Part shown: positions 1 to 64,000 of the stretch, in pieces | Position numbering within the stretch: the first letter of the stretch is position 1 | How the letters are laid out: every line of letters begins with the position of its first letter | Source: Magnetococcales bacterium | Lineage (GTDB): Bacteria; Pseudomonadota; Magnetococcia; Magnetococcales; JADGCH01 | Direction: 5' to 3' | Length of the DNA stretch: 64,000 nt | Assembly: GCA_015229115.1 (NCBI GenBank) | Contig: JADGCH010000008.1 | Location: forward strand, 11,405-75,404 | The notes under the pieces: model-generated | What the model was told of the DNA's origin: nothing | The model's input: only the letters and a program-made list of their open reading frames with translations | Databases searched by the model: none | Position numbers and translations under genes: made by a program

Positions 1-2
1 CC

Positions 3-182
3 TTCATCAACACGACCGACATGAAACGCATGAACAAGCTGCTTTCCATGGGACTGAGCCCCGGCGTGCGGGTACGCCTGCAGCAGCGCTATCCAGCCTG
101 CGTGGTGAGCGTCGACAACAACAATCTTGCCTTTGACCAGGCCATCAGCCAGGAAATCCAGGTGTGGATGAACCCGCAGTGA
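3..182 (+). CDS. FeoA-domain protein, C-terminal fragment (5' end outside the window)
   Basis: The frame is open from the window edge to TGA 180-182. The translation ...MKRMNKLLSMGLSPGVRVRLQQRYPACVVSVDNNNLAFDQAISQEIQVWMNPQ fits the FeoA SH3-like pattern (GL.PG..V.V....P...P.VV.V.....A.....A..I.V). It is too short to appear in the supplied ORF track. Confidence 0.4.
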   Translation, partial: FINTTDMKRMNKLLSMGLSPGVRVRLQQRYPACVVSVDNNNLAFDQAISQEIQVWMNPQ

Positions 183-520
183 GCCCAACTATCACGACCA
201 TTGTGCTGCTGGCCTGTTCCAATGTCTTCATGACCTTCGCTTGGTATGCCCACCTCAAGCACCTGCAGGATCGCTCTTGGTATGTGGCAGCGCTGCTCAG
301 CTGGGGCGTCGCCCTGTTTGAGTATCTGCTGCAGGTGCCTGCCAATCGCATTGGGTCGACCGTCTTGTCCCTACCGCAGCTCAAGATCCTGCAAGAGTCC
401 ATCACGCTGCTGGTGTTTGTCCCGTTTGTGCTGTTTTACATGGGACAGCCACTGAAACTGGATTACCTGTGGGCTGGTTGCTGCATCCTGGGCGCGGTCT
501 ACTTCATCTTTCGGTCCTGA
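164..520 (+). CDS. Small DMT-superfamily membrane protein (DUF486-like)
   Basis: 118-aa ORF with about 4 hydrophobic segments. The N-terminal LLACSNVFMTFAWYAHLK motif is typical of the DUF486/DMT family. The start is GTG at 164, overlapping the upstream stop, so the exact start is uncertain. Confidence 0.65.
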   Translation: MDEPAVSPTITTIVLLACSNVFMTFAWYAHLKHLQDRSWYVAALLSWGVALFEYLLQVPANRIGSTVLSLPQLKILQESITLLVFVPFVLFYMGQPLKLDYLWAGCCILGAVYFIFRS

Positions 521-531
521 TCATTACCACC

Positions 532-1056
532 CTATTTGGACTCGGTCTTAGCTTCAGATTTCGATTCGGGAGCTTTTTCCTGATGCCATGGCATGATGGG
601 AACGGAAGAAATGGAATTCTTGGGTGAACCGTCAATCAGCTTGTCGCTGTAAACCAGATAGACCAACACGTTGCGCTTGCGATCAAAAAATCGCACGATG
701 CGCATCTTCTTGAACAGGATGGAGGTGCTTTTGGAAAAAACTTCCTCACCATCCTTGATGTCACCAAACTTGATGGCACCAATCTGACGACAGGCAATTG
801 AGGCATCGGCGGTATCTTCAGCCAGACCAACACCGCCCTTGATGCCGCCTGTTTTAGCTCGGCTCAAATGGCAGGAGACTCCAGCCACCTTGGGATCATC
901 GAAAGCTTCAATGACGATCTTGTCATCCGGGCCCAGCATCTTGAAGGCGGTGTCGACGCTACCAATTTCCTCACCATGAGACACAGACCCCAAGCCACCC
1001 CACACCAGCATGGCCGTGGCCACGACAAACCATTTTCCCTTTATCAACGATAACAT
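532..1056 (-). CDS. creA: CreA family periplasmic protein
   Basis: The ORF track gives 532-1158. I prefer ATG 1056 because GGAGGA lies 9 nt upstream and it gives a signal-peptide-like N-terminus ([28 protein letters not shown]). The mature part ([78 protein letters not shown]) matches CreA family motifs. Confidence 0.8.
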
Positions 1057-1198
1057 CTGCTGATTTCCTCCAAAGTCAAGTTGCCTACCGAAGCAGGAAT
1101 TTTTTTCCGGTCTCATCTTAATGCAGAAGCACTGATTCAGGCAAGCGTTACACAGCAACTCGCTGATAAATCATATAAATCTATTTTTATCTAAAAGA

Positions 1199-1214
1199 TG
1201 GCACAACTGTTGCT
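1199..1214 (+). promoter_or_regulatory. Sigma-54 (RpoN) -24/-12 promoter
   Basis: TGGCAC(1199-1204)-aactg-TTGCT(1210-1214) matches the consensus TGGCAC-N5-TTGCW with exact GG/GC spacing. It sits in an intergenic region, preceded by an AT-rich tract (1168-1198), about 65 nt upstream of ATG 1279. Confidence 0.6.
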
Positions 1215-1278
1215 TTGTCCTAACTCAAAAAACAAAACAGCTCTGCAGCACAGGATTTCAAGTTAGAGAGGATGACCC

Positions 1279-1518
1279 ATGAATATCGCCGCATTGACCA
1301 ATCTTCTTGCCAACCATGCCCTGAATGGTACCAATGGCCTGAAACAGCAGACGCACGACGAGTCTGCCCGCCATCTGGAGCGAACCGTCATCAAAGGGCA
1401 GCAGAACGAAGAACATCTTTCGGAAGCACAGATTCCCCAGATGCGTCAGAGCAGCGCTTACCGCGTCACCATCTCGCCGGCTGCCCTGAGAAAGATGTCA
1501 CTGTCCGCCACGGCGTAG
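1279..1518 (+). CDS. Small hypothetical protein (79 aa), no family recognised
   Basis: ATG 1279 is preceded by GAGAGG (1266-1271, 7-nt spacer) and lies downstream of the sigma-54 promoter. The protein is hydrophilic and Q/E/N-rich with no motif I recognise. The overlapping alternative ORF 1272-1586 has no usable RBS. Confidence 0.4.
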   Translation: MNIAALTNLLANHALNGTNGLKQQTHDESARHLERTVIKGQQNEEHLSEAQIPQMRQSSAYRVTISPAALRKMSLSATA

Positions 1519-1527
1519 GATTCATGG

Positions 1528-1920
1528 TCAATGCTGGGAAAGAGCGCGCAGACCGCCTGCGCTCCATAAGCCGAGCACTGTCATAAATAGTGAACCCAAC
1601 AGATGCAGCAGGGCCGTCCCCACCCCCCACAGATAGCGGCCCTGCAGCAGCAGGGTGACCACCTCGGCGGAAAAAGTGGAGAAAGTGGTCAAGCCACCCA
1701 AAAATCCGGTCACCACAAACAGACGCACCTCAGCTGGCCACTGTGGTTGCTGCGCCAGCAGGGCCATAGCGACACCGATCAGATAGCCCCCAACCAGATT
1801 GGCCGTCAGCGTCCCGAGCGGCACAGGCTGCGTGAGCGGGTTCAACCAGCTGCTGAGCCCCCAGCGCAACCAAGCACCGCAGGATGCGCCGGCGGCGACT
1901 GCGGCAAATGCTGGCAGCAC
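1528..1920 (-). CDS. crcB: Fluoride ion channel CrcB/FluC
   Basis: Contains the hallmark GFLGGLTTFSTFSAE motif and 4 TM segments. The ORF track starts at 2007 (159 aa). The in-frame GTG at 1920 gives the typical length of about 130 aa, with the N-terminal AAGASCGAWLRW (GG.lGa..Ry-like) motif about 10 residues from the start. Confidence 0.85.
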   Translation of the reverse strand: MLPAFAAVAAGASCGAWLRWGLSSWLNPLTQPVPLGTLTANLVGGYLIGVAMALLAQQPQWPAEVRLFVVTGFLGGLTTFSTFSAEVVTLLLQGRYLWGVGTALLHLLGSLFMTVLGLWSAGGLRALSQH

Positions 1921-2054
1921 ATCGATCGATGCCCTGGCTGTCACAACCGGATCCGAACTCACTCCACACCCTACCTTCTTCCGCACCCTGCCTCTCTTGG
2001 GCATCATACGTTACCACAATCCTGTCGTGCAAGCGATCCGGGAGGATATTTTGA

Positions 2055-2084
2055 TTGAAAATAGCCATGGCTCTGTACTATACT
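2055..2084 (+). promoter_or_regulatory. Candidate sigma-70 promoter for the Rpn-like gene
   Basis: TTGAAA (2055-2060), an 18-nt spacer, then TATACT (2079-2084), about 40 nt upstream of GTG 2127. This is a motif match only. Confidence 0.3.
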
Positions 2085-2126
2085 CCATGATAGATGTATT
2101 GTTTCCTCAGCTATGGATGAACAGCC

Positions 2127-3125
2127 GTGAAGCCGATTGATCTAGCACCTCAAACCCATGATGGTTTCTTCAAGGTATGGATCAAAGATGTTGCCACAAT
2201 CCGCAATCTGCTATTGCAGTGGCTGCCGCACCCATTGCGGCAGGAAATCAATTGGTCCATTGATCCGGAAATTCTATCCATCAACTATACCGGTCTGTAT
2301 CATGGTCCCTCCAGTGCCGATTTCCTTATCAAATTGGTCACTGTCCATGACCAGCCTCTGCACGTCTACGTCTTGTTTGAGCATAAGAGTTATTTTGATC
2401 GCTACACACCGATGCAATTATTGCTCTACCAGAGTGAGGAATTAAGGGCCGCATTTATTCGACGAGGCAAAAAAGGACCCTTGCCAGCCATTTTCTGCAT
2501 CGTCCTTTATCATGGATCAGAATCCTGGTCGGAACCAACCTTTTTCCATGCACTCTACGGGGATCTTCCAGCCACGTTTCATGCACATGTGCTTGATTTC
2601 CCCTATCAGCTCCACCATCTGCAACAGATTCCTGACCAGGATATCCTGAAATTACCGGTACGTACTAGCAGTGGACTAATAGCCCTCAAGTATGTTTTCT
2701 CTTCAGAACAGCAGCAAAGAAAAATGATCCTGTTGACTCTGGACCAGATGGCCAACCATCCAGTTGACTCAGATTACCTGTTGCAACTGTTGCGGTACTG
2801 GATGGATCGCTATACCAGCTTTGACCCCCAGATTGCTGACCGGGTTATCGAACAATTGACTATCACCGAGGAGGTTGAAACCATGATATCCGCTTTCGCC
2901 CAGAATTACCTCGACAAGGGCAGACAAGAAGGCAGACAAGAAGGCAGACAAGAAGGCAGACAAGAAGGTCAGACCCATTTGTTACTACGTTTGATGCAGC
3001 GTCGTTTTGGCCAGTTACCCAAAAAGGTGGTTAAAAAGGTCGTTCATGCCAATTCAACCAAACTGGAACGTTGGGGAGACCGCCTGCTGGAGGCTCGGTC
3101 GATTGATGATCTATTTGGTCATTAA
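2127..3125 (+). CDS. Rpn/YhgA-family PD-(D/E)XK recombination-promoting nuclease (transposase-like) with DUF4351-like C-terminus
   Basis: The N-terminus THDGFFKVWIKDVATIRNLLLQWLP, then ..FLIKL......LHVYVLFEHKSY.D and ..IFCIVLYHG are characteristic of the Rpn/transposase_31 family. The C-terminal LLLRLMQRRFGQLPKKVVKKV......LERWGDRLLEARSIDDLF resembles DUF4351. GTG start. Confidence 0.75.
   Translation: MKPIDLAPQTHDGFFKVWIKDVATIRNLLLQWLPHPLRQEINWSIDPEILSINYTGLYHGPSSADFLIKLVTVHDQPLHVYVLFEHKSYFDRYTPMQLLLYQSEELRAAFIRRGKKGPLPAIFCIVLYHGSESWSEPTFFHALYGDLPATFHAHVLDFPYQLHHLQQIPDQDILKLPVRTSSGLIALKYVFSSEQQQRKMILLTLDQMANHPVDSDYLLQLLRYWMDRYTSFDPQIADRVIEQLTITEEVETMISAFAQNYLDKGRQEGRQEGRQEGRQEGQTHLLLRLMQRRFGQLPKKVVKKVVHANSTKLERWGDRLLEARSIDDLFGH
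2919..2966 (+). repeat. Perfect 4 x 12-bp tandem repeat GGCAGACAAGAA, in frame (GRQE x4)
   Basis: Read directly: four identical 12-mers at 2919-2930, 2931-2942, 2943-2954 and 2955-2966, followed by a degenerate fifth start (GGTCAGAC). It encodes the GRQEGRQEGRQEGRQEGQ linker between the nuclease and the C-terminal domain. Confidence 0.95.
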
Positions 3126-3150
3126 ACATAGCCAATAAAGATTTCACGGC

Positions 3151-6100
3151 ATGCCTACCTCTTTTCAATACTCCCTCAACGGTGGTTCAACGACAACCGG
3201 TGATGATGTTACACCGATCATTGGCGTAACTGCCGATGACACAGTTACCATTATCAGTGATACAGGGACAGTCTCGATCTCTGAGATTGAAGTTTTTATA
3301 GGCAACGTCAATGTTGAGACGGTCACCCTGCTGACCAGTGGTATACTGTCTATCAGTGAGGTGGACCAGCTGGTCAGTGATAGCGGTGCTACCGATACCA
3401 TCACCCTGCTGACAGGCGGCATGGTAGCCATCTCCTCCATCGATTCCCTCATCGGTAGCAGTGATGACGATACCGTTACCCTGCTCACCAGTAGTAGCCT
3501 TTACGCCGATGTGGTGGAAACATTCATCAGCAGTAGCGGCGCCACCGATACGGTAACCCTGGTCGCTGGCGGTTTGGTAGCGGTGTCAGAGATCGACTCC
3601 ATCGTCGGTAGTCCATCCTATCTGGAAACCGTGCTACTGCTGACCAACAGTGACCTGTTCCTGTCGGATATTGACTCCCTGATTGGCAGCACCGGCTCTG
3701 ACTTGGTGACCCTGCTCACCAGCGGCCTGTTGTCAATCAGCGAGGTCGACCAAGTGGTCAGCGGCAACAGTGCCACCGATACCATCACCCTGTTGACCAG
3801 TCATGAACTGTCCATCAGCAACATCGATTCGATTCTGAGCATCGGTGATGCTGTCGATACCGTTACCCTGATGACCGGTGGCGTGGTATCGCTCGCTTTG
3901 GTCGACTCTCTTATCGGCAGTAGCGGTGACGACACCGCCATCCTGATCACCAGTGGCTCCATTTGCGCTGATGTGGTCGAAACATTCATCAGCAGCAGTG
4001 GCGCCGTCGATACCGTCACGCTGGTCGCTGGTGGTCTGGTCACGGTGTCAAACATCGACTCCATCATCGGCAGTCTATCTTACGCTGATACGGTCATGTT
4101 GCTGACCAGTAGCACTGTTGTCATGGGTGAGATCGACAACATGAACAGCATCGACAGTCTCATCAGTCTGGCTGACGTCACCGATACCGTTACCTTGATG
4201 GCACCTGGATCGTTAGCAGCATCGGGCATTGACTCCATCATCAGCAACACTGGTAATAACCTGATCACCCTGCTGACCAGCGGCATGGTGTCGGTCAGTA
4301 ACGTTGATGGCCTGGACAGCAGCAGCGGCAGCACCGATACCGTCACCCTGCTCACCAGTGCCGCCGTGGCGGTCCAGAATATCGAATCTATGCTGAGTAG
4401 CATAGGGGCTACCGATACCGTCAATCTGATCAGCAGTGGCCAGTTGTTTGTTAGTGACATCGATCAGATCAACAGCAGTGCTGGTTGTACCGATACCGTT
4501 ACCCTACTCACCAGTAGCGCTGTTTTATTCTCCCATGTCGACTCGGTGGTCAGCGTTGATGGTGCTACCGATACCATCACCGTGCTGATGGGCAGTGCAC
4601 TGGCTGCATCGGGCATCGACTCGATCATCGGTAACTACGTATCTGAACAGGTCACCCTGCTGACCAGTGGGGCTTTGTTCTCCAGCGATGTTGATACACT
4701 GATCAGCGTTGACGGTGCTACTGATACCATTACGCTGGTGGCTAGCAATAATCTATCTGCTTCTGGTGTCGACTCCCTCATCGGCAGCGTCGGTGATGAG
4801 AACGTCTCCCTGCTGACCAGCGGCATTCTCTCCGTCAGCAACATTGGCACTCTGATCGGCAGCACTGGTACAACTGACAGCGTCACCCTGCTCACCAGTA
4901 GCAATCTATTTGAAAAATGGCTCGACACCCTGATCAGCAGCAGCGGCAGTACCGATACCGTGACGTTACTGACCGGCGGAAAGGTCATCGTCTCCGGGAT
5001 CGATTCTCTCATCGGCAGTGGCCTGAACGACTCTGTCGTGTTGCTTACCAGCGGCTCCCTGAGCCTTGATGTCGTTGAGACGCTGATCAGCAGCTCTGGC
5101 ACGACCGATACCGTCACACTGGTGGCCGGCGGTAACATGGCGGTGTCGGGCATCGACTCGATCGTTGGCTACAGCTATTACGACCAAGTCACCCTGCTTA
5201 CTGGCAGCGAGGTGTCTGTCAGCAACATCGACGAAATCATCAGCAGCTACGGCATCACCGATACCGTTGTTCTGCTCACCAGCAGTGCTGTATCCCTCCT
5301 CAGAATTGATTCCATTAGCAGTAGCAGTGGCGCAACCGATACGGTGACCCTGATGGCTGGTGGTCACGTAACAACCTCCAACATCGATTCCATTGCTGGC
5401 ACCTCGGCGTGGGAACACCTTACCCTGCTGACCAGTGGTAGTTTATCGATCGGTGAGATCGACCGATTGAGTAGCCATTCCGGTGTTACCGATACCATCA
5501 CCCTGCTGACCAGCAGCCTAGCAATCACGAGTGGCATTGACTCGATCCTCAGCACAGCCAATGCTCATGATACGGTGGTCCTGTTAACCAGCAGCATGAT
5601 CGCTGTTGCCAATGTCGACTCGCTTATCAGCGTTGACCACAGTGCTGACGCTCTCTCTTTTGATAGCGCCGTTGAATATACCACCGGTACCACCGGCTCC
5701 GGACCCATTTCGGTTTGCCTGGATGATGTCAATCGTGATGGCCATCCTGATATACTGGTAGCCAACTATTACACGGCCAGTGTCTCGGTATTGCTCAATA
5801 ATGGTAATGGTACTTTTGCTGCCAAAACTGAATACACCGTCGGTACCAACCCGCTCTCAGTTCATGCAGCCGATGTCAATGGAGATGGTTATCCGGACCT
5901 GCTGGCAGCTAATCAGACCTCCGGTGATGTTTCAGTCCTGCTCAACAATGGCAACGGTAGCTTTGCCAGCCATCAACCCTATACCACAGGGACTGCTCCT
6001 TTTTCAATTAGTTCAGGTGATCTGGATCGTGACGGGGATCTGGATCTGCTGGTCGCCAACAGCACTTCCGGTAATGTTTCGGTTCTGTTCAATCAGGGTG

Positions 6101-9100
6101 ATGGCACCTTTCCAACCAAAACAGATTACTCCACCAGCGGTGCCAATGGCGGTGCTACGGGCGTAGCCGTTGCCGATGTCAACCGTGATGGCTGGCTGGA
6201 TATCCTGGTCACCAGCACTGCTCCCGACACGGTTGCGGTGCTGCTCAACAATGGTAGTGGCAGCTTCCCCACCCAAACTGACTATGGCACGGGCGTTGAT
6301 CCACGTTCGATCCACATCGCCGATCTGGATGGAGATGACTGGCCCGATATTCTGACCGCCAACTCGACGGGCAACACTGTTTCGGTGTTGCGCAACAACG
6401 GCGATGGCACCTTTGCCGCTCCAAATGACCTCCTTAGTGGTCCTGCTCCCATGTCAGTCAGTGTCGCCGATGTGGATAGCGATGGTCTCCCCGATATCAT
6501 CGTCAACAATGCAGGTTCTACCACACTCTCGGTGCTGCACAACAACGGTGATGGGACCTTTGCCAGCAAGGTTGACTATACCAGTGGGTCCGGTCCTTAT
6601 TGGGTTAACGCAGCCGATGTCAATGGAGATGGTCGGCTTGATCTGGTCGCGGTTAATCATGGTTCTGCCAGTGTTTCGGTGCTGCTCAATACCAGCCAGT
6701 TTGTTGCCACCCCAGGCAACAGCGGTGCTACCGATACCGTTATCCTGCTCACCAGCAGCGCCTTATCCATCGCTGGCATTGACTCCATCCTGAGCACTGC
6801 TGGTGCTACCGATACCGTTACCCTGCTCGCCAGTACCACCCTGTCCATTAGCTGTGTTGACTCCATCCTGAGCAGTAGTAGCGTTGTTGATACCGTGCGA
6901 TTACTGACCAGCAGCCACGTTTTCGTGTCCGATGTGGATAAGCTTATCAGCTTGGTTGGTGTCACCGATACCATCTCCCTGCTCGCCAGTGGCATCCTGT
7001 CCGCCAGCTGTGTTGACTCCATCCTGGGTAGCGGTGTCACCCTTGATACGGTAAGCCTGCTGACCAGCGGAGCCCTGTTCATCAGCTCCATCGACAAGTT
7101 GGTCAGTGTGAACGATGCTACCGATACCGTCACCCTGCTGACCAGCAGCTCCATAGTGACCAGTGGCGTTGATTCGATCCTCAGTGTCACGGGCGCTACC
7201 GATACGGTGCGGTTACTGACCAGCCACAACCTGACCGTGTCCGGTGTTGATCGAATCATCAGCCTGGTGGGCGTTACCGATACCGTCACCCTGCTGACCA
7301 GCAGCAAGCTGTTTGTCTCCAATGTCGATTCGATCATCAGTGGCAGTGGCGCCACCGATGTTGTCAAGTTGCTATTACCGTCCAGCATCACGGTCGATGG
7401 CATTGACTCGATCATCGGTTCAACCGGTGCCGACACCGTTACGGTGATCAGCGATGCGGCTGTGATGATCCAAGCCGGCTACGGGGCCGATCAGATCAAT
7501 CTGCTGTCGGGTCACACGACGGCCACCACCATCGTCTATGCACTGCCAAGCGATAACGACACCATCACCAACTTTGCCGCTGGCGTCGATAAAATCCGTT
7601 TAAGAACCGGACCCACCGGCGGTGTTCCGGTCACTATGTCGATGAGTGGCACAGCAACCACACCCGGCACGGTTTGGCTGGATGTCAATAACGACGCCAT
7701 CGGCGACGTCACCCTGACGTTGGTCAACATGACTGGCTCCCTGACGGCTAGCGATTTCATCATCACCAGTTCGCAGTCCGTCACCTTTTCAACGGCTACC
7801 AACCATGCTACGGGATCAACGCCTCAAGGGGTCACCAGCGCTGATTTCAATGGCGATGGCGTGGCCGATCTGGCTGTGACCAACGGAGGCAGTGGTACAG
7901 TATCGGTGCTGCTGGGCACTGGATCGGGCAACTTCGCCAATGCTACCAGTCATACGGTCGGCACCAGCCCCTATTCAGTCGCCAGTGCCGATTTCAACCG
8001 AGATGGAATCATGGATCTGGCCGTTGCCAATTCCGGCAGCAACAACATCTCCATACTGATCGGTACTGGGGCGGGTGGTTTCAGCACGGCATCCCCTTTT
8101 GCTACCGGTACCGTACCCATGACGATTCTTGTCGCCGACTTCAACAGCGACGGACTCATCGATCTCGCCACTGCCAACCACAATGGCGGTAGTGATAACC
8201 TGTCCGTATTGCTAGGTAACGGTTCAGGCAGCTTTGCCACAGCCGTTCCCTACACCGCTGGCAGTTACTCGACCGCTGTCACCAGCGCTGATTTCAATAG
8301 CGACGGTCTGTTGGACATCGCCTGCACCAACTTCATGAGCAACGACATTTCCATCCTGCTGGGCGATGGATCGGGCGGCTTTACAGCCTCTGGTAGTCCT
8401 CTTAGCAGTGCTGCCCGCCCGCGTTCGATCATCAGTGCCGACTTGAACGGCGATGGCGTGGTCGATCTCGCCACGGCCAATTACGATGGCAACAACGTCT
8501 CGGTGTTTCTGGGTACCGGATCGGGCAGCTTTGCCAATGCCACCCACCATACCACGGGCACTAGCCCGCGTGAGATTATTACAGACGATTTCAATAACGA
8601 TGGCATCGCTGATCTAGCCACCGCCAACTATGGCAGCAACAACCTGTCGGTACTGCTGGGAACCGGGTTAGGCGGCTTCCTGACTGCCGTCAGTTATGCC
8701 GTAGGCGTGCTACCGACGGCGATCGTTGGCGCCGACCTGAATGGCGATGGCGTGGCCGATCTGGCGGTCACCAATGAGTCCAACAACAACGTGTCAGTAC
8801 TGCTGACACAACCTCTGTCAGCACCCACTGCCCTCGATCTGGATGCTGCCGATGATACCGGCACCAATAACGACAACAGCACCACCCAAGCCAGCAATCT
8901 GACTATTAGCGGTACTGGTGGCATAGCTGGCACGATCCTGTCGCTGTTTGATGATCAGGACAACGACAATCTGATCGACAGTGGAGAATTGCTGGTCACG
9001 GCCAGCATCACTGGCCAGGCCTGGAGCGCTGATATCAGCCTGACAACAGGCACCCATACCATCAAGGCCATCCAGACAGACAGCGCCGGAGCCAACAGCC

Positions 9101-12100
9101 ACGCTTCGACGGCGTTGACCCTCACCATTGTTAACTCCTCATCGACCTTGATCGGTACCAGCGGCAGTACCGATACCGTCACCATCCTGACCAGTGGCGC
9201 ACTCTATGCCACCGAGGTCGATGTGTTATTGAGTGGCAGCAGCAGTACCGATACTGTCACCCTGCTCACCAGTGGCTCCCTGGCTATCTCGAAAATCGAT
9301 TCCATCCTCAGCGCAGCAGGAGTGACCGATACTGTCACCCTGATGTCTGGCGGCATCGTCACCGTTTCCGGTGTCGACCAAGTGATTGGTTCGACTCCAT
9401 CTAACATCAACGATGCCCTGTCCAGCACCTGGACGACCGTCGATACCGGCTATTCTTACTACTACGAGGTGCACGCTGGCGATATCAATAATGATGGCAC
9501 CATCGAACTGGTGGGCGGCGATTCCAGCACGGGCGATCTGGCCTATTTCACCCAGACCACAGCACGTACCCTGACCTATAATGCCATCACCTACACCTCC
9601 ACCTACAAGGGGGCCATCTATGGCTCCGATCTGGCCGATCTCAATAACGACGGCCTGCTCGATTTTATCTCCGCCGGATCCAATGGCGCCTCAACCAGCA
9701 ATAACAGCGTCTTTCAGTTCAGCGGTGGCACCTACAGCTTCATCAACAGTACCTATGGTTACAGCGCCATCGCACTCTATGGCCAGGATGCGACTCATCT
9801 GGATGTTAACGGCGATGGCTACCAGGAGGTGCTTTGGGCCGGCAATACCGATCTGACCTATGGCCTCAACACCACGGCCTCGACCGGTGCATCGCCAACC
9901 TTCACCGTCAGCAACGTCACCAGTACCACCGCCTATCCCAACAAGCTGGCTACTGGCGACTTCGATGGCGACGGCGATCTGGATGTGGTCGCCGATCACA
10001 ACAGCTCAACGGCCGTCACGGTCTTTTATGATACCGGCAGCAGTCTGGTGGCCCAGGCCGGCCCAACCTTGCCGTTCAACAGTGGTTATTACATCGCCAC
10101 CGGTGACATCAATGGGGACGGCTATTGCGATGCCATCTTTGGCAACGTGGCCAGTAATGGCAATTATGCCGTCTCCCTCGGTAGCAATACCGGATTGCAG
10201 GCAGCCTCTTCCTACAACGTCTCGGCCATCGGAGCCAACAATATCCTCGGTACGGCTCTGGGTGATCTGGATAATGATGGCAAGCTCGATCTGGTACTGT
10301 CCAATCTCAATGCAGTCTTTTACCTGACCGGTAACGGTGACGGTACTTTCACCTACCGGAAGCAAATTGCTGCCAGTGGTTCCGTCTCGGTATCGATTGC
10401 CGATGTGGACCAGGATGGGCTGAAAGATATTGTCACTGCCGGCGGTGTCATTCGGGTTTATTTCCAGAATGCTGTGGGTAGCAACAGTGTCAGTTACGAT
10501 ACCGTCAATCTGATCAGCAACAGCTCGGTGATGCTGACACAGGTGGAAAGCGCCCTGGGTTCTACTGGAGCGGAAAGCGTTACGCTGATGACCAGTGGCA
10601 CCCTGATGGTATCAACGGTCGATACCCTTTTCAGCACTGCTGGTGCTACCGATACCATCACCCTGCTCACCAGCAGTTCATTGGCCGTTTCGTCAGTCGA
10701 CTCGGTTCTCAGCAGCAGTGGTGCGACCGATACGGTCACGCTGCTGACCAGTAGTCTGTTGACGGCATCGTTGGTTGATTCAATCCTCAGTGCTGCTGGT
10801 GCGACCGATACGGTCACTCTGCTGACCAGCGGCAGCTTGTTCCTATCGGACCTTGACTCAATCATTGGTAGCAGCGGCACAACGGATACCGTGACGCTGC
10901 TGAATCAAACGGCCGTCCTGTCCAATATCCATACGGTCATTGGCTCAACGGGTATCGATACTATTGTACTGCTGTCAACCCCAACACTCACGTATACCAG
11001 CCTGTCCAATATCGAAACGGTGATCGGTACAGCATCGCTCGACACGATCAAACTGTTGACTTCCAGCTCTATTGCCGTATTCAGCATCGATACGGTGATC
11101 AAATCGTCGGCCGGTACAGATACCGTAACGTTATTGTCCAACATCGCCACGTTGCATGGCATTGAAACAGTCATCGGTACCGCCAGCAGCGATACGGTCA
11201 TATTTAGTTTCGCATGGGATGTTAAACTATCCCAGGTTGATTCGATCACCGGCCATACCGGTATTGACACCATCACCCTGCTGACTAGTAGCCAACTGAT
11301 AGCCAGCGGCATCGAGTCACTGTCCAGTAACACTGGGGCTACCGATACCGTCACCCTGCTCACCAGTGGATCATTGATTGTTGGATCGATTGACTCACTG
11401 ATCAGCAGCAGTGGTGCGACCGATACCATCACGCTGTTGTCAACGGGCGTGACTCTGGGAGCCAGCGGCGTTGACTCGATCATCGGTGGAACCGGTGTGG
11501 ATACGGTTACACTGCTGACCAGTGGCAATCTGGCCTACATGACCAGTATCGAATCCGTGATCAGCGGCAGTGGGGCCACCGATACCGTCACCCTGCTCAC
11601 CAGCAGTCTGTTGACCACTTCCGGTATCGACTCCATCGTTAGCAGTGCTGGTGTTACAGATACCGTCACTCTGCTAACCAGTAGCACCCTGATCACTTCC
11701 GGTATCGATTCCATCGTTAGTGCTAGCGGGGCTACCGACACAGTGACCCTGCTCACCAGCGCTGCCATAGCCGTTAGTGCCATCGACTCCATTGTTGGTA
11801 GCAGCGGGGTGGTGGATACCACCACCCTGCTCACCAGTGGGGCTCTCTACATGAATGGCACCCACTCAGTCATCAGTGGCAGTGGACTGACCGATACCAT
11901 TACCCTGACCCATGCCGGGGCTTATCTGGCCATCTCAGGTGTTGACTCGGTGGTGGGTGGCAGTGGCGTTGACACCGTCACCCTGCTCACCAGCGGCACT
12001 GTTGTCATCAGCCATGTCGATAGCCTGATTGGTTCAGCAGGTGACGACACCGTGATCGTGCTGGATAGCAGCACGATCGTCATGATGAATGTCGAGAGTG

Positions 12101-15100
12101 TCACTTACGTCAATATCAGTGTTCCGTCGGCGCCAACCGATCTGGTCCTTGCTACTGACGATGACAATGGTCGTGACAATACGGACCGCATCACCAGTCA
12201 AACCAGCAACCTAACCATCAGCGGTGAGGGTGGCGACGTTGGAATGACGCTGACTCTATTTGACGATCAGGATAGCGATGATGTTGTTGACAGCGGTGAA
12301 ACGCTGATCACCTTCGTCGTGACCAGCAGCAGCTGGAGCGGCGATATCGCCTTGGCAGCAGGCACCCATAACGTTAAAGCCCTGCAAAGCAATGTGAGTG
12401 GTAACAGTGAGGCGACGTCAGCGCTGGTCATCACCGTCGATATCACTGCACCAACCACGCCCACCGCGCTTGAGCTGGCCGCAGCCGATGACAGTGGTCT
12501 TTCGGACAGCGATCGTATCACCAGCCAGACCAGCAGCCTGACCATTAGCGGTAGTGGTGGCGAAGTGGGTAACGTGCTGGTGCTGTTGGACAATGAACAA
12601 CCCTTGGCCACCCTGACCGTTAGCGATACGCTCTGGAGCATTGATGTTGACCTGACCCCTGGTACCCATGCCCTAACAGCTGTCCAAGCCAACGCCTCTG
12701 TCAGTAGCGATGCGTCAACGGTGTTGATGGTGACGGTCGATACCACGACGCCAGCGATGGTCACCGGTATTGATTTATCAGCCGAGGACGACAGTGGTTG
12801 GTCCTCTAGCGACAACATCACACGCTACACCAGCGCCTTGACCCTCAGCGGCCAGGGTGATGCAGCAGCACAATTATGGCTGTTCGACGATCTGGACGGC
12901 AGCGATATCGCTGATGAGAGTGAGTATCTGGCCACCGTTCTGGTCACGGGCAGTCTGTGGCAGACCGATGTTGCGCTGACCGTTGGCACGCACAGCCTCA
13001 AAGCCATTCAAACCAGTGCGGCTGGCATAAGCAGCCTGCCTTCGCTGCCCCTGACGGTCACCGTAGCTCCGACCATCACGCCTGTTACCCCGACCGATCT
13101 TGATCTTGCCGCCAGCGATGATAGTGGTACAGCCCAGGATGACCATATAACCACCCAGACGACAGCTCTGACCATCAGCGGCCAGGGCGGCACTGCTGGT
13201 CAGATGCTGCTGTTGTTCGATGACAGTGGAGACGGTCATGAACTGCTTGCCACCCTGATCGTGACGGACACAAGCTGGAGCACCGATATCAGCCTCGGTG
13301 ACGGCGTTCACGACATTCGGGCCATTCAGATGGACATGGTCGGCCATAGTAGCCCAGCCTCATCCGCCCTTACCCTGACCATCGACGGGATTATTGCCAG
13401 CGCAACCCCAACCTATCTTGCCCTGGCCACGTCCGACGACAGCGGATGGCTGAACAACGATAACCTGACCTCCCGAAGTGCTGTCACCATCAGCGGCGAC
13501 GGCGCCCTGGCCAGTGGCCAGATGCTGCTGTTCGACCAGGGCTCAACGGTGGCAACCCTCACGTTGACCGGCAGCAGCTGGAGCAGCACACTCAGCCTGG
13601 CGGAAGGCATTCATACCATCCAGGCGCTGCAGTATAATGCCGCAGGTAGCAGCCCGATCTCGTCAGCCCTGACTGTGACGGTCGATAGCACACCACCAAC
13701 CGAGCCATCATCGCTCGATCTGGCCAGCGAGGATGATGTGGGTCTGTCCAACAGTGACAACCTCACCAATCAGGTCAGTGGCCTGACCATCAGCGGTCAG
13801 GGTGGCGAAGCAGGTGCACGGATCCTGCTGTTCGATGGCGATAGCGTCATAGCCCAGTTCGATGCTACCGGCACCAATTGGAGTGGCGATATCAACCTGG
13901 CTAGCGGCCAGCATACCATCCGGGCAGCACAACAGGACCGCGCTGGCAACACCAGTGCTCTGTCATCGGCCCTGATCCTCACCATCGATGCCACGGCAGC
14001 ACCGAACATACCTGGCTATCTCGATCTGGCCCATGAAGATGACAGTGGCTTCTCCAACAGCGATCATATCACCCGCTTCAGTAGCAACCTCACCATCCAG
14101 GGACAGGGAGGCACCGCAGGAACCACCTTGTTCCTGTTGGATAAGGATAACCAGACCCTGGCCACCACCGCTGTCACCGGCGACAGCTGGAGCGTGGACA
14201 TCAGTCTGTCGGTCGGCGCTCACACCCTGCGCGCCATGCAGCAGAATGTCGCCAGCGGCAGCAGTCCCCTGTCATCGGCCCTGACCCTCACCATCGATAA
14301 CGGTATCCCCGACGCACCGACTAACCTGATGCTGGCGGCTGACGATGACACTGGTCTGTTGGATAATGATCGCCTTACCAGCCAGAACGATGGCCTGACC
14401 ATCTCCGGCGACAATGGCGAAACTGGCGCCCATATCATCCTGATGGACGACCAGCTGGCCTTGGCGACCGTTACCGTCACAGGATCAGGCTGGAGCGGCG
14501 ATATCGATCTGACCGCCGGAACGCACACCGTCCGGGCCCTACAGCAGGATGCTGCCGGTCATGACAGTGCGCTGTCCGATCCTTTGATCATCACAGTCGA
14601 CAACTCGGCGGCACCGGCGGCACCGACCAACCTGGACCTGGATGCCACAGACGATCATGGTCTACTGGACGACGATAACGTTACCAACCAGACCAACAGC
14701 CTCACCATCAGCGGCAGTGGTGGTGAGATCGGTGCCCGCATGATTCTGCTGGATGGTACGACACCCTTGACCACGCTTGCCATGACCGAGGCCAGCTGGA
14801 GCTACGACGTCACCCTGTCAGAGGGCAGCCATGCCATTCGTGCCATCCAGAAAGATCGGGTCGGCAGCAGCAGCCCGGCCTCGGCAACGCTGTGGCTGAC
14901 CATCGATACCACCGTAGCCACCCCAACTGTGGCCCTGGCCCAGGACAGTGGCAGCAGTACCATCGACCACCTGACCTCCAATGGCACCTTGACCGTGGCG
15001 GCGATCGAAGCCGGTGCAATGGTGCAATACAGCCGGGATGGTGGCGACAGCTGGACTGAAACAGTAGCCCTGGAAGATGGCAGCCATACCATCCGGGTCC

Positions 15101-17346
15101 GGCAGACTGATCGCGCTGGCAACATCAGCGCGGCGTCAACGCCCTTAGCGCTGACGCTGGACAGCGTTGCTCCTGCCACGCCCTCCGCTACCCTGAGCAA
15201 TGATACCGGTGACAGCACCATTGATCTCATCAGCCACGACGCGACCCTGACCCTCCACGACCGTGAGAATGGGGCCACGCTCCAGTACAGCCGTGATGGT
15301 GGTAACAGCTGGTCGAGCCAGTTTAGCGCTGTCGAAGACAGTAATAGCCTGCAGCTACGCCAGATCGACCAAGCCGGTAACGTCAGCGGCCTCTCAACAC
15401 CCCTGACCTTCACGTTCGATAGCACAGCCCCGCTGGCTCCTACCCAGCTGGATCTGGCCCGCGAGGACGACGTCAGCCCATCAGGTAGCGCCAATATTGC
15501 CGCACGCACCAGTGGGTTGACCCTTAGCGGCCAAGGGGAACCAGGGGCCATGCTGGTGCTGTTGGATGACCAGGAACCGGTGGCCACCCTCAGCATCACC
15601 GCTACCACATGGCGTACCGATCTCACGCTGCCAGCCGGCAGTCATGTCATCCGCGCCATGCAGACCGATACAGCCGGTAACAGCAGCACTGTTTCCAGCC
15701 CACTCAACCTGCTGATCGATACCAGCAGCCCGCTGTTCGACCTGAACGCCACCACCGTCATCAGCACCAGTCACACCATAACCGGTACAACCTCCAGCCA
15801 GGATCGGTTGACTTTCCTGTCGGACTCGACCTATCTGTCGGTTTCGGCCATTGAGACGGTCATTGGTTCCAGCGGCAGCGATAGCGTGACACTGCTGTCA
15901 ACCAGTGGCGCCACCGTTGCCGTCTCGCTGGTGGAATCGGTCATCGGCGGCTATGATCTCGACACCCTGACGTTGCTGACGGGTAGTGCGGTGACTCTGG
16001 CGCGCATCGATTCCATTCGTGGCAGCAGTCTGGCAGATACCATCACTCTGCTGACCGGCAGTCGTGTTTTTACCAGCCGGGTTGAGTCCATCGTCGGCAG
16101 CAGCAACAGCGATACCGTACGCATGATCGGCGCAGATAGCCTCACGGTAACAGCCGTCGAGTCTGTTATCGGCAGCAACAGCCTTCAGGACACCGTTACC
16201 CTGAGCCAGTCTGCATCACTGTTCAGCTCCAGGGTCGAAACCGTCATCGGCTCAACAGGACAGGATCGTGTCGCCCTGCTGGCCAGTGGCAACCTGTACA
16301 GCAGCCAGATTGAAACCGTCCTGGGCAGTGCTGCCGTCGAGACGCTCTCCCTGCTCGTGGCCAGCTCGGTGGTCATCAGTCAGGTCAATTCGATCATGGG
16401 TAGCGGTGGCATCGATACCGTTGCCCTGCTGACCAGCAGCAGTCTGGTCGTTTCATCCGTCGAGCAAATCCTGGGCAGTGCCGGCAAGGATCGTGTCAGC
16501 TGGATGGGTCCCGGTCAGACCACTGTCATCAGCATCGAAACCCTCACCGGCAGTGATGAAACAGAAACCATCACCCTGTTGACAGCCGAGAAAGTGGCTG
16601 TTGCTGATATCGACAGTGTCATCGGCACAGCCGGCCTCGACACCCTTAGTCTGATCACCGGCGGAGAGATCACGTTGGCTGGCATCGAAATGGTCAGTGG
16701 ATCGCGCAGCGGTGACGAACGGGTCACCCTGGCCCGTGCTGGCACGATCACCCTGTCACTGGTCGAAACCGTTATCGGGTCAACCGGGTCGGATACCATC
16801 ACCCTGAAAGGTAATTCAACGGTGGTGGTGGTGGCCGGAGCTGGTAGTGATACCGTCGCGGGTAGCGCTGGCAAGGAATGGTTTCTTTTTCGTTCTATCA
16901 CCGATTCACCAGCCGGCCAGGGAGACCGTATCGACAACTTCGAGAGGAGTCGCGATGTACTGGTATTCGATGGTCTGCAGACCGGGACCTTCCTCTATCT
17001 GGCGGCCGGTAGCTTTACGCGCAGCAATCGTTCCCAAGCCCGTTTTGACAGCAGCACGAAAGTGCTGCAGGTCGACACCAACGGTGACGAAACAGTGGAT
17101 ATGGAGATGACCCTGCCCAAAGTCACCTCCTTGACCGCTGCCAATTTCTCCTGGAGCGCGTCGAATCGGGCTGCCTCGGCAACGGCTCTGGGACGAATGA
17201 TCGGGACAGCAACACAGGTTTCCACGGGGCCCCTCACCCTGCCCTCTCCTGCAGGGGGAGAAGGATCGTTGTTTATCGTTTCAGCCAACGATGGTGACTG
17301 GTATATTAGCAGCCAGACCGATATACTGGCCCCAGTTGCCAGATAG
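3151..17346 (+). CDS. Giant (4731 aa) RTX-type repeat protein, putative type I-secreted surface adhesin
   Basis: Single uninterrupted 14,196-nt frame from ATG 3151 (the first start after in-frame TAA 3136-3138) to TAG 17344-17346. There is no signal peptide. The protein is modular (see sub-features) and acidic, rich in S/T/D/G/L/V. It ends with an RTX nonapeptide plus a C-terminal secretion-type module. Confidence 0.9.
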   Translation: MPTSFQYSLNGGSTTTGDDVTPIIGVTADDTVTIISDTGTVSISEIEVFIGNVNVETVTLLTSGILSISEVDQLVSDSGATDTITLLTGGMVAISSIDSLIGSSDDDTVTLLTSSSLYADVVETFISSSGATDTVTLVAGGLVAVSEIDSIVGSPSYLETVLLLTNSDLFLSDIDSLIGSTGSDLVTLLTSGLLSISEVDQVVSGNSATDTITLLTSHELSISNIDSILSIGDAVDTVTLMTGGVVSLALVDSLIGSSGDDTAILITSGSICADVVETFISSSGAVDTVTLVAGGLVTVSNIDSIIGSLSYADTVMLLTSSTVVMGEIDNMNSIDSLISLADVTDTVTLMAPGSLAASGIDSIISNTGNNLITLLTSGMVSVSNVDGLDSSSGSTDTVTLLTSAAVAVQNIESMLSSIGATDTVNLISSGQLFVSDIDQINSSAGCTDTVTLLTSSAVLFSHVDSVVSVDGATDTITVLMGSALAASGIDSIIGNYVSEQVTLLTSGALFSSDVDTLISVDGATDTITLVASNNLSASGVDSLIGSVGDENVSLLTSGILSVSNIGTLIGSTGTTDSVTLLTSSNLFEKWLDTLISSSGSTDTVTLLTGGKVIVSGIDSLIGSGLNDSVVLLTSGSLSLDVVETLISSSGTTDTVTLVAGGNMAVSGIDSIVGYSYYDQVTLLTGSEVSVSNIDEIISSYGITDTVVLLTSSAVSLLRIDSISSSSGATDTVTLMAGGHVTTSNIDSIAGTSAWEHLTLLTSGSLSIGEIDRLSSHSGVTDTITLLTSSLAITSGIDSILSTANAHDTVVLLTSSMIAVANVDSLISVDHSADALSFDSAVEYTTGTTGSGPISVCLDDVNRDGHPDILVANYYTASVSVLLNNGNGTFAAKTEYTVGTNPLSVHAADVNGDGYPDLLAANQTSGDVSVLLNNGNGSFASHQPYTTGTAPFSISSGDLDRDGDLDLLVANSTSGNVSVLFNQGDGTFPTKTDYSTSGANGGATGVAVADVNRDGWLDILVTSTAPDTVAVLLNNGSGSFPTQTDYGTGVDPRSIHIADLDGDDWPDILTANSTGNTVSVLRNNGDGTFAAPNDLLSGPAPMSVSVADVDSDGLPDIIVNNAGSTTLSVLHNNGDGTFASKVDYTSGSGPYWVNAADVNGDGRLDLVAVNHGSASVSVLLNTSQFVATPGNSGATDTVILLTSSALSIAGIDSILSTAGATDTVTLLASTTLSISCVDSILSSSSVVDTVRLLTSSHVFVSDVDKLISLVGVTDTISLLASGILSASCVDSILGSGVTLDTVSLLTSGALFISSIDKLVSVNDATDTVTLLTSSSIVTSGVDSILSVTGATDTVRLLTSHNLTVSGVDRIISLVGVTDTVTLLTSSKLFVSNVDSIISGSGATDVVKLLLPSSITVDGIDSIIGSTGADTVTVISDAAVMIQAGYGADQINLLSGHTTATTIVYALPSDNDTITNFAAGVDKIRLRTGPTGGVPVTMSMSGTATTPGTVWLDVNNDAIGDVTLTLVNMTGSLTASDFIITSSQSVTFSTATNHATGSTPQGVTSADFNGDGVADLAVTNGGSGTVSVLLGTGSGNFANATSHTVGTSPYSVASADFNRDGIMDLAVANSGSNNISILIGTGAGGFSTASPFATGTVPMTILVADFNSDGLIDLATANHNGGSDNLSVLLGNGSGSFATAVPYTAGSYSTAVTSADFNSDGLLDIACTNFMSNDISILLGDGSGGFTASGSPLSSAARPRSIISADLNGDGVVDLATANYDGNNVSVFLGTGSGSFANATHHTTGTSPREIITDDFNNDGIADLATANYGSNNLSVLLGTGLGGFLTAVSYAVGVLPTAIVGADLNGDGVADLAVTNESNNNVSVLLTQPLSAPTALDLDAADDTGTNNDNSTTQASNLTISGTGGIAGTILSLFDDQDNDNLIDSGELLVTASITGQAWSADISLTTGTHTIKAIQTDSAGANSHASTALTLTIVNSSSTLIGTSGSTDTVTILTSGALYATEVDVLLSGSSSTDTVTLLTSGSLAISKIDSILSAAGVTDTVTLMSGGIVTVSGVDQVIGSTPSNINDALSSTWTTVDTGYSYYYEVHAGDINNDGTIELVGGDSSTGDLAYFTQTTARTLTYNAITYTSTYKGAIYGSDLADLNNDGLLDFISAGSNGASTSNNSVFQFSGGTYSFINSTYGYSAIALYGQDATHLDVNGDGYQEVLWAGNTDLTYGLNTTASTGASPTFTVSNVTSTTAYPNKLATGDFDGDGDLDVVADHNSSTAVTVFYDTGSSLVAQAGPTLPFNSGYYIATGDINGDGYCDAIFGNVASNGNYAVSLGSNTGLQAASSYNVSAIGANNILGTALGDLDNDGKLDLVLSNLNAVFYLTGNGDGTFTYRKQIAASGSVSVSIADVDQDGLKDIVTAGGVIRVYFQNAVGSNSVSYDTVNLISNSSVMLTQVESALGSTGAESVTLMTSGTLMVSTVDTLFSTAGATDTITLLTSSSLAVSSVDSVLSSSGATDTVTLLTSSLLTASLVDSILSAAGATDTVTLLTSGSLFLSDLDSIIGSSGTTDTVTLLNQTAVLSNIHTVIGSTGIDTIVLLSTPTLTYTSLSNIETVIGTASLDTIKLLTSSSIAVFSIDTVIKSSAGTDTVTLLSNIATLHGIETVIGTASSDTVIFSFAWDVKLSQVDSITGHTGIDTITLLTSSQLIASGIESLSSNTGATDTVTLLTSGSLIVGSIDSLISSSGATDTITLLSTGVTLGASGVDSIIGGTGVDTVTLLTSGNLAYMTSIESVISGSGATDTVTLLTSSLLTTSGIDSIVSSAGVTDTVTLLTSSTLITSGIDSIVSASGATDTVTLLTSAAIAVSAIDSIVGSSGVVDTTTLLTSGALYMNGTHSVISGSGLTDTITLTHAGAYLAISGVDSVVGGSGVDTVTLLTSGTVVISHVDSLIGSAGDDTVIVLDSSTIVMMNVESVTYVNISVPSAPTDLVLATDDDNGRDNTDRITSQTSNLTISGEGGDVGMTLTLFDDQDSDDVVDSGETLITFVVTSSSWSGDIALAAGTHNVKALQSNVSGNSEATSALVITVDITAPTTPTALELAAADDSGLSDSDRITSQTSSLTISGSGGEVGNVLVLLDNEQPLATLTVSDTLWSIDVDLTPGTHALTAVQANASVSSDASTVLMVTVDTTTPAMVTGIDLSAEDDSGWSSSDNITRYTSALTLSGQGDAAAQLWLFDDLDGSDIADESEYLATVLVTGSLWQTDVALTVGTHSLKAIQTSAAGISSLPSLPLTVTVAPTITPVTPTDLDLAASDDSGTAQDDHITTQTTALTISGQGGTAGQMLLLFDDSGDGHELLATLIVTDTSWSTDISLGDGVHDIRAIQMDMVGHSSPASSALTLTIDGIIASATPTYLALATSDDSGWLNNDNLTSRSAVTISGDGALASGQMLLFDQGSTVATLTLTGSSWSSTLSLAEGIHTIQALQYNAAGSSPISSALTVTVDSTPPTEPSSLDLASEDDVGLSNSDNLTNQVSGLTISGQGGEAGARILLFDGDSVIAQFDATGTNWSGDINLASGQHTIRAAQQDRAGNTSALSSALILTIDATAAPNIPGYLDLAHEDDSGFSNSDHITRFSSNLTIQGQGGTAGTTLFLLDKDNQTLATTAVTGDSWSVDISLSVGAHTLRAMQQNVASGSSPLSSALTLTIDNGIPDAPTNLMLAADDDTGLLDNDRLTSQNDGLTISGDNGETGAHIILMDDQLALATVTVTGSGWSGDIDLTAGTHTVRALQQDAAGHDSALSDPLIITVDNSAAPAAPTNLDLDATDDHGLLDDDNVTNQTNSLTISGSGGEIGARMILLDGTTPLTTLAMTEASWSYDVTLSEGSHAIRAIQKDRVGSSSPASATLWLTIDTTVATPTVALAQDSGSSTIDHLTSNGTLTVAAIEAGAMVQYSRDGGDSWTETVALEDGSHTIRVRQTDRAGNISAASTPLALTLDSVAPATPSATLSNDTGDSTIDLISHDATLTLHDRENGATLQYSRDGGNSWSSQFSAVEDSNSLQLRQIDQAGNVSGLSTPLTFTFDSTAPLAPTQLDLAREDDVSPSGSANIAARTSGLTLSGQGEPGAMLVLLDDQEPVATLSITATTWRTDLTLPAGSHVIRAMQTDTAGNSSTVSSPLNLLIDTSSPLFDLNATTVISTSHTITGTTSSQDRLTFLSDSTYLSVSAIETVIGSSGSDSVTLLSTSGATVAVSLVESVIGGYDLDTLTLLTGSAVTLARIDSIRGSSLADTITLLTGSRVFTSRVESIVGSSNSDTVRMIGADSLTVTAVESVIGSNSLQDTVTLSQSASLFSSRVETVIGSTGQDRVALLASGNLYSSQIETVLGSAAVETLSLLVASSVVISQVNSIMGSGGIDTVALLTSSSLVVSSVEQILGSAGKDRVSWMGPGQTTVISIETLTGSDETETITLLTAEKVAVADIDSVIGTAGLDTLSLITGGEITLAGIEMVSGSRSGDERVTLARAGTITLSLVETVIGSTGSDTITLKGNSTVVVVAGAGSDTVAGSAGKEWFLFRSITDSPAGQGDRIDNFERSRDVLVFDGLQTGTFLYLAAGSFTRSNRSQARFDSSTKVLQVDTNGDETVDMEMTLPKVTSLTAANFSWSASNRAASATALGRMIGTATQVSTGPLTLPSPAGGEGSLFIVSANDGDWYISSQTDILAPVAR
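3220..5650 (+). repeat. Array A of the 25-26-residue DTVTLLTS..IDS.IGS.G.T repeat (about 31 units)
   Basis: 78-bp period. For example, the word ACCGATACCGTCA recurs at 4333 and 4411. The unit count is estimated as array length divided by 78. Confidence 0.85.
5650..6700 (+). other. FG-GAP/VCBS beta-propeller 1 (7 blades)
   Basis: Seven D.[ND].DG..D loops (DDVNRDGHPD, ADVNGDGYPD, GDLDRDGDLD, ADVNRDGWLD, ADLDGDDWPD, ADVDSDGLPD, ADVNGDGRLD), each followed by ..AN....VSVLLNNG.GTF. Confidence 0.8.
6715..7420 (+). repeat. Array B of the 25-26-residue repeat (about 9 units)
   Basis: Same consensus and period as array A. Confidence 0.8.
7420..7775 (+). other. Internal copy of the RTX-type C-terminal module
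   Basis: GADTVTVIS...AGYGADQINLL.......DTITNFAAGVDKIRL.........VWLDVNNDAIGDVTLTLVNMTGSLTASDFII parallels the true C-termini of both giant ORFs (D.I.NF....D.L.F ... VD.NGD...D....L....LTA.NF). Confidence 0.6.
7780..8812 (+). other. FG-GAP/VCBS beta-propeller 2 (7 blades)
   Basis: Seven loops: ADFNGDGVAD, ADFNRDGIMD, ADFNSDGLID, ADFNSDGLLD, ADLNGDGVVD, DDFNNDGIAD and ADLNGDGVAD, each followed by ..N....SVLLG.G.G.F. Confidence 0.8.
8815..9135 (+). other. Single adhesin-type Ig-like domain
   Basis: ALDLDAADDTGTNNDNSTTQASNLTISGTGG..G....LFDD........W..DISLT.GTHTIKAIQTD.AGN follows the same pattern as the long Ig array. Confidence 0.65.
9135..9400 (+). repeat. Array C of the 25-26-residue repeat (about 3 units)
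   Basis: GSTDTVTILTSGALYATEVDVLLSGSSSTDTVTLLTSGSLAISKIDSILSAAGVTDTVTLMSGGIVTVSGVDQVIGS. Confidence 0.8.
9410..10475 (+). other. FG-GAP-like beta-propeller 3 (7 blades, divergent)
   Basis: Seven loops: GDINNDGTIE, ADLNNDGLLD, LDVNGDGYQE, GDFDGDGDLD, GDINGDGYCD, GDLDNDGKLD and ADVDQDGLKD. The spacing is less regular than in propellers 1 and 2. Confidence 0.65.
10480..12110 (+). repeat. Array D of the 25-26-residue repeat (about 21 units; unit length 24-28)
   Basis: Same consensus as array A. Some units use IETVIGT instead of IDSIIGS. Confidence 0.8.
12115..15735 (+). other. Tandem array of 12 adhesin-type Ig-like domains (about 95-105 aa each)
   Basis: Ten repeats of L.LA..DD.G.S..D.IT.Q.S.LTISG.GGE.G....L.D......L.....W..D..L..G.H.IRA.Q.D.AGN.S..S..L..T.D. 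Two variant domains at about 14905-15430 carry YSRDGG[DN]SW. Confidence 0.75.
15775..16830 (+). repeat. Array E of the repeat (about 14 units, 25-residue period)
   Basis: Units such as DTITLLTGSRVFTSRVESIVGSSNS are 25 aa long. The array is position-for-position paralogous to the ORF2 array. Confidence 0.8.
16800..17165 (+). other. RTX nonapeptide plus C-terminal (T1SS-substrate-type) module
   Basis: AGAGSDTVA-GSAGKEWFLF, then GQGDRIDNFERSRDVLVFDGLQTGTFLYLAAGSFT...QARFDSSTKVLQVDTNGDETVDMEMTLPKVTSLTAANFSW. This pattern matches serralysin/RTX C-terminal domains. Confidence 0.7.
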
Positions 17347-17369
17347 CCTATCAACAGGAGTTCGATGCT

Positions 17370-17990
17370 ATGTTAACCACTTTGACAAGTCATTATACTT
17401 TTAATGGTCAAATTATAGATTTAATCAATAATGATCCCGTTACGGTCTACGGTACCAGTGGTGATCCCAGCAATGCGACATCGACTTTCGGATCCGATGC
17501 AACCGGACCCTACTGGAGCTGGACCAGCACCAATGCCAGGGGAGGTGGCTTCACGATCGAGGCCGATCTGGCCGACAAGGGCAGTTACACCCTGGCGATG
17601 CGGTTCCGTTTCGGTGATATGAGTGGCTACCGCAAAATCATCGACTACCGCAACCGCACCACAGACGATGGGCTGTATATCCTGAATGGTTTCGTCAATT
17701 TTTATCCCCTGAACACGGGCAGTGTCGCCTATGCGGCCAACGATTTGATCGATTTGATAGCGACCAGAGATGCTTCCAGTGACTTGTTGACCATCTATCT
17801 GTCCGATGGCCATGGTGGTTATGTCAAGGCCCTGGAGATTCACGACACGACGGGAATTTCTGAGCCGTCCCTGACCAGCAACGGCTTGGCCCGGTTCGGT
17901 TTCTTTTATGATGATCTGCGCACCGGTGGCGAAGCGACCCAAAGTGGCAAGGTCTATCAGATCAGTCTCTGGGATGGCTCCCTGACAGCT
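17370..17990 (+). other. Concanavalin A-like/LamG-like N-terminal domain (tentative)
   Basis: The ...SYTLAMRFRF.....YRKIIDYRN...DDGLYILNGFVNFYP.......DLIDLIATRD....LTIYL.DG......FGFFYDD....GEATQSGKVYQISLWDGSL pattern is reminiscent of Laminin_G_3 domains. This is motif-level evidence only. Confidence 0.4.
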
Positions 17991-20900
17991 GGAACCATCA
18001 CAGGACCTGCCGTGACCAGCCTGGAACTGGATGCTGACGATGATAGTGGTCCTTCCAACAACGACCGCATCACCCTGCAGACCGAGGAGCTGACCATCAG
18101 GGGCTTTTATGCCACGGTCGGCACCAGCCTGCTGCTGTTTGATGACAGCAATGACAACGGACTGCCCGACAGTAGCGAACGCTTGGCGACTGTTCCGATC
18201 ACCGCTACCAGCTGGGGTCAGGATATCACACTGGCCCCCGGCATCCATGCTGTCAGGACCGTACCCGTCGACAGCAATGGACTGATCGCCGGCCCGGTTT
18301 CGGCAGCCCTGAGTGTGATGGTGGTCGAGTCCGATGATGGCGCCAGCGATTTAGGTATCTCCGGTCGTCTTCTGCCCGGACACTCGGTGACCGGTGTCAT
18401 CGAATCAGCCGGTGACAGCGACTGGTTTGCCATCGATCTGGCCGAAGGGGTAGCCTATGCGTTCGAACTGGAAGGAGTCGGAACATCGCAAGGGACCTTG
18501 GTTGATCCCTACCTGCAAGTCATGGATCAGGACGGTACCGCTACAACCTACAACGCCGACGTCAGCCCAACCAACAACAATGCCAGAGTGGTCTATATTC
18601 CGGCCAGTAGTGGTACCTATTATCTGGCTGCCTCCGGCTGGGGCAACAGCAGAGGAGACAATACCGGCAGTTATCGCCTGTCGGCTACCTCGATCGTACC
18701 AACAGATGATCACCCTGAAGGAACCGAGACGACGGAGAGTGTGTCGATTGGTGGTTCAGTCACCGGCAACATCGATTTTACCACGGATCAGGACTGGTTT
18801 ATTGTCGATCTGATAGCCGGAACCAACTACCGATTTGATCTGGAAGGATCTTCTACAGGACAGAGCTCCCTGTCTGATCCTTATCTGGCCCTGTGGGGCG
18901 GTGACGGTTCCGAGTTGACTTACAGCACTGATATCAATGATCTCGACAAAAATGCCAGCATCTTTTATACGCCCAGCAGCAGTGGTACCTACTATCTGTC
19001 TGCCTGGGGCTTGGACGCCAGTTTTGGTATTTACAATACCGGTCGTTACCGTTTATCGGCTGCAATTGTGCCCGTCGATGATATAGCATCTGACAGCACC
19101 ACCACTGCGACGCTGTCACTGGGAGAAGGCAAAACCGCCAGCATCGATTTTTCAGGCGATCGTGACTGGTGGGCCATCACCCTGACCGCTGGGGTCAGTT
19201 ATCGTTTCAGCCTGGAGGGGGGTCAGGCCTCGCAACAGTCTGCCCTACCGGATCCCTACCTGCAACTGCTTAACAGCGGCAGTACCGTGGTGGCCTACAA
19301 CGCCAACGTGAGCCCTGCTAACAACAACGCGGCCATCATTTATACTCCGGTTACTACGGAAACTTATTACGTTGAAGCGTCCGGATGGCATAGTGCCGTT
19401 GGTGGCTATCGTGTTACGGTCAGCGAGACCACTCCACCTGGCGATGACTACGCTGCCCATGTCACCACCACCGGTCAGCTATCGGTCCATACCCCTGTCA
19501 CCAGCAGCCTTGATTTCCCGGGAGACCAGGACTGGTTCGCCATCAGTCTGGTCGCAGGCACGACCTATCTGTTCGACCTGACCGGCACCATCCTGTCACA
19601 GGATCAGGCCACCCTGTCGGACCCCTACCTGGAACTGATCGACCGCAACGGTGATCTGGTGGCCTTCAACAAGGATATGAACGGCTCCAACAACAGCGCC
19701 AGAATTCTCTATACCGCAGACAGCAGCGATATCTTCTATCTCAATGCGGCCAGTTACGATGGTAGCCACAGCGGTAGCTACCTGTTATCAGCACGGGAGA
19801 TCGTCACAGAAGATGATTACACCTCCAATACCAGTGTCACCAGTTGGCTGTTAATCGACAAGCCGGTCAGCGACAGTCTGGGTACTCCGGAAGAGCGCCG
19901 CTGGTATGCCATCACCCTCCATGCCGGCATTCGCTACACCTTCGATCTGAAGCGCGACGACAGCTTTGAAAACGGCCTGACCGACCCTTATCTGCAACTG
20001 CTGAATGGTAGCGGTCAGCAGGTTGCCTATAACTACGATATCAGCAGCAACAATACCGACGCCAGAATCGTTTATACCGCCACACACGATGGTATCTACT
20101 ATCTGGTGCCGTGGGGTTACGGCGTGAGTACAGGCTACGGTACCGGTGATTACCGTCTGTCAGCTGCGGCTGAAGAAGGCGATACCACAGCTCCTCCCAT
20201 CCCAATCCATCTTCAGCTGGCCGCTATCGACGATACCGGTCGGTCCAACAGTGACCACATCACCCGACAAACCAGTGCACTGACCATCAGCGGCAGCGGC
20301 GGCGAGATAGGTGCCCGGTTGGTAGTGATGGATGACAATCTGCCCCTTACCACCGTTGCCGTTACAGCCACTGACTGGAGCAGTACGATCGCCCTGACAA
20401 CCGGCAGCCATGTCATCCGGGCGCTGCAAATCGATGCCGCAGGTAACAGCAGCACCCCGTCCTTGCCGTTACTGCTCACCATCGATAACGCTCCGCCACT
20501 TGCTCCATCGGCCCTGGACCTTGATCGCGATGATGACACCGGTGTCAACAGCAGCGATAACATCACCAGCCGAACCAATGGCCTGACCATCCGTGGTAGC
20601 GACGCTGAGGCCGGTGCCACACTGATTCTGTTCGATGGCACCACACCCTTGACGACGCTGGCCATCGCCACCAGTTCCTGGAGCACCGATGTCAGCCTGA
20701 AGGCCGGAACCCATACCATCCGAGCCTCACAACAGGATGCTGCTGGCAACGACAGTGTCCTTTCCGCACCGCTGACTATCACTGTTGTGGACAACAGCTC
20801 GGCCCCAGCCGCTCCGACCAGCCTTGATCTGGCTGCCGCCAACGATAGTGGCCGATCCAGCAGCGATAACATCACCCGGCAAAGCAGTGCACTGGTCATC

Positions 20901-23477
20901 AGTGGTAAGAGCGGCAAGCCTGGAGCCACACTGGTACTGTTTGACGATCGCAACGGCGACGGTTTAATCGATGGTGGTGAGGCACTGACCACCACCGGTG
21001 TCACAGCTGCAGACTGGAAAGGGACCATCAGCCTGACCTCTGGCAGTCATGAGCTGCGGGCCATCCAAACCGATGTTGCCGGTTTCAGCAGTGGCGCGTC
21101 TCTACCTCTGTCCATCACCATCGATACTCTGGCAAACCAGCCAGAAGCATTGGATCTGGACAACCGTAACGATTCCGGCCTATCGGACACGGATGGCATC
21201 ACCAACCAGACCAGTGGTCTGATGATCAGCGGTTATGGTGGTGAGACAGGAGCCTCGCTGGTACTGTTCAACGACAAGAACAGCAACGGTAGCGCCGACA
21301 GTGGCGAAGGACTGACCACACTGGCGGTGACGGGTGCAGCCTGGAGCAGCAGCGTCAATCTGGCTGCCGGCAGCTACGCCATCCGGGCCGCGCAGACCGA
21401 TCTGGCCGGCAACATCAGCAGCGCCTCTCCGTCCCTGCCAATCATCGTCGATACCAGCAAACCTGTTGCACCCACCGCGCTTGATCTGGATAGCAACGAC
21501 GATACCGGAGCCCCCAGCGACAACCTGACCAGCCAGATCAACAACCTGACCATCAGCGGCAAGGGAGGAGAAGTTGGTGGCCAGATAGTGCTGCTGGATG
21601 GAGAGATAGCCCTGACGACGGCCGACGTCAGCGCCGTAAACTGGAGCAGCGACATCAGCCTAAGCCCTGGTACACACGCCATTCGGGCGCTGCAGCGCGA
21701 TCGAGCCGGCAACAGCAGCGTGCTGTCAACCCCGCTGCTGGTTACCATCGATAACAGTTCCTCCCTGCCAGCTCCGACCGATCTTGATCTGGACAGCACA
21801 GACGACAGCGGTCGCTTCAACAGCGACAACGTTACCCGCCGTACCAGTAACCTGACCATCAGCGGCAGGGGTGGCAAGGTTACCGGCGCGACGCTGCAAC
21901 TGTTCGATGATCGTAATGGCAACCAGCGTATCGACAGCGGTGAACTGTTGACCACACTTTACACCACCGCCAGTGACTGGATGGCCGACATCAACCTGAC
22001 CATCGGCAGCCATAGCATCAAGGCACTGCAAATCGATGCAGACGACAACGGCAGCGTCGCCTCACAGCCTCTTGCTGTCACGGTTAATCCGCTGTCATCA
22101 CTACAGTTATCCCTCAATGACGGGCCGCTGTTTCTGCCGGATGAATGGGTAGTCGGTAGCGATGGCGACGATACCCTGACCTCCCTGGGCGGCAACGACG
22201 CCATCGCTGTGTCAGACGTTGAAACCCTGATCGGCCGTAGCGGCATTGAGGCCATGACCATTATCCGTGGCCACGGCACCGTAGCGGTAGCCAACATCGA
22301 ATCGCTGATCAACGAGAATGGCGCCGATACCGTCACCCTGCTGTCTGGCAGCCGCGTTGCTGTCAGTCGGGTTCAGTCGGTGGTGGGCAGTGACGACACC
22401 GATACCATCCGGATGCTGGCGGCTGCAGCGTTGTCCCTTACTGCGGTTGAGTCGATTACCGGCAGCTCGGGCAACGACACCGTCACCATCGGTAGCAGCA
22501 GTGATCTGTTCAGCTCCAGGGTTGAAACAATCCTCGGTACCGGTGGCGACGATACCCTGACCCTGATGGCCAAAGGCAACGTGGCCATCAGTCAGATCGA
22601 CTCCGTCATCGGCAGTGCCGCCATGGACACCCTGACACTGCTCACGGCCACATCCCTGGTCACCAGCCAGGTCAATACCGTCATCGGTTCCAGCGGGGCT
22701 GATACCGTCACCATGCTGGACAGCACAGCCTTACTGGTGGTGTCGGTTGACACCCTGATCGGCAGCAGCGGTACGGATCGGGTCGGCTATCTGGGCCAAG
22801 GGGCCATGGCCGTGGCCCGTATCGAAACCATAACCGGCAGCAGTGGCAACGAAACCATCAGCTTGCTGGCATCGGGTAAGTGTGCCGTGGCTGATGTCGA
22901 TACCCTGATTGGCACCACCGGCAACGACACCATCTCCCTGCTCAGTGCTGGATCAATCGCCGTAGCCTCTGTCGAGGTGGTGATTGGATCGCGCAATGGT
23001 ATCGATCGTGTCGAGATGATCAGCAGTGGTGCGTTGAGTGTGTCGCAGGTGGAAACGGTGATCGGATCAAGCGGTGACGACGTCATCACCCTGAAGGGCA
23101 AAACGGGCGTGCTGGTTACCGGTGGCGCCGGTCACGACACCATCACCGGCAGCAGTGGCAAGGACCGCTTTCGCTTTACCGGTCCAGGCACCGATACCCT
23201 CTACAACTTCGAACGCAGTCAGGATAAGCTGCTGTTTGATGGCCTGAAAACCGGTGGCGATTTTGTTTATCTGGCCGGTGCCGTGCTGACAGCGACGGGC
23301 CGGTCGCAGGCTCGTTTTGACAAGGAGACCAAGCAACTGCAAGTGGATAGCCGTGGCAGCGGCACACCCGATCTGGTGATCAACCTGCCCGGTGTTCTCT
23401 CGCTAAGCCAGGATAATTTCATCTGGACCGCACCGACTGGCAGAACGGCCCATAATGGATGGATGGCCGGCACATGA
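17370..23477 (+). CDS. Giant (2035 aa) RTX-type repeat protein with LamG-like head and PPC-domain array
   Basis: 6,108-nt uninterrupted frame. ATG 17370 lies 9 nt after AGGAG and 23 nt after the upstream stop. No signal peptide. The C-terminus is paralogous to that of the 4731-aa ORF. Confidence 0.9.
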   Translation: MLTTLTSHYTFNGQIIDLINNDPVTVYGTSGDPSNATSTFGSDATGPYWSWTSTNARGGGFTIEADLADKGSYTLAMRFRFGDMSGYRKIIDYRNRTTDDGLYILNGFVNFYPLNTGSVAYAANDLIDLIATRDASSDLLTIYLSDGHGGYVKALEIHDTTGISEPSLTSNGLARFGFFYDDLRTGGEATQSGKVYQISLWDGSLTAGTITGPAVTSLELDADDDSGPSNNDRITLQTEELTIRGFYATVGTSLLLFDDSNDNGLPDSSERLATVPITATSWGQDITLAPGIHAVRTVPVDSNGLIAGPVSAALSVMVVESDDGASDLGISGRLLPGHSVTGVIESAGDSDWFAIDLAEGVAYAFELEGVGTSQGTLVDPYLQVMDQDGTATTYNADVSPTNNNARVVYIPASSGTYYLAASGWGNSRGDNTGSYRLSATSIVPTDDHPEGTETTESVSIGGSVTGNIDFTTDQDWFIVDLIAGTNYRFDLEGSSTGQSSLSDPYLALWGGDGSELTYSTDINDLDKNASIFYTPSSSGTYYLSAWGLDASFGIYNTGRYRLSAAIVPVDDIASDSTTTATLSLGEGKTASIDFSGDRDWWAITLTAGVSYRFSLEGGQASQQSALPDPYLQLLNSGSTVVAYNANVSPANNNAAIIYTPVTTETYYVEASGWHSAVGGYRVTVSETTPPGDDYAAHVTTTGQLSVHTPVTSSLDFPGDQDWFAISLVAGTTYLFDLTGTILSQDQATLSDPYLELIDRNGDLVAFNKDMNGSNNSARILYTADSSDIFYLNAASYDGSHSGSYLLSAREIVTEDDYTSNTSVTSWLLIDKPVSDSLGTPEERRWYAITLHAGIRYTFDLKRDDSFENGLTDPYLQLLNGSGQQVAYNYDISSNNTDARIVYTATHDGIYYLVPWGYGVSTGYGTGDYRLSAAAEEGDTTAPPIPIHLQLAAIDDTGRSNSDHITRQTSALTISGSGGEIGARLVVMDDNLPLTTVAVTATDWSSTIALTTGSHVIRALQIDAAGNSSTPSLPLLLTIDNAPPLAPSALDLDRDDDTGVNSSDNITSRTNGLTIRGSDAEAGATLILFDGTTPLTTLAIATSSWSTDVSLKAGTHTIRASQQDAAGNDSVLSAPLTITVVDNSSAPAAPTSLDLAAANDSGRSSSDNITRQSSALVISGKSGKPGATLVLFDDRNGDGLIDGGEALTTTGVTAADWKGTISLTSGSHELRAIQTDVAGFSSGASLPLSITIDTLANQPEALDLDNRNDSGLSDTDGITNQTSGLMISGYGGETGASLVLFNDKNSNGSADSGEGLTTLAVTGAAWSSSVNLAAGSYAIRAAQTDLAGNISSASPSLPIIVDTSKPVAPTALDLDSNDDTGAPSDNLTSQINNLTISGKGGEVGGQIVLLDGEIALTTADVSAVNWSSDISLSPGTHAIRALQRDRAGNSSVLSTPLLVTIDNSSSLPAPTDLDLDSTDDSGRFNSDNVTRRTSNLTISGRGGKVTGATLQLFDDRNGNQRIDSGELLTTLYTTASDWMADINLTIGSHSIKALQIDADDNGSVASQPLAVTVNPLSSLQLSLNDGPLFLPDEWVVGSDGDDTLTSLGGNDAIAVSDVETLIGRSGIEAMTIIRGHGTVAVANIESLINENGADTVTLLSGSRVAVSRVQSVVGSDDTDTIRMLAAAALSLTAVESITGSSGNDTVTIGSSSDLFSSRVETILGTGGDDTLTLMAKGNVAISQIDSVIGSAAMDTLTLLTATSLVTSQVNTVIGSSGADTVTMLDSTALLVVSVDTLIGSSGTDRVGYLGQGAMAVARIETITGSSGNETISLLASGKCAVADVDTLIGTTGNDTISLLSAGSIAVASVEVVIGSRNGIDRVEMISSGALSVSQVETVIGSSGDDVITLKGKTGVLVTGGAGHDTITGSSGKDRFRFTGPGTDTLYNFERSQDKLLFDGLKTGGDFVYLAGAVLTATGRSQARFDKETKQLQVDSRGSGTPDLVINLPGVLSLSQDNFIWTAPTGRTAHNGWMAGT
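18000..18330 (+). other. Adhesin-type Ig-like domain
   Basis: SLELDADDDSGPSNNDRITLQTEELTIRG.......LLLFDD.......W.QDITLAPGIHAVR. Confidence 0.6.
18340..20165 (+). other. Five tandem pre-peptidase C-terminal (PPC)-like domains
   Basis: Five repeats of G..V.G.I.F.GD.DWFAI.L.AG..Y.F.LEG........L.DPYL.L.......V.YN.D.....NNA.I.YT....G.YYL.A........G.YRLSA, each about 120 aa. Confidence 0.7.
20185..22090 (+). other. Six tandem adhesin-type Ig-like domains
   Basis: Same L.L...DD.G.S.SD.IT.Q.S.LTISG.GGE.G consensus as the array in the upstream ORF. Confidence 0.75.
22140..23095 (+). repeat. Array of the 25-residue repeat (about 12-13 units)
   Basis: Units such as DTVTLLSGSRVAVSRVQSVVGSDDT / DTIRMLAAAALSLTAVESITGSSGN. 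Confidence 0.8.
23085..23435 (+). other. Two RTX nonapeptides plus C-terminal (T1SS-substrate-type) module
   Basis: GGAGHDTIT-GSSGKDRFRF, then DTLYNFERSQDKLLFDGLKTGGDFVYLAGAVLT..GRSQARFDKETKQLQVDSRGSGTPDLVINLPGVLSLSQDNFIW. Confidence 0.7.
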
Positions 23478-23499
23478 CTCTGAACTCCCAGAAGGGAGG

Positions 23500-24642
23500 T
23501 CACTCCGGCAGTGCCTGCGACCGGTAAGTAGCCTTACGCTGCATGTCGGTGTCGGAATCCTGGTAGCGATGGGCGATGGAATCAAATTCCTGCTGTAGCA
23601 TCAGAAAAGCGTCAACAATATCAGCATCGAACTGGCTGCCCTTGCCCTTGGCGATGATCTGCACCGCCTGGGCATGCGGCATGCCCAGCTTGTAGGCACG
23701 TCGTGATACCAGAGCATCGTAGACATCGGCCACCGACATCAGTCGCGCTGACAAAGGAATGGCATCACCCGCTATGCCTTCAGGGTAACCGGTCCCGTCT
23801 ATCCTTTCATGATGGTAATAGGCAATTTCCTTGGCCATAGTGAGAAAATCGACGCTGGTGTTGAGCGTTTGCTCAGCGTGCACCATGGCGGCCCGTCCCA
23901 AGGTGGTATGGGTCTTCATGATCTCGAACTCATCCGGCTCGAAACGACCCGGTTTCAGCAGAATACGGTCGGGAATGCCCACCTTGCCAATGTCGTGCAG
24001 AGGCGCCGAACGAAACAGCATATCGATATTATGATCATTGAGAAACTCGGCGAAGCGCGGGTGCGAACGCAGGTGGAGACTCAACACTTTGACGTAGTGT
24101 TGTGTCCGGCGAATGTGATAGCCGGTGTCGGAGTCGCGCGTTTCGGCCAGAGAGGCCATGGCCAGGATGGTGACATCCTGAATATCGACTAATTCGCGCG
24201 TGCGCTGGGCTACTTCCGACTCAAGGGACTCGTTGCGCTCGCGCAAACGGTCGGCACTGATTTTAAGGGCGATCTGGTTGCTGACCCGCGCCACGACCAC
24301 GGCCGGACCGATCGGTTTACTGATGTAATCGGCTGCTCCCAGTTGCAGACCTTGCTGCTCGTCCTCTTCTTCTGACCGAGCGGTGAGAAAGATGACCGGT
24401 ATATCCCTCGTGGCCGGATCGGCCTTCAAGTGGCGACAGACGGCATAGCCATCCATATCCGGCATGACCACATCCAGCAAAATCAGATCGGGCAAAGCCT
24501 CGTGTGCCAACTGCAGGGCATCCAGGCCATTGGTGGCAATGGATAGCTCATAGTCGGGACTGAGAACAACGGCCAGAGCCTCCAGATTGCCTGGCACATC
24601 GTCGACAATCAGAATCCGGTATCTCTTCGTTGTCATAGTCAT
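23500..24642 (-). CDS. Response regulator with HD-GYP domain (c-di-GMP phosphodiesterase, RpfG family)
   Basis: REC domain (RILIVDD ... LILLDVVMPDMDG ... PVIFLTA ... DYISKP) followed by HD-GYP motifs (APLHDIGKVGIPD ... HHERIDGTGYPEG). Its ATG overlaps the upstream stop (ATGA at 24639-24642). Confidence 0.9.
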   Translation of the reverse strand: MTMTTKRYRILIVDDVPGNLEALAVVLSPDYELSIATNGLDALQLAHEALPDLILLDVVMPDMDGYAVCRHLKADPATRDIPVIFLTARSEEEDEQQGLQLGAADYISKPIGPAVVVARVSNQIALKISADRLRERNESLESEVAQRTRELVDIQDVTILAMASLAETRDSDTGYHIRRTQHYVKVLSLHLRSHPRFAEFLNDHNIDMLFRSAPLHDIGKVGIPDRILLKPGRFEPDEFEIMKTHTTLGRAAMVHAEQTLNTSVDFLTMAKEIAYYHHERIDGTGYPEGIAGDAIPLSARLMSVADVYDALVSRRAYKLGMPHAQAVQIIAKGKGSQFDADIVDAFLMLQQEFDSIAHRYQDSDTDMQRKATYRSQALPE

Positions 24643-25523
24643 ACCGTCTCGATGATGGCCAAGACCTCGTTACCCAGCCCACGGTATTCGATTTGGTCGA
24701 AACTGACCATACCGGCCAGAGCAATGCCGCGACCATGACTGTCAAACAGACGCTGCGGGTCAAGTTTCATGAAAGGCTGCCAATCAAAACCCCGGCCCTG
24801 GTCGCGGATGAGGAAGCGAATCTCTGCTGGCGTCCGCTCAAAGTGAATTTCAACCCATTTGTTACGATTCTCCTCCAGCATCAGACGGCGATCGACCTCC
24901 TGCTGCCACTGCCCGAGTTCATTAAGTCGGCTCTTCTCGTCATAGCTGATATCCAGATTGCCATGTTCGATGGCATTGATCATCAGCTCCTGCAGACCGA
25001 ACACGCGCGTCTCGGGGTTGGGACAGGCACTGCTCAACAACACCGCCAGATCGTGGGCCTCCTCCATGGTCTGCAGTTCAAACTGGCCCCGGTTCAACAA
25101 CAACAGTGTGCTGGAAAAACGCCTTACCTCCTGTCTTAGGGCACTGCGCATAGCCCGTTCATTCAGGGCCGTGGTGATGACAGCACGCATGGTGCCGACA
25201 TCGATAGGCTTGGTCAGATAATAATAGGCCCCCAGTTCGATACCCCTGACGACATCCTGGTTACTGTTGTTAGCCGTGACAAAAATGACCGGAATATCGC
25301 GGGTGGCGGTATTGGCCTTCAGCTGGGCACACACCTCGAAGCCATCAATGCCCGGCATCACCACATCCAGCAGGATAAGATCCGGAGCCTTGTGAGCAAC
25401 ACTCCGCAGAGCATCCAGACCATTGGTGGCAATGGTCAGATCATAGTCAGTACTCAGTGCCGTTACCAATATCTCAATATTGGCAGGAATATCCTCAACG
25501 ATCAGGATGTTATGCTTCTCCAT
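24639..25523 (-). CDS. Response regulator receiver fused to an RsbW-like HATPase_c_2 (Ser-kinase/anti-sigma type) domain
   Basis: REC domain (ILIVEDIPAN ... LILLDVVMPGIDG ... PVIFVTA ... YYLTKP). The C-terminal part has an N-box ELMINAIEHGN, G1 IRDQGRGFDW and G2 HGRGIALA. The start overlaps the end of the hybrid kinase by 14 nt. Confidence 0.7.
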   Translation of the reverse strand: MEKHNILIVEDIPANIEILVTALSTDYDLTIATNGLDALRSVAHKAPDLILLDVVMPGIDGFEVCAQLKANTATRDIPVIFVTANNSNQDVVRGIELGAYYYLTKPIDVGTMRAVITTALNERAMRSALRQEVRRFSSTLLLLNRGQFELQTMEEAHDLAVLLSSACPNPETRVFGLQELMINAIEHGNLDISYDEKSRLNELGQWQQEVDRRLMLEENRNKWVEIHFERTPAEIRFLIRDQGRGFDWQPFMKLDPQRLFDSHGRGIALAGMVSFDQIEYRGLGNEVLAIIETV

Positions 25524-28500
25524 CGGTTATCTCCAGCGTCTGAAAAATGCGGGCCAGAGGGACACGTGCTCCCTCAAAATCAAATCGCTCCAGGTGCGTG
25601 TGTAGGGCCTCGATCTCCGGCCGCATCACTGTCTGTTGCAGCAACAGCTGCAGTTGCTCACAGGCGGCTCTAGCCTTGAAATCGCGTCTTCTGAGAAATC
25701 CGGCCAAGGATTGTAACAAAGGTTGCAGCTGTTGCCGGTCCAGCGCAACAGCCGGCGCCAGTGTGTCAGACTGACCCGAGGTCGCGGGCTGAGGACGGTC
25801 TGCTATCACCTGACCAATCGAGTTGACCAGCTGTTGCAATTGCTGCTCAAAAATCGTTAATAACCCCTCCACATCCTGCCAACGCTGCTGCTTCAGAGCC
25901 AGTTCCAGGGCTTGAGCTGACTGCTGCAGACCATCGGCCGACAAGGTGCCTGCCAGTCCCTTGATGGTATGAGCCAACCGTGCGGCAGCGTCCTCATCGT
26001 TGTGAGGCGTACCGGCGGGCTGCTGTTGCCGAGTCAACAACGGGCGCATATCGGTTAGTGCCCGGTTAAAATCCTGCCATGAAGTGCGCAACACCCGCCA
26101 AACGCTAGCCTGATTGCCGCCAAAGCGCTGCAGGCAGGCTGGCAGGTCGATACCGACCAGGTTGGCAGGCAACGGCGGCACGTCAGCAGCCGGATCGGTC
26201 CGGACCGGTGGTGAGACATCGGTCAGCGCCGATAATCCTGCGCCACGGTCGGGAAGCCAGCGGATCATGGTTTCATAGAGCCGGTACATATCGATCGGCT
26301 TGGTGATGTGGTCGTTCATGCCCGCATCGAGACTCTGCTCACGATCACCGGCCATGGCATGGGCCGTCATGGCAATGATCGGCAGATGCTGCAGCATCGC
26401 GTTAGCACGGATTTGGCGTGTTGCTGTCAAGCCGTCCATTTTGGGCATCTGGATATCCATCAGCACCAGATCAAAGGATTCTTCCGCAACACGGGCTACC
26501 GCCTCCAGACCGTTCTGGGCCATCTGCATCACCACGCCGACCTGCTCCAGCATTTCACGTGCTACCTGCTGGTTGGTACTGTTATCCTCGACCAGCAGGA
26601 TCCGCCTGCCACTGAGCCGTTCCATAACGTTGTTCAGATCGACCACACGCTTTTCGGGTCGTACTGTCTTGACCAGGCCATGACCAAAGAGATCCATGAT
26701 GGCATCGAACAGACGCGAACAGTTGACCGGTTTAGCCAGAAAGGCTCCCGCTCCAGCCACCCGACCACGCATCTGCAGCGACTCATCCTCGACACCCGCT
26801 GTCAGCAGCACCATTTTCGGTCGATGTTCAGCAGCCACCGTCGTAGTTACAGCTTCCATGGTGGCAACACCATCCATGGCCGGCATCCACCAATCCACCA
26901 GCACCAGCTGAAACGGCGTGCCCGCGTCAATGGCCTGCTGAATGGCTATCAGGGCATCCGATCCGGAACTGACACCGACGGCAGCAAAATCAAAGCTAGC
27001 CAACAGCCCCATCAGGGCCGCTCTGGCTGTTGTATTGTCTTCTACCACCAGCGTACGCAACCGCTCCAGATCACCGGGGGGCAGCAGGTCCTGTTCCTGT
27101 GACTCTAACTGACGTTCAAAAACGGCGGTAAAGACAAAACGACTACCCTGTCCCGGCTGGCTCTCCACCCAGATCTGCCCACCCATCAATTCGACCAGCT
27201 TGCGACTGATGGACAAACCAAGACCAGTACCACCATACTTGCGGGTAATGGAGTTGTCCCCCTGACTGAAAGCGGCAAACAATCCGGCCATCTGGGACTG
27301 GTCCATACCCATGCCGGTATCCCGTACCGAGAACTCCAGCATCACCTGGTCCAGCGACTCCTTCAGGGTGCGCACCTGAATATGCACCTCGCCAGCGTCG
27401 GTAAACTTGATGGCATTGCCCACCAGGTTGACCAGAATCTGCTCCAGACGGATGGGATCCCCACGCAGGTAATAGTAGCACTCTTCTGCCGCACAGAGAA
27501 CCAGTTCCAGCCGTTTCTGGTATACCTTGGTACTGAACAGCGCCGCCAGCCGATCGAAGACATCGCGCAACAGAAAATCGGTCTGCTCCATCGCCAGTTT
27601 GCCCGCCTCGATCTTGGAAAAATCGAGAATATCGTTGATGATATGCAGCAGCGACTGGGAGGAGTTGGCAATCATGGTCAGATAGTCGCGCAGCTTGGCT
27701 GACAGAGGTTGTTGCAGCGCCAGATGGGTCAGACCCATGACGGCATTCATGGGTGTACGGATTTCATGGCTCATATTGGCCAGAAACAGGCTCTTGCTCT
27801 GTACCGCCATCTCTGCTGCCAGCAACCGGGTATCCTTGTCATGCAGCTGCCGCTGGGCCTCACGAAACAGGGTGATGTCACGCACCACCACCACAATGCC
27901 CGTAGCCTGATGTTGCTCGCCATAGAGCATGGAGGCTGAAACGATGACAGGAACGCGGTGAAAATCGCTGTGGATCAGGTTTGTCTCGATGTTGTTGATG
28001 GCACCGGAAGCCACCGTCTTTTCTAGTGAACCGGGGAAAATCGTGGCTGAACCGACCAGAAAATGACTGAACAGCTGGCCGATCATATCGGCTCGGTCAT
28101 AACCGAATAGCTCCGGACGGTTGACACGCACGATACGTCCACTGAGCGAACAAACCAGTAACAGGTCAGACATTGACTCGATGATATTGTCGACATGCCC
28201 CTTGGACACCATAGCCTCGTCCAACTTGATGACCATGTGCTGGAAAGAATCGAGCAGGATACCGATCTCATCATGACGGGCCTGATCCTGATAGCGCCGG
28301 ATAAGTGGATGAGCCGTCTTTTCCTGCAATCGGATGGCGTGCAGCGACAAAGCTCCCGATGCCACTTCCCGAACCAGATGCACCAGCGATTGAATCGGTC
28401 TGGTGATGTAGCGGGCTACCCAAAAGGCTGGCAACAACGCCAGCAAGACACCAACCAGGGATAACAGCATCACCCGGTTGCGCAGCTCGATGGCTGGAGC

Positions 28501-29301
28501 CATAGCCACCTGTTTCGGAATGGCCAGCAGCAGTTTCCAGCCCTGTCCCTGGTAATCGAGATAGCCCTTTTCAGAGGTCACCAGCATGATATGGCTATCG
28601 CTGCTGCAGGCGTGATCGTCATGACGGTCGTTATGCTCGACACGATCCGACAGAATAGCCTTATCATCGTGGCGATGGTTGGAGTAGAGCAACAGCCCAT
28701 CCCGATCGACCAGATCAATTTCGACCGATGTCCCAGCCTGATCAAACAGGCCATAAAGCTGTGACAAAGGCACTCGGGCCACAACCACTCCACGAGGAGA
28801 GGAGTCGGTCTCACACTGCACGGGCTTGACAAAATAGAGCACATTCTGGCTCAGTGAGGTGGAACGGCCGGTGCCAACGGTATGATCAGCCCTGATGATC
28901 CGATCCCAGTTTTTGGCGATAAAGGACAGATCCTGGTCCCGTTGACCAATCTGTAAACTGGAGCTGTCGGCCAGACGGGCACCCTGACTGTCATAGTAAG
29001 AGAGGCTATAATAGCTCTTATAGGTGTTACGGTACTGGATCAGCCGTCGGGTGACCTGCTGCCGTGAGAACGTCGTATCGCACAGCAGCCTATCCATGGC
29101 GATAACACGAATATCTCCCAGCCGCTCGAACAGCATATGGTCGATGTTGAGCAGATAACTGGCCGAACGTTCCCCAAGATGATGGATCACTTCCCGCTGC
29201 AGCGTCTGTACCATGAGCAGATAGACCACCCCGGCGGTTGCCAGCCCGGTAACAATGACCAGCAGTGCCGACAGCCCCATGAGCTTGGTGGTCAGTTTCA
29301 T
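25510..29301 (-). CDS. Hybrid sensor histidine kinase (TM-periplasmic sensor-TM-HAMP-PAS-HisKA-HATPase-REC-REC-HPt)
   Basis: H-box [20 protein letters not shown]-boxes DTGMGMD and [14 protein letters not shown]. Two receivers (LVLVDWWMPAMDG; LVLMDIQMPKMDG). HPt motif AHTIKGLAGTL. About 260 aa of extracytoplasmic region lies between two TM segments. Confidence 0.9.
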   Translation of the reverse strand: MKLTTKLMGLSALLVIVTGLATAGVVYLLMVQTLQREVIHHLGERSASYLLNIDHMLFERLGDIRVIAMDRLLCDTTFSRQQVTRRLIQYRNTYKSYYSLSYYDSQGARLADSSSLQIGQRDQDLSFIAKNWDRIIRADHTVGTGRSTSLSQNVLYFVKPVQCETDSSPRGVVVARVPLSQLYGLFDQAGTSVEIDLVDRDGLLLYSNHRHDDKAILSDRVEHNDRHDDHACSSDSHIMLVTSEKGYLDYQGQGWKLLLAIPKQVAMAPAIELRNRVMLLSLVGVLLALLPAFWVARYITRPIQSLVHLVREVASGALSLHAIRLQEKTAHPLIRRYQDQARHDEIGILLDSFQHMVIKLDEAMVSKGHVDNIIESMSDLLLVCSLSGRIVRVNRPELFGYDRADMIGQLFSHFLVGSATIFPGSLEKTVASGAINNIETNLIHSDFHRVPVIVSASMLYGEQHQATGIVVVVRDITLFREAQRQLHDKDTRLLAAEMAVQSKSLFLANMSHEIRTPMNAVMGLTHLALQQPLSAKLRDYLTMIANSSQSLLHIINDILDFSKIEAGKLAMEQTDFLLRDVFDRLAALFSTKVYQKRLELVLCAAEECYYYLRGDPIRLEQILVNLVGNAIKFTDAGEVHIQVRTLKESLDQVMLEFSVRDTGMGMDQSQMAGLFAAFSQGDNSITRKYGGTGLGLSISRKLVELMGGQIWVESQPGQGSRFVFTAVFERQLESQEQDLLPPGDLERLRTLVVEDNTTARAALMGLLASFDFAAVGVSSGSDALIAIQQAIDAGTPFQLVLVDWWMPAMDGVATMEAVTTTVAAEHRPKMVLLTAGVEDESLQMRGRVAGAGAFLAKPVNCSRLFDAIMDLFGHGLVKTVRPEKRVVDLNNVMERLSGRRILLVEDNSTNQQVAREMLEQVGVVMQMAQNGLEAVARVAEESFDLVLMDIQMPKMDGLTATRQIRANAMLQHLPIIAMTAHAMAGDREQSLDAGMNDHITKPIDMYRLYETMIRWLPDRGAGLSALTDVSPPVRTDPAADVPPLPANLVGIDLPACLQRFGGNQASVWRVLRTSWQDFNRALTDMRPLLTRQQQPAGTPHNDEDAAARLAHTIKGLAGTLSADGLQQSAQALELALKQQRWQDVEGLLTIFEQQLQQLVNSIGQVIADRPQPATSGQSDTLAPAVALDRQQLQPLLQSLAGFLRRRDFKARAACEQLQLLLQQTVMRPEIEALHTHLERFDFEGARVPLARIFQTLEITDGEA

Positions 29302-30323
29302 GGTCGCTGTATCTCCGCCAGAGACTCGACGGCACTGTGATCGATCATCCGGTTGACGTCCGGTATCGCTCGCAACTGACCGCGCTCAAGGAAAAAGCGC
29401 ACCATGGCACAGGCGGCGTTATAAAGGGAAAAAGGCGAATCCGACTGAGCCAAAGCCTCACGGTTGCCCTGCAGGCCAGGCTGCCAAATCTCATCCAGAC
29501 CACTGGCCATCTCGGCCTCCGACATACCCATGGCCTTGGCCATCAGGGTCACCGCTTCTGCTCGGTGGGCTGCGACAAAGTCACTAGCCTCCAGCAATGC
29601 CCGTACAACGGCCCTGACGTCATCGGGACGGGTGGCCACAATCTCTGGATCGAAGGCCAGTACATCGACAATAAGCCCCGGCACGTCACGAGCGCTGGCC
29701 AGGACTTTGTAACCCTTGGCCAAGGCCTGGGATGTGGCCGGCTGCCAGGTATGGCCAGCATCAATCAAACCCTGATCCAGATCAGCAACGACCTGATCAC
29801 TCGGGCTGACTTTCATCAGAACCTGACTTTCATCGATCCCATATCGTTCCAGCGCCTGCAATACAAAAATGTGGGAAAAGGAGTTGACCTCCTCGAAGGC
29901 AACGGTACGATTTTTCAGATCGGCCAGAGAAGCCAGCTCGGGCCGCCCCACAATAACATCACCGGACTGTGAATAATCGGCGATATAGACCACCCGCGTT
30001 GGGGAACCGGTTGACCAGAGCATGACAGCATCGCTCAAGACCAGAAACAGACCATCCACCTGACCACGACGGTAAAGATTGAGGAACTCGGATGAGTGCT
30101 CCTGGTTGAGGGTCAGCTGAACCTCAACACCATGTTTGGCGAACAGACCTTTTTCCTGGGCAACGAAGGCATGAGCGTAACCGGCCCATTGTCCCAGGGC
30201 AATGCGCAGAGGCGGACGCTCCCGCCCAACACCGGATGAATCGGACGAACCAACAAGCCAGACGATGAGGCCTGCCACCATCACCCCAAATAACCCGACA
30301 ACAAGGGCAATGCCTCTTTTCAT
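29298..30323 (-). CDS. Periplasmic substrate-binding protein (NMT1/SsuA-TauA-like fold), membrane-anchored or secreted
   Basis: N-terminal hydrophobic anchor MKRGIALVVGLFGVMVAGLIVWLV. The rest resembles ABC nitrate/sulfonate/bicarbonate-type binding proteins at motif level (ALGQWAGYAH.FVAQEKGLF.KHGV.V.L). Its stop overlaps the kinase ATG (ATGA 29298-29301). Confidence 0.6.
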   Translation of the reverse strand: MKRGIALVVGLFGVMVAGLIVWLVGSSDSSGVGRERPPLRIALGQWAGYAHAFVAQEKGLFAKHGVEVQLTLNQEHSSEFLNLYRRGQVDGLFLVLSDAVMLWSTGSPTRVVYIADYSQSGDVIVGRPELASLADLKNRTVAFEEVNSFSHIFVLQALERYGIDESQVLMKVSPSDQVVADLDQGLIDAGHTWQPATSQALAKGYKVLASARDVPGLIVDVLAFDPEIVATRPDDVRAVVRALLEASDFVAAHRAEAVTLMAKAMGMSEAEMASGLDEIWQPGLQGNREALAQSDSPFSLYNAACAMVRFFLERGQLRAIPDVNRMIDHSAVESLAEIQRP

Positions 30324-30520
30324 GAAGTTTCTTTAAGCGGTTAGGTCATACGGATGTCACCAAACTCACCGGTTATGATAATTGATTTCTATCAAGTCTG
30401 CAACAACAAACGAACCCTAAAGAGGGCCGCAGAGGCCGTTGCGAGTGCATTTATGAGGCGGCTATTAAGCTACATGAACGACGTTGTTATGAAGGGGATA
30501 GGAAGCAGCGACCATCGTAT

Positions 30521-30542
30521 GCCTGGGGCGACTGCCCCAGGC
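30521..30542 (-). terminator. Perfect 9-bp stem / 4-nt loop hairpin (terminator-like, no U-tract)
   Basis: GCCTGGGGC-gact-GCCCCAGGC, read directly. It lies about 60 nt downstream of the NarL-type regulator stop (30604). A second, smaller hairpin GCCCC-tct-GGGGC lies at 30555-30567. Confidence 0.45.
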
Positions 30543-30603
30543 TAATCACGAACCGCCCCTCTGGGGCTTGTATGAAACGCGATTCGCAAAGGTCATGGCA
30601 AGA

Positions 30604-31233
30604 TCACAATAATTGGTGATCAATGACATATCTGACCAGCTCGGCGTTGGAAGTTTTATTCATCTTTTCCAGAACCCGCGTCCGATAGGTACTGACTGTG
30701 CTGGGTGCCAGATGCAGCATGCTGGCAATTTCACTGATACTGTAGCCAGAAGATATCTTGAGCAGCACGGTAAACTCGCGGTTAGACAACTGCTCGTGTG
30801 GCAAGGGTGGGCTACCGGTCGAGATCTTTTCGGCCATATCAGCCGCCAGATCCGGATCAAGATAATGCCCACCCTTGGCGACACGGCGTATGGCTGCCAC
30901 AATCACCTCGGTCGGTGCTGTCTTGGTCACATAACCAGCGGCACCCGCTTTCAGCAGACGGGTGGCCATGGTGTTGTCCATGTACATGGTCAAAATCAGC
31001 ACAGGCAGATTGGGATGCCTCTGGCGCACCTGCTGCAGCACCTGAAGTCCATCGATATCCGGCAGGTTAAGATTCAGGATCAGCAAGTCGCAGGGATTCC
31101 TGCCAAGCCAGCGCAGAGTCTCCTGACCTTTGCCACTTTCACCGGCTACCACCAGCTCGTGGTCCTTCTCCAGCAGGCGTTTCAAGCCCTCCCGCAACAG
31201 GGCATGGTCATCTGTCAGAAATACTTTAAGCAT
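30604..31233 (-). CDS. NarL/FixJ-family response regulator (REC + LuxR-type HTH)
   Basis: REC domain (MLKVFLTDDH ... LLILNLNLPDIDG ... PVLILTM) and HTH (LSNREFTVLLKISSGYSISEIASMLHLAPSTVSTYRTRVLEKM). GGAG lies 7 nt upstream of the ATG. Confidence 0.9.
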   Translation of the reverse strand: MLKVFLTDDHALLREGLKRLLEKDHELVVAGESGKGQETLRWLGRNPCDLLILNLNLPDIDGLQVLQQVRQRHPNLPVLILTMYMDNTMATRLLKAGAAGYVTKTAPTEVIVAAIRRVAKGGHYLDPDLAADMAEKISTGSPPLPHEQLSNREFTVLLKISSGYSISEIASMLHLAPSTVSTYRTRVLEKMNKTSNAELVRYVIDHQLL

Positions 31234-31353
31234 GATCGACTCCAGTTCACGTTCTTACCACCTCTTTTTGGGGGGGTCATTGTACAGGGATTGTCAGAAC
31301 ACGCAATCAACACAACAACGATTTTTATGTAGCCATCAATCGACGAAAAGTCC

Positions 31354-32535
31354 TCAGCGCAACGGAAGCACGACCCGTATCGTGGTACCACCCTGGTGAC
31401 CGGTTTCGAAGGTTACCTCCCCTCCCAGTCGCTGGGCCCGCTCACGCATGCCGATCAGTCCCATGGAGGTTGTTACATGGTGCGGGAAAAGCTTTTCCAC
31501 GGACAGCCCGACCCCATCATCCCGAATAACCAGTTGCCATCCCTGCTCCAGCAGACTCAGCTCAACACGGCAGCTGCTGGCACCAGCATGACGCACCACG
31601 TTGGTCAAAGCCTCCTGACAGATGCGAAACAGAGTCAGACGATGTTCCTCATCCAGCAGCGATTCATCGATATCACAAGCTACCTCACAGGACAGTTGCT
31701 GTCCGGATTGCTCTCGGGTCTGTTGCGCCAGCCACTGCAGCGCTGCCTGTAAGCCAAACCGGTCCAGCACGGGTGGGCGCAGGGACACCGACATGCGCCG
31801 CACATTCATCAACAGGCTCCTGGCCAGATCGGACAGCCCACAACAGCGCTGACGCAAATCGTCCACGACAATGTCCTGCTCCAAAGCAGCCAGACCGAAT
31901 CGGATGGCGGTCAGTGAACTGCCCAGTTCATCGTGAATTTCGGTAGCCAGACGTTTCCTTTCATCCTCGACGGCCGCATCAAGATGACGTATCAGTCGAC
32001 GCACCTCATCCGTCTGACACTGCAAATCCTCCGTGACCTGAATATGCCTCAGACTGGTCATCAGGTGGGCCCCGAGGACTTCAACCACCTGAACCTGCTC
32101 ACGGGTCAGAACAGTCGCATGACTATGACGCAGCAGCAGAACACCCACCACATCTTCCCGCTGCAGCAGGGGGAGACACCGCAAGGTACAGGGTGACTCC
32201 TGCATCAGCGCTGTCCGGTTGCCGGCTACACAGTAGGCATGATCCAGATCGTTCGGCAGCACCGCGTCGGACCGGCCGCCGACCCGACAGACCAGTGACA
32301 ACTGCTCTCCCTCATGGGAGAACAGCATGGTCTGCTCAGCTCCGACATAAGTCATAGTCAACAGCAACAGCTGCTCCATGGTCCCCTGGCAGGAAACCTG
32401 CTCCGAGAGAATCTGACCGACACGCAATAGGGCGGAATAGTCGTTCAGTTGATCCGGCAAATATCCCTGCCCTATTGGAACCTTAAACAAGTTTGATTGT
32501 ACCTTTTTAGATGGCCATTCGGTTAGGAAATTCAA
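31354..32535 (-). CDS. Sensor histidine kinase, GAF-like input + HisKA_3 + HATPase (NarX/LiaS type), cytoplasmic
   Basis: H-box LATEIHDELGSSLTAI, N-box ICQEALTNVVRHA, G-boxes IRDDGVGL and GLIGMRERAQRLGG. There are no TM segments. Confidence 0.85.
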   Translation of the reverse strand: MNFLTEWPSKKVQSNLFKVPIGQGYLPDQLNDYSALLRVGQILSEQVSCQGTMEQLLLLTMTYVGAEQTMLFSHEGEQLSLVCRVGGRSDAVLPNDLDHAYCVAGNRTALMQESPCTLRCLPLLQREDVVGVLLLRHSHATVLTREQVQVVEVLGAHLMTSLRHIQVTEDLQCQTDEVRRLIRHLDAAVEDERKRLATEIHDELGSSLTAIRFGLAALEQDIVVDDLRQRCCGLSDLARSLLMNVRRMSVSLRPPVLDRFGLQAALQWLAQQTREQSGQQLSCEVACDIDESLLDEEHRLTLFRICQEALTNVVRHAGASSCRVELSLLEQGWQLVIRDDGVGLSVEKLFPHHVTTSMGLIGMRERAQRLGGEVTFETGHQGGTTIRVVLPLR

Positions 32536-32625
32536 TAATTTTGTAAAATATTCTCTACATAACTACTGGTTCATTGTAACATATAATATTTTCCAACAAC
32601 AATCGTTAGGGCTATCCAGAAGCGA

Positions 32626-32639
32626 TTTTTTTTTTTTTT
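32626..32639. repeat. T14 (A14 on the minus strand) homopolymer in an AT-rich intergenic region
   Basis: Counted directly: 14 consecutive T at 32626-32639. It lies 17 nt downstream of the comM stop (32656) and 91 nt upstream of the kinase start (32535). Confidence 0.95.
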
Positions 32640-32655
32640 GCGTTGCAAAAAGCGT

Positions 32656-34185
32656 TCATTCCACCATAAACTGCCGATTGACACGATACTGGATCGCCTC
32701 GGCCAGGTGTTCAACAGCGATGGACTCCGCTCCGGCCAGATCAGCCAGAGTCCGAGCCACTTTGAGGATGCGGTGGTAGGTACGGGCCGAAAAGCCCATG
32801 CGCCGGCTGGCTAGCAATAACAACGATTCACCGGCGTGATCAATGCGGGTATGCCGGGCCAGTTCATCACCGGACAGATGGGCATTGAGACGGTTGCCGC
32901 CATGGCGCCGCTGTTGTCGCTGCCGTGCCTGAATAACGCGCTGGCGCACCACAGCCGATGACTCACCGCTGGGCATGGCCACCAGCTGCTCGACCGGTAC
33001 CGGAGGCACCTCGACATGCAGATCGATACGATCCAGCAGCGGTCCCGAAAGACGGGAGCGGTAACGCTCCACCTGAAGCGTGGTGCACTGGCACGCATGA
33101 CAGGGATCGCCCAGATGACCGCAGGGACAAGGGTTGCAGGCAGCAACGAGCTGGAACTGGGCTGGAAAACAGGCTGAGCGGGCCGCCCGCGAGATGGTGA
33201 CCGTGCCTGATTCCATCGGCTCGCGCAGCACTTCCAGCACCGATCGGCCAAACTCGGGCAATTCGTCCAGAAACAGTACACCGCGATGAGACAGGCTGAC
33301 CTCACCCGGGCGCGGCAGGGACCCGCCACCAATCAGGGCTACCTGGGAGGCGGTATGATGGGGAGCCCTGAACGGTCGTACCCCGATAACCGGCTGTTCG
33401 CCAGAGAGCTTGCCGGCCACCGAATAGATGGCCGTCACCTCCAGGGCCTCCTCCAGCGACAGCTCGGGCAAAATGTTTGGTAAACAGCGCGATAGCAGCG
33501 TCTTGCCCGATCCTGGTGGACCGCTCATGAGCAGATTGTGTCCACCGGCAGCGACAATCTCCAGTGCTCGTTTGGCATATTCCTGCCCTTTGACGTGGGC
33601 CAGATCAGGCGATGACCGATCCTCCTGGCCCAGCCACTGCTGCCAGGACGTGGTAGCCACCGGCGTCAGCGGCACCGCGCCGGTCAGATGCTGTACCAGA
33701 TCGATGAGCGTGCGCGGGGCCAGGATAGCCATACCGGGAACCAGTGCCGCCTCGGCGCTGTTGTCCGGTGGCACGATCAATTCGTCCATGGCCTGGTCAC
33801 GGCCGCGCAGAGCCGCAGGCAAACAGCCCGGCACCGGTTTCAAACGGCCATCCAGCGCCAGTTCTCCCAGTAGCAGGCGTCGATCGAGTGCATCCTGACT
33901 GACCACCTCCATAGCCACCAGCAAAGCAGCAGCAATCGGCAGGTCGTAACCACTGCCCTCCTTGGGCAGGTCGGCCGGTGCCAGATTGATGGTGATGCGT
34001 CGTGGTGGCAGAACAAAGCCGGAATTGGCCAACGCTGCCCGCACCCGATCCTTGGCTTCACGTACGGCACCATCGGGCAGTCCGACCACATTGACCACCG
34101 GCAAACCGCGGTTCATGTCCACTTCCACTTCCACTGGTCGAGCCACAACACCTTCCAGGGCGACGGTATGAACCTGTGCCAACAT
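32656..34185 (-). CDS. comM: YifB/ComM-family Mg-chelatase-like AAA+ ATPase
   Basis: N-terminal Lon-like fold (GLPDGAVREAKDRVRAAL.NSGF..P.RRITINLAPADL.KEGS.YDLPIA), Walker A LLMSGPPGSGKTLL, ChlI-type core, and C-terminal ...RTYHRILKVARTLADLAG. Confidence 0.9.
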   Translation of the reverse strand: MLAQVHTVALEGVVARPVEVEVDMNRGLPVVNVVGLPDGAVREAKDRVRAALANSGFVLPPRRITINLAPADLPKEGSGYDLPIAAALLVAMEVVSQDALDRRLLLGELALDGRLKPVPGCLPAALRGRDQAMDELIVPPDNSAEAALVPGMAILAPRTLIDLVQHLTGAVPLTPVATTSWQQWLGQEDRSSPDLAHVKGQEYAKRALEIVAAGGHNLLMSGPPGSGKTLLSRCLPNILPELSLEEALEVTAIYSVAGKLSGEQPVIGVRPFRAPHHTASQVALIGGGSLPRPGEVSLSHRGVLFLDELPEFGRSVLEVLREPMESGTVTISRAARSACFPAQFQLVAACNPCPCGHLGDPCHACQCTTLQVERYRSRLSGPLLDRIDLHVEVPPVPVEQLVAMPSGESSAVVRQRVIQARQRQQRRHGGNRLNAHLSGDELARHTRIDHAGESLLLLASRRMGFSARTYHRILKVARTLADLAGAESIAVEHLAEAIQYRVNRQFMVE

Positions 34186-34197
34186 GATGACCTCTCT

Positions 34198-36477
34198 CTA
34201 TGGGCGGCACGAATGGGCAGGGGTTTGCCATGAAAGGGTCGGACGATCCCTGTCCCCACTCAGATGTAACTGTACCGGACGCGGGTCGCGCCACCAGGGT
34301 GACCAGAACTGCAGCTGATCGTCCACGGTGCCTGAATCGTCATGACGACCCGAGCCCTGGATCTCCAGATCGTCGCTCTGGAGCAACAGATTACGAAACA
34401 ACACCCGTTCCTGATCGAGCACGACATCGACTGTGGCATGATCCCAGGCTATTTCGACACCTTCCAGCCGCTCTGGTGCCACGCCAGCCATCTTCTCATC
34501 CTGTTCAACCATGGGACGTTCCGGCCACTGCGGCCGGGTACTCCCCGACAGTCGCCCAGGCGCCAATTCCAGATGGAGTCGACCAGCTACCGGCCGTTCA
34601 ACACCATCGGCTGTCAACCAGCCCCGGAACGTGCTGTAGCCCGAGCAGCGTGCCGACTCGATCGATAACGGCATGCTGTCGTGGCCGACCAGCAGCGGTG
34701 CCAGCATCCGGTCCAGCAGGATGGGTTGCAAAGGCGTTTCCCCCAGTGCTTCAGCCACCACATCCTGGAAAGAGGTCGTGACATCATAGCCCCAGGTCGG
34801 CGCCTGACCATAGACCATGCCGGACAGGTTGACCCATCCCTGGGCCAGACGGAAGCGGGCTGTTGGTATGAAAAAACGGCTGCCCGACCAGCGCACATGC
34901 GCTGTACCATCGCTGATGTCAAACCCACCCAGATGAAACGGTCCGGTATTGAACCACATCTCGGCCACGGTCTGGTCGGGATGGCGGGACCAGGTCATCT
35001 GCACACGGCTGTCGCCGCGCAACGACCAGTGACGCAAGGCTGGCAGGTAGTCCTTCAGGAGTGTCCCCTCCACCTGACCCACCATGGTCAGCGACTGTGT
35101 CGGAGCCAACCGGCCAAACCACTCCAGGCGGGTACGGTCGGTGGCCGTCATGACGGCCTGCTGCAGATGCAATTCCTGATCAGCATAGCTGCCGCGCAGC
35201 TCCAGCATCAGGGGAACCCCCGCCTCCTTGTGAAAAGGCGGCCAAGCCAATGTAGCACGGGACAGGTCAAGCTGGCCAAAAAAGTTGACGGCACCAGCCC
35301 AGCTCCCCAGCAACAACCACTGACCCTTGATACGACCAGCCGGCAACGGCCACTCGATGGGCATGGCCAGATAGCGCTGCTCACGCATCAAACTGGCCAC
35401 CACGGCCATATCGACGGCCTGGAGTGCCGCTAGTTCGAGCGAGAAATGAGGCTGGCTCTGCAGCCATTGAACGGTACCCTTGACATCCAGCCAGGGCAGA
35501 TTGTTGAGGTGGATTCTGCCCTCCTGCAACAGCAGCAGAGGGACAAATCGCCGGTTGTGGTCCAGGTCGAGGCGCAACAGCGACTTCTGCTGTAGCGTTA
35601 GTTGCTGTACAGGCCATGGCGTGGGACGAGACAGCTGCGCCAAGCGCAGCTCAGCACGACTTTGAAGACCGTGCTGTATGTTGCCACGCAGCGTCAGGAC
35701 CAGTTGCCCTCGGGCAGCGCGCAGACCAGGCCAGATCTCCCCAAGATGCAGGGCGGTCAGCAAGGGGGCCAGTGTGGCAGCACCGAACGCCTTCATATCG
35801 ACATTGATCATGACCGGCAACGATAGCCATTCGCCACTAGCCGGTAACGGCCCTAGCTGTCCATCAAGCGTGAAGGGGACCCGCTTCAGCCGTCCCGACA
35901 ACCGGATCGGTGTTGGGCGCGTAGGGGAAAAATCGAGTAAATTGGCATGGACGCCATCCATCCAGACATCGGCCGGCCCGCTATGACCGGCAGGCTCGGT
36001 CAGAACCCGGCCATTGCGCACGGTCAGACGTCCAATGGTGCTGCTGACAGCCAACCGCTCCTGTTGCCGTTCTCCATGCTGACGCATCTCCTCCAGCAAG
36101 ACAAACAGCTGCTCCCCCCATGACTGGTCCGGTTGCTGATACAGACGGATCTGAGGATCGACCAGGGTTACTGAAGAAAACCGAAGGGTACCCTGCAACA
36201 GAAATTCCGGACTGAGACCGACGATCACCTCATCAATCTGAAGCAATGGCCGGCCGTCGGCGGCGGGAACAACCAACTGGTGCAGCTTGATCGCCAACCC
36301 CCCCAGTGGGAAAAAGGTCACCGTACCCACTTGGACCGGTCGCCCTAGCAACCGCTCAAAACTGGCTATCATGCGTTGCCCGGCTTGCGGTACATCCAGC
36401 AGCTGATGACCAACGGCCATCAAGAAGCCCGCAGCAGCAACCAGGATGATCAGTAACAGGATACGCCGTTTTTTCAT
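34198..36477 (-). CDS. AsmA-family outer-membrane biogenesis protein (tentative)
   Basis: N-terminal anchor MKKRRILLLIILVAAAGFLMAV, followed by a long beta-rich region of about 735 aa. The size and N-terminal pattern (V.VG.V.......L.I.L..L.V) resemble the AsmA family. Confidence 0.55.
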   Translation of the reverse strand: MKKRRILLLIILVAAAGFLMAVGHQLLDVPQAGQRMIASFERLLGRPVQVGTVTFFPLGGLAIKLHQLVVPAADGRPLLQIDEVIVGLSPEFLLQGTLRFSSVTLVDPQIRLYQQPDQSWGEQLFVLLEEMRQHGERQQERLAVSSTIGRLTVRNGRVLTEPAGHSGPADVWMDGVHANLLDFSPTRPTPIRLSGRLKRVPFTLDGQLGPLPASGEWLSLPVMINVDMKAFGAATLAPLLTALHLGEIWPGLRAARGQLVLTLRGNIQHGLQSRAELRLAQLSRPTPWPVQQLTLQQKSLLRLDLDHNRRFVPLLLLQEGRIHLNNLPWLDVKGTVQWLQSQPHFSLELAALQAVDMAVVASLMREQRYLAMPIEWPLPAGRIKGQWLLLGSWAGAVNFFGQLDLSRATLAWPPFHKEAGVPLMLELRGSYADQELHLQQAVMTATDRTRLEWFGRLAPTQSLTMVGQVEGTLLKDYLPALRHWSLRGDSRVQMTWSRHPDQTVAEMWFNTGPFHLGGFDISDGTAHVRWSGSRFFIPTARFRLAQGWVNLSGMVYGQAPTWGYDVTTSFQDVVAEALGETPLQPILLDRMLAPLLVGHDSMPLSIESARCSGYSTFRGWLTADGVERPVAGRLHLELAPGRLSGSTRPQWPERPMVEQDEKMAGVAPERLEGVEIAWDHATVDVVLDQERVLFRNLLLQSDDLEIQGSGRHDDSGTVDDQLQFWSPWWRDPRPVQLHLSGDRDRPTLSWQTPAHSCRP

Positions 36478-36496
36478 GGGACGGCATCAGCCTGTT

Positions 36497-37984
36497 TCAG
36501 GTTTCGGTTGCAGACAGGTAGCGCTGCAACAACTCATTGACCCGGGCTGGATTGGCCTTGCCACGTGTCGCCTTCATCACCTGACCAACAAAAAAAGGCA
36601 GCAGACGGGTCTGTCCGGCACGGTAACGCGCCAACTCATCCGGTGCAGACTGTAACACCGCCTGAATAGCCGCCTCAAGGGCCCCTTCGTCGCTGACCTG
36701 CTGCAATCCCAACCGCTCAACGATGGCTGATGGTGGCTCGGGTGGCGACGCAGAGGCATACATGCGAGCCAGCACATCCTTGGCAATCTTGCCGGAAATG
36801 GTGTTACGCTGGATCATGTCAATCAGCTGCGCCAGATGAGCCGCCGGCAACAGCGCCCTGGTTTTATCCGGGTCGTCGTTGAACCAAGTCAACAGATCAC
36901 CCATCATCCAGTTGGCTGCTATTTTGGCCATGGTCGGCGCGTTATCGGCCAGCTGCTGCGCCACCTGCTCAACCACCTGCTCGTAATAGTCAGCCAGTTC
37001 ACGGCCGGCCGTCAGGACTGCTGCATCGTAGTCAGACAGGCCATAATCGGCTATAAAACGCTGCCGACGTGCATCGGGAAGTTCTGGCAGTTGCTGCCGC
37101 AGTGACTCGATACGGGCTTCATCCAGTCGCAGCGGTGGCAGATCAGGCTCAGGAAAATAACGGTAGTCGTGTGCCTCCTCTTTGCCACGCATGGGACGCG
37201 TCACCCCTTGGCCAACATCCCAGAGGCGGGTCTCCTGACGCACCCGTTGGCCGCTTTCAAGCAGATCGATCTGCCGCTCGGCCTCATAGTCGATGGCGCG
37301 CATGACGTGACGGATGGAGTTGAGATTTTTCAGCTCACAACGGGTACCGAAGGCGTCATGACCACGACGTCGTACCGAGACATTGGCATCACACCGGAAA
37401 GATCCCTCCTCCATGTTGCCATCACAAACCCCGAGGTAGCGCACCAGGACACGCAGCTTTTTGAGATAGTCGCCCGCCTCGGCCGACGAGCGCAGATCAG
37501 GCTCGGAGACCACCTCCATCAGCGGAATACCGGTGCGGTTGAGATCAACCCACGACCCACCCGCTACGCCTTCATGCAAACTTTTGCCTGCATCGACCTC
37601 CATGTGGATACGGGTGATACCGACACGTTTGCGCTGGCCATCACTGTCATCAATCCAGAGCTCGCCATGCTCCACCAACGGCAACTCATATTGACTGATC
37701 TGATAACCGGCTGGCAGGTCAGGGTAAAAATAATTCTTGCGTGAAAACTCGCTCAACCGGTTGATACGGCCCTTAATGGCCAGACCGGTTTTGATGGCCA
37801 TGTTGACCGCTTCCTGGTTGAGTACCGGCAATACACCCGGAAAGGCGGCACAGACCGGACAGATTTGACGGTTGGCCCCAGCACCGAAACGGGTCGAACA
37901 ACGACAGAACAACTTGGAACGGGTCAGCATCTGGGCATGCACTTCCAGACCAATCACCACTTCGTAGTACGGATCAAGCGCCAT
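36497..37984 (-). CDS. gatB: Asp-tRNA(Asn)/Glu-tRNA(Gln) amidotransferase subunit B
   Basis: YEVVIGLEVHAQMLTRSKLFC.C...FGA.AN...CPVC...PGVLPVLN, ending with a YqeY-like C-terminus. Confidence 0.95.
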   Translation of the reverse strand: MALDPYYEVVIGLEVHAQMLTRSKLFCRCSTRFGAGANRQICPVCAAFPGVLPVLNQEAVNMAIKTGLAIKGRINRLSEFSRKNYFYPDLPAGYQISQYELPLVEHGELWIDDSDGQRKRVGITRIHMEVDAGKSLHEGVAGGSWVDLNRTGIPLMEVVSEPDLRSSAEAGDYLKKLRVLVRYLGVCDGNMEEGSFRCDANVSVRRRGHDAFGTRCELKNLNSIRHVMRAIDYEAERQIDLLESGQRVRQETRLWDVGQGVTRPMRGKEEAHDYRYFPEPDLPPLRLDEARIESLRQQLPELPDARRQRFIADYGLSDYDAAVLTAGRELADYYEQVVEQVAQQLADNAPTMAKIAANWMMGDLLTWFNDDPDKTRALLPAAHLAQLIDMIQRNTISGKIAKDVLARMYASASPPEPPSAIVERLGLQQVSDEGALEAAIQAVLQSAPDELARYRAGQTRLLPFFVGQVMKATRGKANPARVNELLQRYLSATET

Positions 37985-37999
37985 CTCTTCTCTCCCTGG

Positions 38000-39475
38000 T
38001 CATCCACCCACGGCCGACAGATCGGGACGTCGGCAGTGCCATTCGGTGGCCTGCTGAAAAAGGTGCCCGGCACGCAACAGACCTGCCTCATCCAGCGGTC
38101 GACCGATCAGCTGCATGCCGATGGGCAGACCCTGACGGTCAAAACCACAAGGAAGCGCCAACGCTGGCAACCCGGCCAGATTGACGTTGATGGTAAAGAT
38201 ATCGGACAGGTACATGGTGACAGGATCGGCCGTCCGGGTTGCCAACGGAAAAGCGGTATCGGGACTGGTCAGGGTCAACAGCAGATCGACCGAGCGAAAA
38301 GCCTGATAAAAATCATCGGCGATCAGGCGCCTCACCTTCTGCGCCTTGCGATAATAGGCATCGTAGTAACCAGACGATAGCACATAGGTCCCGAGCATGA
38401 TGCGCCGCTTGACCTCGGCACCGAACCCTTCAGCCCGACTGCGGCTATGAAGATCCTGGACATCTTGTGGCTGCTGGCAACGATAGCCAAACTTGACACC
38501 ATCATAACGGGCCAGGTTGGATGAGGCCTCGGCCGGAGCCAGGATGTAGTAGGTCGGCACGGCATAGCGGGTATGCGGCAGTGAAACCTCCTGAAAGGTC
38601 ACGCCCAAATCACGCCACACCTGCTGGGCCGTCGTCATGGCCGCCACCACGTCCGGCGCCAGATTGTCGTCATGCAGATATTCCCGCGGCAGGCCAATGC
38701 GCAACGGTCCTGTCTGTTGTGTCATAGCCGCCTGATAGTCGGGTACCGGCGCATCGATGCTGGTGGCATCGAGCGGATCGAAACCAGCCATCTGCTGCAA
38801 CAGCAGGGCAGCATCTGCCACAGTCTGCGTCATCGGTCCAGCCTGATCGAGTGACGAGGCAAAGGCGATCATGCCAAAACGGGACACCCGGCCGTAGGTA
38901 GGTTTCAAGCCAACCGTACCGGTCAACGCTGCCGGCTGACGGATGGAACCACCGGTATCAGTACCGGTAGCAGCCAGACATAGCCGAGCGGCTACGGCCG
39001 CTGCCGATCCCCCTGACGATCCTCCCGGAGTACGGGTCAGGTCCCATGGGTTGCGCGTCACACCAAACCAGGAGCTCTCGGTCGAAGAACCCATGGCAAA
39101 TTCGTCCATGTTGCTCTTACCGAGAATGACGGCGCCAGCCTGTCGTAACCGGCTGGTCACGGTTGCATCGTAAGGAGGGACAAAATTGGCCAGCATGCGT
39201 GAGCCACAACTGGTACGCAGGCCGCGAGTACAGAAGATATCCTTGTGGGCCAGTGGAATGCCGGTCAGGGGACCCGCATCACCGCTTGCGATACGCTGAT
39301 CCGCATGCCTTGCCTGCTCCAGCGCGCCTTCCGGATCAAGGGTGATATAAGCCCCGATATGGGGATCCAATCGCTCAATGCGCTGTAACAGCGCCTGGGT
39401 TAATTCCAGCGCCGAACAATGCCCAGCATGTAAAGCCTCGGAGGCCTGCGCCAGCGTCCAATCAGAACATTCCAT
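38000..39475 (-). CDS. gatA: Glutamyl-tRNA(Gln) amidotransferase subunit A
   Basis: Amidase signature [13 protein letters not shown], plus [19 protein letters not shown]. Confidence 0.95.
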
Positions 39476-39492
39476 AGATCCCTACTACACCC

Positions 39493-39804
39493 CTATTCGA
39501 TCACCTTCGGAACACAAAAATAGCCTTGTTCCACCTCCGGAGCACAAGCGAGCAATTTCTCGTGCCAATCGACGTCATCATCCGGCTGATCGGGCCGTTC
39601 ACGCAGGATCCTGTCAACGGCGTGGCTCATCGGTGCAATATCCTCGGTTGGCAACTGGTTCAACGTCGCCATCAGGTCAAGGATCGGTGCCAGCTGCTGC
39701 CCGTACAGCTGTTCCTCTGCCTCAGTCAATTTAAGACGGGCCAAGGCAGCCACATGACGTACCATCTGCCGTTGGGCTGAATCAGTGGTTGCGCTGCTGC
39801 TCAT
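39493..39804 (-). CDS. gatC: Glu-tRNA(Gln) amidotransferase subunit C
   Basis: VRHVAALARLKLTEAEEQ ... L......D....M.H. pattern. ATG 39804 lies 20 nt inside the 3' end of rnfE. The alternative ATG 39765 would give 90 aa. Confidence 0.8.
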   Translation of the reverse strand: MSSSATTDSAQRQMVRHVAALARLKLTEAEEQLYGQQLAPILDLMATLNQLPTEDIAPMSHAVDRILRERPDQPDDDVDWHEKLLACAPEVEQGYFCVPKVIE

Positions 39805-40399
39805 ACCAACGCACCCCCGCGATCATCAAACCGAGCACCATAAACGCTCCTGGAGGTAGCACAAAGACCAGTATCGGGTGATACCCGCTACCAAACAGAT
39901 CGAGCCCAAACCAGTGGCCACTGCCGAGAATCTCGCGTAACGAACCCAGAATGACCAGCGCCAGGGTAAAACCCAATCCGGAAGCAAGGCCATCAATCGC
40001 TGATGCCCGCACGGTATTCTTGGAGGCAAAGGCCTCAGCCCGACCGAGAATGATGCAGTTGACAACGATCAGTGGGATAAAAATCCCCAGCACCTTGTGC
40101 AGATCGTGAACAAAGGCATTCATGGTCAAATCGATGATGGTGACAAAGGCGGCGATCACCACCACATAGGCTGGAATACGCACCTCAGCCGGGATCAGAT
40201 TGCGAATCATGGCGATGGCCACATTGGAACCAACCAGCACGCCGATGGTCGCCAGCCCCATACCCACCCCATTAATCGCATTGGTCGTCACCGCCAATGT
40301 TGGACACATGCCCAGCAACTGGACAAAAATGGGATTACCGGTCCAGAACGCATCGACAAACACCTTGCGCTGTTCCGGTGATACCAGCGAGTTACTCAT
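39782..40399 (-). CDS. rnfE: Rnf/Rsx electron-transport complex subunit E
   Basis: NPIFVQLLGMCPTLAVTT ... IPLIVVNCIILGRAEAFASKN. Six TM segments. Confidence 0.9.
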   Translation of the reverse strand: MSNSLVSPEQRKVFVDAFWTGNPIFVQLLGMCPTLAVTTNAINGVGMGLATIGVLVGSNVAIAMIRNLIPAEVRIPAYVVVIAAFVTIIDLTMNAFVHDLHKVLGIFIPLIVVNCIILGRAEAFASKNTVRASAIDGLASGLGFTLALVILGSLREILGSGHWFGLDLFGSGYHPILVFVLPPGAFMVLGLMIAGVRWYEQQRNH

Positions 40400-41007
40400 G
40401 ATCCCCTCCGTGCCAATACCTTCTGCTGGTTTTCAACAAAAAAACCGAGTCCACGTTTGACGGCATTGACCACCGCACGCGGACTGATGGTAGCACCGGC
40501 AAACTGGTCAAAATCGCCGCCATCCTTTTTGACCGACCAGCGACTGCTGGTCAGGGACTGTCCGGCAAAACGGGACAGCCAAACCGAATCGACGATCTTG
40601 TCACCCAGGCCGGGTGTCTCCTTGTGCGCCACAACTTGAACACTCTGCAAGCGACCATCACTGCGTACAGCCATCATGATGCCAATTTCACCGGCATAAC
40701 CATCCGGAGCAGTGACGATAAAGGCGGCTCCGAGATAACTGTCACCACGGGCGGCACGGTAAAAGGTCACCGGCGTGCCCTTTCGGTTCAGTCGTGGATC
40801 GCTCAGAGTCACGATATCCTGGTCAGGCTGGTTATCAAAGCCGGGCGGCAACACCTGAGTCAGCATAGCCAACGTCTCCTGCCGTTTGGCATCGGCAATG
40901 CGCTCGCTGGTGAGCTGATCGGTACCCGATAGCAGCGCGGTAGCCACCATGCCGGTCACCATCAACACCCAGCCCATTTTTACGTAGTCGGGCATATTTT
41001 TGATCAT
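40396..41007 (-). CDS. rnfG: Rnf/Rsx complex subunit G (FMN-binding)
   Basis: FMN_bind motif HKETPGLGDK and FDQFAGATISPRAV. I chose ATG 41007 because AGGAGG lies 6 nt upstream; the ORF track starts at 41055. The stop overlaps the rnfE ATG (ATGA). Confidence 0.85.
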   Translation of the reverse strand: MIKNMPDYVKMGWVLMVTGMVATALLSGTDQLTSERIADAKRQETLAMLTQVLPPGFDNQPDQDIVTLSDPRLNRKGTPVTFYRAARGDSYLGAAFIVTAPDGYAGEIGIMMAVRSDGRLQSVQVVAHKETPGLGDKIVDSVWLSRFAGQSLTSSRWSVKKDGGDFDQFAGATISPRAVVNAVKRGLGFFVENQQKVLARRGS

Positions 41008-41017
41008 CGGTAGCCTC

Positions 41018-42118
41018 CTATAAGCCCATTTTCTGCTGGCGCCGCGATTTACCATACACCGTGGGACGGGTATACTGGTCCAGCAGAGGTACCGTAGCGT
41101 TCATGATCACGATGGCGAAGGAGACTCCCTCCGGGTAGCCGCCCCAGGTACGGATGATATAGGTCAGCAAGCCGCAGCCCAGGCCAAACAGCAGCTGTCC
41201 CCCTGGTGTGACCGGTGAGGTCACCAGATCGGTAGCCATGAAAAAGGCGCCGAGAATCAGGCCACCGGTCAGCAGATGAAACAACGGACTGGGGTAACTG
41301 TTGTTGTCGATCACCCAGAAAACAGCCGCCGGTACAATGCAGCCAACCAACATCGACACCGGAATATGCCAGGTAAAGATACGCTTGCGCAACATGTAGA
41401 AACCGCCCAGCGCCAACAGCAACGCTGACGTCTCTCCCAACGAACCGTTAATGGTGCCCATGGCCGAAGCAAAATAGCTGAAGGGGTGTCCACCGGCAGC
41501 CAGGGCCTGCGGTACAGTCTGTCCCATGCTGATACCAGTACGATACTGCCCCAGCGGCGTGGCCGAGGTGATGGCATCAATGCCGGTACCGACCATCGGA
41601 CCAGGATCGCCACCGAAAAAGATGACCATACCCTGTCCTAACGTCCAGGCCTGATCACCAAAAATGAAGTGAGGATCAGGCCAAATGGTCATCTGGAGCG
41701 GAAAAGAGATCAACAGGAAAACGCGGGCAATCAGTGCTGGATTGAAGATGTTATAACCAAGGCCACCATGAATCTGCTTGCCTGCCGCTATGGCGAAAAA
41801 ACCGCCCAGCAGGCAGATCCACCAAGGCGAATGAGGTGGCAGGGTCAGACCCAGCAACAAACCGGTCAACAACGCCGACTGATCAGCCAGGGGCGATGGC
41901 CTCTGACGCAGGCGCATGAACAGCTGTTCGGTGACGACACAGCTCAACATGGTACTGACCAACACCAGCAAAGCCGGCCAGCCAAACATCATGACGGCAA
42001 AGGCAGTCGCTGGCATCAGTGCCACGATAACCGTGTGCATCACCTGCGCCACCGAGTCTCCGCCATGAACATGGGGAGAGGAGCTGGATAGAAAGATCGG
42101 ATGGTTCATCGATACCAC
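41018..42118 (-). CDS. rnfD: Rnf/Rsx complex subunit D
   Basis: Polytopic NqrB/RnfD family: SSSPHVH, ...GYNIFNPALIARVFLLISFP, ...ITSATPLG. Confidence 0.9.
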   Translation of the reverse strand: MVSMNHPIFLSSSSPHVHGGDSVAQVMHTVIVALMPATAFAVMMFGWPALLVLVSTMLSCVVTEQLFMRLRQRPSPLADQSALLTGLLLGLTLPPHSPWWICLLGGFFAIAAGKQIHGGLGYNIFNPALIARVFLLISFPLQMTIWPDPHFIFGDQAWTLGQGMVIFFGGDPGPMVGTGIDAITSATPLGQYRTGISMGQTVPQALAAGGHPFSYFASAMGTINGSLGETSALLLALGGFYMLRKRIFTWHIPVSMLVGCIVPAAVFWVIDNNSYPSPLFHLLTGGLILGAFFMATDLVTSPVTPGGQLLFGLGCGLLTYIIRTWGGYPEGVSFAIVIMNATVPLLDQYTRPTVYGKSRRQQKMGL

Positions 42119-42119
42119 C

Positions 42120-43865
42120 TTACTGCTTCGATTGATTGGATTGATCCGTTGCGGCCTGTTGCCGTTCGGCTACCGCCCGGGCAGCGACACCTCTGGCACG
42201 GGCGGTGCGGGCGCGTGTCGCAGCAGCACGCGAAGCCTTGTCGGTACCAGGCTCCACGACCATATCGTCGAGTGGATCAAGGACCGCCGTCGTCACCGCC
42301 GGTGCCGATGGTGCGGCCGTTGGCACCCCCGTCTCTAGTATCGATGTCTCAGCCACAGGGGCAGCCGGTTGATCAGCAGCCGCTGCCGCTGCGGCAGCAC
42401 GTGCAGCAGCCATGCTGCTGGCCTTGGCTTTCATTTCCAGTTTCTTGCGTTCACGTTCCGCCTTCTCACGGGCCAGTCGGTCCTCCCGCGCCTGGGTACG
42501 CGCCTTAGCCAACTCGGCCTTGCGGCGTTCCCGCCCCTGAGCCTGAATCGACAGCTTGCCATAACGGAAATAGTGCACCAAGGGAATATGGGCCGGACAA
42601 ACATAGGAGCAGGAACCACACTCGATACAGTCGAACAGGTCGTGCCGCTGCAGCGTATCAAACTGATCGTGACGGGCTAGCCACGCCATATCACACGGCA
42701 TCAGCCGCATGGGACAGGCCTCGACGCAATGGCCGCAGCGGATGCAGGCCTGCTCCTGCTGCTGCACCACCACATCATCCATTAGGGCCAGCACGCCGGA
42801 GGTGCCCTTGACGACCGGCACATCCAGTGACTGCAGGGCAACACCCATCATCGGTCCACCCGAGATGAGTTTTTTAACGCCGGGCTTCAAACCACCACAA
42901 TGATCCACCAAGGTACGTAACGGTGTACCGATCAGCACCCGCACATTGGCTGGCCGGACCACTCCCTCGCCGGTGACGGTGACAATACGGGAAATCAGTG
43001 GTTTGCCATGCAACACCGCATCGCGGATGGCCACGGCCGTACCCACATTGTGGACAATGACACCGACATCGACCGGCAAACCACCCGAGGGCACCTGCCG
43101 ACTGGTCAGCACCTCAATCAGCTGCTTTTCAGCTCCCTGGGGGTAGCGCACCGGCAACACCCGCACCTCCATGTCGGCATGACCGACAATAGCCTGCTGC
43201 ATGGCCCGGATCGCCGCCGGCTTGTTTTCCTCAATGGCGATGATACAGCGCTTGGTCCACAGGGCGTGTAGCATAATGGCAATGCCGGCCACGATGTCAG
43301 CGGCACACTCCTCCATCAGACGGGCGTCGCAAGTCAGATAGGGCTCGCATTCAACACCATTGATGATCAGCAGCTCAACAGCCTTACCCTTGGGACGGGA
43401 CAGCTTGATAAAACTGGGAAAAGTGGCTCCCCCCAGCCCAACCACACCCGCGTCGCGAATACGATCACGCAGTTGCTGCGGCGGCATAGTAAAAGGGTCC
43501 TCAATGGCCTGCAACGTCTCCAGCCAATGATCGGTGCCATCCGGCTCAATCAGGGCACACAGCATCGACAGGCCCGATGGGTGCATGGCCGGACGATCGA
43601 CGAAATCGACCAACAGTCCGGAGGTAGGAGCATGGACCGCCGCCGAGACAAACCCTTCGGCACGACCAATCACCTCGCCCTTATCAACATGACTGCCTGG
43701 CGAGACGCACGGCTCACAGGGAGCACCAATGTGCTGGTGCAGAGGAACATAGAGCTGTTCTGGCAACGGCATGGTCTCTATAGCGCACTGTTCAGACAGG
43801 TTCTTGCGCTCTTCGGGGTGCACCCCACCATGAAAGGCTCTCAGCAATCTGGCCGCAATTCCCAT
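42120..43865 (-). CDS. rnfC: Rnf/Rsx complex subunit C (with Ala/Arg/Lys-rich C-terminal extension)
   Basis: FHGGVHPEE.K, GLGGATFPS..KL, and two 4Fe-4S motifs CIRCGHCVEACP and CIECGSCSYVCP. The low-complexity tail starts at about aa 440. Confidence 0.9.
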   Translation of the reverse strand: MGIAARLLRAFHGGVHPEERKNLSEQCAIETMPLPEQLYVPLHQHIGAPCEPCVSPGSHVDKGEVIGRAEGFVSAAVHAPTSGLLVDFVDRPAMHPSGLSMLCALIEPDGTDHWLETLQAIEDPFTMPPQQLRDRIRDAGVVGLGGATFPSFIKLSRPKGKAVELLIINGVECEPYLTCDARLMEECAADIVAGIAIMLHALWTKRCIIAIEENKPAAIRAMQQAIVGHADMEVRVLPVRYPQGAEKQLIEVLTSRQVPSGGLPVDVGVIVHNVGTAVAIRDAVLHGKPLISRIVTVTGEGVVRPANVRVLIGTPLRTLVDHCGGLKPGVKKLISGGPMMGVALQSLDVPVVKGTSGVLALMDDVVVQQQEQACIRCGHCVEACPMRLMPCDMAWLARHDQFDTLQRHDLFDCIECGSCSYVCPAHIPLVHYFRYGKLSIQAQGRERRKAELAKARTQAREDRLAREKAERERKKLEMKAKASSMAAARAAAAAAAADQPAAPVAETSILETGVPTAAPSAPAVTTAVLDPLDDMVVEPGTDKASRAAATRARTARARGVAARAVAERQQAATDQSNQSKQ

Positions 43866-43877
43866 GGTATCGACTCC

Positions 43878-44438
43878 TTATGCTGCCGTTGGCAAAGCCG
43901 CAACCGGCCCAGCCGGCTTCTGCCATTTCCATTCGTAGACCGTCGCTGCCACCGGGACCATTTCGATGCAGTTAACCGGACAGGGTTTGATGCAGGCATC
44001 GCAGTTGGTGCACTCATCGGCAATAACAGTGTGGGCCTGCTTGTTGGCACCGACAATGGCATCGACCGGACAGGCCTTGACACAGGCGGTACAGCCAATG
44101 CAGAGCGCTTCGTTGATGAAGGCCACCCGTGGCCCAGGATCGTTGCCAATCGGTTTTGGCTCGACACCGAGCAGCACGGCCAGCTCTTCCATGGTACGCA
44201 CACCACCCGGCATGCAGAGGTTGATTTCAGCGTTACCACTCGACATGGCCTGAGCATAAGCATGGCAACCGGCAAAACCGCAGTTGCCGCAGTTGGTAGC
44301 CGGCAGGGCATTGGTCAGCCTGTCAACCAGTGGATCTTCCTCGACGTGGAAGCGCTTGGCAGCGATTCCCAATCCGATACCAGACAGCAGCGACAACAAG
44401 CTCATACTGACGATTGCAATCACGATCATCCAGAACAT
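43878..44438 (-). CDS. rnfB: Rnf/Rsx complex subunit B (ferredoxin-like)
   Basis: CGNCGFAGCHAYA plus CIGCTACVKACP and CTNCDACIKPCP. I chose ATG 44438 (AGGAGG-attgagaca-ATG); the ORF track's 44579 start runs into rnfA. Confidence 0.9.
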   Translation of the reverse strand: MFWMIVIAIVSMSLLSLLSGIGLGIAAKRFHVEEDPLVDRLTNALPATNCGNCGFAGCHAYAQAMSSGNAEINLCMPGGVRTMEELAVLLGVEPKPIGNDPGPRVAFINEALCIGCTACVKACPVDAIVGANKQAHTVIADECTNCDACIKPCPVNCIEMVPVAATVYEWKWQKPAGPVAALPTAA

Positions 44439-44451
44439 TGTCTCAATCCTC

Positions 44452-45030
44452 CTATTTGACCAGACCGCTGAACCCCATGAAGGCCAGTGACAACAGGCTG
44501 GCATTGAGCAGTGAAATCGGTGCTCCCTTGAACAGCGCTGGCACATCGGAAAGATCAATACGCTCACGCATACCAGCAAACAGGGTCAGGGCCATGCCGA
44601 AGCCAAGTCCACCCCCAGCCCCATAAATGGCCGCGCTCAGAAATCCGTTTTCCATCTGGATGTTAAGAATGGCCACACCTAGCACCGCACAGTTGGTGGT
44701 GATAAGCGGCAGATAGATTCCCAGGGCGGCAAACAGTACCGGACTGCTCTTGCGAATGACCATCTCGATGAACTGCACCAAAGCGGCAATGACCAGAATG
44801 AAGGCCAAGGTCTGCAGATAACCCAGCCCGAAGGGATCGAGTATGAACTTCTGCACCAGCCAGGTGATCACCGATGCCAGCGTCATGACAAACACCACAG
44901 CCATGGTCATGCCAATGGCCGTTTCCACCTTCTTGGAGACACCAAGAAAGGGACAAATTCCCAGGAATTTGGATAAAACGAAATTATTGACGAAGATGGT
45001 CGAAACCAGAATCAGCAGAAAATCGGTCAT
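44452..45030 (-). CDS. rnfA: Rnf/Rsx complex subunit A
   Basis: [20 protein letters not shown], ...[15 protein letters not shown] chose ATG 45030 (MTDFLLILV), giving the typical length of about 192 aa. Confidence 0.9.
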
Positions 45031-45247
45031 GGGATGCCCCCTTGTATCGTCACGATCTGCGGAATAAGCCAAGCGTGCAAGATAGGCCCTGTTGTACAGT
45101 GAGTAAATGAAAAAAAATAGTCGTTACAAAAAAGACTACCGCAACGCACTGGCTCGACGGTGTTGTGCAGGACACAAAACACGTTTATGATGGGCTCTGG
45201 TCAATCCTTTATGTGGCAGCATGCCTTTGTGGCAGCAGGAGACAGTC

Positions 45248-48200
45248 ATGCCGGTCATGATGATACGATTATCGGTGATCACCTTGTGGATGGCGGTGCT
45301 GCTGTTATGGAGCGGCCCGGTCCTGGCAGCGCCCCTGCCTCACGATCAGGTTCCTGACCCCCTGAAACCCTGGATCTCCTGGGCTCTGCACGGCAAAAAG
45401 GGCTGGAGCTGCCCCGCCCTGCATAACGACTCCTCGCGCGATGCTTCGCACACCCTGTGTTACTGGCCCGGCAGACTGCAGCTGGAGCTCAAACCATCCG
45501 GAGGTAGCTTTACCCAGGAATGGCGGGTATGGGAACAGGGCTGGGTGACCTTGCCCGGCGATGAACGTCACTGGCCGCAGGAGGTCTATCTCAACCAGCA
45601 ACCCACCACAGTGGTAGCACGGGAAGGAAAACCAGCGCTGTTGTTGCGCCCCGGTAGCCATCAGGTACGAGGAGAATGGTCGTGGCAACGCCTGCCGGAC
45701 ATGATGACGTTGCCCGCCACAGTAGGGCTGCTGCAGCTGGCGGTAGATGGTCAGGAAGTCGCTGCCCCCCACCTTGACCGGCAGGGGCGGCTCTGGTTAC
45801 GCACCAAGGAACAGCCCCAGGCCGAAGAGGATCACCTCACCCTATCCGTTCAGCGTAAAGTCAGTGACGGTATACCGCTGATGGTCACCACGCGCATGGA
45901 ACTGGACGTATCAGGTCGTCAGAGGGAACTGTTGCTGCAGCAACCTTTGCAACAGGGACTGATTCCCGTCTCGCTCCACGCTCCCATCCCGGTTGCCCTG
46001 GAACAGGATGGCTCCCTGCGGGTGCAGGCACGTCCTGGGCACTGGGTGATCGAGTTGCTGCAACGCCACGATGGCCCAGCCCAGCAATTGTCCCTCCAAC
46101 CGTCAAACCAACCGGAATGGCCCAACCAGGAGGTCTGGGCTTTTGAGGCCCAGAACCAGCTGCGTTTGGTCACCGTGACCGGGGTAGCCGCTATTGACCC
46201 GCAACAAACCACCTTGCCTAAAGGGTGGCAAGGGTTACCAGTTTATCTGGTACGTCCAGGGGAAACCATGCTGCTCCAACAGCGCCAGCGCGGCAACAGT
46301 GATCCAGCTCCGGACCGATTGCAGATGAAACGGTCATGGTGGCTCGATTTCGATGGTCAGGGCTGGACCCTGCGCGACGAAATCAATGGTCTGGTCAACC
46401 ATCCAGACCGTTTGGAGATGGCTACGCCGACGGAGTTGGGTCGCGTGGCCCTGCACGGCCGTGACCAGCTTATTACCCAACAGGCTGGTTCGCCCCGATC
46501 CGGGATCGAGTTGCGCCGCGGCGAAATCGCCCTGGTGGCAGAAGGGCGTCTGACGGGGGACCGTTCCATCTTGCCGGCCGTCGGCTGGCGACATGATCTA
46601 CAGGGTCTGTCCGGCCAGATCAACCTGCCGCCTGGCTGGCGCCTGTGGTATGCCGATGGTGTCGATCGGGTCTCGTCCTCCTGGATCCATCAATGGAGCC
46701 TGCTTGACCTGTTTCTGGTGCTGGTGGTTGCCCTGGCCATGGGCAGGATGTGGCGGCGGCGCTGGCTGCTGGTAGCCATTCCGGCCCTGGTGTTGATCCA
46801 CCACGAACAACCCTCTATCAGCTGGATTGTGCTGCATCTGTTGATCGCGACCGCCCTGCTGCGGGTGGTACCATCCGGATGGCCCCACCGCTGGTCCAGT
46901 TGGTATCGCTGGAGTTCCCTGATGGCCCTGGCACTCACCGCCGTCCCTTTCATGGTCAGTCAAGCCCATCTGGCGCTGCACCCGCAACTGGAACAGGGCG
47001 GTCATACCATCTACACCGCTCCTGCCCTGTCCAGTGCAACGCCCTCCTCATCGCCTTCCTCGTCCAATGAGTTGCAACAGGCTGATGTGCTCCAGGAAAA
47101 ACAGGAGTCTGACGCACCACGGGTGGCCAAAAGGGCCCTCCCTCTGGCAGCCGGGACCTATGCCTCTGCTCCAGCACCACAACAGGCCAGCCTCGGTGAG
47201 ATTGACCGCCATGCTCGGATTCAGACCGGTCCCGGCCTGCCACAATGGCGCTGGCATACGGTATCCCTGACGTGGAACGGTCCAGTGACCATGGATCAGG
47301 AGTTGCGTCTGTGGCTGACGCCACCCTGGCTGAACCGCATCCTGGCGGTGGCGCGTATGCTGCTGCTGCTAGCCCTGCTGCCGCTCTTTCTTGACCAGCT
47401 GCCCTGGCAGCAGTGGCGTCGCTCGCTGGCTGTAGCCATGCTGATGCCTTTATTATTGACAGCATCTGAAGCCACGGCTACGCCAACCGATGCCATACCA
47501 ACGGATGCCATGCTGGAGGAGTTATCACAACGTCTGACAGCTGCCCCTGATTGCCTGCCTCACTGTGCTGACATCTCTCGCATGGAGTTGACCCTGACCA
47601 GCAACCGGATGAGATTGCGCCTTGAAATCCATACGTCTGCAGCTGTTGCCATACCGTTACCCGGGGGCGTCCAGCACTGGTTACCCACAACGGTGGCAGT
47701 CCACGGACAACCATCGACCAACCTGATGCGCCACAACGACAGCCTGCTTCTGGCCCTGGAGCAACCCGGACGGCACCAGGTCACCCTGGAAGGGATGCTG
47801 CCGCCAGCCCGTGACACCGTTCAGTTGCCGTTGCCACTGTTGCCCCATCGTGTTGTGGTCCAGTCCGGTGGTGGCTGGCAAATTGCCGGTATCAACAGCG
47901 AAGGCATTCCGGACAAAACATTGCTGCTGCAACGACCGGCCCCGATCGCCAAAACAGCTCCACAGGATGGCCACGCAGCGGCTTGGCCGGCAGCGCAATT
48001 GCCTCCACCCTTGCCGCCACTATTGCAAGTAGAACGGCAACTCATGCTGGGACTGGGGCAAGAATGGCGCGTACGCACCGTGGTCAGGCGTCTCAGCCCG
48101 GCCGGGCATGCCGTCGCCGGTCATGCCGTCCTGGTTGCCCTGCCGCTCCTTGCTGGCGAATCGGTTACCACCCCAGGGCTGTCGGTCGTTCAGGGGCGGC

Positions 48201-49399
48201 TATCGTTGAACATGGCCGCTGGCGTCCATGAAAGCAGTTGGGAATCGATACTCGCTCCTACCGAAGAATTGCTGATGCAGGCTGCTCCGGGCCAAACCTG
48301 GTACGAGACATGGAAACTGGAAGCCCATCCTGTCTGGCATGTCGAAGCCCAGGGAGTACCGATGCTATCCCCTGCCGCGGCTGGTCACGATCGCTGGGCG
48401 ATGCAGTGGCGTCCCTGGCCTGGGGAGACGCTGCAGCTACGCATCAGTCGTCCGGCTGCTGTTGAAGGAACGACCCTAACCCTGGAACGTAGTGAACTGA
48501 CCATAACCCCTGGTCTACGCACCAGTACGATCACGCTCAAACTGTCTGTCAGAAGCAGCCGTGGTGACCAGCACCGCATCACGCTGCCGGAAGGGGCGTC
48601 CCTGCTTGGCGTCAGCATCAATGGTGTCAGCCAGCCGATCAGCCAGGAGGGTCAGCAGGTGACTTGCCCCATTGTGCCCGGCTTGCAGGAATTGCTGTTC
48701 AGCTGGCAGCAACCTCTATCGATCTCCTCCCTGTTGACCACTCCGTCAATCGACCTGGGACTTCCGGGAGTTAATCACCACCTGCACCTCAACATGCCTC
48801 GTGACCGATGGCTGCTGTGGAGCCAAGGTCCACTGATGGGACCGGCAGTGCTGTTTTGGGGTGCCCTGATGGTGGTGCTAGCAGTGGCCATCGGGCTGGG
48901 ACGACTGCGCTGGACACCCTTGACCACGCGTCACTGGCTGTTGCTGGGCATGGGTCTGATTCCGGTGTCAGCCTGGTCTGCGCTGGTGGTGGTGGGATGG
49001 TTTCTGGTACTCGGATGGCGTCGTCTGCACCCTCCGACAGATCAGACATGGTGGCGCTTTAACCTGACCCAGCTGGGTCTGTTCTGCTGGACCTTGATGG
49101 CGGCGTCGGCACTGCTGGCAGCCATTCAGCATGGTCTGCTGGGATACCCCGACATGCAGGTGACCGGTAACGGTTCCAGCCTGTTTCAGCTGCACTGGTA
49201 TCAGGACCGTCACGATGCGCTTTTGCCCCAGGGAACGGTCCTGACGTTACCCCTGCTCGGCTATCGTCTGCTGATGCTGATCTGGTCGTTGTGGTTGGCT
49301 ACCTCGGTGGTCACATGGACTCAATGGGGCTGGGGCTGCTTGTCCCAAGGACAGTTATGGTTGCCACGCCCCCCTAAAATCGGGCCCGGAGCTGCTTGA
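45248..49399 (+). CDS. Large (1383 aa) secreted/polytopic membrane protein of unknown function with internal duplication
   Basis: ATG 45248 lies 6 nt after AGGAG (the ORF track starts at 45221). Signal peptide MPVMMIRLSVITLWMAVLLLWSGPVLA-AP. The layout is about 480 aa soluble, about 4 TM, an S/P-rich linker, 2 hydrophobic segments, about 450 aa soluble, then about 4-5 TM. I recognise no family motif. Confidence 0.8.
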   Translation: MPVMMIRLSVITLWMAVLLLWSGPVLAAPLPHDQVPDPLKPWISWALHGKKGWSCPALHNDSSRDASHTLCYWPGRLQLELKPSGGSFTQEWRVWEQGWVTLPGDERHWPQEVYLNQQPTTVVAREGKPALLLRPGSHQVRGEWSWQRLPDMMTLPATVGLLQLAVDGQEVAAPHLDRQGRLWLRTKEQPQAEEDHLTLSVQRKVSDGIPLMVTTRMELDVSGRQRELLLQQPLQQGLIPVSLHAPIPVALEQDGSLRVQARPGHWVIELLQRHDGPAQQLSLQPSNQPEWPNQEVWAFEAQNQLRLVTVTGVAAIDPQQTTLPKGWQGLPVYLVRPGETMLLQQRQRGNSDPAPDRLQMKRSWWLDFDGQGWTLRDEINGLVNHPDRLEMATPTELGRVALHGRDQLITQQAGSPRSGIELRRGEIALVAEGRLTGDRSILPAVGWRHDLQGLSGQINLPPGWRLWYADGVDRVSSSWIHQWSLLDLFLVLVVALAMGRMWRRRWLLVAIPALVLIHHEQPSISWIVLHLLIATALLRVVPSGWPHRWSSWYRWSSLMALALTAVPFMVSQAHLALHPQLEQGGHTIYTAPALSSATPSSSPSSSNELQQADVLQEKQESDAPRVAKRALPLAAGTYASAPAPQQASLGEIDRHARIQTGPGLPQWRWHTVSLTWNGPVTMDQELRLWLTPPWLNRILAVARMLLLLALLPLFLDQLPWQQWRRSLAVAMLMPLLLTASEATATPTDAIPTDAMLEELSQRLTAAPDCLPHCADISRMELTLTSNRMRLRLEIHTSAAVAIPLPGGVQHWLPTTVAVHGQPSTNLMRHNDSLLLALEQPGRHQVTLEGMLPPARDTVQLPLPLLPHRVVVQSGGGWQIAGINSEGIPDKTLLLQRPAPIAKTAPQDGHAAAWPAAQLPPPLPPLLQVERQLMLGLGQEWRVRTVVRRLSPAGHAVAGHAVLVALPLLAGESVTTPGLSVVQGRLSLNMAAGVHESSWESILAPTEELLMQAAPGQTWYETWKLEAHPVWHVEAQGVPMLSPAAAGHDRWAMQWRPWPGETLQLRISRPAAVEGTTLTLERSELTITPGLRTSTITLKLSVRSSRGDQHRITLPEGASLLGVSINGVSQPISQEGQQVTCPIVPGLQELLFSWQQPLSISSLLTTPSIDLGLPGVNHHLHLNMPRDRWLLWSQGPLMGPAVLFWGALMVVLAVAIGLGRLRWTPLTTRHWLLLGMGLIPVSAWSALVVVGWFLVLGWRRLHPPTDQTWWRFNLTQLGLFCWTLMAASALLAAIQHGLLGYPDMQVTGNGSSLFQLHWYQDRHDALLPQGTVLTLPLLGYRLLMLIWSLWLATSVVTWTQWGWGCLSQGQLWLPRPPKIGPGAA

Positions 49400-49410
49400 G
49401 AAATTTCGGT

Positions 49411-49439
49411 TTGTCACAGCTCCCGATATGCTGTATAAT
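49411..49439 (+). promoter_or_regulatory. Sigma-70 promoter candidate for the antiporter gene
   Basis: TTGTCA (49411-49416), a 17-nt spacer, then TATAAT (49434-49439). It lies in an intergenic region about 60 nt upstream of ATG 49500, and GGAG sits at 49491-49494. Confidence 0.55.
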
Positions 49440-49499
49440 ACATTGATAAGAGAAATATTGTCGTTCCTGATATCATCCTACCTAATCTGATGGAGCACC

Positions 49500-50699
49500 A
49501 TGCCAGCTCATTCTTCTGGTGAATACGCTGATTTTCTTGTCACCCTGGCCATGCTCCTGTTTCTTGGTCTGCTGTCCGATTTCTATTCGCAACGGCTGCA
49601 TGTTCCTCGTGTGACCCTGCTGCTGTTGCTGGGTGTGTTGGTGGGTCCATCCGGCGTGGCGGCCCTGACAACGTCCGACCTGGAATGGTTGCGCATGATC
49701 GCCCAGTTTACTCCGCCTCTGGTGGTATTTCTGGCTGGTGGACGTCTGACACGCTCCCTGTTCCGTCAGTATCAGCAGCTGCTGGTCTGGGTTTCCGGTG
49801 CTATTGTCGCCTCCGTCTTGAGTGTGGTATGGACCGGTCTCAGTCTGTTAGAGGTACCGATTGCTATCGCGTTGACACTGGCCGCCATTGCCACATCGAC
49901 CGCTCCGGCTGCCATTACCGACATCATTCGCGAAAACCGCGCTGACGGCCCCTTTACCCGCATCATCATTGGCGTCGTAGCGACCAATATCACGCTGGCC
50001 CTGGCGTTATTCAGCCTGTTGATGGCTGTAGTCAATACCCTGGTCAATCTCAACGACGACATGCTGCCGCATCTGCTGGCTGGTATCTGGGAAATCGCCG
50101 GATCGGTGCTGATTGGCATGCTGTGCGGATGGCTGCTGACTCAGCTACTGAAATTGTTCAGACAACGTGACATCGTCATGATCCTGACTCTGGCCGTCTT
50201 TTTCCTCTGTGCCGGTGTGGCTGTGACCCTGCACACATCGACCCTGCTGGCTACTCTGGTATTCGGCATTGTCACCAACCGCTCGCCCGATAGCCCGGTG
50301 GCTTTTCAGGCCATCGAATCCATTATCCTGTTACCTTTGGTCATACTGTTCATCTTTGCCGGGGCTACCCTGCATCCAGCTGGTCTGTTGACTACCGGAT
50401 GGATTGGCATGGCTTTTATTCTATTACGTATTTGTGGTATGTTATTGGGAGGATGGATTGGTACCGGTCTGTGCGAGGAAGTGCATCTGTTCCATCGCCG
50501 CTGGCTGGGTCCGGCCCTGCTGCCGCAGGCCAGTGTCACGCTTGGCATGGCCATGGCGGCAACGGAGGCTATGCCGGTGCTGGCACCGGTGGTGTTACCC
50601 GTGGTCATCGGGTCGATCATTATCTTCGAGACCTTTGGCCCGATCATCACCCGAATCGCCCTGGTACGCAGTGGTGAAGTCAATCGCCAACAAGAATAA
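49500..50699 (+). CDS. Cation:proton antiporter (Na+/H+ exchanger family)
   Basis: 399 aa with about 11-12 TM segments. Na_H_Exchanger-like motifs ([13 protein letters not shown], ..[12 protein letters not shown]). Confidence 0.8.
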
Positions 50700-50725
50700 T
50701 CATCAATCACCATGGAAACGTAATC

Positions 50726-53077
50726 ATGTCAAAAAGCTCCTCCTCCTTCCGCGACTGGCGCATCAGTTACAAGATTGGTGCCGGATTTAGCATCGTTGGT
50801 GTGCTGTTCCTGCTGATCATCTGGCGCTATCACACCACGATTAATCACACTCTGGAGGAATATGCTGATCTTTATGCCGTCCACGAGGCGGAACAGAGTC
50901 ACTTGGTCGATATCAATCGTTTCATGCTGGAAGCGCGCCGCAACGAGAAGGACTTCCTGGCTCGCCTCGACATGAAATACGCCAGTCGCGTCACCGAGCT
51001 GGTTGACAAGATCAAAAGCTCTGCACGTCAAATTGAACAGATTGAACAGGCCGAACAACAGGCTCAACCGGGTCAGGGTGGTGAATTCCTATCTGACGTC
51101 AAACAGATTCAGCAACTGATCGATCGCTATCATACTGCCTTTCGCAATCTGGTCGAGGCGTGGCAAAAACGGGGCCTCAATGCCGATTCCGGTCTGCAGG
51201 GTGAGTTTCGCAAGGCGGCCCATGATCTGGAAGCCATTGTCAACAACATGGACAATAACCCGCAGACCAAGCTGGTTGGCCATCTGCCTACCATCTGGCG
51301 TGATTATCTGACCATGCGGCGTCATGAGAAAGATTATCTGCTGCGCAGCCAGAAAAAGTACATCGATGATACCCATAAAACAGCTGCCCTGATTCGTCGC
51401 AATGTGGAATCATGCAACCTGCCGGAAGAACATAAGCGGTCGATGCTGGAAAAGCTGGTGACCTATGAAAACGCCTTTGCCCAGCTGGTCAAACAGAATG
51501 ATCATATTGCTGTCGTTACAGAGGAGATGCGCGCTGCCGTTCACGACATCGAACCAGTCATTGCTCGCGATCTGGAACAGGTGGTTGCCGAGACAACTGC
51601 GATTGCACAGGCCACCCAGCAGCAAGCCCATAGCCGTGCGAACTGGTCGATGGTGTTTGCCCTGTTGATTGTCGTGATTGGAATCATGCTGTCGGTTCTC
51701 ATCACCCGCCGTATTGTTCAGCCCATTTTGACCCTGCAGGGCTTTGCCGAACGAGTTGCTGGTGGTGATCTCAAGGTAGCCGTCGATTTTCAGCAACAGG
51801 ATGAAATCGGTCGTCTTGGGCAGATGATGACCCGTATGACTACCAATTTGCGTGACATGATCTATAGCCTCTCCCAGGATGCCCAGCAACTGAACACCAC
51901 GGCCCAGGAACTTTCTTCAGCAGCCTTGCAGATGTTTGACAACATCCAGTCCATGTCGGAACAGGCTACTACTACGGCAGCAGCGGCCGAAGAAATGAGC
52001 GCCAACATGGGCGGGATCACCTCGGCCACACGTGATGCCAGCAGCAATATGGCCACCATCTCCGCCGCTACAGAACAGGGTAACGCTAACCTCAACAGTA
52101 TCGCCAGCGCCACTGAGCAGGCCAGTCATAACCTGCAATCGGTGGTCTCCAATGCCGAACAGGCTGGCAGTAATCTGGAACAGATTACCACCACCACCGA
52201 ACGCACCAGCCAGAGAGTCAAGCTGGTCACTCATCATATTCGTTCGGTCAATCAGGCTTTTCAGGATATCCGCACCCAATGCGACTCAGCTGAGCAGTTT
52301 TCACAGCGCGCCAATGGTCTGGTACGTGATTCATTTGCTGTGATGGACCGGCTGGGAGAATCGGCCCGCGATATCGGCAAAGTGGTAGAGATGATCAACG
52401 GTATTGCAGAACAAACCAATATGCTCGCTCTGAATGCCTCAATTGAGGCAGCTGGTGCCGGGGATGCTGGCAAAGGTTTTGCCGTAGTCGCCAATGAGGT
52501 GAAAGAACTGGCGCGCCAGACCAGTGAAGCGACCACGATGATCCATGAACGTACCCGCGAGATCCAGGATCATACCCGTGATGCAGCCAATGCCTCGGAG
52601 CAGGTCAGGGAGATTATTGAACGCATCAGCGATACCAACAGCAATATCCTCCATTCCATCGATACCCAAGGTCGCAATGTGCAGCAGATCACCCAGACCA
52701 TGACCACCATCACCAGCGAAAGCGACCAGATGGCCCAGCAGGTGAGTGACTCCTCCAGCGGCATTGCCGAGGTGTTCCGCAACATCACCGAGGCCTCATC
52801 GGGCATCGACGCCATCAGTCGCAGCGTCTCGGAAACGACCCATGGTCTGGGAGAAGTCAGCCGCAATGTCACCGAAGCCAGTCGTGTCAGCGAAGAGATC
52901 ACCCGTCTGGTCAGTGAGGCGGCCTACGCCTCCGAAGAGATTGCTTCATCGATGTCGCGCATCAGCGGTGCCAACGAGGAAATGCGCAATCTGGGTGGCA
53001 CCGTACGTCAGCGTGCCACAGAAATTGCCAGGGTGGTGGAGCAACTGGAAACCATCATGGCAAAATTCCAGATGTGA
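50726..53077 (+). CDS. Methyl-accepting chemotaxis protein (helical sensor, HAMP, long signalling domain)
   Basis: Signalling hairpin [42 protein letters not shown] region [24 protein letters not shown]. The periplasmic region carries two RR.EKD[FY]L motifs. Confidence 0.9.
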
Positions 53078-55584
53078 TCAGGCAGCTCTGGTCCATGCGC
53101 CTGTTTCGGCTGATGCGCCAGATCGGGTGGCATGCGGACCATCCACTGCATCAGCTCGCTGTTACGGTCATCCTGATTCTGGTCTATCACCTGATCGGGA
53201 TGCTGGTTCTGCACCATAACATCGGCTGGTGGTCGGTCGAAGAGCGGCAGCAGGACACCCTAACAGCGTTGCTGCTGACCCTTGGCATCATCCCCATTGT
53301 CTTGCTGGTCTATCATCGCCCCCTGAAACAAAACTTGGGACAACAACAGTGGGTCATGGCGACTCTGGCCGGATTAAACAGCCAGATGCGCGGCCTGACC
53401 GATGTACCGCAACTGTGCAGCTTGGCCATCCGTTTCCTGGTCAACCATACCGTTGCCCTCAATGGCGCTGTCTACCTGCAACAAAACGATGGCCGACTGA
53501 ACTGGACTGCCGGTTATGGCCTGACACCCGATCATGACCCAAGCCCCTCCTTTCTGCCAGGGGAAGGTCTTGTTGGGCAAGTAGCCCTGGAAAAGCAACT
53601 CATCCAGATCGACACTATCCCGGCTGATTGTCTGCCAATCGACTGGGGGCTGGTGCGCACGGCACCGTTGAGCATTGCCGCCGTTCCTCTGCTGCACAAC
53701 GATACGCTGCGCGGGGTATTGTTGCTGGGAGCTGCACAACCCTTCCCGAAGCAACAGCTCGAACTGCTGCAACGGGTCAGCAGCACCATCGCCCTTGCCA
53801 TCCAGGGGGTGCTGGCAACTTTGGACAACCAGCAACTGATGGAGCAGATGAGGGAACAGACCAGTACGCTGCGTGTTCACCAACAGGTACTGGATGACAC
53901 CATCTCCCAGCTCAAACAGGCCAGTGGCTATAAATCACGTTTTCTGGCCAGCATGTCGCACGAGTTGCGCTCGCCACTCAACAGCCTGCTGATTCTGTCG
54001 CAGTTGCTGATGGAAAACAAGTCGGGCAACCTGACCGACAAGCAGGTCGAATTTGCCCAGACCATCCACTCAGCCGGCCGTGACCTGCTGACCCTGATCG
54101 ATGAAATTCTTGATCTGGCCCGCATCGAAGCCGGTAAGATCCGTATCTTTCTGGATCAGACCCGCCTGTCTGACCTTGCTGACAGCATCGGACGTCTGTT
54201 TCAACCGGTGGCCCGTAACAAGGGATTGCAGCTTCTTGTCGTCGTGCAAAAAAATGTCCCGGTCACCCTGCATACCGATCGCCAGCGTGTGGAACAGATT
54301 ATCAAAAACCTGATCTCCAATGCCATGAAGTTCACCGACAGCGGTGGTCGTGTCACGGTTACCTTTCAGACCGTGCATCAGCCGGATGAGCCTCCCTGGG
54401 TGACGGTTACCGTGGCTGATACCGGGATCGGTATTCCGGCTGACAAACAGCAACTGATCTTCGAGCCTTTTCGCCAGGTTGATGACGAGACCAACCGTAA
54501 GTACGGTGGTACCGGTCTGGGATTATCGATCAGCCGTGAACTGGCGCTGCTCCTTGAAGGAAAAATCACGCTGGAGAGTACGGTAGGACAGGGCAGCACC
54601 TTCACCTTATGGTTGCCGCTCCGCGCCACAGCCGATGGTACGGCACCCACCCATGCGTTGCACCCCGGACAGGGGTCTGCTACCCTGGAAACCATTCGTG
54701 ATGATCGTCGCACCATGACCCCTACCGATCGCAGTATTCTGATTATCGGCACCGATCATGAACTGGTGCGGAGCCAAAGCGAACGGGTGCGTGCCGCACA
54801 ATTTAATATCATTGTGGCTGGAGACCAGAGTGCTGCCCTGTTCCTGATCAGTTATTACCGACCAGCGGCGCTTCTGCTGACCAGTGATTTACCCGGTACC
54901 GATGTGGCTGCCTTTACCACCCGGGCACGCAAGTCGGTGCAGCGGCAGCATCTGCCGATACTCTATCTGATTCCGGCCGGATCACACCCTGCCGCCATTG
55001 AGCAACTGCCCGAGTTTTACAGCATCTCGCTGGCGAGTGGTCTGGAACAGGTGGAGCAGGCTACCAACCATTTTCTGTCACAGATCCCGGTTGACCCGTC
55101 CACCCTATCCGAACTGCCAATCTCGCCCTCAATCGATCGCCATGCTGCGGCGCCCACACCCACACCGATCACCCCAGTTGTGCCCCGGGCACCCCAACCG
55201 TTCCTGAATGGCCGGCGTCTGCTGATCATTGAGGATGACATGCGCAACATCTTCGCCTTGGCGAGCCTGTTGGAAGATCATGGTGCCCAGATGATGATGG
55301 CGGAAAATGGCCGTGTCGGTCTGGAGCAACTGCAGCAGCATCCGGAGATTGATCTGGTACTGCTGGACGTCATGATGCCCGATATGGATGGTTATCAGGT
55401 CCTGCAGGCCATCCGCTCCCACCCGCAACATCATCATCTTCCGGTCATTGTCCTGACTGCCAAGGCATTACAGGGAGAACGGCAGCGCTGTCTCGATGCA
55501 GGAGCCTCCGACTATCTGCCCAAGCCGATTGATAACCAGAAGCTGCTCTCGATGATCCGGATCTGGCTGGAGTCTGCCTCCTAA
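53074..55584 (+). CDS. Hybrid histidine kinase (TM-GAF-HisKA-HATPase-degenerate receiver-REC)
   Basis: H-box [17 protein letters not shown]-boxes DTGIGIP and [15 protein letters not shown], and C-terminal REC ([13 protein letters not shown] ... PVIVLTAKA ... DYLPKP). The GTG start overlaps the MCP stop (GTGA), so the start is uncertain (next ATG at 53095). Confidence 0.85.
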
Positions 55585-55586
55585 CC

Positions 55587-57569
55587 ATGCAACCCAAAAT
55601 TCTTATCGTCGACGACCTTGAACAAAATCTGCTGGCAACGGCTCAATTGCTGGATGACTTCGACGCCGAGATCCTGTTGGTGCGTACTGGTCAGGAGGCG
55701 CTGCTGCATCTCATGAAACATGAGTTTGCCGTGGTCTTAATCGATGTCTACATGCCCGATATGGATGGCTTTGAAATTCTCAGGCTGATGTCCAGCGTGC
55801 GTAAAACACGCAATACGCCCATCATTTTTCTCTCTGCCATCTGCCGTGATGAACAGCATCTGTTCGAAGGGTACGATCTGGGTGCCGTTGACTATCTCAT
55901 CAAACCGCTGCAACCTTCTATCCTGCGTAGCAAGGTGCGCGTATTTCTCGATCTCTATCTTCATAAGGAGTTGATCCGCGAGAAAGAGGCGCAGTTGCGT
56001 TTGTTCCACACGCTGATGGAACAGTCAGAAGATGAGATCCTCATCTTCGATAGCCAATCCGGCGAGCTGGTGGACAGCAACCGCATGGCCCGTCAGCGCA
56101 TGGAACAGGCTCAGACCAGTGAAAGCCAGCACCACAACCCGCTGCACATGACCAACTGCCATATTCTCTGCCCCCATGAGCAGAGTTGGTCTGGCCTGCT
56201 CAACGATATCGAGCAGCAAGGGTATCTCCTGGTTGAAAACCGCTATCCTAACAGCGAAGGGCACTACCGCTACACCGAGGCCAAGCTGCAGATCGCTATC
56301 GTCGATCAGCGCAAATTTCTGCTGATCATGGTGCGCGACATCACCCGACGCAAGGAACTGGAATTTCATTTACAACAACAGGAAGAATCAGCCCGTCGTG
56401 CCAATCTGGCCAAAAGCCTGTTTCTGGCCAACATGAGCCACGAAATTCGCACACCGATGAATGCCATCATTGGCCTGTCCGATCTACTGGCAGAGACCAC
56501 CCTGGATGAAACCCAGCGCCGCTATCTACATGTATTGCACCGCGCTGGCGAAGGACTGCTCACCCTGATCAATGATATTCTCGATCTGTCCAAGATCGAG
56601 GCTGGCCATCTGGCACTGGAACAAATCCCCTTCGATCTATCCCTGCTGGTGGAACAGAGTCTGGAGATTTTTCATCATCTGGCCATGAAAAAAGGCTTGG
56701 TGTTACGAACAGAATGGCTGATCGAGCAATCATCGGTGCAGCGGTTGGGTGATCCAGCCCGGCTACGTCAGATCCTGCTTAACCTGCTGGGTAACGCCAT
56801 CAAATTCAGTTCGTCCGGAACCATTACGCTGCGGATTCAGCCCGCCATGCACCATCCGAACGATGGATGGCTTCGTTTCGAGGTCGAGGATCATGGTATT
56901 GGCATTGCTCCACAACGACAGGCCGCCATTTTTCAGCCTTTTGTCCAGGAAAACAGCGGCACCACCCACTCTTATGGCGGTACCGGTCTGGGGCTGACCA
57001 TCTGTCACCGCATCATCACCCAGATGGGTGGTTCGATTGGTCTTGACAGTCAACCCGATCAGGGCAGTACTTTCTTTTTTGAAATTCCTCTGACAGCCGT
57101 GGTATCCCATCCGACACCGGTGCCACAGGCTGATGCGGCAGCGCCTGTTTCAACAATCACTACAGCAGCACCGTCGCTGCATATCCTGCTGGTTGACGAC
57201 AACGAAGACAACCTTTTTCTGTTGCAGGCTTACCTACAACAAGATCGCTACCAACTAACACTGGCCACCAGTGGTCAGGAAGCGATCGAACATTTTCGCA
57301 CCAACCCTTTTGACATCGTGCTCATGGATGTGCAAATGCCCGGCATGGATGGACTAACCGCCACCCGTATGATGCGCGATATGGAACGGCAACAGCAGCG
57401 ATCGGTATCCGTCCCGATTGTCGCCCTCACCGCCTATGCTCTGAAAGAGGATGAACGGCGCAGTATCGACGCAGGCTGCAACGGCCATCTGATCAAACCG
57501 ATCCGCAAATCGGTCTTGCTGGAAGCGGTGGAATCGTTTACTGCAACAGCAGTTCGGCCGCTGCACTGA
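55587..57569 (+). CDS. Hybrid histidine kinase (REC-PAS-HisKA-HATPase-REC)
   Basis: N-terminal REC ([10 protein letters not shown] ... [13 protein letters not shown]), H-box [33 protein letters not shown], and C-terminal REC ([13 protein letters not shown]). The ATG lies 2 nt after the upstream stop. Confidence 0.9.
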
Positions 57570-58158
57570 TACGGCGAAACTGCTCAACATCGCCACCACA
57601 GTCGGGATGGTGTTGTCGCGCCAGCCGGTAGTAGCGCCGCCTGATCGCTTCCCGATCAACCGGGGCTGTCAGTCCAAGGCTCTGTAAGGCCTGCTGCTGC
57701 TGATCCTGCAATCGGTAACGGCGCCAGAAATCATCCAGCATGGTCGTCACTTCATCAACGCCGGTCTGGTACAACTGGTCAAGATCGAGATAATAACTGC
57801 GCAATGGATCGTGCAGAACCGGTGCGTTATCGGTTACTCCGGCCGGTAACAGGGCGATGCGCAGACAATGGATGGTCAGATCGCCCTGCCCCCTGTCCAA
57901 CAATCGGTCCCTTAACCGATAGAGCAGATGAAACAACAAAAAATGAAGGCGGAATAACGTCAATGGGTCCTGTAGCGGATAATCCTGCTCGTTATACCAA
58001 GGCACAATCCGTTCTGCTCGCAACAGGCGGTACAGCTCATACTCACGCAGACCATCTGGATGGTTTTTGAGTATACCGTGAATGTGATCCAGCAAGTAGT
58101 CCAAGTCAAAAAACCTTGCCATAAGGGATGGAGATGTTCTATCATCGGATGATATCAT
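57538..58158 (-). CDS. DNA-J-related protein with C-terminal J-like domain
   Basis: LREYELYRLL ... LFRLHFLLFHLLYRLRD (DNAJ-related pattern), with a C-terminal J-domain-like I.RRYYRLARQHHPDCGGD.EQFRRI..A.ELL. Confidence 0.65.
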   Translation of the reverse strand: MISSDDRTSPSLMARFFDLDYLLDHIHGILKNHPDGLREYELYRLLRAERIVPWYNEQDYPLQDPLTLFRLHFLLFHLLYRLRDRLLDRGQGDLTIHCLRIALLPAGVTDNAPVLHDPLRSYYLDLDQLYQTGVDEVTTMLDDFWRRYRLQDQQQQALQSLGLTAPVDREAIRRRYYRLARQHHPDCGGDVEQFRRISAAAELLLQ

Positions 58159-58193
58159 GATAGATATTTTATAAATAGGCAGTCATAAAGAAC

Positions 58194-59354
58194 ATGTCCA
58201 AACGTCACTCCATTCTGCTTGTCGACGATGAAAGCATCAACCTTGCTATTCTGGAAGAGCTGCTGTCCTGCCATTATAACATCCTGACAGCCAAAAGCGG
58301 TGAGCAGGCCATCCGCCGAGCCAACGCATCGCGTCCACCTGATCTGATCCTGCTCGACATCATGATGCCGGGGATGGATGGCTATGAGGTCTTGCGCCGT
58401 CTAAAGGCTGACCATGCTACCAAAGAGATCCCTGTTATCTTTATTACGGCTATGGATAACGCCGCCAATGAAGCCAATGGGTTGGCTCTGGGAGCGGTCG
58501 ATTATATCACCAAGCCTTTTTCTCCGGCTGTGGCACAGGCCCGGGTAAAAACCCAGCTTCAACTCAAGGAGAGTCTTGAAAGCGAACGGGTACTGAACCG
58601 TCGGCTGTCCCAGCTCAACGATGAACTGGCCGAAAAGAACTCCCAACTCATCGAAACCCTGAAGGTTCGTGAAGATCTGGACAGAATTTCCAGACATGAT
58701 CTCAAAGGACCTCTGGCCAGCATCATCGGTGTACCAGAAATCATTCTGGAAGACAGCAATCTCACGGATGAACAACGTGCGCTGTTGAAAATTATTGAAA
58801 ACAGCGGCTATTTAATGCTGGAAATGATTAACAATTCGCTCGACCTTTACAAGATGGAGACGGGCAGCTATCAATTTCATGCCGAGCCACTTGATTTGCT
58901 CCCCATTGTTGAAAAGGTCGTCAGCGATCTTGGCAAACCGTCCAGCTTAAAAAATATCAGGATTGACATCGTAGCAGACCATGCCCCCCCGATCGACGGT
59001 GCATTCCAGATCATGGGTGAGAAAATGCTTTGTTACCCACTGTTCTACAATCTGATCCTGAATGCCATCGAGGCCTGCTGCCATGGTGGAGACATTACCC
59101 TTCACCTTTCCCGTACAGCGCAATTTGTTGTCATTCGCATCACCAACCCAGGAGAGGTCCCTCACACCATAAGAGACCGGTTTTTTGAGAAATATGTTAC
59201 CTCTGGCAAGAAGGAAGGTAGTGGTCTGGGAACCTATTCGGCATGGCTGGCAGCAAAAACCCAGGGAGGCTGGATTGATCTGGATACCGGGATCAGTCAC
59301 CAGACCTCTGTCATCGTCAACCTGCCCTATCGAAACAACATCCACCACAACTGA
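58194..59354 (+). CDS. Response-regulator/histidine-kinase fusion (REC-coiled coil-HisKA-HATPase)
   Basis: REC domain (ILLVDDESINL ... LILLDIMMPGMDG ... PVIFITA ... DYITKP), H-box ISRHDLKGPLASIIG, N-box YNLILNAIEA, G-box GSGLGTYSA. Confidence 0.8.
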   Translation: MSKRHSILLVDDESINLAILEELLSCHYNILTAKSGEQAIRRANASRPPDLILLDIMMPGMDGYEVLRRLKADHATKEIPVIFITAMDNAANEANGLALGAVDYITKPFSPAVAQARVKTQLQLKESLESERVLNRRLSQLNDELAEKNSQLIETLKVREDLDRISRHDLKGPLASIIGVPEIILEDSNLTDEQRALLKIIENSGYLMLEMINNSLDLYKMETGSYQFHAEPLDLLPIVEKVVSDLGKPSSLKNIRIDIVADHAPPIDGAFQIMGEKMLCYPLFYNLILNAIEACCHGGDITLHLSRTAQFVVIRITNPGEVPHTIRDRFFEKYVTSGKKEGSGLGTYSAWLAAKTQGGWIDLDTGISHQTSVIVNLPYRNNIHHN

Positions 59355-60154
59355 ACCATCAAGACCCCAACCAATGACAGCAGGATCATGATCCGAACAC
59401 GCCGCCAAAACAGCTGGCCAAAACGGTTCCAGCCGGAAGCCGTTGTGACAGCAGGACTGGGATTCCTGTCCAGACGACCGGTCTGTTGCTGTTCTGGCAG
59501 AATATTGGCAGCAAACATGGGGAGAGAGTCGTTACTGAAAGCCCCACGTCGCTGCTGTTCTGTTGGCGTGTTGTGCGCTGTTGCCTTACCAGACTCATCC
59601 GTCTGCTGGTTCAACAGAGCGGCACAGCGCCGTTCTGCCTCCTCGTGTCCCAGATCGGCGGCCTGACGCCAAGCAGCGATGGCCTCCTTGCCCTGCTGGA
59701 ACCGCATCAACACATTGCCCAAGTTGAACCAGGCACCCACATGGTGAGGAGCTCGTTCCAGCGTGAGGCGATAGAGTGCCTCAGCCTCGGCATGGCGACC
59801 TGTTTCATGCAGGATCCATCCGAGCGTAAAACAGGCCTCGGAACTGTCAGGATTGATACGCAGCGCCGCACGAATGGCTGCTTCAGCCTGCATGGGATCA
59901 TCCCTGGTCATCCACTCCACAGCTTCGCTCTGCCAGATCAGTGCCTGTCCCATCTCCTCCGCCGTCACCCGGCGTGCAGCGGCTAGGTCTCCTGCTGCAG
60001 AGTAACCGTCGCTCTGACCATACAGACCACCCACGGCACGTAGCTCGGCCTGCTCCCGGATAGCCGCGATCTGGCGTTCGATATCATCCAGCCGCTCCCC
60101 AAGGTAGCACTGCAAAGCCTGAAGCTGTCCTGCTTCCTGTCCTGCTTCACTCAT
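59327..60154 (-). CDS. TPR-repeat protein with C-terminal TM anchor
   Basis: TPR-like helices (AEAAIRAALRINPDSSEACFTLGWILHETGRHAEAEALYRLTLERAPHHVGAWFNLGNVL...GKEAIAAWRQAADLG) and a C-terminal hydrophobic segment IMILLSLVGVLMVQLWWMLF. Confidence 0.7.
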   Translation of the reverse strand: MSEAGQEAGQLQALQCYLGERLDDIERQIAAIREQAELRAVGGLYGQSDGYSAAGDLAAARRVTAEEMGQALIWQSEAVEWMTRDDPMQAEAAIRAALRINPDSSEACFTLGWILHETGRHAEAEALYRLTLERAPHHVGAWFNLGNVLMRFQQGKEAIAAWRQAADLGHEEAERRCAALLNQQTDESGKATAHNTPTEQQRRGAFSNDSLPMFAANILPEQQQTGRLDRNPSPAVTTASGWNRFGQLFWRRVRIMILLSLVGVLMVQLWWMLFR

Positions 60155-60166
60155 GGCCCACCAACA

Positions 60167-63100
60167 TCACGGTGCACCAGTGGCATCGCGGTAAGATTGC
60201 AGCCACTGACGGGCAATGGTTATGGCCTTGTCCGTCTGCTCCTGGTTGAGCTTACGGCTGATCATGCGCAGATTGTTGGTAGCATCGGCATCGTTCTGCA
60301 CCGCTGCCAATGAGTACCAAAAATAAGCCCGTACCGGATCCTTGGCTACCCCTCGACCTTCTTCATACATCCAGCCCAGATTACGCTGCGCCCTGACATC
60401 GTTCTGTTCGGCAGCCTTGAGATACCACTGAGCCGCCTGAACCATATTGGCTGGCACGCCTTTACCTTCTTCATAAATCCAGCCCAGATTGGATTGGGCT
60501 CCAGCGTGTTGCTGTTGAGCTGCCTTACTGTACCATTGCAGGGCCTGATGGTAATCCTGTGTCACACCCTCCCCTTTTTCGTACAACAGACCCAGGTTGT
60601 TCTGGGCATCGGCCAGTCCCTGGGCTGCAGCACTGCTGAACCAGCGAAAAGCCTCCTGGGCGCTCTTGGCAACACCCAAGCCCGACTTTTTTAACAGACC
60701 GTAACGATTCTGGGACTCAGCATGGCCCTGCTCAGCGGCTAGCAGGAACCAGCGCCCAGCTACCGTATAATCGCGGTAAACTCCGGTACCGGTGAAATTC
60801 TTCTCCCCCATGACCCACTGGGCCTCGACGTGACCAGCCTCAGCAGCCTTGGTGTACCAGTGAATGGCCTGACCCATGTTGACCGGCTGCCCTCCTTCAC
60901 CACGATCATAAATGGTTGCCAACCGCACCATGGCAGGAATAGCACCCTGCTGTGCCGCTTTGGCATACCAGGCCAGCGAGGCCGACACATCCTGCAACCC
61001 TAATGTACCACGGAATAACACATCAGCCAGATGGATCTGCGCTTCCATGCTGTTCTGTTCTGCTACCAGACGATAGAAATGAAGCGCCTGACCAGGATCA
61101 GCCTGGGTTCCCTGGCCCGATTCAAACAGCTGGGCCACCCGCCATTGGGCTGGCACAATGCCATGTTCCGCTGCCTTGATGTACCAGGCAAAAGCCTCTT
61201 TCACATCCTTTTTGAATCCGTGGCTACCCTGATCGAACAATTGCGCCAGACGATGCTGGGCACGCGGCTCTCCAGCAGCTGCCGCACTGCGGTAAAGGGG
61301 AAGAGCAGTCTCGATATTTTGCGTCACGCCGTGACCACTCTCCAACGCCTCCGCCAGTTCAAACTGTGCCTTCGGATGGTTGGCTACTACAGCTTTCTGA
61401 AACCAGACCAAGGCCTCATCCCAATTTTTGGCCGTCCCTTCACCGGTTTTATGGGCCAAGCCAAGACGGTAATAAGCCTCGGCCGACCCTTTCTCGGCCG
61501 CCCGACGGATCCAGTCCAAGGCATGGGTACGGTTGGCAGGCAGATCCTCCCCCACCTCGTAGCGATGGGCCAGCTGCAACATCGCTTCCGCATCGCCCTG
61601 GTTGGCCTTTTCCTGAGTCTGTTTTAGCTGGTTGGCACGGATCTCTTCAGGCGTCAGCACCCGATCGCTACGGCTCATCACCAGCCAGAAGGTATAACCA
61701 ATGCCCAACGTCAACAACAACGACACGACCCCAATGGCCACGCGTGCCTGAGGACTGATGGTCGTGCCAGAAAGCGCCTTCAGACCAGCTGAAACGAACT
61801 CGTCCTGCTCCCCCTTTTCGGTTTCAACAGCCCTCAACCACTCGGCAATGGAACGGGGCCGATCTTTTTCATCAATCCGTAAAGCCAGATCAATGGCCTT
61901 GAGTAACGATTCCGAGTAGCGCCCCTGTCCCACTTCCACAGCCGGAACCAGCGGATCAGGCTGATTACGCATCACGGCACTGCTGCGCTGCGGTGATCCC
62001 ACCGGCTTTCTGCCGCTGATGCTGCGATACATGACGGCACCGATGGCATAAATGTCGGTCCATGGTCCCTGACGGGCAGCATCTTCGAAGTACTGTTCCA
62101 TGGGTGCGTAGTTGGGCGTCAGAACCGCCGTCATATGGCCGCTATCCTGTCCCTCCATTTTCTGGCGCGCCGAGCCAAAATCGAGCAATACCGGTGATCC
62201 ATCTTTATGACGTATGAAGATATTGTCTGGTTTGATATCCCGATGGACAAAACCCTCCGCATGCAGTACTGAAATACCCTGCAACAGGGGTAAAATAATG
62301 GCCAGCAGTTCACGCTCGTCCAGCACCTTTTTTTCGCGTAACAGAGCCGCCATGGAGGTACCGTCCTCGTACTCCATGACCATGTAGGCGCTGTTAAACT
62401 GCTCGAAAAAGGTTGCCACACGCACCAGACTGGCATGCTTGAACTTGGCCAGCGTACGCGCTTCCTGCAAAAAGCGTTGGCGTCCCTTGATAAAGGCCGC
62501 TTCATGATCCCTGGAACGGGCGTTGATATGGCCGTCGCTGCCACGTAGGGCCACCTGTGAGGGCAGGTATTCCTTGATGGCCACGTTGGTATCGAGACGG
62601 GTATCCCACGCCCTGTAGGTGACGCCAAAACCACCCTGACCCAGAACCTTGTCGATGCGGTACCACATCAGCATCTGACCGACACGCAGCACATCGGCAC
62701 TATCGACACTGCTATCACTGGCCTTAGACGGCACATCCTCAGCCTCCGGTTGACCGGAAGCAGTCGGAGACGCCGTCGCTGCCATCGTCGGTGCTATCAT
62801 CGTAGCACCATCCTCATCACTGCTACTGTCGTCCGCTTGAGACTTCGACGTCAACGGCGCTGCCATGACGGTGGCCGCATCCTCGTCCCCGTTATCTTCA
62901 TAGGACGATAGTGCCTGTGGTGATGACAAAAACGGCGTTGCCATGACAGTGGCGGCATCGTCTTCATCACTCTCTCCATGCTCCTCAGGCAGAGAGGAGG
63001 CAGGCGTCCTACTGGCTGGCAAGAAGCCATCGTCCTCGTCCGAATGAAAGACCGTCTGCGGTACTGGAGACACCGGCGATAAAAAGCCCTCATCGTCGTC

Positions 63101-63487
63101 CGGAACAGGAATAACGGTATCAACGGGCATTATCGGCGGTACAAAACCATCGTCCTCATCCGATCGAAAGACTGTCTCCTCGACGACAGGAGGAATAGGT
63201 GCCACTGGTGATAAAAAACCATCCTCATCATCCGACTGAAAAACCAGTTTCGGCTCATCCCGTTCAACGTCCTGGTGGTCTGTGGTGGTGGCATCTGAAG
63301 GAGGCTTAACAGGGGCTGGTTCCAAAGTCAGACGCGGTGCCATCGCCTCCTCCTGATCCTCAAAATGAAGGATCAGACCACGCTCCTGGCGTTTTTCGCC
63401 CTGGGCCGAGGATCCAGCCAGAGGCTCCCCTTCATCGGCCAACTGCAAGGCTGGAAACAAAGCCCCCTCATCGTTTTGATTGCCCAT
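60167..63487 (-). CDS. Membrane Ser/Thr protein kinase: acidic repeat head - Hanks kinase - TM - about 13 Sel1 repeats
   Basis: Kinase motifs LGQGGFGVTY, VAIKEY, HRDIKPDNIF, DFGSAR and TPNYAPMEQ. TM segment VAIGVVSLLLTLGIGYTFWLVM. The Sel1 pattern (G..EAQ..LG..Y..G.GV..D...A..WY.KAA) repeats about 13 times to the C-terminus. Confidence 0.9.
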   Translation of the reverse strand: MGNQNDEGALFPALQLADEGEPLAGSSAQGEKRQERGLILHFEDQEEAMAPRLTLEPAPVKPPSDATTTDHQDVERDEPKLVFQSDDEDGFLSPVAPIPPVVEETVFRSDEDDGFVPPIMPVDTVIPVPDDDEGFLSPVSPVPQTVFHSDEDDGFLPASRTPASSLPEEHGESDEDDAATVMATPFLSSPQALSSYEDNGDEDAATVMAAPLTSKSQADDSSSDEDGATMIAPTMAATASPTASGQPEAEDVPSKASDSSVDSADVLRVGQMLMWYRIDKVLGQGGFGVTYRAWDTRLDTNVAIKEYLPSQVALRGSDGHINARSRDHEAAFIKGRQRFLQEARTLAKFKHASLVRVATFFEQFNSAYMVMEYEDGTSMAALLREKKVLDERELLAIILPLLQGISVLHAEGFVHRDIKPDNIFIRHKDGSPVLLDFGSARQKMEGQDSGHMTAVLTPNYAPMEQYFEDAARQGPWTDIYAIGAVMYRSISGRKPVGSPQRSSAVMRNQPDPLVPAVEVGQGRYSESLLKAIDLALRIDEKDRPRSIAEWLRAVETEKGEQDEFVSAGLKALSGTTISPQARVAIGVVSLLLTLGIGYTFWLVMSRSDRVLTPEEIRANQLKQTQEKANQGDAEAMLQLAHRYEVGEDLPANRTHALDWIRRAAEKGSAEAYYRLGLAHKTGEGTAKNWDEALVWFQKAVVANHPKAQFELAEALESGHGVTQNIETALPLYRSAAAAGEPRAQHRLAQLFDQGSHGFKKDVKEAFAWYIKAAEHGIVPAQWRVAQLFESGQGTQADPGQALHFYRLVAEQNSMEAQIHLADVLFRGTLGLQDVSASLAWYAKAAQQGAIPAMVRLATIYDRGEGGQPVNMGQAIHWYTKAAEAGHVEAQWVMGEKNFTGTGVYRDYTVAGRWFLLAAEQGHAESQNRYGLLKKSGLGVAKSAQEAFRWFSSAAAQGLADAQNNLGLLYEKGEGVTQDYHQALQWYSKAAQQQHAGAQSNLGWIYEEGKGVPANMVQAAQWYLKAAEQNDVRAQRNLGWMYEEGRGVAKDPVRAYFWYSLAAVQNDADATNNLRMISRKLNQEQTDKAITIARQWLQSYRDATGAP
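62792..63247 (-). repeat. Acidic peptide repeats in the kinase N-terminal region
   Basis: Four copies of [VF]F.SD[DE][ED]DGF[LV][SP]P (VFQSDDEDGFLSP, VFRSDEDDGFVPP, PVPDDDEGFLSP, VFHSDEDDGFLPA), then three copies of [SG]DED..ATVMA.P (SDEDDAATVMATP, GDEDAATVMAAP, SDEDGATMIAP). Confidence 0.85.
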
Positions 63488-63514
63488 CCTCTTCTATCTC
63501 CCCGAAAAAAGACC

Positions 63515-64000
63515 CTATCGTCTGGTACCGTAACGTCGACTGCTGCGATAACTTCGTGAATGTGACCTTGCTGGCTCTGCCTGCGATGGCGTGGTTTTGC
63601 TCTGCTTCCTGGCTTGCCAGCATTCGTGACAACGTTCGTGAAACAGATCAGGCGGTAACGGCCGACCACACTGCTGACACAGGCGCACAGAAAACTGGCT
63701 ACGCGCCAGAATACGGTTGATCTCCTGATTGATTTCATCGCGATGCTGTTCGGCACCAGCCAAGTCAGGAAAGGAGTACTCAAAACGGTAGTGCAACCAG
63801 CAGTAGAGGTTGACCACCTTGACCGCTGTCTCCAGCACATTGAGCCGATTGACCCCCTGACCAACATATTTCTGAATCAGGGTCAGTGCCTGCTGTGGCA
63901 ACATCACCTGACCACTGGCTACTGTCACCACCATCTGTTCAAAAACAGACATGACCGGCAGAGAGCGAATGGCTACCGGCGCAGCCGACAGCGTAAACCG
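63515..64000 (-). CDS. C-terminal fragment of a larger protein, probably a Suv3-like RNA helicase (5' end outside the window)
   Basis: The frame is open to the window edge (RFTLSAAPVAIRSLPV precedes the M at 63952). LNVLETAVKVVNLYCWLHYRFEYSFPDLAGAEQHRDEINQEINRIL fits the SUV3 C-terminal pattern (LE..hk.l.lY.WL..RF...F.d...a......i...I...L). It is followed by C..C...H..C.EC and a basic tail. Confidence 0.5.
   Translation of the reverse strand, partial: RFTLSAAPVAIRSLPVMSVFEQMVVTVASGQVMLPQQALTLIQKYVGQGVNRLNVLETAVKVVNLYCWLHYRFEYSFPDLAGAEQHRDEINQEINRILARSQFSVRLCQQCGRPLPPDLFHERCHECWQARKQSKTTPSQAEPARSHSRSYRSSRRYGTRR

Follow-up and report, generated by a model that had tools for sequence, protein, structure and literature searches.

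The window, meaning the whole 64-kb stretch of DNA analysed here, derives from an uncultured, magnetotactic-type member of the Magnetococcales and contains two adjacent genes that encode huge, acidic proteins. Their positions, taken from the ORF list and its translations, are as follows.

3151..17346, + strand: gene 1, ATG start, encoding protein 1 (4,731 aa, ~478 kDa, pI 4.05)
17356..17360, + strand: AGGAG ribosome-binding site, inside the 23-nt gap and 9 nt 5' of the gene 2 ATG
17370..23477, + strand: gene 2, ATG start, encoding protein 2 (2,035 aa, pI 4.13)

The original prediction of two uninterrupted + strand frames separated by only 23 nt (17347-17369), with AGGAG placed 9 nt ahead of the second ATG, is confirmed by the ORF list and translations. 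No terminator-like site was found in this gap, and the two genes are probably co-transcribed, as had also been proposed; a promoter scan 5' of gene 1 returned nothing exceeding shuffle expectation. Both frames remain open throughout, over 14.2 and 6.1 kb, and encode intact domains from end to end. The rationale for treating these ORFs as real rather than as products of chance is that stop-free runs of 4,731 and 2,035 codons are accompanied by domain matches along their full length. Moreover, protein 2 is identical, residue for residue, to MBF0158572.1, an NCBI protein of a Magnetococcales MAG whose product name refers to the pre-peptidase C-terminal (PPC) domain. A YhgA-like transposase-family gene ends 25 nt 5' of gene 1. 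The ORFs at 1272-3125 were considered as remnants of a retention module, and this reading was rejected, as they correspond to a CrcB-like ORF (recognised by eye) and the YhgA-like transposase-family protein. On the other side of the pair, a response regulator with an HD-GYP-type domain (23500-24642) is the only c-di-GMP-related gene among the 31 main window ORFs (~100 aa or more) that were scanned. Gene 2 was also considered as a conserved tandem partner of gene 1 and rejected in this role, given that the ORF 3' of the protein 1-like gene in a related Magnetococcales MAG (locus L001) is not a homologue of protein 2.

Protein 1 opens directly with a solenoid repeat of 25 or 26 residues, and five arrays of this repeat alternate with the other domains along its length.

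3208..5640, + strand: array I, ~32 units of the 25/26-aa repeat, aa ~20-830 (own repeat HMM)
5710..6732, + strand: FG-GAP propeller 1, 7 blades, aa 854-1194 (Pfam FG-GAP_3 and FG-GAP; blade HMM)
6718..7446, + strand: array II, ~10 repeat units, aa 1190-1432
7462..7794, + strand: internal cap-like module resembling the C-terminal RTX cap, aa 1438-1548
7828..8835, + strand: FG-GAP propeller 2, 7 blades, aa 1560-1895 (Pfam, blade HMM)
8824..9141, + strand: single Big_13-type Ig domain, aa 1892-1997 (own HMM)
9151..9378, + strand: array III, 3 repeat units, aa 2001-2076
9466..10509, + strand: FG-GAP propeller 3, 7 more diverged blades, aa 2106-2453 (blade HMM)
10555..12099, + strand: array IV, ~20 repeat units, aa 2469-2983 (no NCBIfam match)
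12133..15729, + strand: Ig run of 12 Big_13-type domains, two of them shorter, aa 2995-4193 (Pfam, NCBIfam, own HMM)
15748..16821, + strand: array V, ~14 units of 25 aa, opening the shared C-terminal cassette
16822..17208, + strand: two RTX nonapeptides and serralysin-type cap, aa 4558-4686
17209..17343, + strand: C-terminal tail, 45 aa beyond the modelled cap, candidate secretion signal

The internal cap-like module was located with an HMM built from four C-terminal modules (16.4 bits, i-E 6.7e-07). A motif common to protein 1 and its paralogue P0019, ATxLxRMxGTA, straddles the boundary between cap and tail at aa ~4678-4688 (alignment A4).

Protein 2 carries a single array and a different set of domains ahead of it.

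17370..18011, + strand: N-terminal all-beta head, aa 1-214, possibly a ConA/LamG-like jelly roll
18012..18335, + strand: Big_13 Ig domain, aa 215-322 (own HMM)
18363..20141, + strand: five PPC domains, aa 332-924 (Pfam, own HMM)
20202..22097, + strand: six Big_13 Ig domains, aa 945-1576 (Pfam, NCBIfam, own HMM)
22137..23102, + strand: repeat array, ~13 units of the 25-aa repeat, aa 1590-1911 (own HMM)
23109..23474, + strand: C-terminal end with two RTX nonapeptides, serralysin-type cap and 15-aa tail, aa 1914-2035

The domain content announced by the original prediction, namely three FG-GAP propellers, about 20 Ig-like domains and five PPC domains, was recovered by Pfam and NCBIfam scans together with our own HMMs, which were seeded with both proteins' own copies where Pfam detects these families. 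Protein 1 matches FG-GAP_3 at 403 bits and FG-GAP at 211 bits, and its 21 blades fall into three blocks of seven. Big_13-like Ig domains number 20 (13 in protein 1 and seven in protein 2), with Pfam scores of 281 and 165 bits, respectively, against a cut-off of 27, and in both proteins these units also score above the 50-bit cut-off of the Ca_tandemer model of Ig adhesins (NCBIfam NF033510), at 59.0 and 59.3 bits. PPC (PF04151) scores 40.1 bits against a cut-off of 25.9, and its five copies reach 138-146 bits with our own HMM. The FG-GAP, Big_13/Ca_tandemer and PPC families are typical of extracellular proteins, in which they provide binding modules or extenders. Likeness to the Blp2-like equivalog NF040520 is at the level of the repeats only, since the two proteins score 157 and 78 bits, far below its cut-off of 750.

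The head of protein 2, described beforehand as LamG-like, gave no Pfam or NCBIfam match even at E<=10. The best 50 fold matches of its AlphaFold model are predominantly ConA-like (GH131, legume lectins, and botulinum-toxin and NTNH domains), which lends that description weak support; the model is of low confidence (pLDDT 46.6) and the Foldseek TM-scores are 0.3-0.45, and for this reason the matches are taken as a hint. The one head homologue found, in a word-indexed protein search whose single match is an under-count, is P0132, which is small and carries both a signal peptide and a LANTG-type cell-wall anchor. These features mark the head as an extracellular domain.

The most abundant element of the locus is the repeat itself, which is present in ~90 copies across the six arrays and makes up ~40% of protein 1. 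Its consensus is I-x-G-S-G-x-T-D-T-V-T-L-L-T-S-G-x-L-x-V-S-x-[IV]-[DE]-S-[IL], so that each unit holds one RTX-like GSxGxD turn and the G[GS]xGxDxUx motifs are spaced 25 aa apart. Two positions per unit are acidic (97-100% D/E) in the window proteins and in distant relatives alike. An AlphaFold model of the protein 2 array shows approximately three strands per 25-aa unit, with a pLDDT over the repeat of only 60-80. The motif similarity suggests Ca2+ binding by the 25-aa unit. The repeat had been called unnamed, and it is indeed unrecognised: the arrays match no Pfam family even at E<=10 and no NCBIfam model, and a PDB sequence search with the repeat profile returned no match. A leucine-rich-repeat-like reading was rejected, as the PDB matches of an 825-aa array (LRR and IMPDH proteins) are non-significant and each unit of the model has three beta-strands.

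Both proteins end in colinear C-terminal cassettes of ~480 aa that are 48% identical. The cassette consists, in order, of 13-14 turns of the 25-aa beta-solenoid repeat, two canonical RTX nonapeptides, a serralysin-type cap and a short tail. When the C-terminal module was scanned alone, Peptidase_M10_C (PF08548) was matched at 29.1 bits in protein 1 and 29.6 bits in protein 2 (cut-off 20.7); our own cap HMM gives 192.7 bits on protein 1, a score that serves to locate the module because protein 1 is one of its four seeds. The AlphaFold model of the cassette is all-beta (mean pLDDT 70.9, cap 85-92), and its Foldseek matches in the PDB at E<=1e-3 are serralysins and alkaline proteases, one T1SS lipase (PML) and RsaA, the last at probabilities of 0.14-0.72 and with low TM-scores. 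Between 1e-3 and 5e-2 these are joined by more PML/LipA entries, the CyaA RTX region and AlgE R-modules, and a few proteins unrelated to the T1SS appear among the weakest. The original prediction that a conserved C-terminal module typical of type I secretion substrates ends both proteins is therefore upheld by a PF08548 match above cut-off and by fold matches drawn mainly from such substrates.

Two more giant proteins encoded in the MAG of MBF0158572.1, namely MBF0158254.1 and MBF0158942.1, also terminate in this cassette, which brings the number of paralogues to at least four. In these four and in ~30 other protein clusters the cassette sits at the extreme C-terminus, the position expected for a secretion module. 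Its best sequence relatives (P0001, P0002 and P0011) are M10 proteases in which the 25-aa repeat lies between protease and cap. The word-indexed search with the cassette gave 18 matches and the exhaustive profile search 114 clusters, both of which are under-counts.

The description of both proteins as RTX repeat proteins stands in part: RTX nonapeptides are present at the C-termini, but canonical ones are limited to a single pair with 9-residue spacing per protein, all further RTX-like motifs are spaced 25 aa apart and the bulk repeat is the 25-26-aa unit. HemolysinCabind reaches 42 bits with the whole of protein 2 and 28 with its C-terminus, whereas the tail of protein 1 scores 18.3, below the cut-off of 23; the few nonapeptides of both proteins and this sub-cut-off score weigh against a role as type I secretion cargo. 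Classical serralysin-type substrates stop right behind the cap. Here, 15 residues follow it in protein 2 and ~60 in protein 1, which also counts against such a role. On the other hand, neither protein carries a Sec or Tat signal, in keeping with what had been predicted: the first 25 residues contain no K/R, no RR motif and no hydrophobic core, and the maximal 12-residue Kyte-Doolittle hydropathy is 1.7 in protein 1 and 0.8 in protein 2. Cysteine is scarce, with seven residues in the 4,731 aa of protein 1 and one in the 2,035 aa of protein 2. Taken together, sequence and structural models support the conclusion that both proteins bear the hallmarks of type I secretion substrates.

How would such proteins leave the cell if the window holds no exporter? 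The earlier observation that no secretion machinery lies nearby is correct insofar as Pfam finds no T1SS ABC transporter, adaptor or TolC gene among the 31 main window ORFs, but it is not notable, since unlinked secretion genes are common and ordinary. TolC is usually encoded at an unlinked site, and some RTX genes are without linked B/D genes (PMC3034196). An Azospirillum relative likewise shows no T1SS genes over the 18 kb preceding and the ~5 kb following its repeat gene. At three other repeat-bearing loci, T1SS ABC or adaptor genes do lie within 10 kb. In L007 an LssB-type ABC gene (TIGR03375, 814 bits) and an HlyD adaptor gene (TIGR01843, 402 bits) are directly upstream on the same strand; in L014 an ABC gene with a C39-like domain is found ~9 kb downstream of the repeat gene; and in L020 genes for a C39-ABC and an AprE-type adaptor are located 3-7 kb from a repeat-bearing M10 protease. 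The earlier statement that LapG/LapD-type genes are absent agrees with the Pfam scan of the 31 ORFs, whose matches, inspected as a whole rather than by a named LapG or LapD model, include no GGDEF/EAL receptor of LapD type and nothing else LapG/LapD-like.

Other Proteobacteria contain whole giant proteins made up of the repeat, which is thus not confined to this locus. It occurs in giant proteins of Alpha- and Betaproteobacteria, including Sphaerotilus hippei, Dechloromonas, Azonexus, Burkholderiales, alphaproteobacterial MAGs and plasmids of Azospirillum, as well as in a metagenomic protease. For the genes on the Azospirillum plasmids, annotation goes no further than 'Ig-like domain-containing' or 'calcium-binding' protein, and the other relatives come from unannotated contigs. 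Array I of protein 1 is 30-36% identical over 800-900 aa to the giant proteins of loci L002-L011. These relatives share with the window proteins the same unit, its hydrophobic and acidic positions and the type of RTX cap; however, they are nearly pure repeat (82-115 double-unit matches, or ~160-230 single units, in 3,500-5,600 aa), whereas the repeat of the window proteins is interspersed with propeller, Ig and PPC domains. A second difference lies in the neighbouring genes. TPR and GT41 glycosyltransferase genes directly follow the repeat gene on its 3' side at five loci (L003-L006 and L011), while the 31 main window ORFs scanned contain no Glyco_transf_41 match. The word-indexed protein search with array I returned three matches, and such catalogue counts are under-counts because proteins scoring 1,650-2,120 bits locally are absent from them.

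Two groups of known proteins also provide close comparisons. The first comprises the serralysin family (AprA, PrtC and serralysin) and the AlgE R-modules: the last ~110-130 aa of both window proteins match PF08548, and the modelled cassette finds its best fold matches in this group. In contrast to these, the window proteins contain no protease or epimerase domain (Pfam gives no Peptidase_M10 match), a solenoid of 25-residue units stands where serralysins have a beta-roll of 9-residue repeats, leaving one canonical nonapeptide pair, and extra tails extend past the cap. The second group comprises the T1SS RTX megaprotein adhesins LapA, MpIBP, SiiE, FrhA and BapA, with which the window proteins were compared on general background and the review literature (PMC3034196). 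These are likewise several thousand residues long, acidic, Cys-poor and devoid of a signal peptide, and they likewise combine runs of Ca2+-type Ig-like extenders with binding modules and a C-terminal RTX/secretion region. Inspection of the N-termini revealed neither the N-terminal retention module nor the LapG di-alanine site of the LapA type, the head of protein 2 being without a di-alanine-Gly motif, and Pfam found no match suggestive of lapG, lapD or lapEBC among the 31 main window ORFs. Extenders in the window proteins are Big_13 domains together with the unrecognised solenoid repeat, and the putative binding head of protein 2 is N-terminal rather than beside the RTX region.

We consider it fairly probable that gene 1 and gene 2 encode two paralogous, modular giant Ca2+-binding proteins of the T1SS type with an extracellular role in adhesion or in the surface or matrix. 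Both would be exported unfolded, C-terminus first, via a T1SS encoded elsewhere in the genome. Outside the cell, Ca2+ would bind the acidic turns and the cassette would fold from the cap backwards, which may drive export and make it irreversible. In protein 1 the passengers comprise the three FG-GAP propellers, the 13 Ca-type Ig domains and the four solenoid arrays outside the cassette; in protein 2 they are the jelly-roll-like head, five PPC and seven Ig domains. All of these would then fold into long, rigid, Ca2+-stiffened rods, and because such rods bear binding modules, both proteins would serve outside the cell in adhesion or as part of a matrix. Since neither has a LapA-type retention module, they would be released or held at the surface by some other interaction; no recognisable anchor or retention module is present in either protein, which counts against a surface location.

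An alternative hypothesis, which we judge unlikely although it is the most serious competitor, is that the proteins are exported by a T1SS but are not adhesins, and instead are released to self-assemble into an S-layer- or sheath-like layer, fibril or matrix in which the solenoid is the structural element, perhaps O-glycosylated in the relatives. The missing anchor would fit this reading, as would the solenoid start of protein 1, the relatives that are built almost entirely of repeat with no obvious binding domain, the TPR and GT41 genes at five loci, and the presence of RsaA, a T1SS-exported S-layer protein, among the fold matches. However, the RsaA matches are of low probability and TM-score, the 31 main window ORFs scanned have no GT41 match, and the window proteins carry three propellers, five PPC domains and a head in common with a wall-anchored protein.

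Could the proteins instead not be T1SS cargo at all, with the RTX-like C-terminus a structural relic of proteins that are intracellular or exported otherwise? The lack of T1SS genes among the window ORFs, the very few canonical nonapeptides and the non-canonical tails speak for this reading, but we hold it to be quite improbable: Sec-independent, very acidic, Cys-poor proteins with extracellular domain types have no plausible cytoplasmic role, the cassette is kept at the extreme C-terminus in the paralogues and other clusters, and relatives are linked to T1SS genes. Less probable still, and close to negligible in our view, is that the giant ORFs are chimeric, misjudge the repeat number or are decaying pseudogenes. 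The source is a MAG, a transposase-family gene lies just upstream, and the protein collection contains protein 2 but no exact copy of protein 1. Nevertheless, copies of the repeat are only 60-83% identical in DNA and hence too diverged for collapse or mis-assembly to be likely, the frames are open and their domains intact, protein 2 agrees with an independent NCBI gene call, and a second Magnetococcales MAG encodes a sequence 55% identical to the C-terminus of protein 1.

Under the favoured reading of T1SS-exported adhesion or matrix proteins, the kind of protein is already familiar, and the new element is mainly the repeat. It fills ~40% of a 478-kDa protein and nearly all of several proteins of 3,500-5,600 aa, goes unrecognised in Pfam, NCBIfam and the PDB, and builds proteins that are partly missing from large protein catalogues. 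A further proposal, offered tentatively and with somewhat less than even expectation, is that the 25/26-aa unit is an undescribed, long-period, RTX-derived Ca2+-binding beta-solenoid that T1SS megaproteins of Magnetococcales, Alpha- and Betaproteobacteria employ, instead of Ig-like extenders, to form a rigid stalk or fibril. With its five arrays and internal cap-like module, protein 1 would then consist of segments linked in series, each folding with Ca2+ on its own, and the coupling of Betaproteobacterial repeat genes to TPR-GT41 would imply O-glycosylated secreted fibrils. If the repeat is such a Ca2+-dependent solenoid related to the RTX beta-roll, the definition of RTX/T1SS cargo used in genome screens would widen, and surface fibres would gain a new rigid building block. 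The linked GT41 genes of the relatives would point to glycosylated secreted fibrils, for which Sphaerotilus hippei, Azospirillum and Agrobacterium vitis are cultivable. In the Magnetococcales, at least four paralogues with one export cassette suggest a sizeable, dedicated repertoire of secreted megaproteins.

The two giant genes are unbroken open reading frames on one strand:

3151-17346, + strand, gene 1, encoding protein 1 (4,731 aa)
17370-23477, + strand, gene 2, encoding protein 2 (2,035 aa)

The ORF list and translation bear out the original prediction of two such frames separated by 23 nt with AGGAG (17356-17360) 9 nt 5' of the gene 2 ATG, and co-transcription is plausible because no terminator-like site was found in the gap. 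Stop-free frames of this length cannot be due to chance, and recognisable domains fill both proteins from end to end. The usual failure of short-read assembly is the collapse of near-identical repeats; the internal repeats of both genes are only 60-83% identical at the DNA level, and for this reason collapse is unlikely. Protein 2 is identical at every residue to NCBI MBF0158572.1 (Magnetococcales MAG, 87.8-kb contig), named there "pre-peptidase C-terminal domain-containing protein", and the exact sequence of protein 1 was absent from the protein collection searched.

Pfam and NCBIfam assign FG-GAP/FG-GAP_3, Big_13 and Ca_tandemer to protein 1 and Big_13, Ca_tandemer, PPC and HemolysinCabind to protein 2. 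The map below was obtained with HMMs seeded from the two proteins' own domain copies, and by it the predicted counts of three propellers, about 20 Ig domains and five PPC domains are correct.

Domain layout of proteins 1 and 2 from N- to C-terminus
Protein 1, part 1: repeat array I, aa about 20-830, about 32 units
Protein 1, part 2: first FG-GAP propeller, 7 blades
Protein 1, part 3: array II, about 10 units, closing in an internal cap-like module (aa 1438-1548, window 7462-7794; i-E 6.7e-07, 16.4 bits, 4-sequence HMM)
Protein 1, part 4: second FG-GAP propeller
Protein 1, part 5: one Ig domain
Protein 1, part 6: array III, 3 units
Protein 1, part 7: third FG-GAP propeller
Protein 1, part 8: array IV, about 20 units
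Protein 1, part 9: 12 Ig domains
Protein 1, part 10: array V, about 14 units
Protein 1, part 11: two RTX nonapeptides and cap
Protein 1, part 12: 45-aa tail
Protein 2, part 1: head, 214 aa
Protein 2, part 2: one Ig domain
Protein 2, part 3: five PPC domains
Protein 2, part 4: six Ig domains
Protein 2, part 5: repeat array, 13 units
Protein 2, part 6: two RTX nonapeptides and cap
Protein 2, part 7: 15-aa tail

Proteins 1 and 2 are strongly acidic (pI 4.05 and 4.13) and nearly cysteine-free, with seven cysteines in protein 1 and one in protein 2, and neither begins with a basic or hydrophobic signal, in keeping with the predicted absence of a Sec- or Tat-like N-terminus. The module that follows array II is similar to the RTX cap at the C-terminus; protein 1 looks as though an array-plus-cap cassette had been incorporated within it.

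A giant Ca2+-binding surface protein exported by type I secretion (T1SS) is of a well-known kind; the feature that differs here is an unrecognised, putative RTX-like solenoid of 25-26-aa units, which accounts for about 40% of protein 1. The consensus of this repeat is I-x-G-S-G-x-T-D-T-V-T-L-L-T-S-G-x-L-x-V-S-x-[IV]-[DE]-S-[IL]. A scan of 825 aa of it gave no Pfam match even at E<=10, NCBIfam gave none, and PDB sequence searches with it gave none that was significant. Each unit holds one RTX-like G[GS]xGxDxUx motif; in the C-terminal arrays the interval between motifs is 25 aa until, immediately ahead of the cap, it shortens to the canonical 9 aa. In the window proteins and distant relatives alike, two acidic positions hold D/E at 97-100%, and inward-facing hydrophobic positions are likewise conserved. 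In serralysins, the beta-roll occupies the site between protease and cap; the best sequence relatives of the cassette, the shared C-terminal ~480 aa of the two proteins, are M10 metalloproteases that carry the same 25-aa unit between the protease and the M10_C cap. Based on the motif in each unit, the conserved acidic and hydrophobic positions and this beta-roll placement, we infer that the repeat is a long-period RTX derivative forming a three-sided beta-solenoid, with only moderate model confidence over the repeat.

The cassettes of proteins 1 and 2 are colinear paralogues (48% identity), and their final ~110-130 aa, scanned alone, match the serralysin C-terminal domain PF08548 with 29.1 and 29.6 bits against a Pfam gathering score of 20.7. 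An AlphaFold model of protein 2 aa 1585-2035 (mean pLDDT 70.9; 85-92 in the cap) is all-beta, each 25-aa unit contributing about three strands. At E<=1e-3, the folds it matches in the PDB comprise serralysins/alkaline proteases, one T1SS lipase (PML) and RsaA, followed between 1e-3 and 5e-2 by further PML/LipA lipase entries, the CyaA RTX domain and AlgE R-modules, all with the low TM-scores expected when a long rod is set against compact domains. Two further giants of the same MAG, MBF0158254.1 (2,426 aa) and MBF0158942.1 (2,047 aa), end in the same cassette, so at least four megaproteins of this organism carry it, a pattern that would be expected of an export and fold-nucleation module. At the cap-tail boundary, the motif ATxLxRMxGTA is common to protein 1 (window 17179-17343) and the C-terminus of MBF0158254.1, with GWMAGT as its remnant in protein 2. 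Serralysin-type ends do not typically carry such a motif, which is a candidate for the true secretion signal.

How would such proteins leave the cell? The best-supported reading is that proteins 1 and 2 are predicted T1SS cargo, which would exit unfolded and C-terminus first; the cap and RTX-like solenoid would then fold upon extracellular Ca2+ and serve as a ratchet, and the passenger parts would fold into a long rod bearing binding modules. Composition and C-terminal domain of both proteins are those of RTX/T1SS substrates, for which two RTX nonapeptides per protein are only marginal. Among the 31 main window ORFs (about 100 aa or longer), Pfam scans gave no match to an ABC exporter, an HlyD-type adaptor, TolC or a GGDEF/EAL (LapD-type) protein. 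The predicted lack of T1SS and LapG/LapD genes in the window thus stands to the extent of these scans (LapD by GGDEF/EAL only), but it is not remarkable, since tolC as a rule lies elsewhere in the genome and there are RTX genes with no linked B/D genes at all (PMC3034196); this lack and the domain combination are ordinary for such proteins. T1SS genes do lie close to three repeat-bearing loci. At L007, an LssB-type ABC gene (TIGR03375, 814 bits versus a cut-off of 693) and an HlyD adaptor gene (TIGR01843, 402 versus 209) stand directly upstream of the repeat gene on the same strand; at L014 (Agrobacterium vitis), an ABC gene with a C39-like domain lies about 9 kb downstream; and at L020, a C39-ABC and an AprE-type adaptor lie 3-7 kb from a repeat-bearing M10 protease. 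Other repeat loci lack such neighbours; around the Azospirillum brasilense repeat gene, the 18 kb on its upstream side and about 5 kb on its downstream side contain none.

In predicted function, proteins 1 and 2 are akin to RTX megaprotein adhesins and to serralysin-type T1SS cargo. By inspection of the N-termini, neither contains a LapA-type retention module or LapG site, and no Lap-like genes were found among the scanned window ORFs, so they are not Lap-type retained adhesins, and the lack of a protease domain sets them apart from the serralysin family. For the protein 2 head (17370-18011), a single homologue was detectable, P0132 (44% identity, 302 aa), which begins with a signal peptide and ends with the LANTG motif, TM segment and RRR tail typical of sortase-type wall anchoring; this marks the head as a putative extracellular domain, and it is probably ligand-binding. 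The description of the head as LamG-like is weakly supported: no Pfam or NCBIfam family matches and the model has a pLDDT of 46.6, though its fold matches are predominantly ConA-like jelly rolls.

The interest of the system lies in the repeat family, which recurs widely, and in its genomic associations. When 1.84 billion representative proteins were searched exhaustively with the repeat profile, only 114 clusters were returned; in roughly 30 of these, the extreme C-terminus consists of a cap directly after an array. Species-representative genomes yielded 18 loci on scanning, and in half of these (L002-L009, L011) the repeat runs almost throughout ORFs of 3,500-5,600 aa, each of which has 82-115 double-unit matches and is 30-36% identical to protein 1 across 800-900 aa. 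The hosts are Sphaerotilus hippei, Dechloromonas, Azonexus, other Burkholderiales and one alphaproteobacterial MAG; the repeat also occurs on Azospirillum megaplasmids in genes under generic names. These all-repeat giants (L002-L011; 1,650-2,120 bits with the repeat profile) and protein 1 (1,557 bits) were missing from the 1.84-billion-representative and word-indexed protein searches, in which protein 2 was present, so protein-based repeat counts are lower bounds, and these catalogues seem to contain too few very long repetitive proteins. At L001 (Magnetococcales MAG nWRX3bin11, JADGCM010000066.1), the protein 1 C-terminus has a counterpart at 55% identity, and two other large ORFs (+ strand; 1,749 aa and at least 695 aa) follow it directly; tandem giant genes thus recur in Magnetococcales. 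The downstream ORF was considered as a protein 2 homologue and rejected as not homologous.

The main rival reading holds that the proteins are released structural or matrix proteins, as the pure-repeat make-up of the relatives would suggest. In five loci the gene directly downstream of the all-repeat giant, sometimes two in a row, encodes TPR and Glyco_transf_41 (O-GlcNAc-transferase family) domains, which also favours this rival:

L003:12096-17237, TPR-GT41 region
L004:14073-19669, TPR-GT41 region
L005:11854-14519, TPR-GT41 region
L006:18074-21383, TPR-GT41 region
L011:12008-15326, TPR-GT41 region

TPR-only partial ORFs occur in L008 and L014, and no scanned window ORF matched Glyco_transf_41. 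This recurrent pairing hints that the Ser/Thr-rich repeat may be O-glycosylated in relatives. The window proteins, however, carry binding modules, which argues against the released-matrix alternative.

Gene 1 is preceded by creA, a CrcB-like ORF and a YhgA-like gene of the transposase family (Transposase_31 + DUF4351; 2127-3125, + strand), with 25 nt between the end of the latter and gene 1. A single promoter-like site (2055-2084) was seen in this area; it does not exceed shuffle expectation and is upstream of the YhgA-like gene, and gene 1 may be read through from it. Convergent with gene 2, with 22 nt between stop codons, is a response regulator (23500-24642, - strand) that carries an HD-GYP-type domain (HD_5), is a likely c-di-GMP phosphodiesterase and might control the adhesin-like genes; a two-component gene block (24639-32535) comes next, then gatCAB and rnf genes. 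Adjoining rnf is a 1,392-aa ORF (45221-49399, + strand) with a signal-peptide-like start and many hydrophobic segments, a predicted large membrane protein with no Pfam family even at E<=10. Further on, a 1,106-aa protein (60167-63487, - strand) has both a Ser/Thr protein kinase domain and 11 Sel1 repeats and adjoins a TPR protein (59327-60154).

Follow-up and report, generated by a model that had tools for sequence, protein, structure and literature searches.

Results

Two adjacent genes encode giant proteins with tandem repeats

Analysis of the window, i.e. the whole 64-kb stretch of DNA, identified two giant genes, the reading frames of which are both open and intact and which, like all the features described below, lie on the forward (+) strand. 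ORF1 (3151..17346) encodes an acidic, multidomain protein of 4731 residues in which five repeat arrays are combined with three FG-GAP regions, approximately 11 Big_13 Ig-like domains and an RTX/serralysin-type C terminus. ORF2 (17370..23477; 2035 residues), the product of which is identical to MBF0158572.1 from a Magnetococcales MAG, has PPC and Big_13 domains, a single repeat array and an RTX tail. ORF2 starts only 23 nt past the ORF1 stop, hence the two genes are probably co-transcribed. A paralogue, P0005, was also observed.

Within ORF1, array 1 (3238..5646; residues 30-832) comprises 31 units, mostly of 26 residues (26-mers) with a 25-residue unit (25-mer) at every second or third position; a 3-unit block recurs within it, with starts at residues 107, 261 and 627. 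Array 2 (6733..7434; residues 1195-1428) has nine units, all 26-mers, and is directly followed by an internal cap-like module (7435..7830; residues 1429-1560), a homologue of the serralysin-type module at the C terminus of both ORF1 and ORF2 (BLASTP E-values of 4e-8 and 5e-7). Array 3 (9172..9405; residues 2008-2085) has three units, array 4 (10498..12123; residues 2450-2991) has 19 scored units, or approximately 21 as judged by length, and array 5 (15805..16794; residues 4219-4548) has 12 units, which are mainly 25-mers with a G-S-x-G-x-D junction. The ORF1 tail (16795..17346) includes, besides the C terminus, a short stretch of canonical RTX sequence and a Peptidase_M10_C-like module, with matches to PF08548 (E 1.7e-5) and, at around residues 4561-4574, to PF00353 (E 2.2e-4).

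In ORF2, array 6 (22173..23081; residues 1602-1904) is composed of 12 units, 25-mers almost throughout, followed by a tail (23082..23477) with canonical RTX nonapeptides at residues 1916-1934 (nt 23115-23171; PF00353, 43.6 bits) and a serralysin-type C-terminal domain. A model of this C-terminal region matched alkaline protease (3vi1/1kap) in Foldseek with a probability of 1.0, the other matches being to serralysin, family I.3 lipase, RsaA, AlgE R-modules and CyaA.

The N termini of both proteins read straight into repeats or domains, with no signal peptide as judged from the sequence. Together with their acidity and their C-terminal RTX stretches and serralysin-type domains, all features of type I secretion substrates, this makes it most likely that the ORF1 and ORF2 proteins are exported unfolded via type I secretion and fold outside the cell. 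No type I ABC transporter, membrane fusion protein or TolC was found among the ORFs of at least 200 residues in the 64-kb window; type I secretion genes are not obligatorily linked to the substrate gene. With respect to the parts of RTX adhesins of the LapA/MpIBP type, extender (Big_13, Ca_tandemer), FG-GAP and PPC domains and an RTX tail are present, and no model of the N-terminal retention module matched.

The arrays consist of two types of unit

The 75-78-bp periodicity of the DNA corresponds to a tandem protein repeat of 25 or 26 residues with approximately 86 copies. The initial annotation, which was made by reading the sequence, had estimated 85-90 copies of such a unit in six ranges, given a consensus and proposed that the units be delimited and an HMM built from them. 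An HMM seeded with 15 perfect units and iterated three times gave 94 matches when run on the ORF1 and ORF2 proteins, 86 of which score >8 bits, a threshold exceeded by no match in 20 shuffles of both proteins. These 86 units, a number within the estimate, group into six arrays, five in ORF1 and one in ORF2, the limits of which deviate from the proposed ranges by a few tens of bases at most. The spacing from unit to unit is 26 residues in 47 cases, 25 residues in 27 cases, 27 residues twice and 32 residues once, in agreement with the 25-26-residue period that had been set against the 9 or 18 residues typical of RTX repeats.

At the DNA level, ACCGATACCGTCA, which had been read as an exact repeat, does occur at 4333 and 4411, and is also present at six more in-phase sites, with 0 expected by chance. 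Because the units are old, Tandem Repeats Finder picked up no more than four short arrays of 78-bp repeats; the mean pairwise identity of the units is 52% at the nucleotide and 41% at the amino acid level. The identities at the three codon positions (0.51/0.65/0.41) are a signature of protein-level selection, not of recent DNA duplication.

The consensus proposed initially was correct, and can be refined in that there are two types of unit. The 25-mers, which prevail in the two C-terminal arrays, end in I-G-S-x-G-x, followed by D-T-V-T-L, whereas the 26-mers, which prevail in the internal arrays, end in S-S-S-G-A-T, followed by D-T-V-T-L-L-T-S. The hydrophobic positions 3, 5, 6, 11, 13, 16, 19 and 20 are strictly periodic and conserved in each unit; the acidic positions are likewise conserved per coil (D1, 77-85%; D/E17, 88-89%), and the Thr/Ser positions 2, 4, 7, 8 and 26, which face outward in the predicted structure, are 66-85% conserved. 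Ser and Thr account for 32% of array residues, with almost no Pro (0.3%), Cys or Trp, and the arrays are highly acidic, having 230 Asp and Glu against 41 Lys and Arg over 2290 residues, i.e. a net charge of -189.

A three-stranded beta-solenoid is predicted

The initial annotation had suggested a beta-solenoid and proposed structure prediction on consecutive units, with disorder as the contrary outcome. AF2 predicts a regular solenoid, not disorder: the model of ORF1 residues 2706-2965 in array 4 (pLDDT 82.7, pTM 0.83) has a regular E8-E5-E3 pattern per 26 residues, i.e. three strands per coil with no helix, and thus supports the suggested fold. A 25-mer array again showed this periodic, all-beta pattern, although it was predicted with less confidence (pLDDT 65.7). 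The alignments used were shallow, with 8-10 rows that were largely paralogous arrays, and the five models have pLDDT values of 64-83.

Foldseek, which has difficulty with solenoids, found no match below E 1e-3 for the 26-mer model in either the PDB or BFVD. The matches were to beta-helix proteins only, all of them weak (E > 0.1, TM at most 0.52), and included L. reuteri SRRP (5NXK, TM 0.5), tapirin (6N2C), polygalacturonases and the HK620 and LKA1 tailspikes. The arrays had no Beta_helix/PbH1 match in Pfam.

In the predicted fold, a parallel beta-solenoid, each unit would contribute one three-stranded coil, beta1 being T-D-T-V-T-L-L-T, beta2 x-L-x-V-S and beta3 S-[IL]-[IL], with the loop [GS]-S-x-G-x(-T) before the conserved Asp standing in for the Ca2+ turn of RTX repeats. 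One way to view the fold is as an RTX beta-roll (18 residues with two turns) that is widened by a third strand and has a single RTX-type turn per coil; by stacking of the units, the arrays are predicted to become rigid beta-solenoid rods with three sides.

The repeat is related to RTX repeats via a wider 26-residue family

Pfam and NCBIfam scans with the whole proteins, isolated arrays and four-unit segments yielded no family for the window units. PF00353 did not match arrays 1, 2 or 4 even at E up to 10, and matched one of 15 four-unit window segments (E 1.7e-4). In the PDB, neither a sequence search with a single array nor one with the profile of the window units reached significance, the matches being to a ferredoxin reductase (E 0.57) and LRR designs (E 0.4-1.1). 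The repeat had initially been described as an unnamed family, a view to be given up if a profile search were to place the unit in an existing, structurally characterized family of the same period; no such family with a 25-26-residue period was found in the Pfam/NCBIfam scans or in the PDB sequence, profile and Foldseek searches.

A search of 1.84 billion representatives, in contrast to the curated models, identified 123 related clusters, the repeats of which likewise have a period of 25-27 residues. Their typical unit, [VI]-E-T-L-x-G-G-x-G-x-D-x-V-T-L-G-x-x-G-N-T-x-x-V-x-x, comprises a canonical RTX nonapeptide (GGxGxDxUx) and 17 additional residues. Alignment of the window profile (A2) with that of the wider family (A4) using hhalign gave a probability of 97.7% and E 1.9e-12, with 94 columns in register. 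Eight of nine A4 segments pass PF00353 (the best at 34.8 bits, where the cutoff is 23), and the A4 profile matches the CyaA RTX chains 7usl_C and 6sus_A (E 7e-6). Judged by this profile chain, the window repeat is homologous to RTX repeats, the link being a transitive one via A4, as no PDB chain is found with the window profile by itself. The resemblance to the RTX nonapeptide that was noticed initially is therefore true homology rather than a superficial likeness, and the description as an unnamed family holds for the period and for the diverged window units, but not with respect to the superfamily, which is that of RTX.

Spacings of 25-27 residues prevail across the proteins from the representatives and from the homologue searches, with 11 successive spacings of 26 in P0001 and approximately 25 units in P0008. 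Members of the wider family include the serralysin-like M10 protease P0001 from Pararhodospirillum oryzae, the giant proteins P0008, P0046, P0048 and P0068 (Azospirillum, Azospirillaceae, Methylobacterium) and the phage virion protein P0054. P0003, which at 54% identity is the nearest relative from outside the genome, is likewise a phage virion protein. In relatives, the arrays sit directly after the RTX region of serralysin-like M10 proteases, and the phage virion/tail proteins with the 26-mer type of unit adjoin a tape-measure gene.

Other searches were less productive. Word-indexed homologue searches yielded no more than 4 and 19 relatives, all of them weak, and failed to retrieve even ORF2, and a four-unit query found no related loci in genome contigs. 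A degenerate DNA pattern of two DTVTLLT motifs 78 nt apart gave 0 loci in viral contigs and 0 in genome contigs, which is weak evidence of absence since the pattern fits only three places in the window. The literature searched on 26-/27-residue repeats with a beta-roll or type I secretion contained nothing relevant.

RTX-like junctions are enriched in the arrays

A relaxed RTX junction, G[GSANDT]xGxDxUx, occurs in 19 of the 86 units, compared with 0.24 in shuffles, and a junction with one residue inserted between G and D, in which Ser is in place of the first Gly, occurs in 24 of the 86, compared with 0.86 in shuffles. The strict GGxGxD motif is present in only three places, and about half of the units are without an RTX-like junction. 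From these motifs, Ca2+ binding by the 25-mers (GSxGxD) is plausible, whereas for the 26-mers (SSxGxTD), a type that is also present in phage virion proteins, it is doubtful. In the 25-mer arrays adjacent to the C termini, if not in others, Ca2+ would bind along the stack of G-S-x-G-x-D turns.

Discussion

What is new in this work is a long-period form of the RTX repeat, which is rare and is strongly expanded in one Magnetococcales genome; on sequence grounds, the window units belong to a rare 26-residue RTX-related family, within which they form a branch that is rich in Ser/Thr and has diverged strongly. We propose, with a probability of roughly 0.6 for the explanation as a whole, that the arrays are RTX-derived solenoids of 25/26-residue units in proteins exported by type I secretion, which would bind Ca2+ at their GSxGxD turns and serve as rod-like spacers. 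At approximately 0.48 nm per coil, the arrays would act as stiff rods of roughly 1.4-15 nm each, or approximately 41 nm in total, that would space and present the FG-GAP propellers and the Big_13 and PPC domains of adhesin-like surface proteins or exoproteins. A passive spacer role alone leaves the conservation of the outward-facing Thr/Ser residues unexplained.

Comparison with canonical RTX repeats (PF00353; 1KAP, 1SAT, CyaA 5CVW/6SUS) reveals a common Gly-rich turn that has Asp as its last residue and x-U-x after it, as well as strong acidity, a parallel beta-solenoid (predicted here), a serralysin-type cap and the context of a type I substrate. The canonical period is, however, 9 residues (18 per coil), compared with 25-26 for the window units, and 9-residue tandems are found only in the ORF1 and ORF2 tails; the canonical coil has two RTX-type turns, whereas one such turn and three strands are predicted here; and in most window units the first Gly of the motif is replaced by Ser, with one residue inserted before the Asp. 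The wider 26-residue family shares not only its period with the window units, but also, in register, D1, T4, L5, [IV]16, [DE]17 and G24. It retains GGxGxD and a second turn, G-x-x-G-N, and passes PF00353, a model that does not detect the window arrays. In the latter, most glycines are exchanged for Ser/Thr (L-L-T-S, S-S-S-G-A-T), the second turn is one residue shorter, copies are far more numerous, and arrays are also internal, not confined to the position before the C terminus.

Long periods have precedents in other giant RTX proteins. Region IV of the ice-binding RTX adhesin of Marinomonas primoryensis (MpIBP) is a Ca2+-bound beta-solenoid of 19-residue units with proven ice binding. It shows that a giant RTX adhesin can contain a long-period, Ca2+-dependent solenoid, one face of which is flat and carries ordered Thr/Asx side chains, but differs in its unit length, in being a single array and in its proven role, and no homology to it was detected (see also PMC3492233, PMC4083281). 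The atypical RTX repeats of MARTX toxins, with 18-, 19- and 20-residue consensus sequences (Linhartova et al. 2010, PMC3034196), are a precedent for an RTX-type Gly-rich period other than nine in giant type I secreted proteins; their period is nevertheless 18-20 rather than 25-26 residues, their published consensus does not fit, and no sequence match was seen.

The alternative that survives best, although we regard it as unlikely, is that the arrays form a Ca2+-independent parallel beta-helix that folds by itself, as in pectate-lyase-like adhesins and phage tailspikes, with the RTX-like turn being a relic and the Thr/Ser faces being functional, e.g. in binding polysaccharide or an ordered surface. 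That the 26-mers carry S-S-x-G-x-T-D in place of G-G-x-G-x-D and escape PF00353 is consistent with such a relic, but has to be set against the clear profile homology to genuine RTX repeats. The occurrence of the same type of 26-mer in phage virion/tail proteins beside a tape-measure gene also points in this direction, since P0003 and P0054 presumably fold in the low-Ca2+ cytoplasm. The best Foldseek matches, though weak, are beta-helix adhesins and tailspikes; right-handed beta-helices of these types are similarly three-sided and all-beta, with approximately 22-26 residues per coil, but have no sequence or Pfam relation to the window units, and their folds are Ca2+-independent. Conservation within the units bears on both readings, in that the strongly conserved outward Thr/Ser positions would suit a functional face, whereas a fold with conserved D1 and D/E17 in every coil and few basic residues would be hard to attain without counter-ions. 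The capping of arrays by serralysin-type modules, as with RTX blocks, further argues for an RTX-like fold.

Much more speculatively, the arrays might be working surfaces, not passive spacers, and ORF1 a sheath or S-layer-like building block of a magnetotactic coccus. In the model, up to 31 stacked coils may show flat Thr/Ser ladders (positions 26, 2, 4, 7 and 8) beside rows of Asp/Glu. By analogy with the Thr ladders of beta-solenoid ice-binding proteins, this surface could bind an ordered substrate, or it could drive the Ca2+-dependent self-assembly of a glycosylated extracellular structure, of which Sap would be an example. Sap is reportedly a >350-kDa, Ca2+-dependent glycoprotein that sheathes the flagellar bundle of the Magnetococcales MO-1 and MC-1. 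The fit extends to size (the 4731-residue ORF1 protein exceeds >350 kDa), taxon, Ca2+-type repeats and Ser/Thr richness; MC-1 and MO-1 were not among the 30 relatives with source names examined, including the nine best, and a Sap locus was not found in the literature searched.

Magnetococcales do make a large glycosylated surface protein (PMC7175107), which, along with the acidity and high Ser/Thr content of the arrays, would also suit a disordered, mucin-like linker, possibly O-glycosylated and with no regular fold. We consider this highly improbable given the eight strictly periodic hydrophobic positions, the scarcity of Pro, the all-beta solenoid predicted by AF2 (pLDDT 83) and the homology to folded RTX repeats. 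A leucine-rich-repeat-like solenoid, suggested by a unit length within the LRR range of 20-30 residues and by weak phmmer matches in the PDB to the designed LRR proteins 4j4l (E 0.4) and 7yco (E 1.1), which align unit by unit, is essentially refuted, because those E-values are non-significant, no Pfam LRR family matches at E up to 10, the LxxLxLxxN motif is absent, the coils predicted by AF2 have three beta-strands each and lack a helix, and the profile links point to RTX.

The RTX-derived solenoid that we favor is of interest beyond this locus. RTX repeats are a textbook case of a Ca2+-triggered folding switch and are used in protein engineering, and the RTX units known so far, to our knowledge, have 9 residues or, in MARTX toxins and MpIBP, 18-20 residues. 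A 26-residue form would widen this repertoire by a third strand per coil combined with a single Ca2+-type turn, a turn that has drifted from the Gly-rich consensus in the Magnetococcales genome. The resulting natural series, GGxGxD to GSxGxD to SSxGxTD, may be useful for probing the motif needs of both Ca2+ binding and solenoid folding. As there is neither a solved structure nor a curated model for the repeat, approximately 2,300 residues here and similar stretches in approximately 120 protein clusters go unannotated, which a profile derived from the arrays would remedy. The presence of the repeat in phage virion proteins hints at an exchange of modules between secreted bacterial proteins and phage tails.

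Repeat arrays of ORF1 and ORF2

The repeat is carried by two giant adjacent genes, ORF1 (3151-17346, + strand, 4731 aa) and ORF2 (17370-23477, + strand, 2035 aa). A unit HMM, built in three iterations from a seed of 15 perfect 26-residue units, gave 94 matches in the two proteins, 86 of them >8 bits, a count in line with the 85-90 copies estimated in the initial annotation; twenty shuffles of both proteins gave 0 matches >8 bits. All six array ranges claimed there were recovered at matching positions, i.e. array 1 (3238-5646, 31 units), array 2 (6733-7434, 9 units), array 3 (9172-9405, 3 units), array 4 (10498-12123, 19 units scored, about 21 by length) and array 5 (15805-16794, 12 units) in ORF1, and array 6 (22173-23081, 12 units) in ORF2. 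The 13-mer quoted for 4333 and 4411 is present at both, as well as at six further in-phase sites. The distance between successive HMM-matched units is 26 residues in 47 cases, 25 in 27 cases and 27 twice.

The units are old, with a mean pairwise identity of 52% for nucleotides and 41% for amino acids. Identity is highest at the second codon position and lowest at the third (0.51/0.65/0.41 for positions 1/2/3), implying that the periodicity has been kept by selection on the protein. Because the units are old and diverged, Tandem Repeats Finder picks up no more than four short 78-bp arrays. Within array 1 (3469-5200) a three-unit block (…DVVETFISSSGATDTVTLVAGG…SPSYLETV…) recurs at ORF1 residues 107, 261 and 627, indicating that array growth proceeded partly via duplication of multi-unit blocks; the blocks share only 29-42% identity across 154 aa.

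Position-by-position counts distinguish two unit types. The 25-mers, which predominate in both C-terminal arrays, have the consensus D-T-[VI]-T-L-[LM]-x-[GS]-[GS]-x-[VL]-x-x-[SA]-x-[IV]-[DE]-[ST]-[ILV]-I-G-S-x-G-x, with G21 at 92%; their junction, G-S-x-G-x-D-T-V-T, is the RTX nonapeptide GGxGxDxUx with Ser for Gly2. The internal arrays are composed of 26-mers, D-T-[VI]-T-L-L-T-S-[GS]-x-[LVI]-x-x-S-x-[VI]-[DE]-x-[ILV]-[ILV]-S-S-x-G-A-T; their junction, S-S-x-G-A-T-D-T-V-T, lacks Gly1 and has an extra residue ahead of the Asp. Of the units, 19 fit a relaxed RTX pattern (against 0.24 in shuffles), and 24 fit the version with a one-residue insertion (0.86 expected).

Probable descent from RTX repeats

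The repeat is RTX-type by descent and putatively also in function, and we put the probability of RTX ancestry at roughly 0.8. Except for the arrays, Pfam and NCBIfam annotate all regions of ORF1 and ORF2, as FG-GAP, Big_13/Ca_tandemer and PPC, with HemolysinCabind and Peptidase_M10_C confined to the final ~150 residues. The isolated arrays matched no Pfam family at E up to 10, only 1/15 four-unit segments matched PF00353, and PDB sequence searches with one array and with the unit profile gave nothing significant. Nor did any of the papers searched describe a repeat of 26 or 27 residues in connection with a beta-roll or with type I secretion. The label of an unnamed family thus stands as regards matches to the arrays themselves in Pfam, NCBIfam and the PDB, but not as regards descent, since a chain of profiles places the repeat as an RTX derivative.

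The chain runs from the window unit profile (A2) to the profile of a wider 26-residue family (A4), with which it aligns by hhalign over 94 columns in register (97.7% probability, E 1.9e-12), the one-residue gaps coinciding with the differences between the two consensus sequences. The gathering score of PF00353, 23 bits, is exceeded by 8/9 four-unit segments of the wider family (best 34.8 bits). In the PDB, A4 matched the RTX domain of Bordetella CyaA (7usl_C and 6sus_A, E 7e-6), aligning its [VI]-E-x-[VL]-x-G-x-x-x-D opposite the V/I-E-N-V-I-G-S-x-x-D motifs of CyaA. The RTX resemblance first noticed at the junction is therefore homology. The unit is one RTX nonapeptide plus 17 residues, and the window copies are a branch that has drifted out of the range of PF00353.

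The array ends support this derivation. The tails of both proteins match Peptidase_M10_C and PF00353, and the AF2 model of ORF2 residues 1600-2035 has structural matches to alkaline protease, serralysin, PrtC, family I.3 lipase, RsaA, AlgE R-modules and CyaA. A cap-like module related to the ORF1 tail (E 4e-8) follows array 2 internally (7435-7830, ORF1 residues 1429-1560), which suggests that ORF1 was built through fusion of several exoprotein modules, each an array with a serralysin-type cap.

By the definition of PF00353 (a period of 9 or 18 and the profile score) the window arrays fall outside the family. Region IV of MpIBP is a 19-residue solenoid of a non-nonapeptide RTX variant. The variant units of MARTX proteins, likewise not nonapeptides, have 18, 19 or 20 residues (PMC3034196). 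Neither has a 25-26-residue period or a predicted third strand, unlike the window repeat, which is therefore a new RTX variant.

Predicted fold

For ORF1 residues 2706-2965, AF2 predicts a strictly periodic structure with pLDDT 82.7 and pTM 0.83 from a shallow alignment of 10 rows, made up of paralogous arrays plus two relatives from outside; pLDDT ranged from 64 to 83 over the five models. Each unit is predicted to form an eight-residue beta1 (T26-D1-T2-V3-T4-L5-L6-T7) followed by a two-residue turn, a five-residue beta2 (x10-L11-x12-V13-S14) followed by a three-residue turn (x15-I16-D17), and a three-residue beta3 (S18-[LI]19-[IL]20), after which a five-residue loop, S-S-S-G-A, is equivalent to the RTX turn. 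The 26-residue unit is thus probably one coil of a three-sided parallel beta-solenoid, in keeping with the solenoid suggested initially, the core of which would be filled by the conserved hydrophobic positions 3, 5, 6, 11, 13, 16, 19 and 20. The 25-mer array of ORF2 has the same predicted all-beta periodicity, though less confidently (pLDDT about 55-75 in the array and 65.7 for the whole model). A Foldseek search against solved and viral predicted structures returned none that was close, the best all being beta-helix proteins (E > 0.1, TM <=0.52).

Relatives, including phage proteins

The repeat is rare. A HMMER search with a four-unit-segment profile against 1.84 billion representatives found about 120 clusters at 50% identity (123 at E <= 1e-3, 66 at E <= 1e-10 and 13 at E <= 1e-30). 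MBF0158572.1, a Magnetococcales MAG protein, has the same sequence as ORF2, and the nearest-type relatives include five other proteins of the same MAG: P0005 (MBF0158254.1), P0017 (MBF0158942.1), P0024 (MBF0160446.1), P0025 (MBF0159569.1) and P0053 (MBF0160368.1). These proteins, at least five in number, terminate in the same cassette of Big_13, a 25-mer array and a serralysin-type tail. The expansion, involving at least seven proteins, is genome-specific and exceptional in this single Magnetococcales genome. Neither protein search yielded ORF1 (3151-17346), an intact 4731-aa reading frame, whereas ORF2 was among the hits (P0006); public records may leave ORF1 without annotation or class it as a pseudogene.

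A few metagenomic proteins (P0003, P0026, P0033 and P0004) are also of the nearest type. The remaining matches share the period of the window units and make up a single recognisable family, with the consensus [VI]-E-T-L-x-G-G-x-G-x-D-x-V-T-L-G-x-x-G-N-T-x-x-V-x-x; in P0001, a serralysin-like M10 protease of Pararhodospirillum oryzae, 11 consecutive spacings are exactly 26, and P0008 (Azospirillum argentinense) has about 25 units. Named sources are Azospirillum, Azospirillaceae, Methylobacterium and unclassified Pseudomonadota; the records carry unspecific names ('beta strand repeat-containing protein', 'Ca2+-binding RTX toxin-like protein'), and whole-protein Pfam/NCBIfam scans of the relatives gave no family with its best-matching stretch inside the arrays.

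The closest relative outside the MAG, P0003 (621 aa, 54% identity to the window 26-mers), has FG-GAP repeats and 3-4 copies of the DTVTLLTSG unit, and ends in a virion-structural domain (PHROG, phrog_1731). Its gene (L002:8001-9866, Logan SRR32481741_52939) immediately follows the tape-measure gene of a Mu-like phage region, and the FG-GAP plus solenoid module is therefore shared with a phage tail or virion protein. In P0054 (JGI, 773 aa), a phrog_3287 virion structural protein, an array of 26-residue repeats is inserted after the first ~125 residues. P0026, P0033 and P0004 have short DTVTL(L/I)T arrays and a C terminus in common; that of P0004 weakly matches a tape-measure PHROG, and P0026 and P0033 had no PHROG match.

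Putative Ca2+ binding and role of the arrays

We infer that ORF1 and ORF2 would be type I secretion substrates, crossing the envelope unfolded and folding outside, where Ca2+ would offset the charge of the stacked G-S-x-G-x-D turns and link them. The arrays are extremely acidic: over their 2290 residues there are 230 Asp+Glu and 41 Lys+Arg, with 32% Ser+Thr and 0.3% Pro. Once folded, the arrays would be stiff rods holding apart the FG-GAP propellers, Big_13 Ig-like domains and PPC domains of adhesin-like exoproteins. The usual solenoid rise is ~0.48 nm per coil, at which arrays 1-6 would measure 15, 4, 1.4, 10, 6 and 6 nm.

There is evidence against a simple Ca2+ account: the turn is altered in the 26-mers, P0003 and P0054 are phage proteins, which fold in the cytoplasm, and type I secretion genes, sought in the 64-kb window, were not found within it. 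Ca2+ binding by the 25-mers is an evenly balanced proposition, and that by the 26-mers is doubtful. The initial interpretation is largely right but has to be made sharper: the repeat is an RTX derivative, and its Ca2+ binding is putative and, for the 26-mers, doubtful.

A mainly structural spacer role for the arrays has about even odds. In the predicted coil the outward-facing Thr/Ser are strongly conserved, which a passive spacer does not explain; this leaves room for a surface function in glycosylation, self-assembly or binding of an ordered substrate. In the Magnetococcales strains MO-1 and MC-1, the flagellar-bundle sheath is reported to form Ca2+-dependently from a >350-kDa glycoprotein (PMC7175107 and PMC5088516, with reference to Lefevre et al. 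2010). That ORF1 might be such a sheath protein is speculative: size, taxon and chemistry fit, but no MC-1 or MO-1 protein was among the 30 matches with sources looked up.

Other genes in the window

Directly upstream of ORF1 (2127-3125, +) lies a YhgA/Rpn-like putative transposase gene (Transposase_31 and DUF4351), the 3' part of which (2919-2974) contains an almost perfect 12-bp tandem repeat, GGCAGACAAGAA, in 4.6 copies. Long antisense ORFs of 207-275 aa within the giant genes (6657-7436, 10905-11528, 14802-15626, 17421-18248 and 20213-21028, all -) most probably arise as side effects of the repeats and the biased composition of the sense strand. Convergent to the giant genes is a signalling-gene block (23500-32535, -) that includes genes for a REC and HD-GYP-type (HD_5) response regulator, a REC and HATPase_c_2 protein, a 1263-aa hybrid histidine kinase with Hpt, a periplasmic-binding protein and a LuxR-type two-component pair; their products possibly regulate the surface proteins. 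A 1392-aa ORF (45221-49399, +) had no Pfam match at E <= 1e-4, and a 1106-aa protein (60167-63487, -) has both a Ser/Thr protein kinase domain of eukaryotic type and eight Sel1 repeats.
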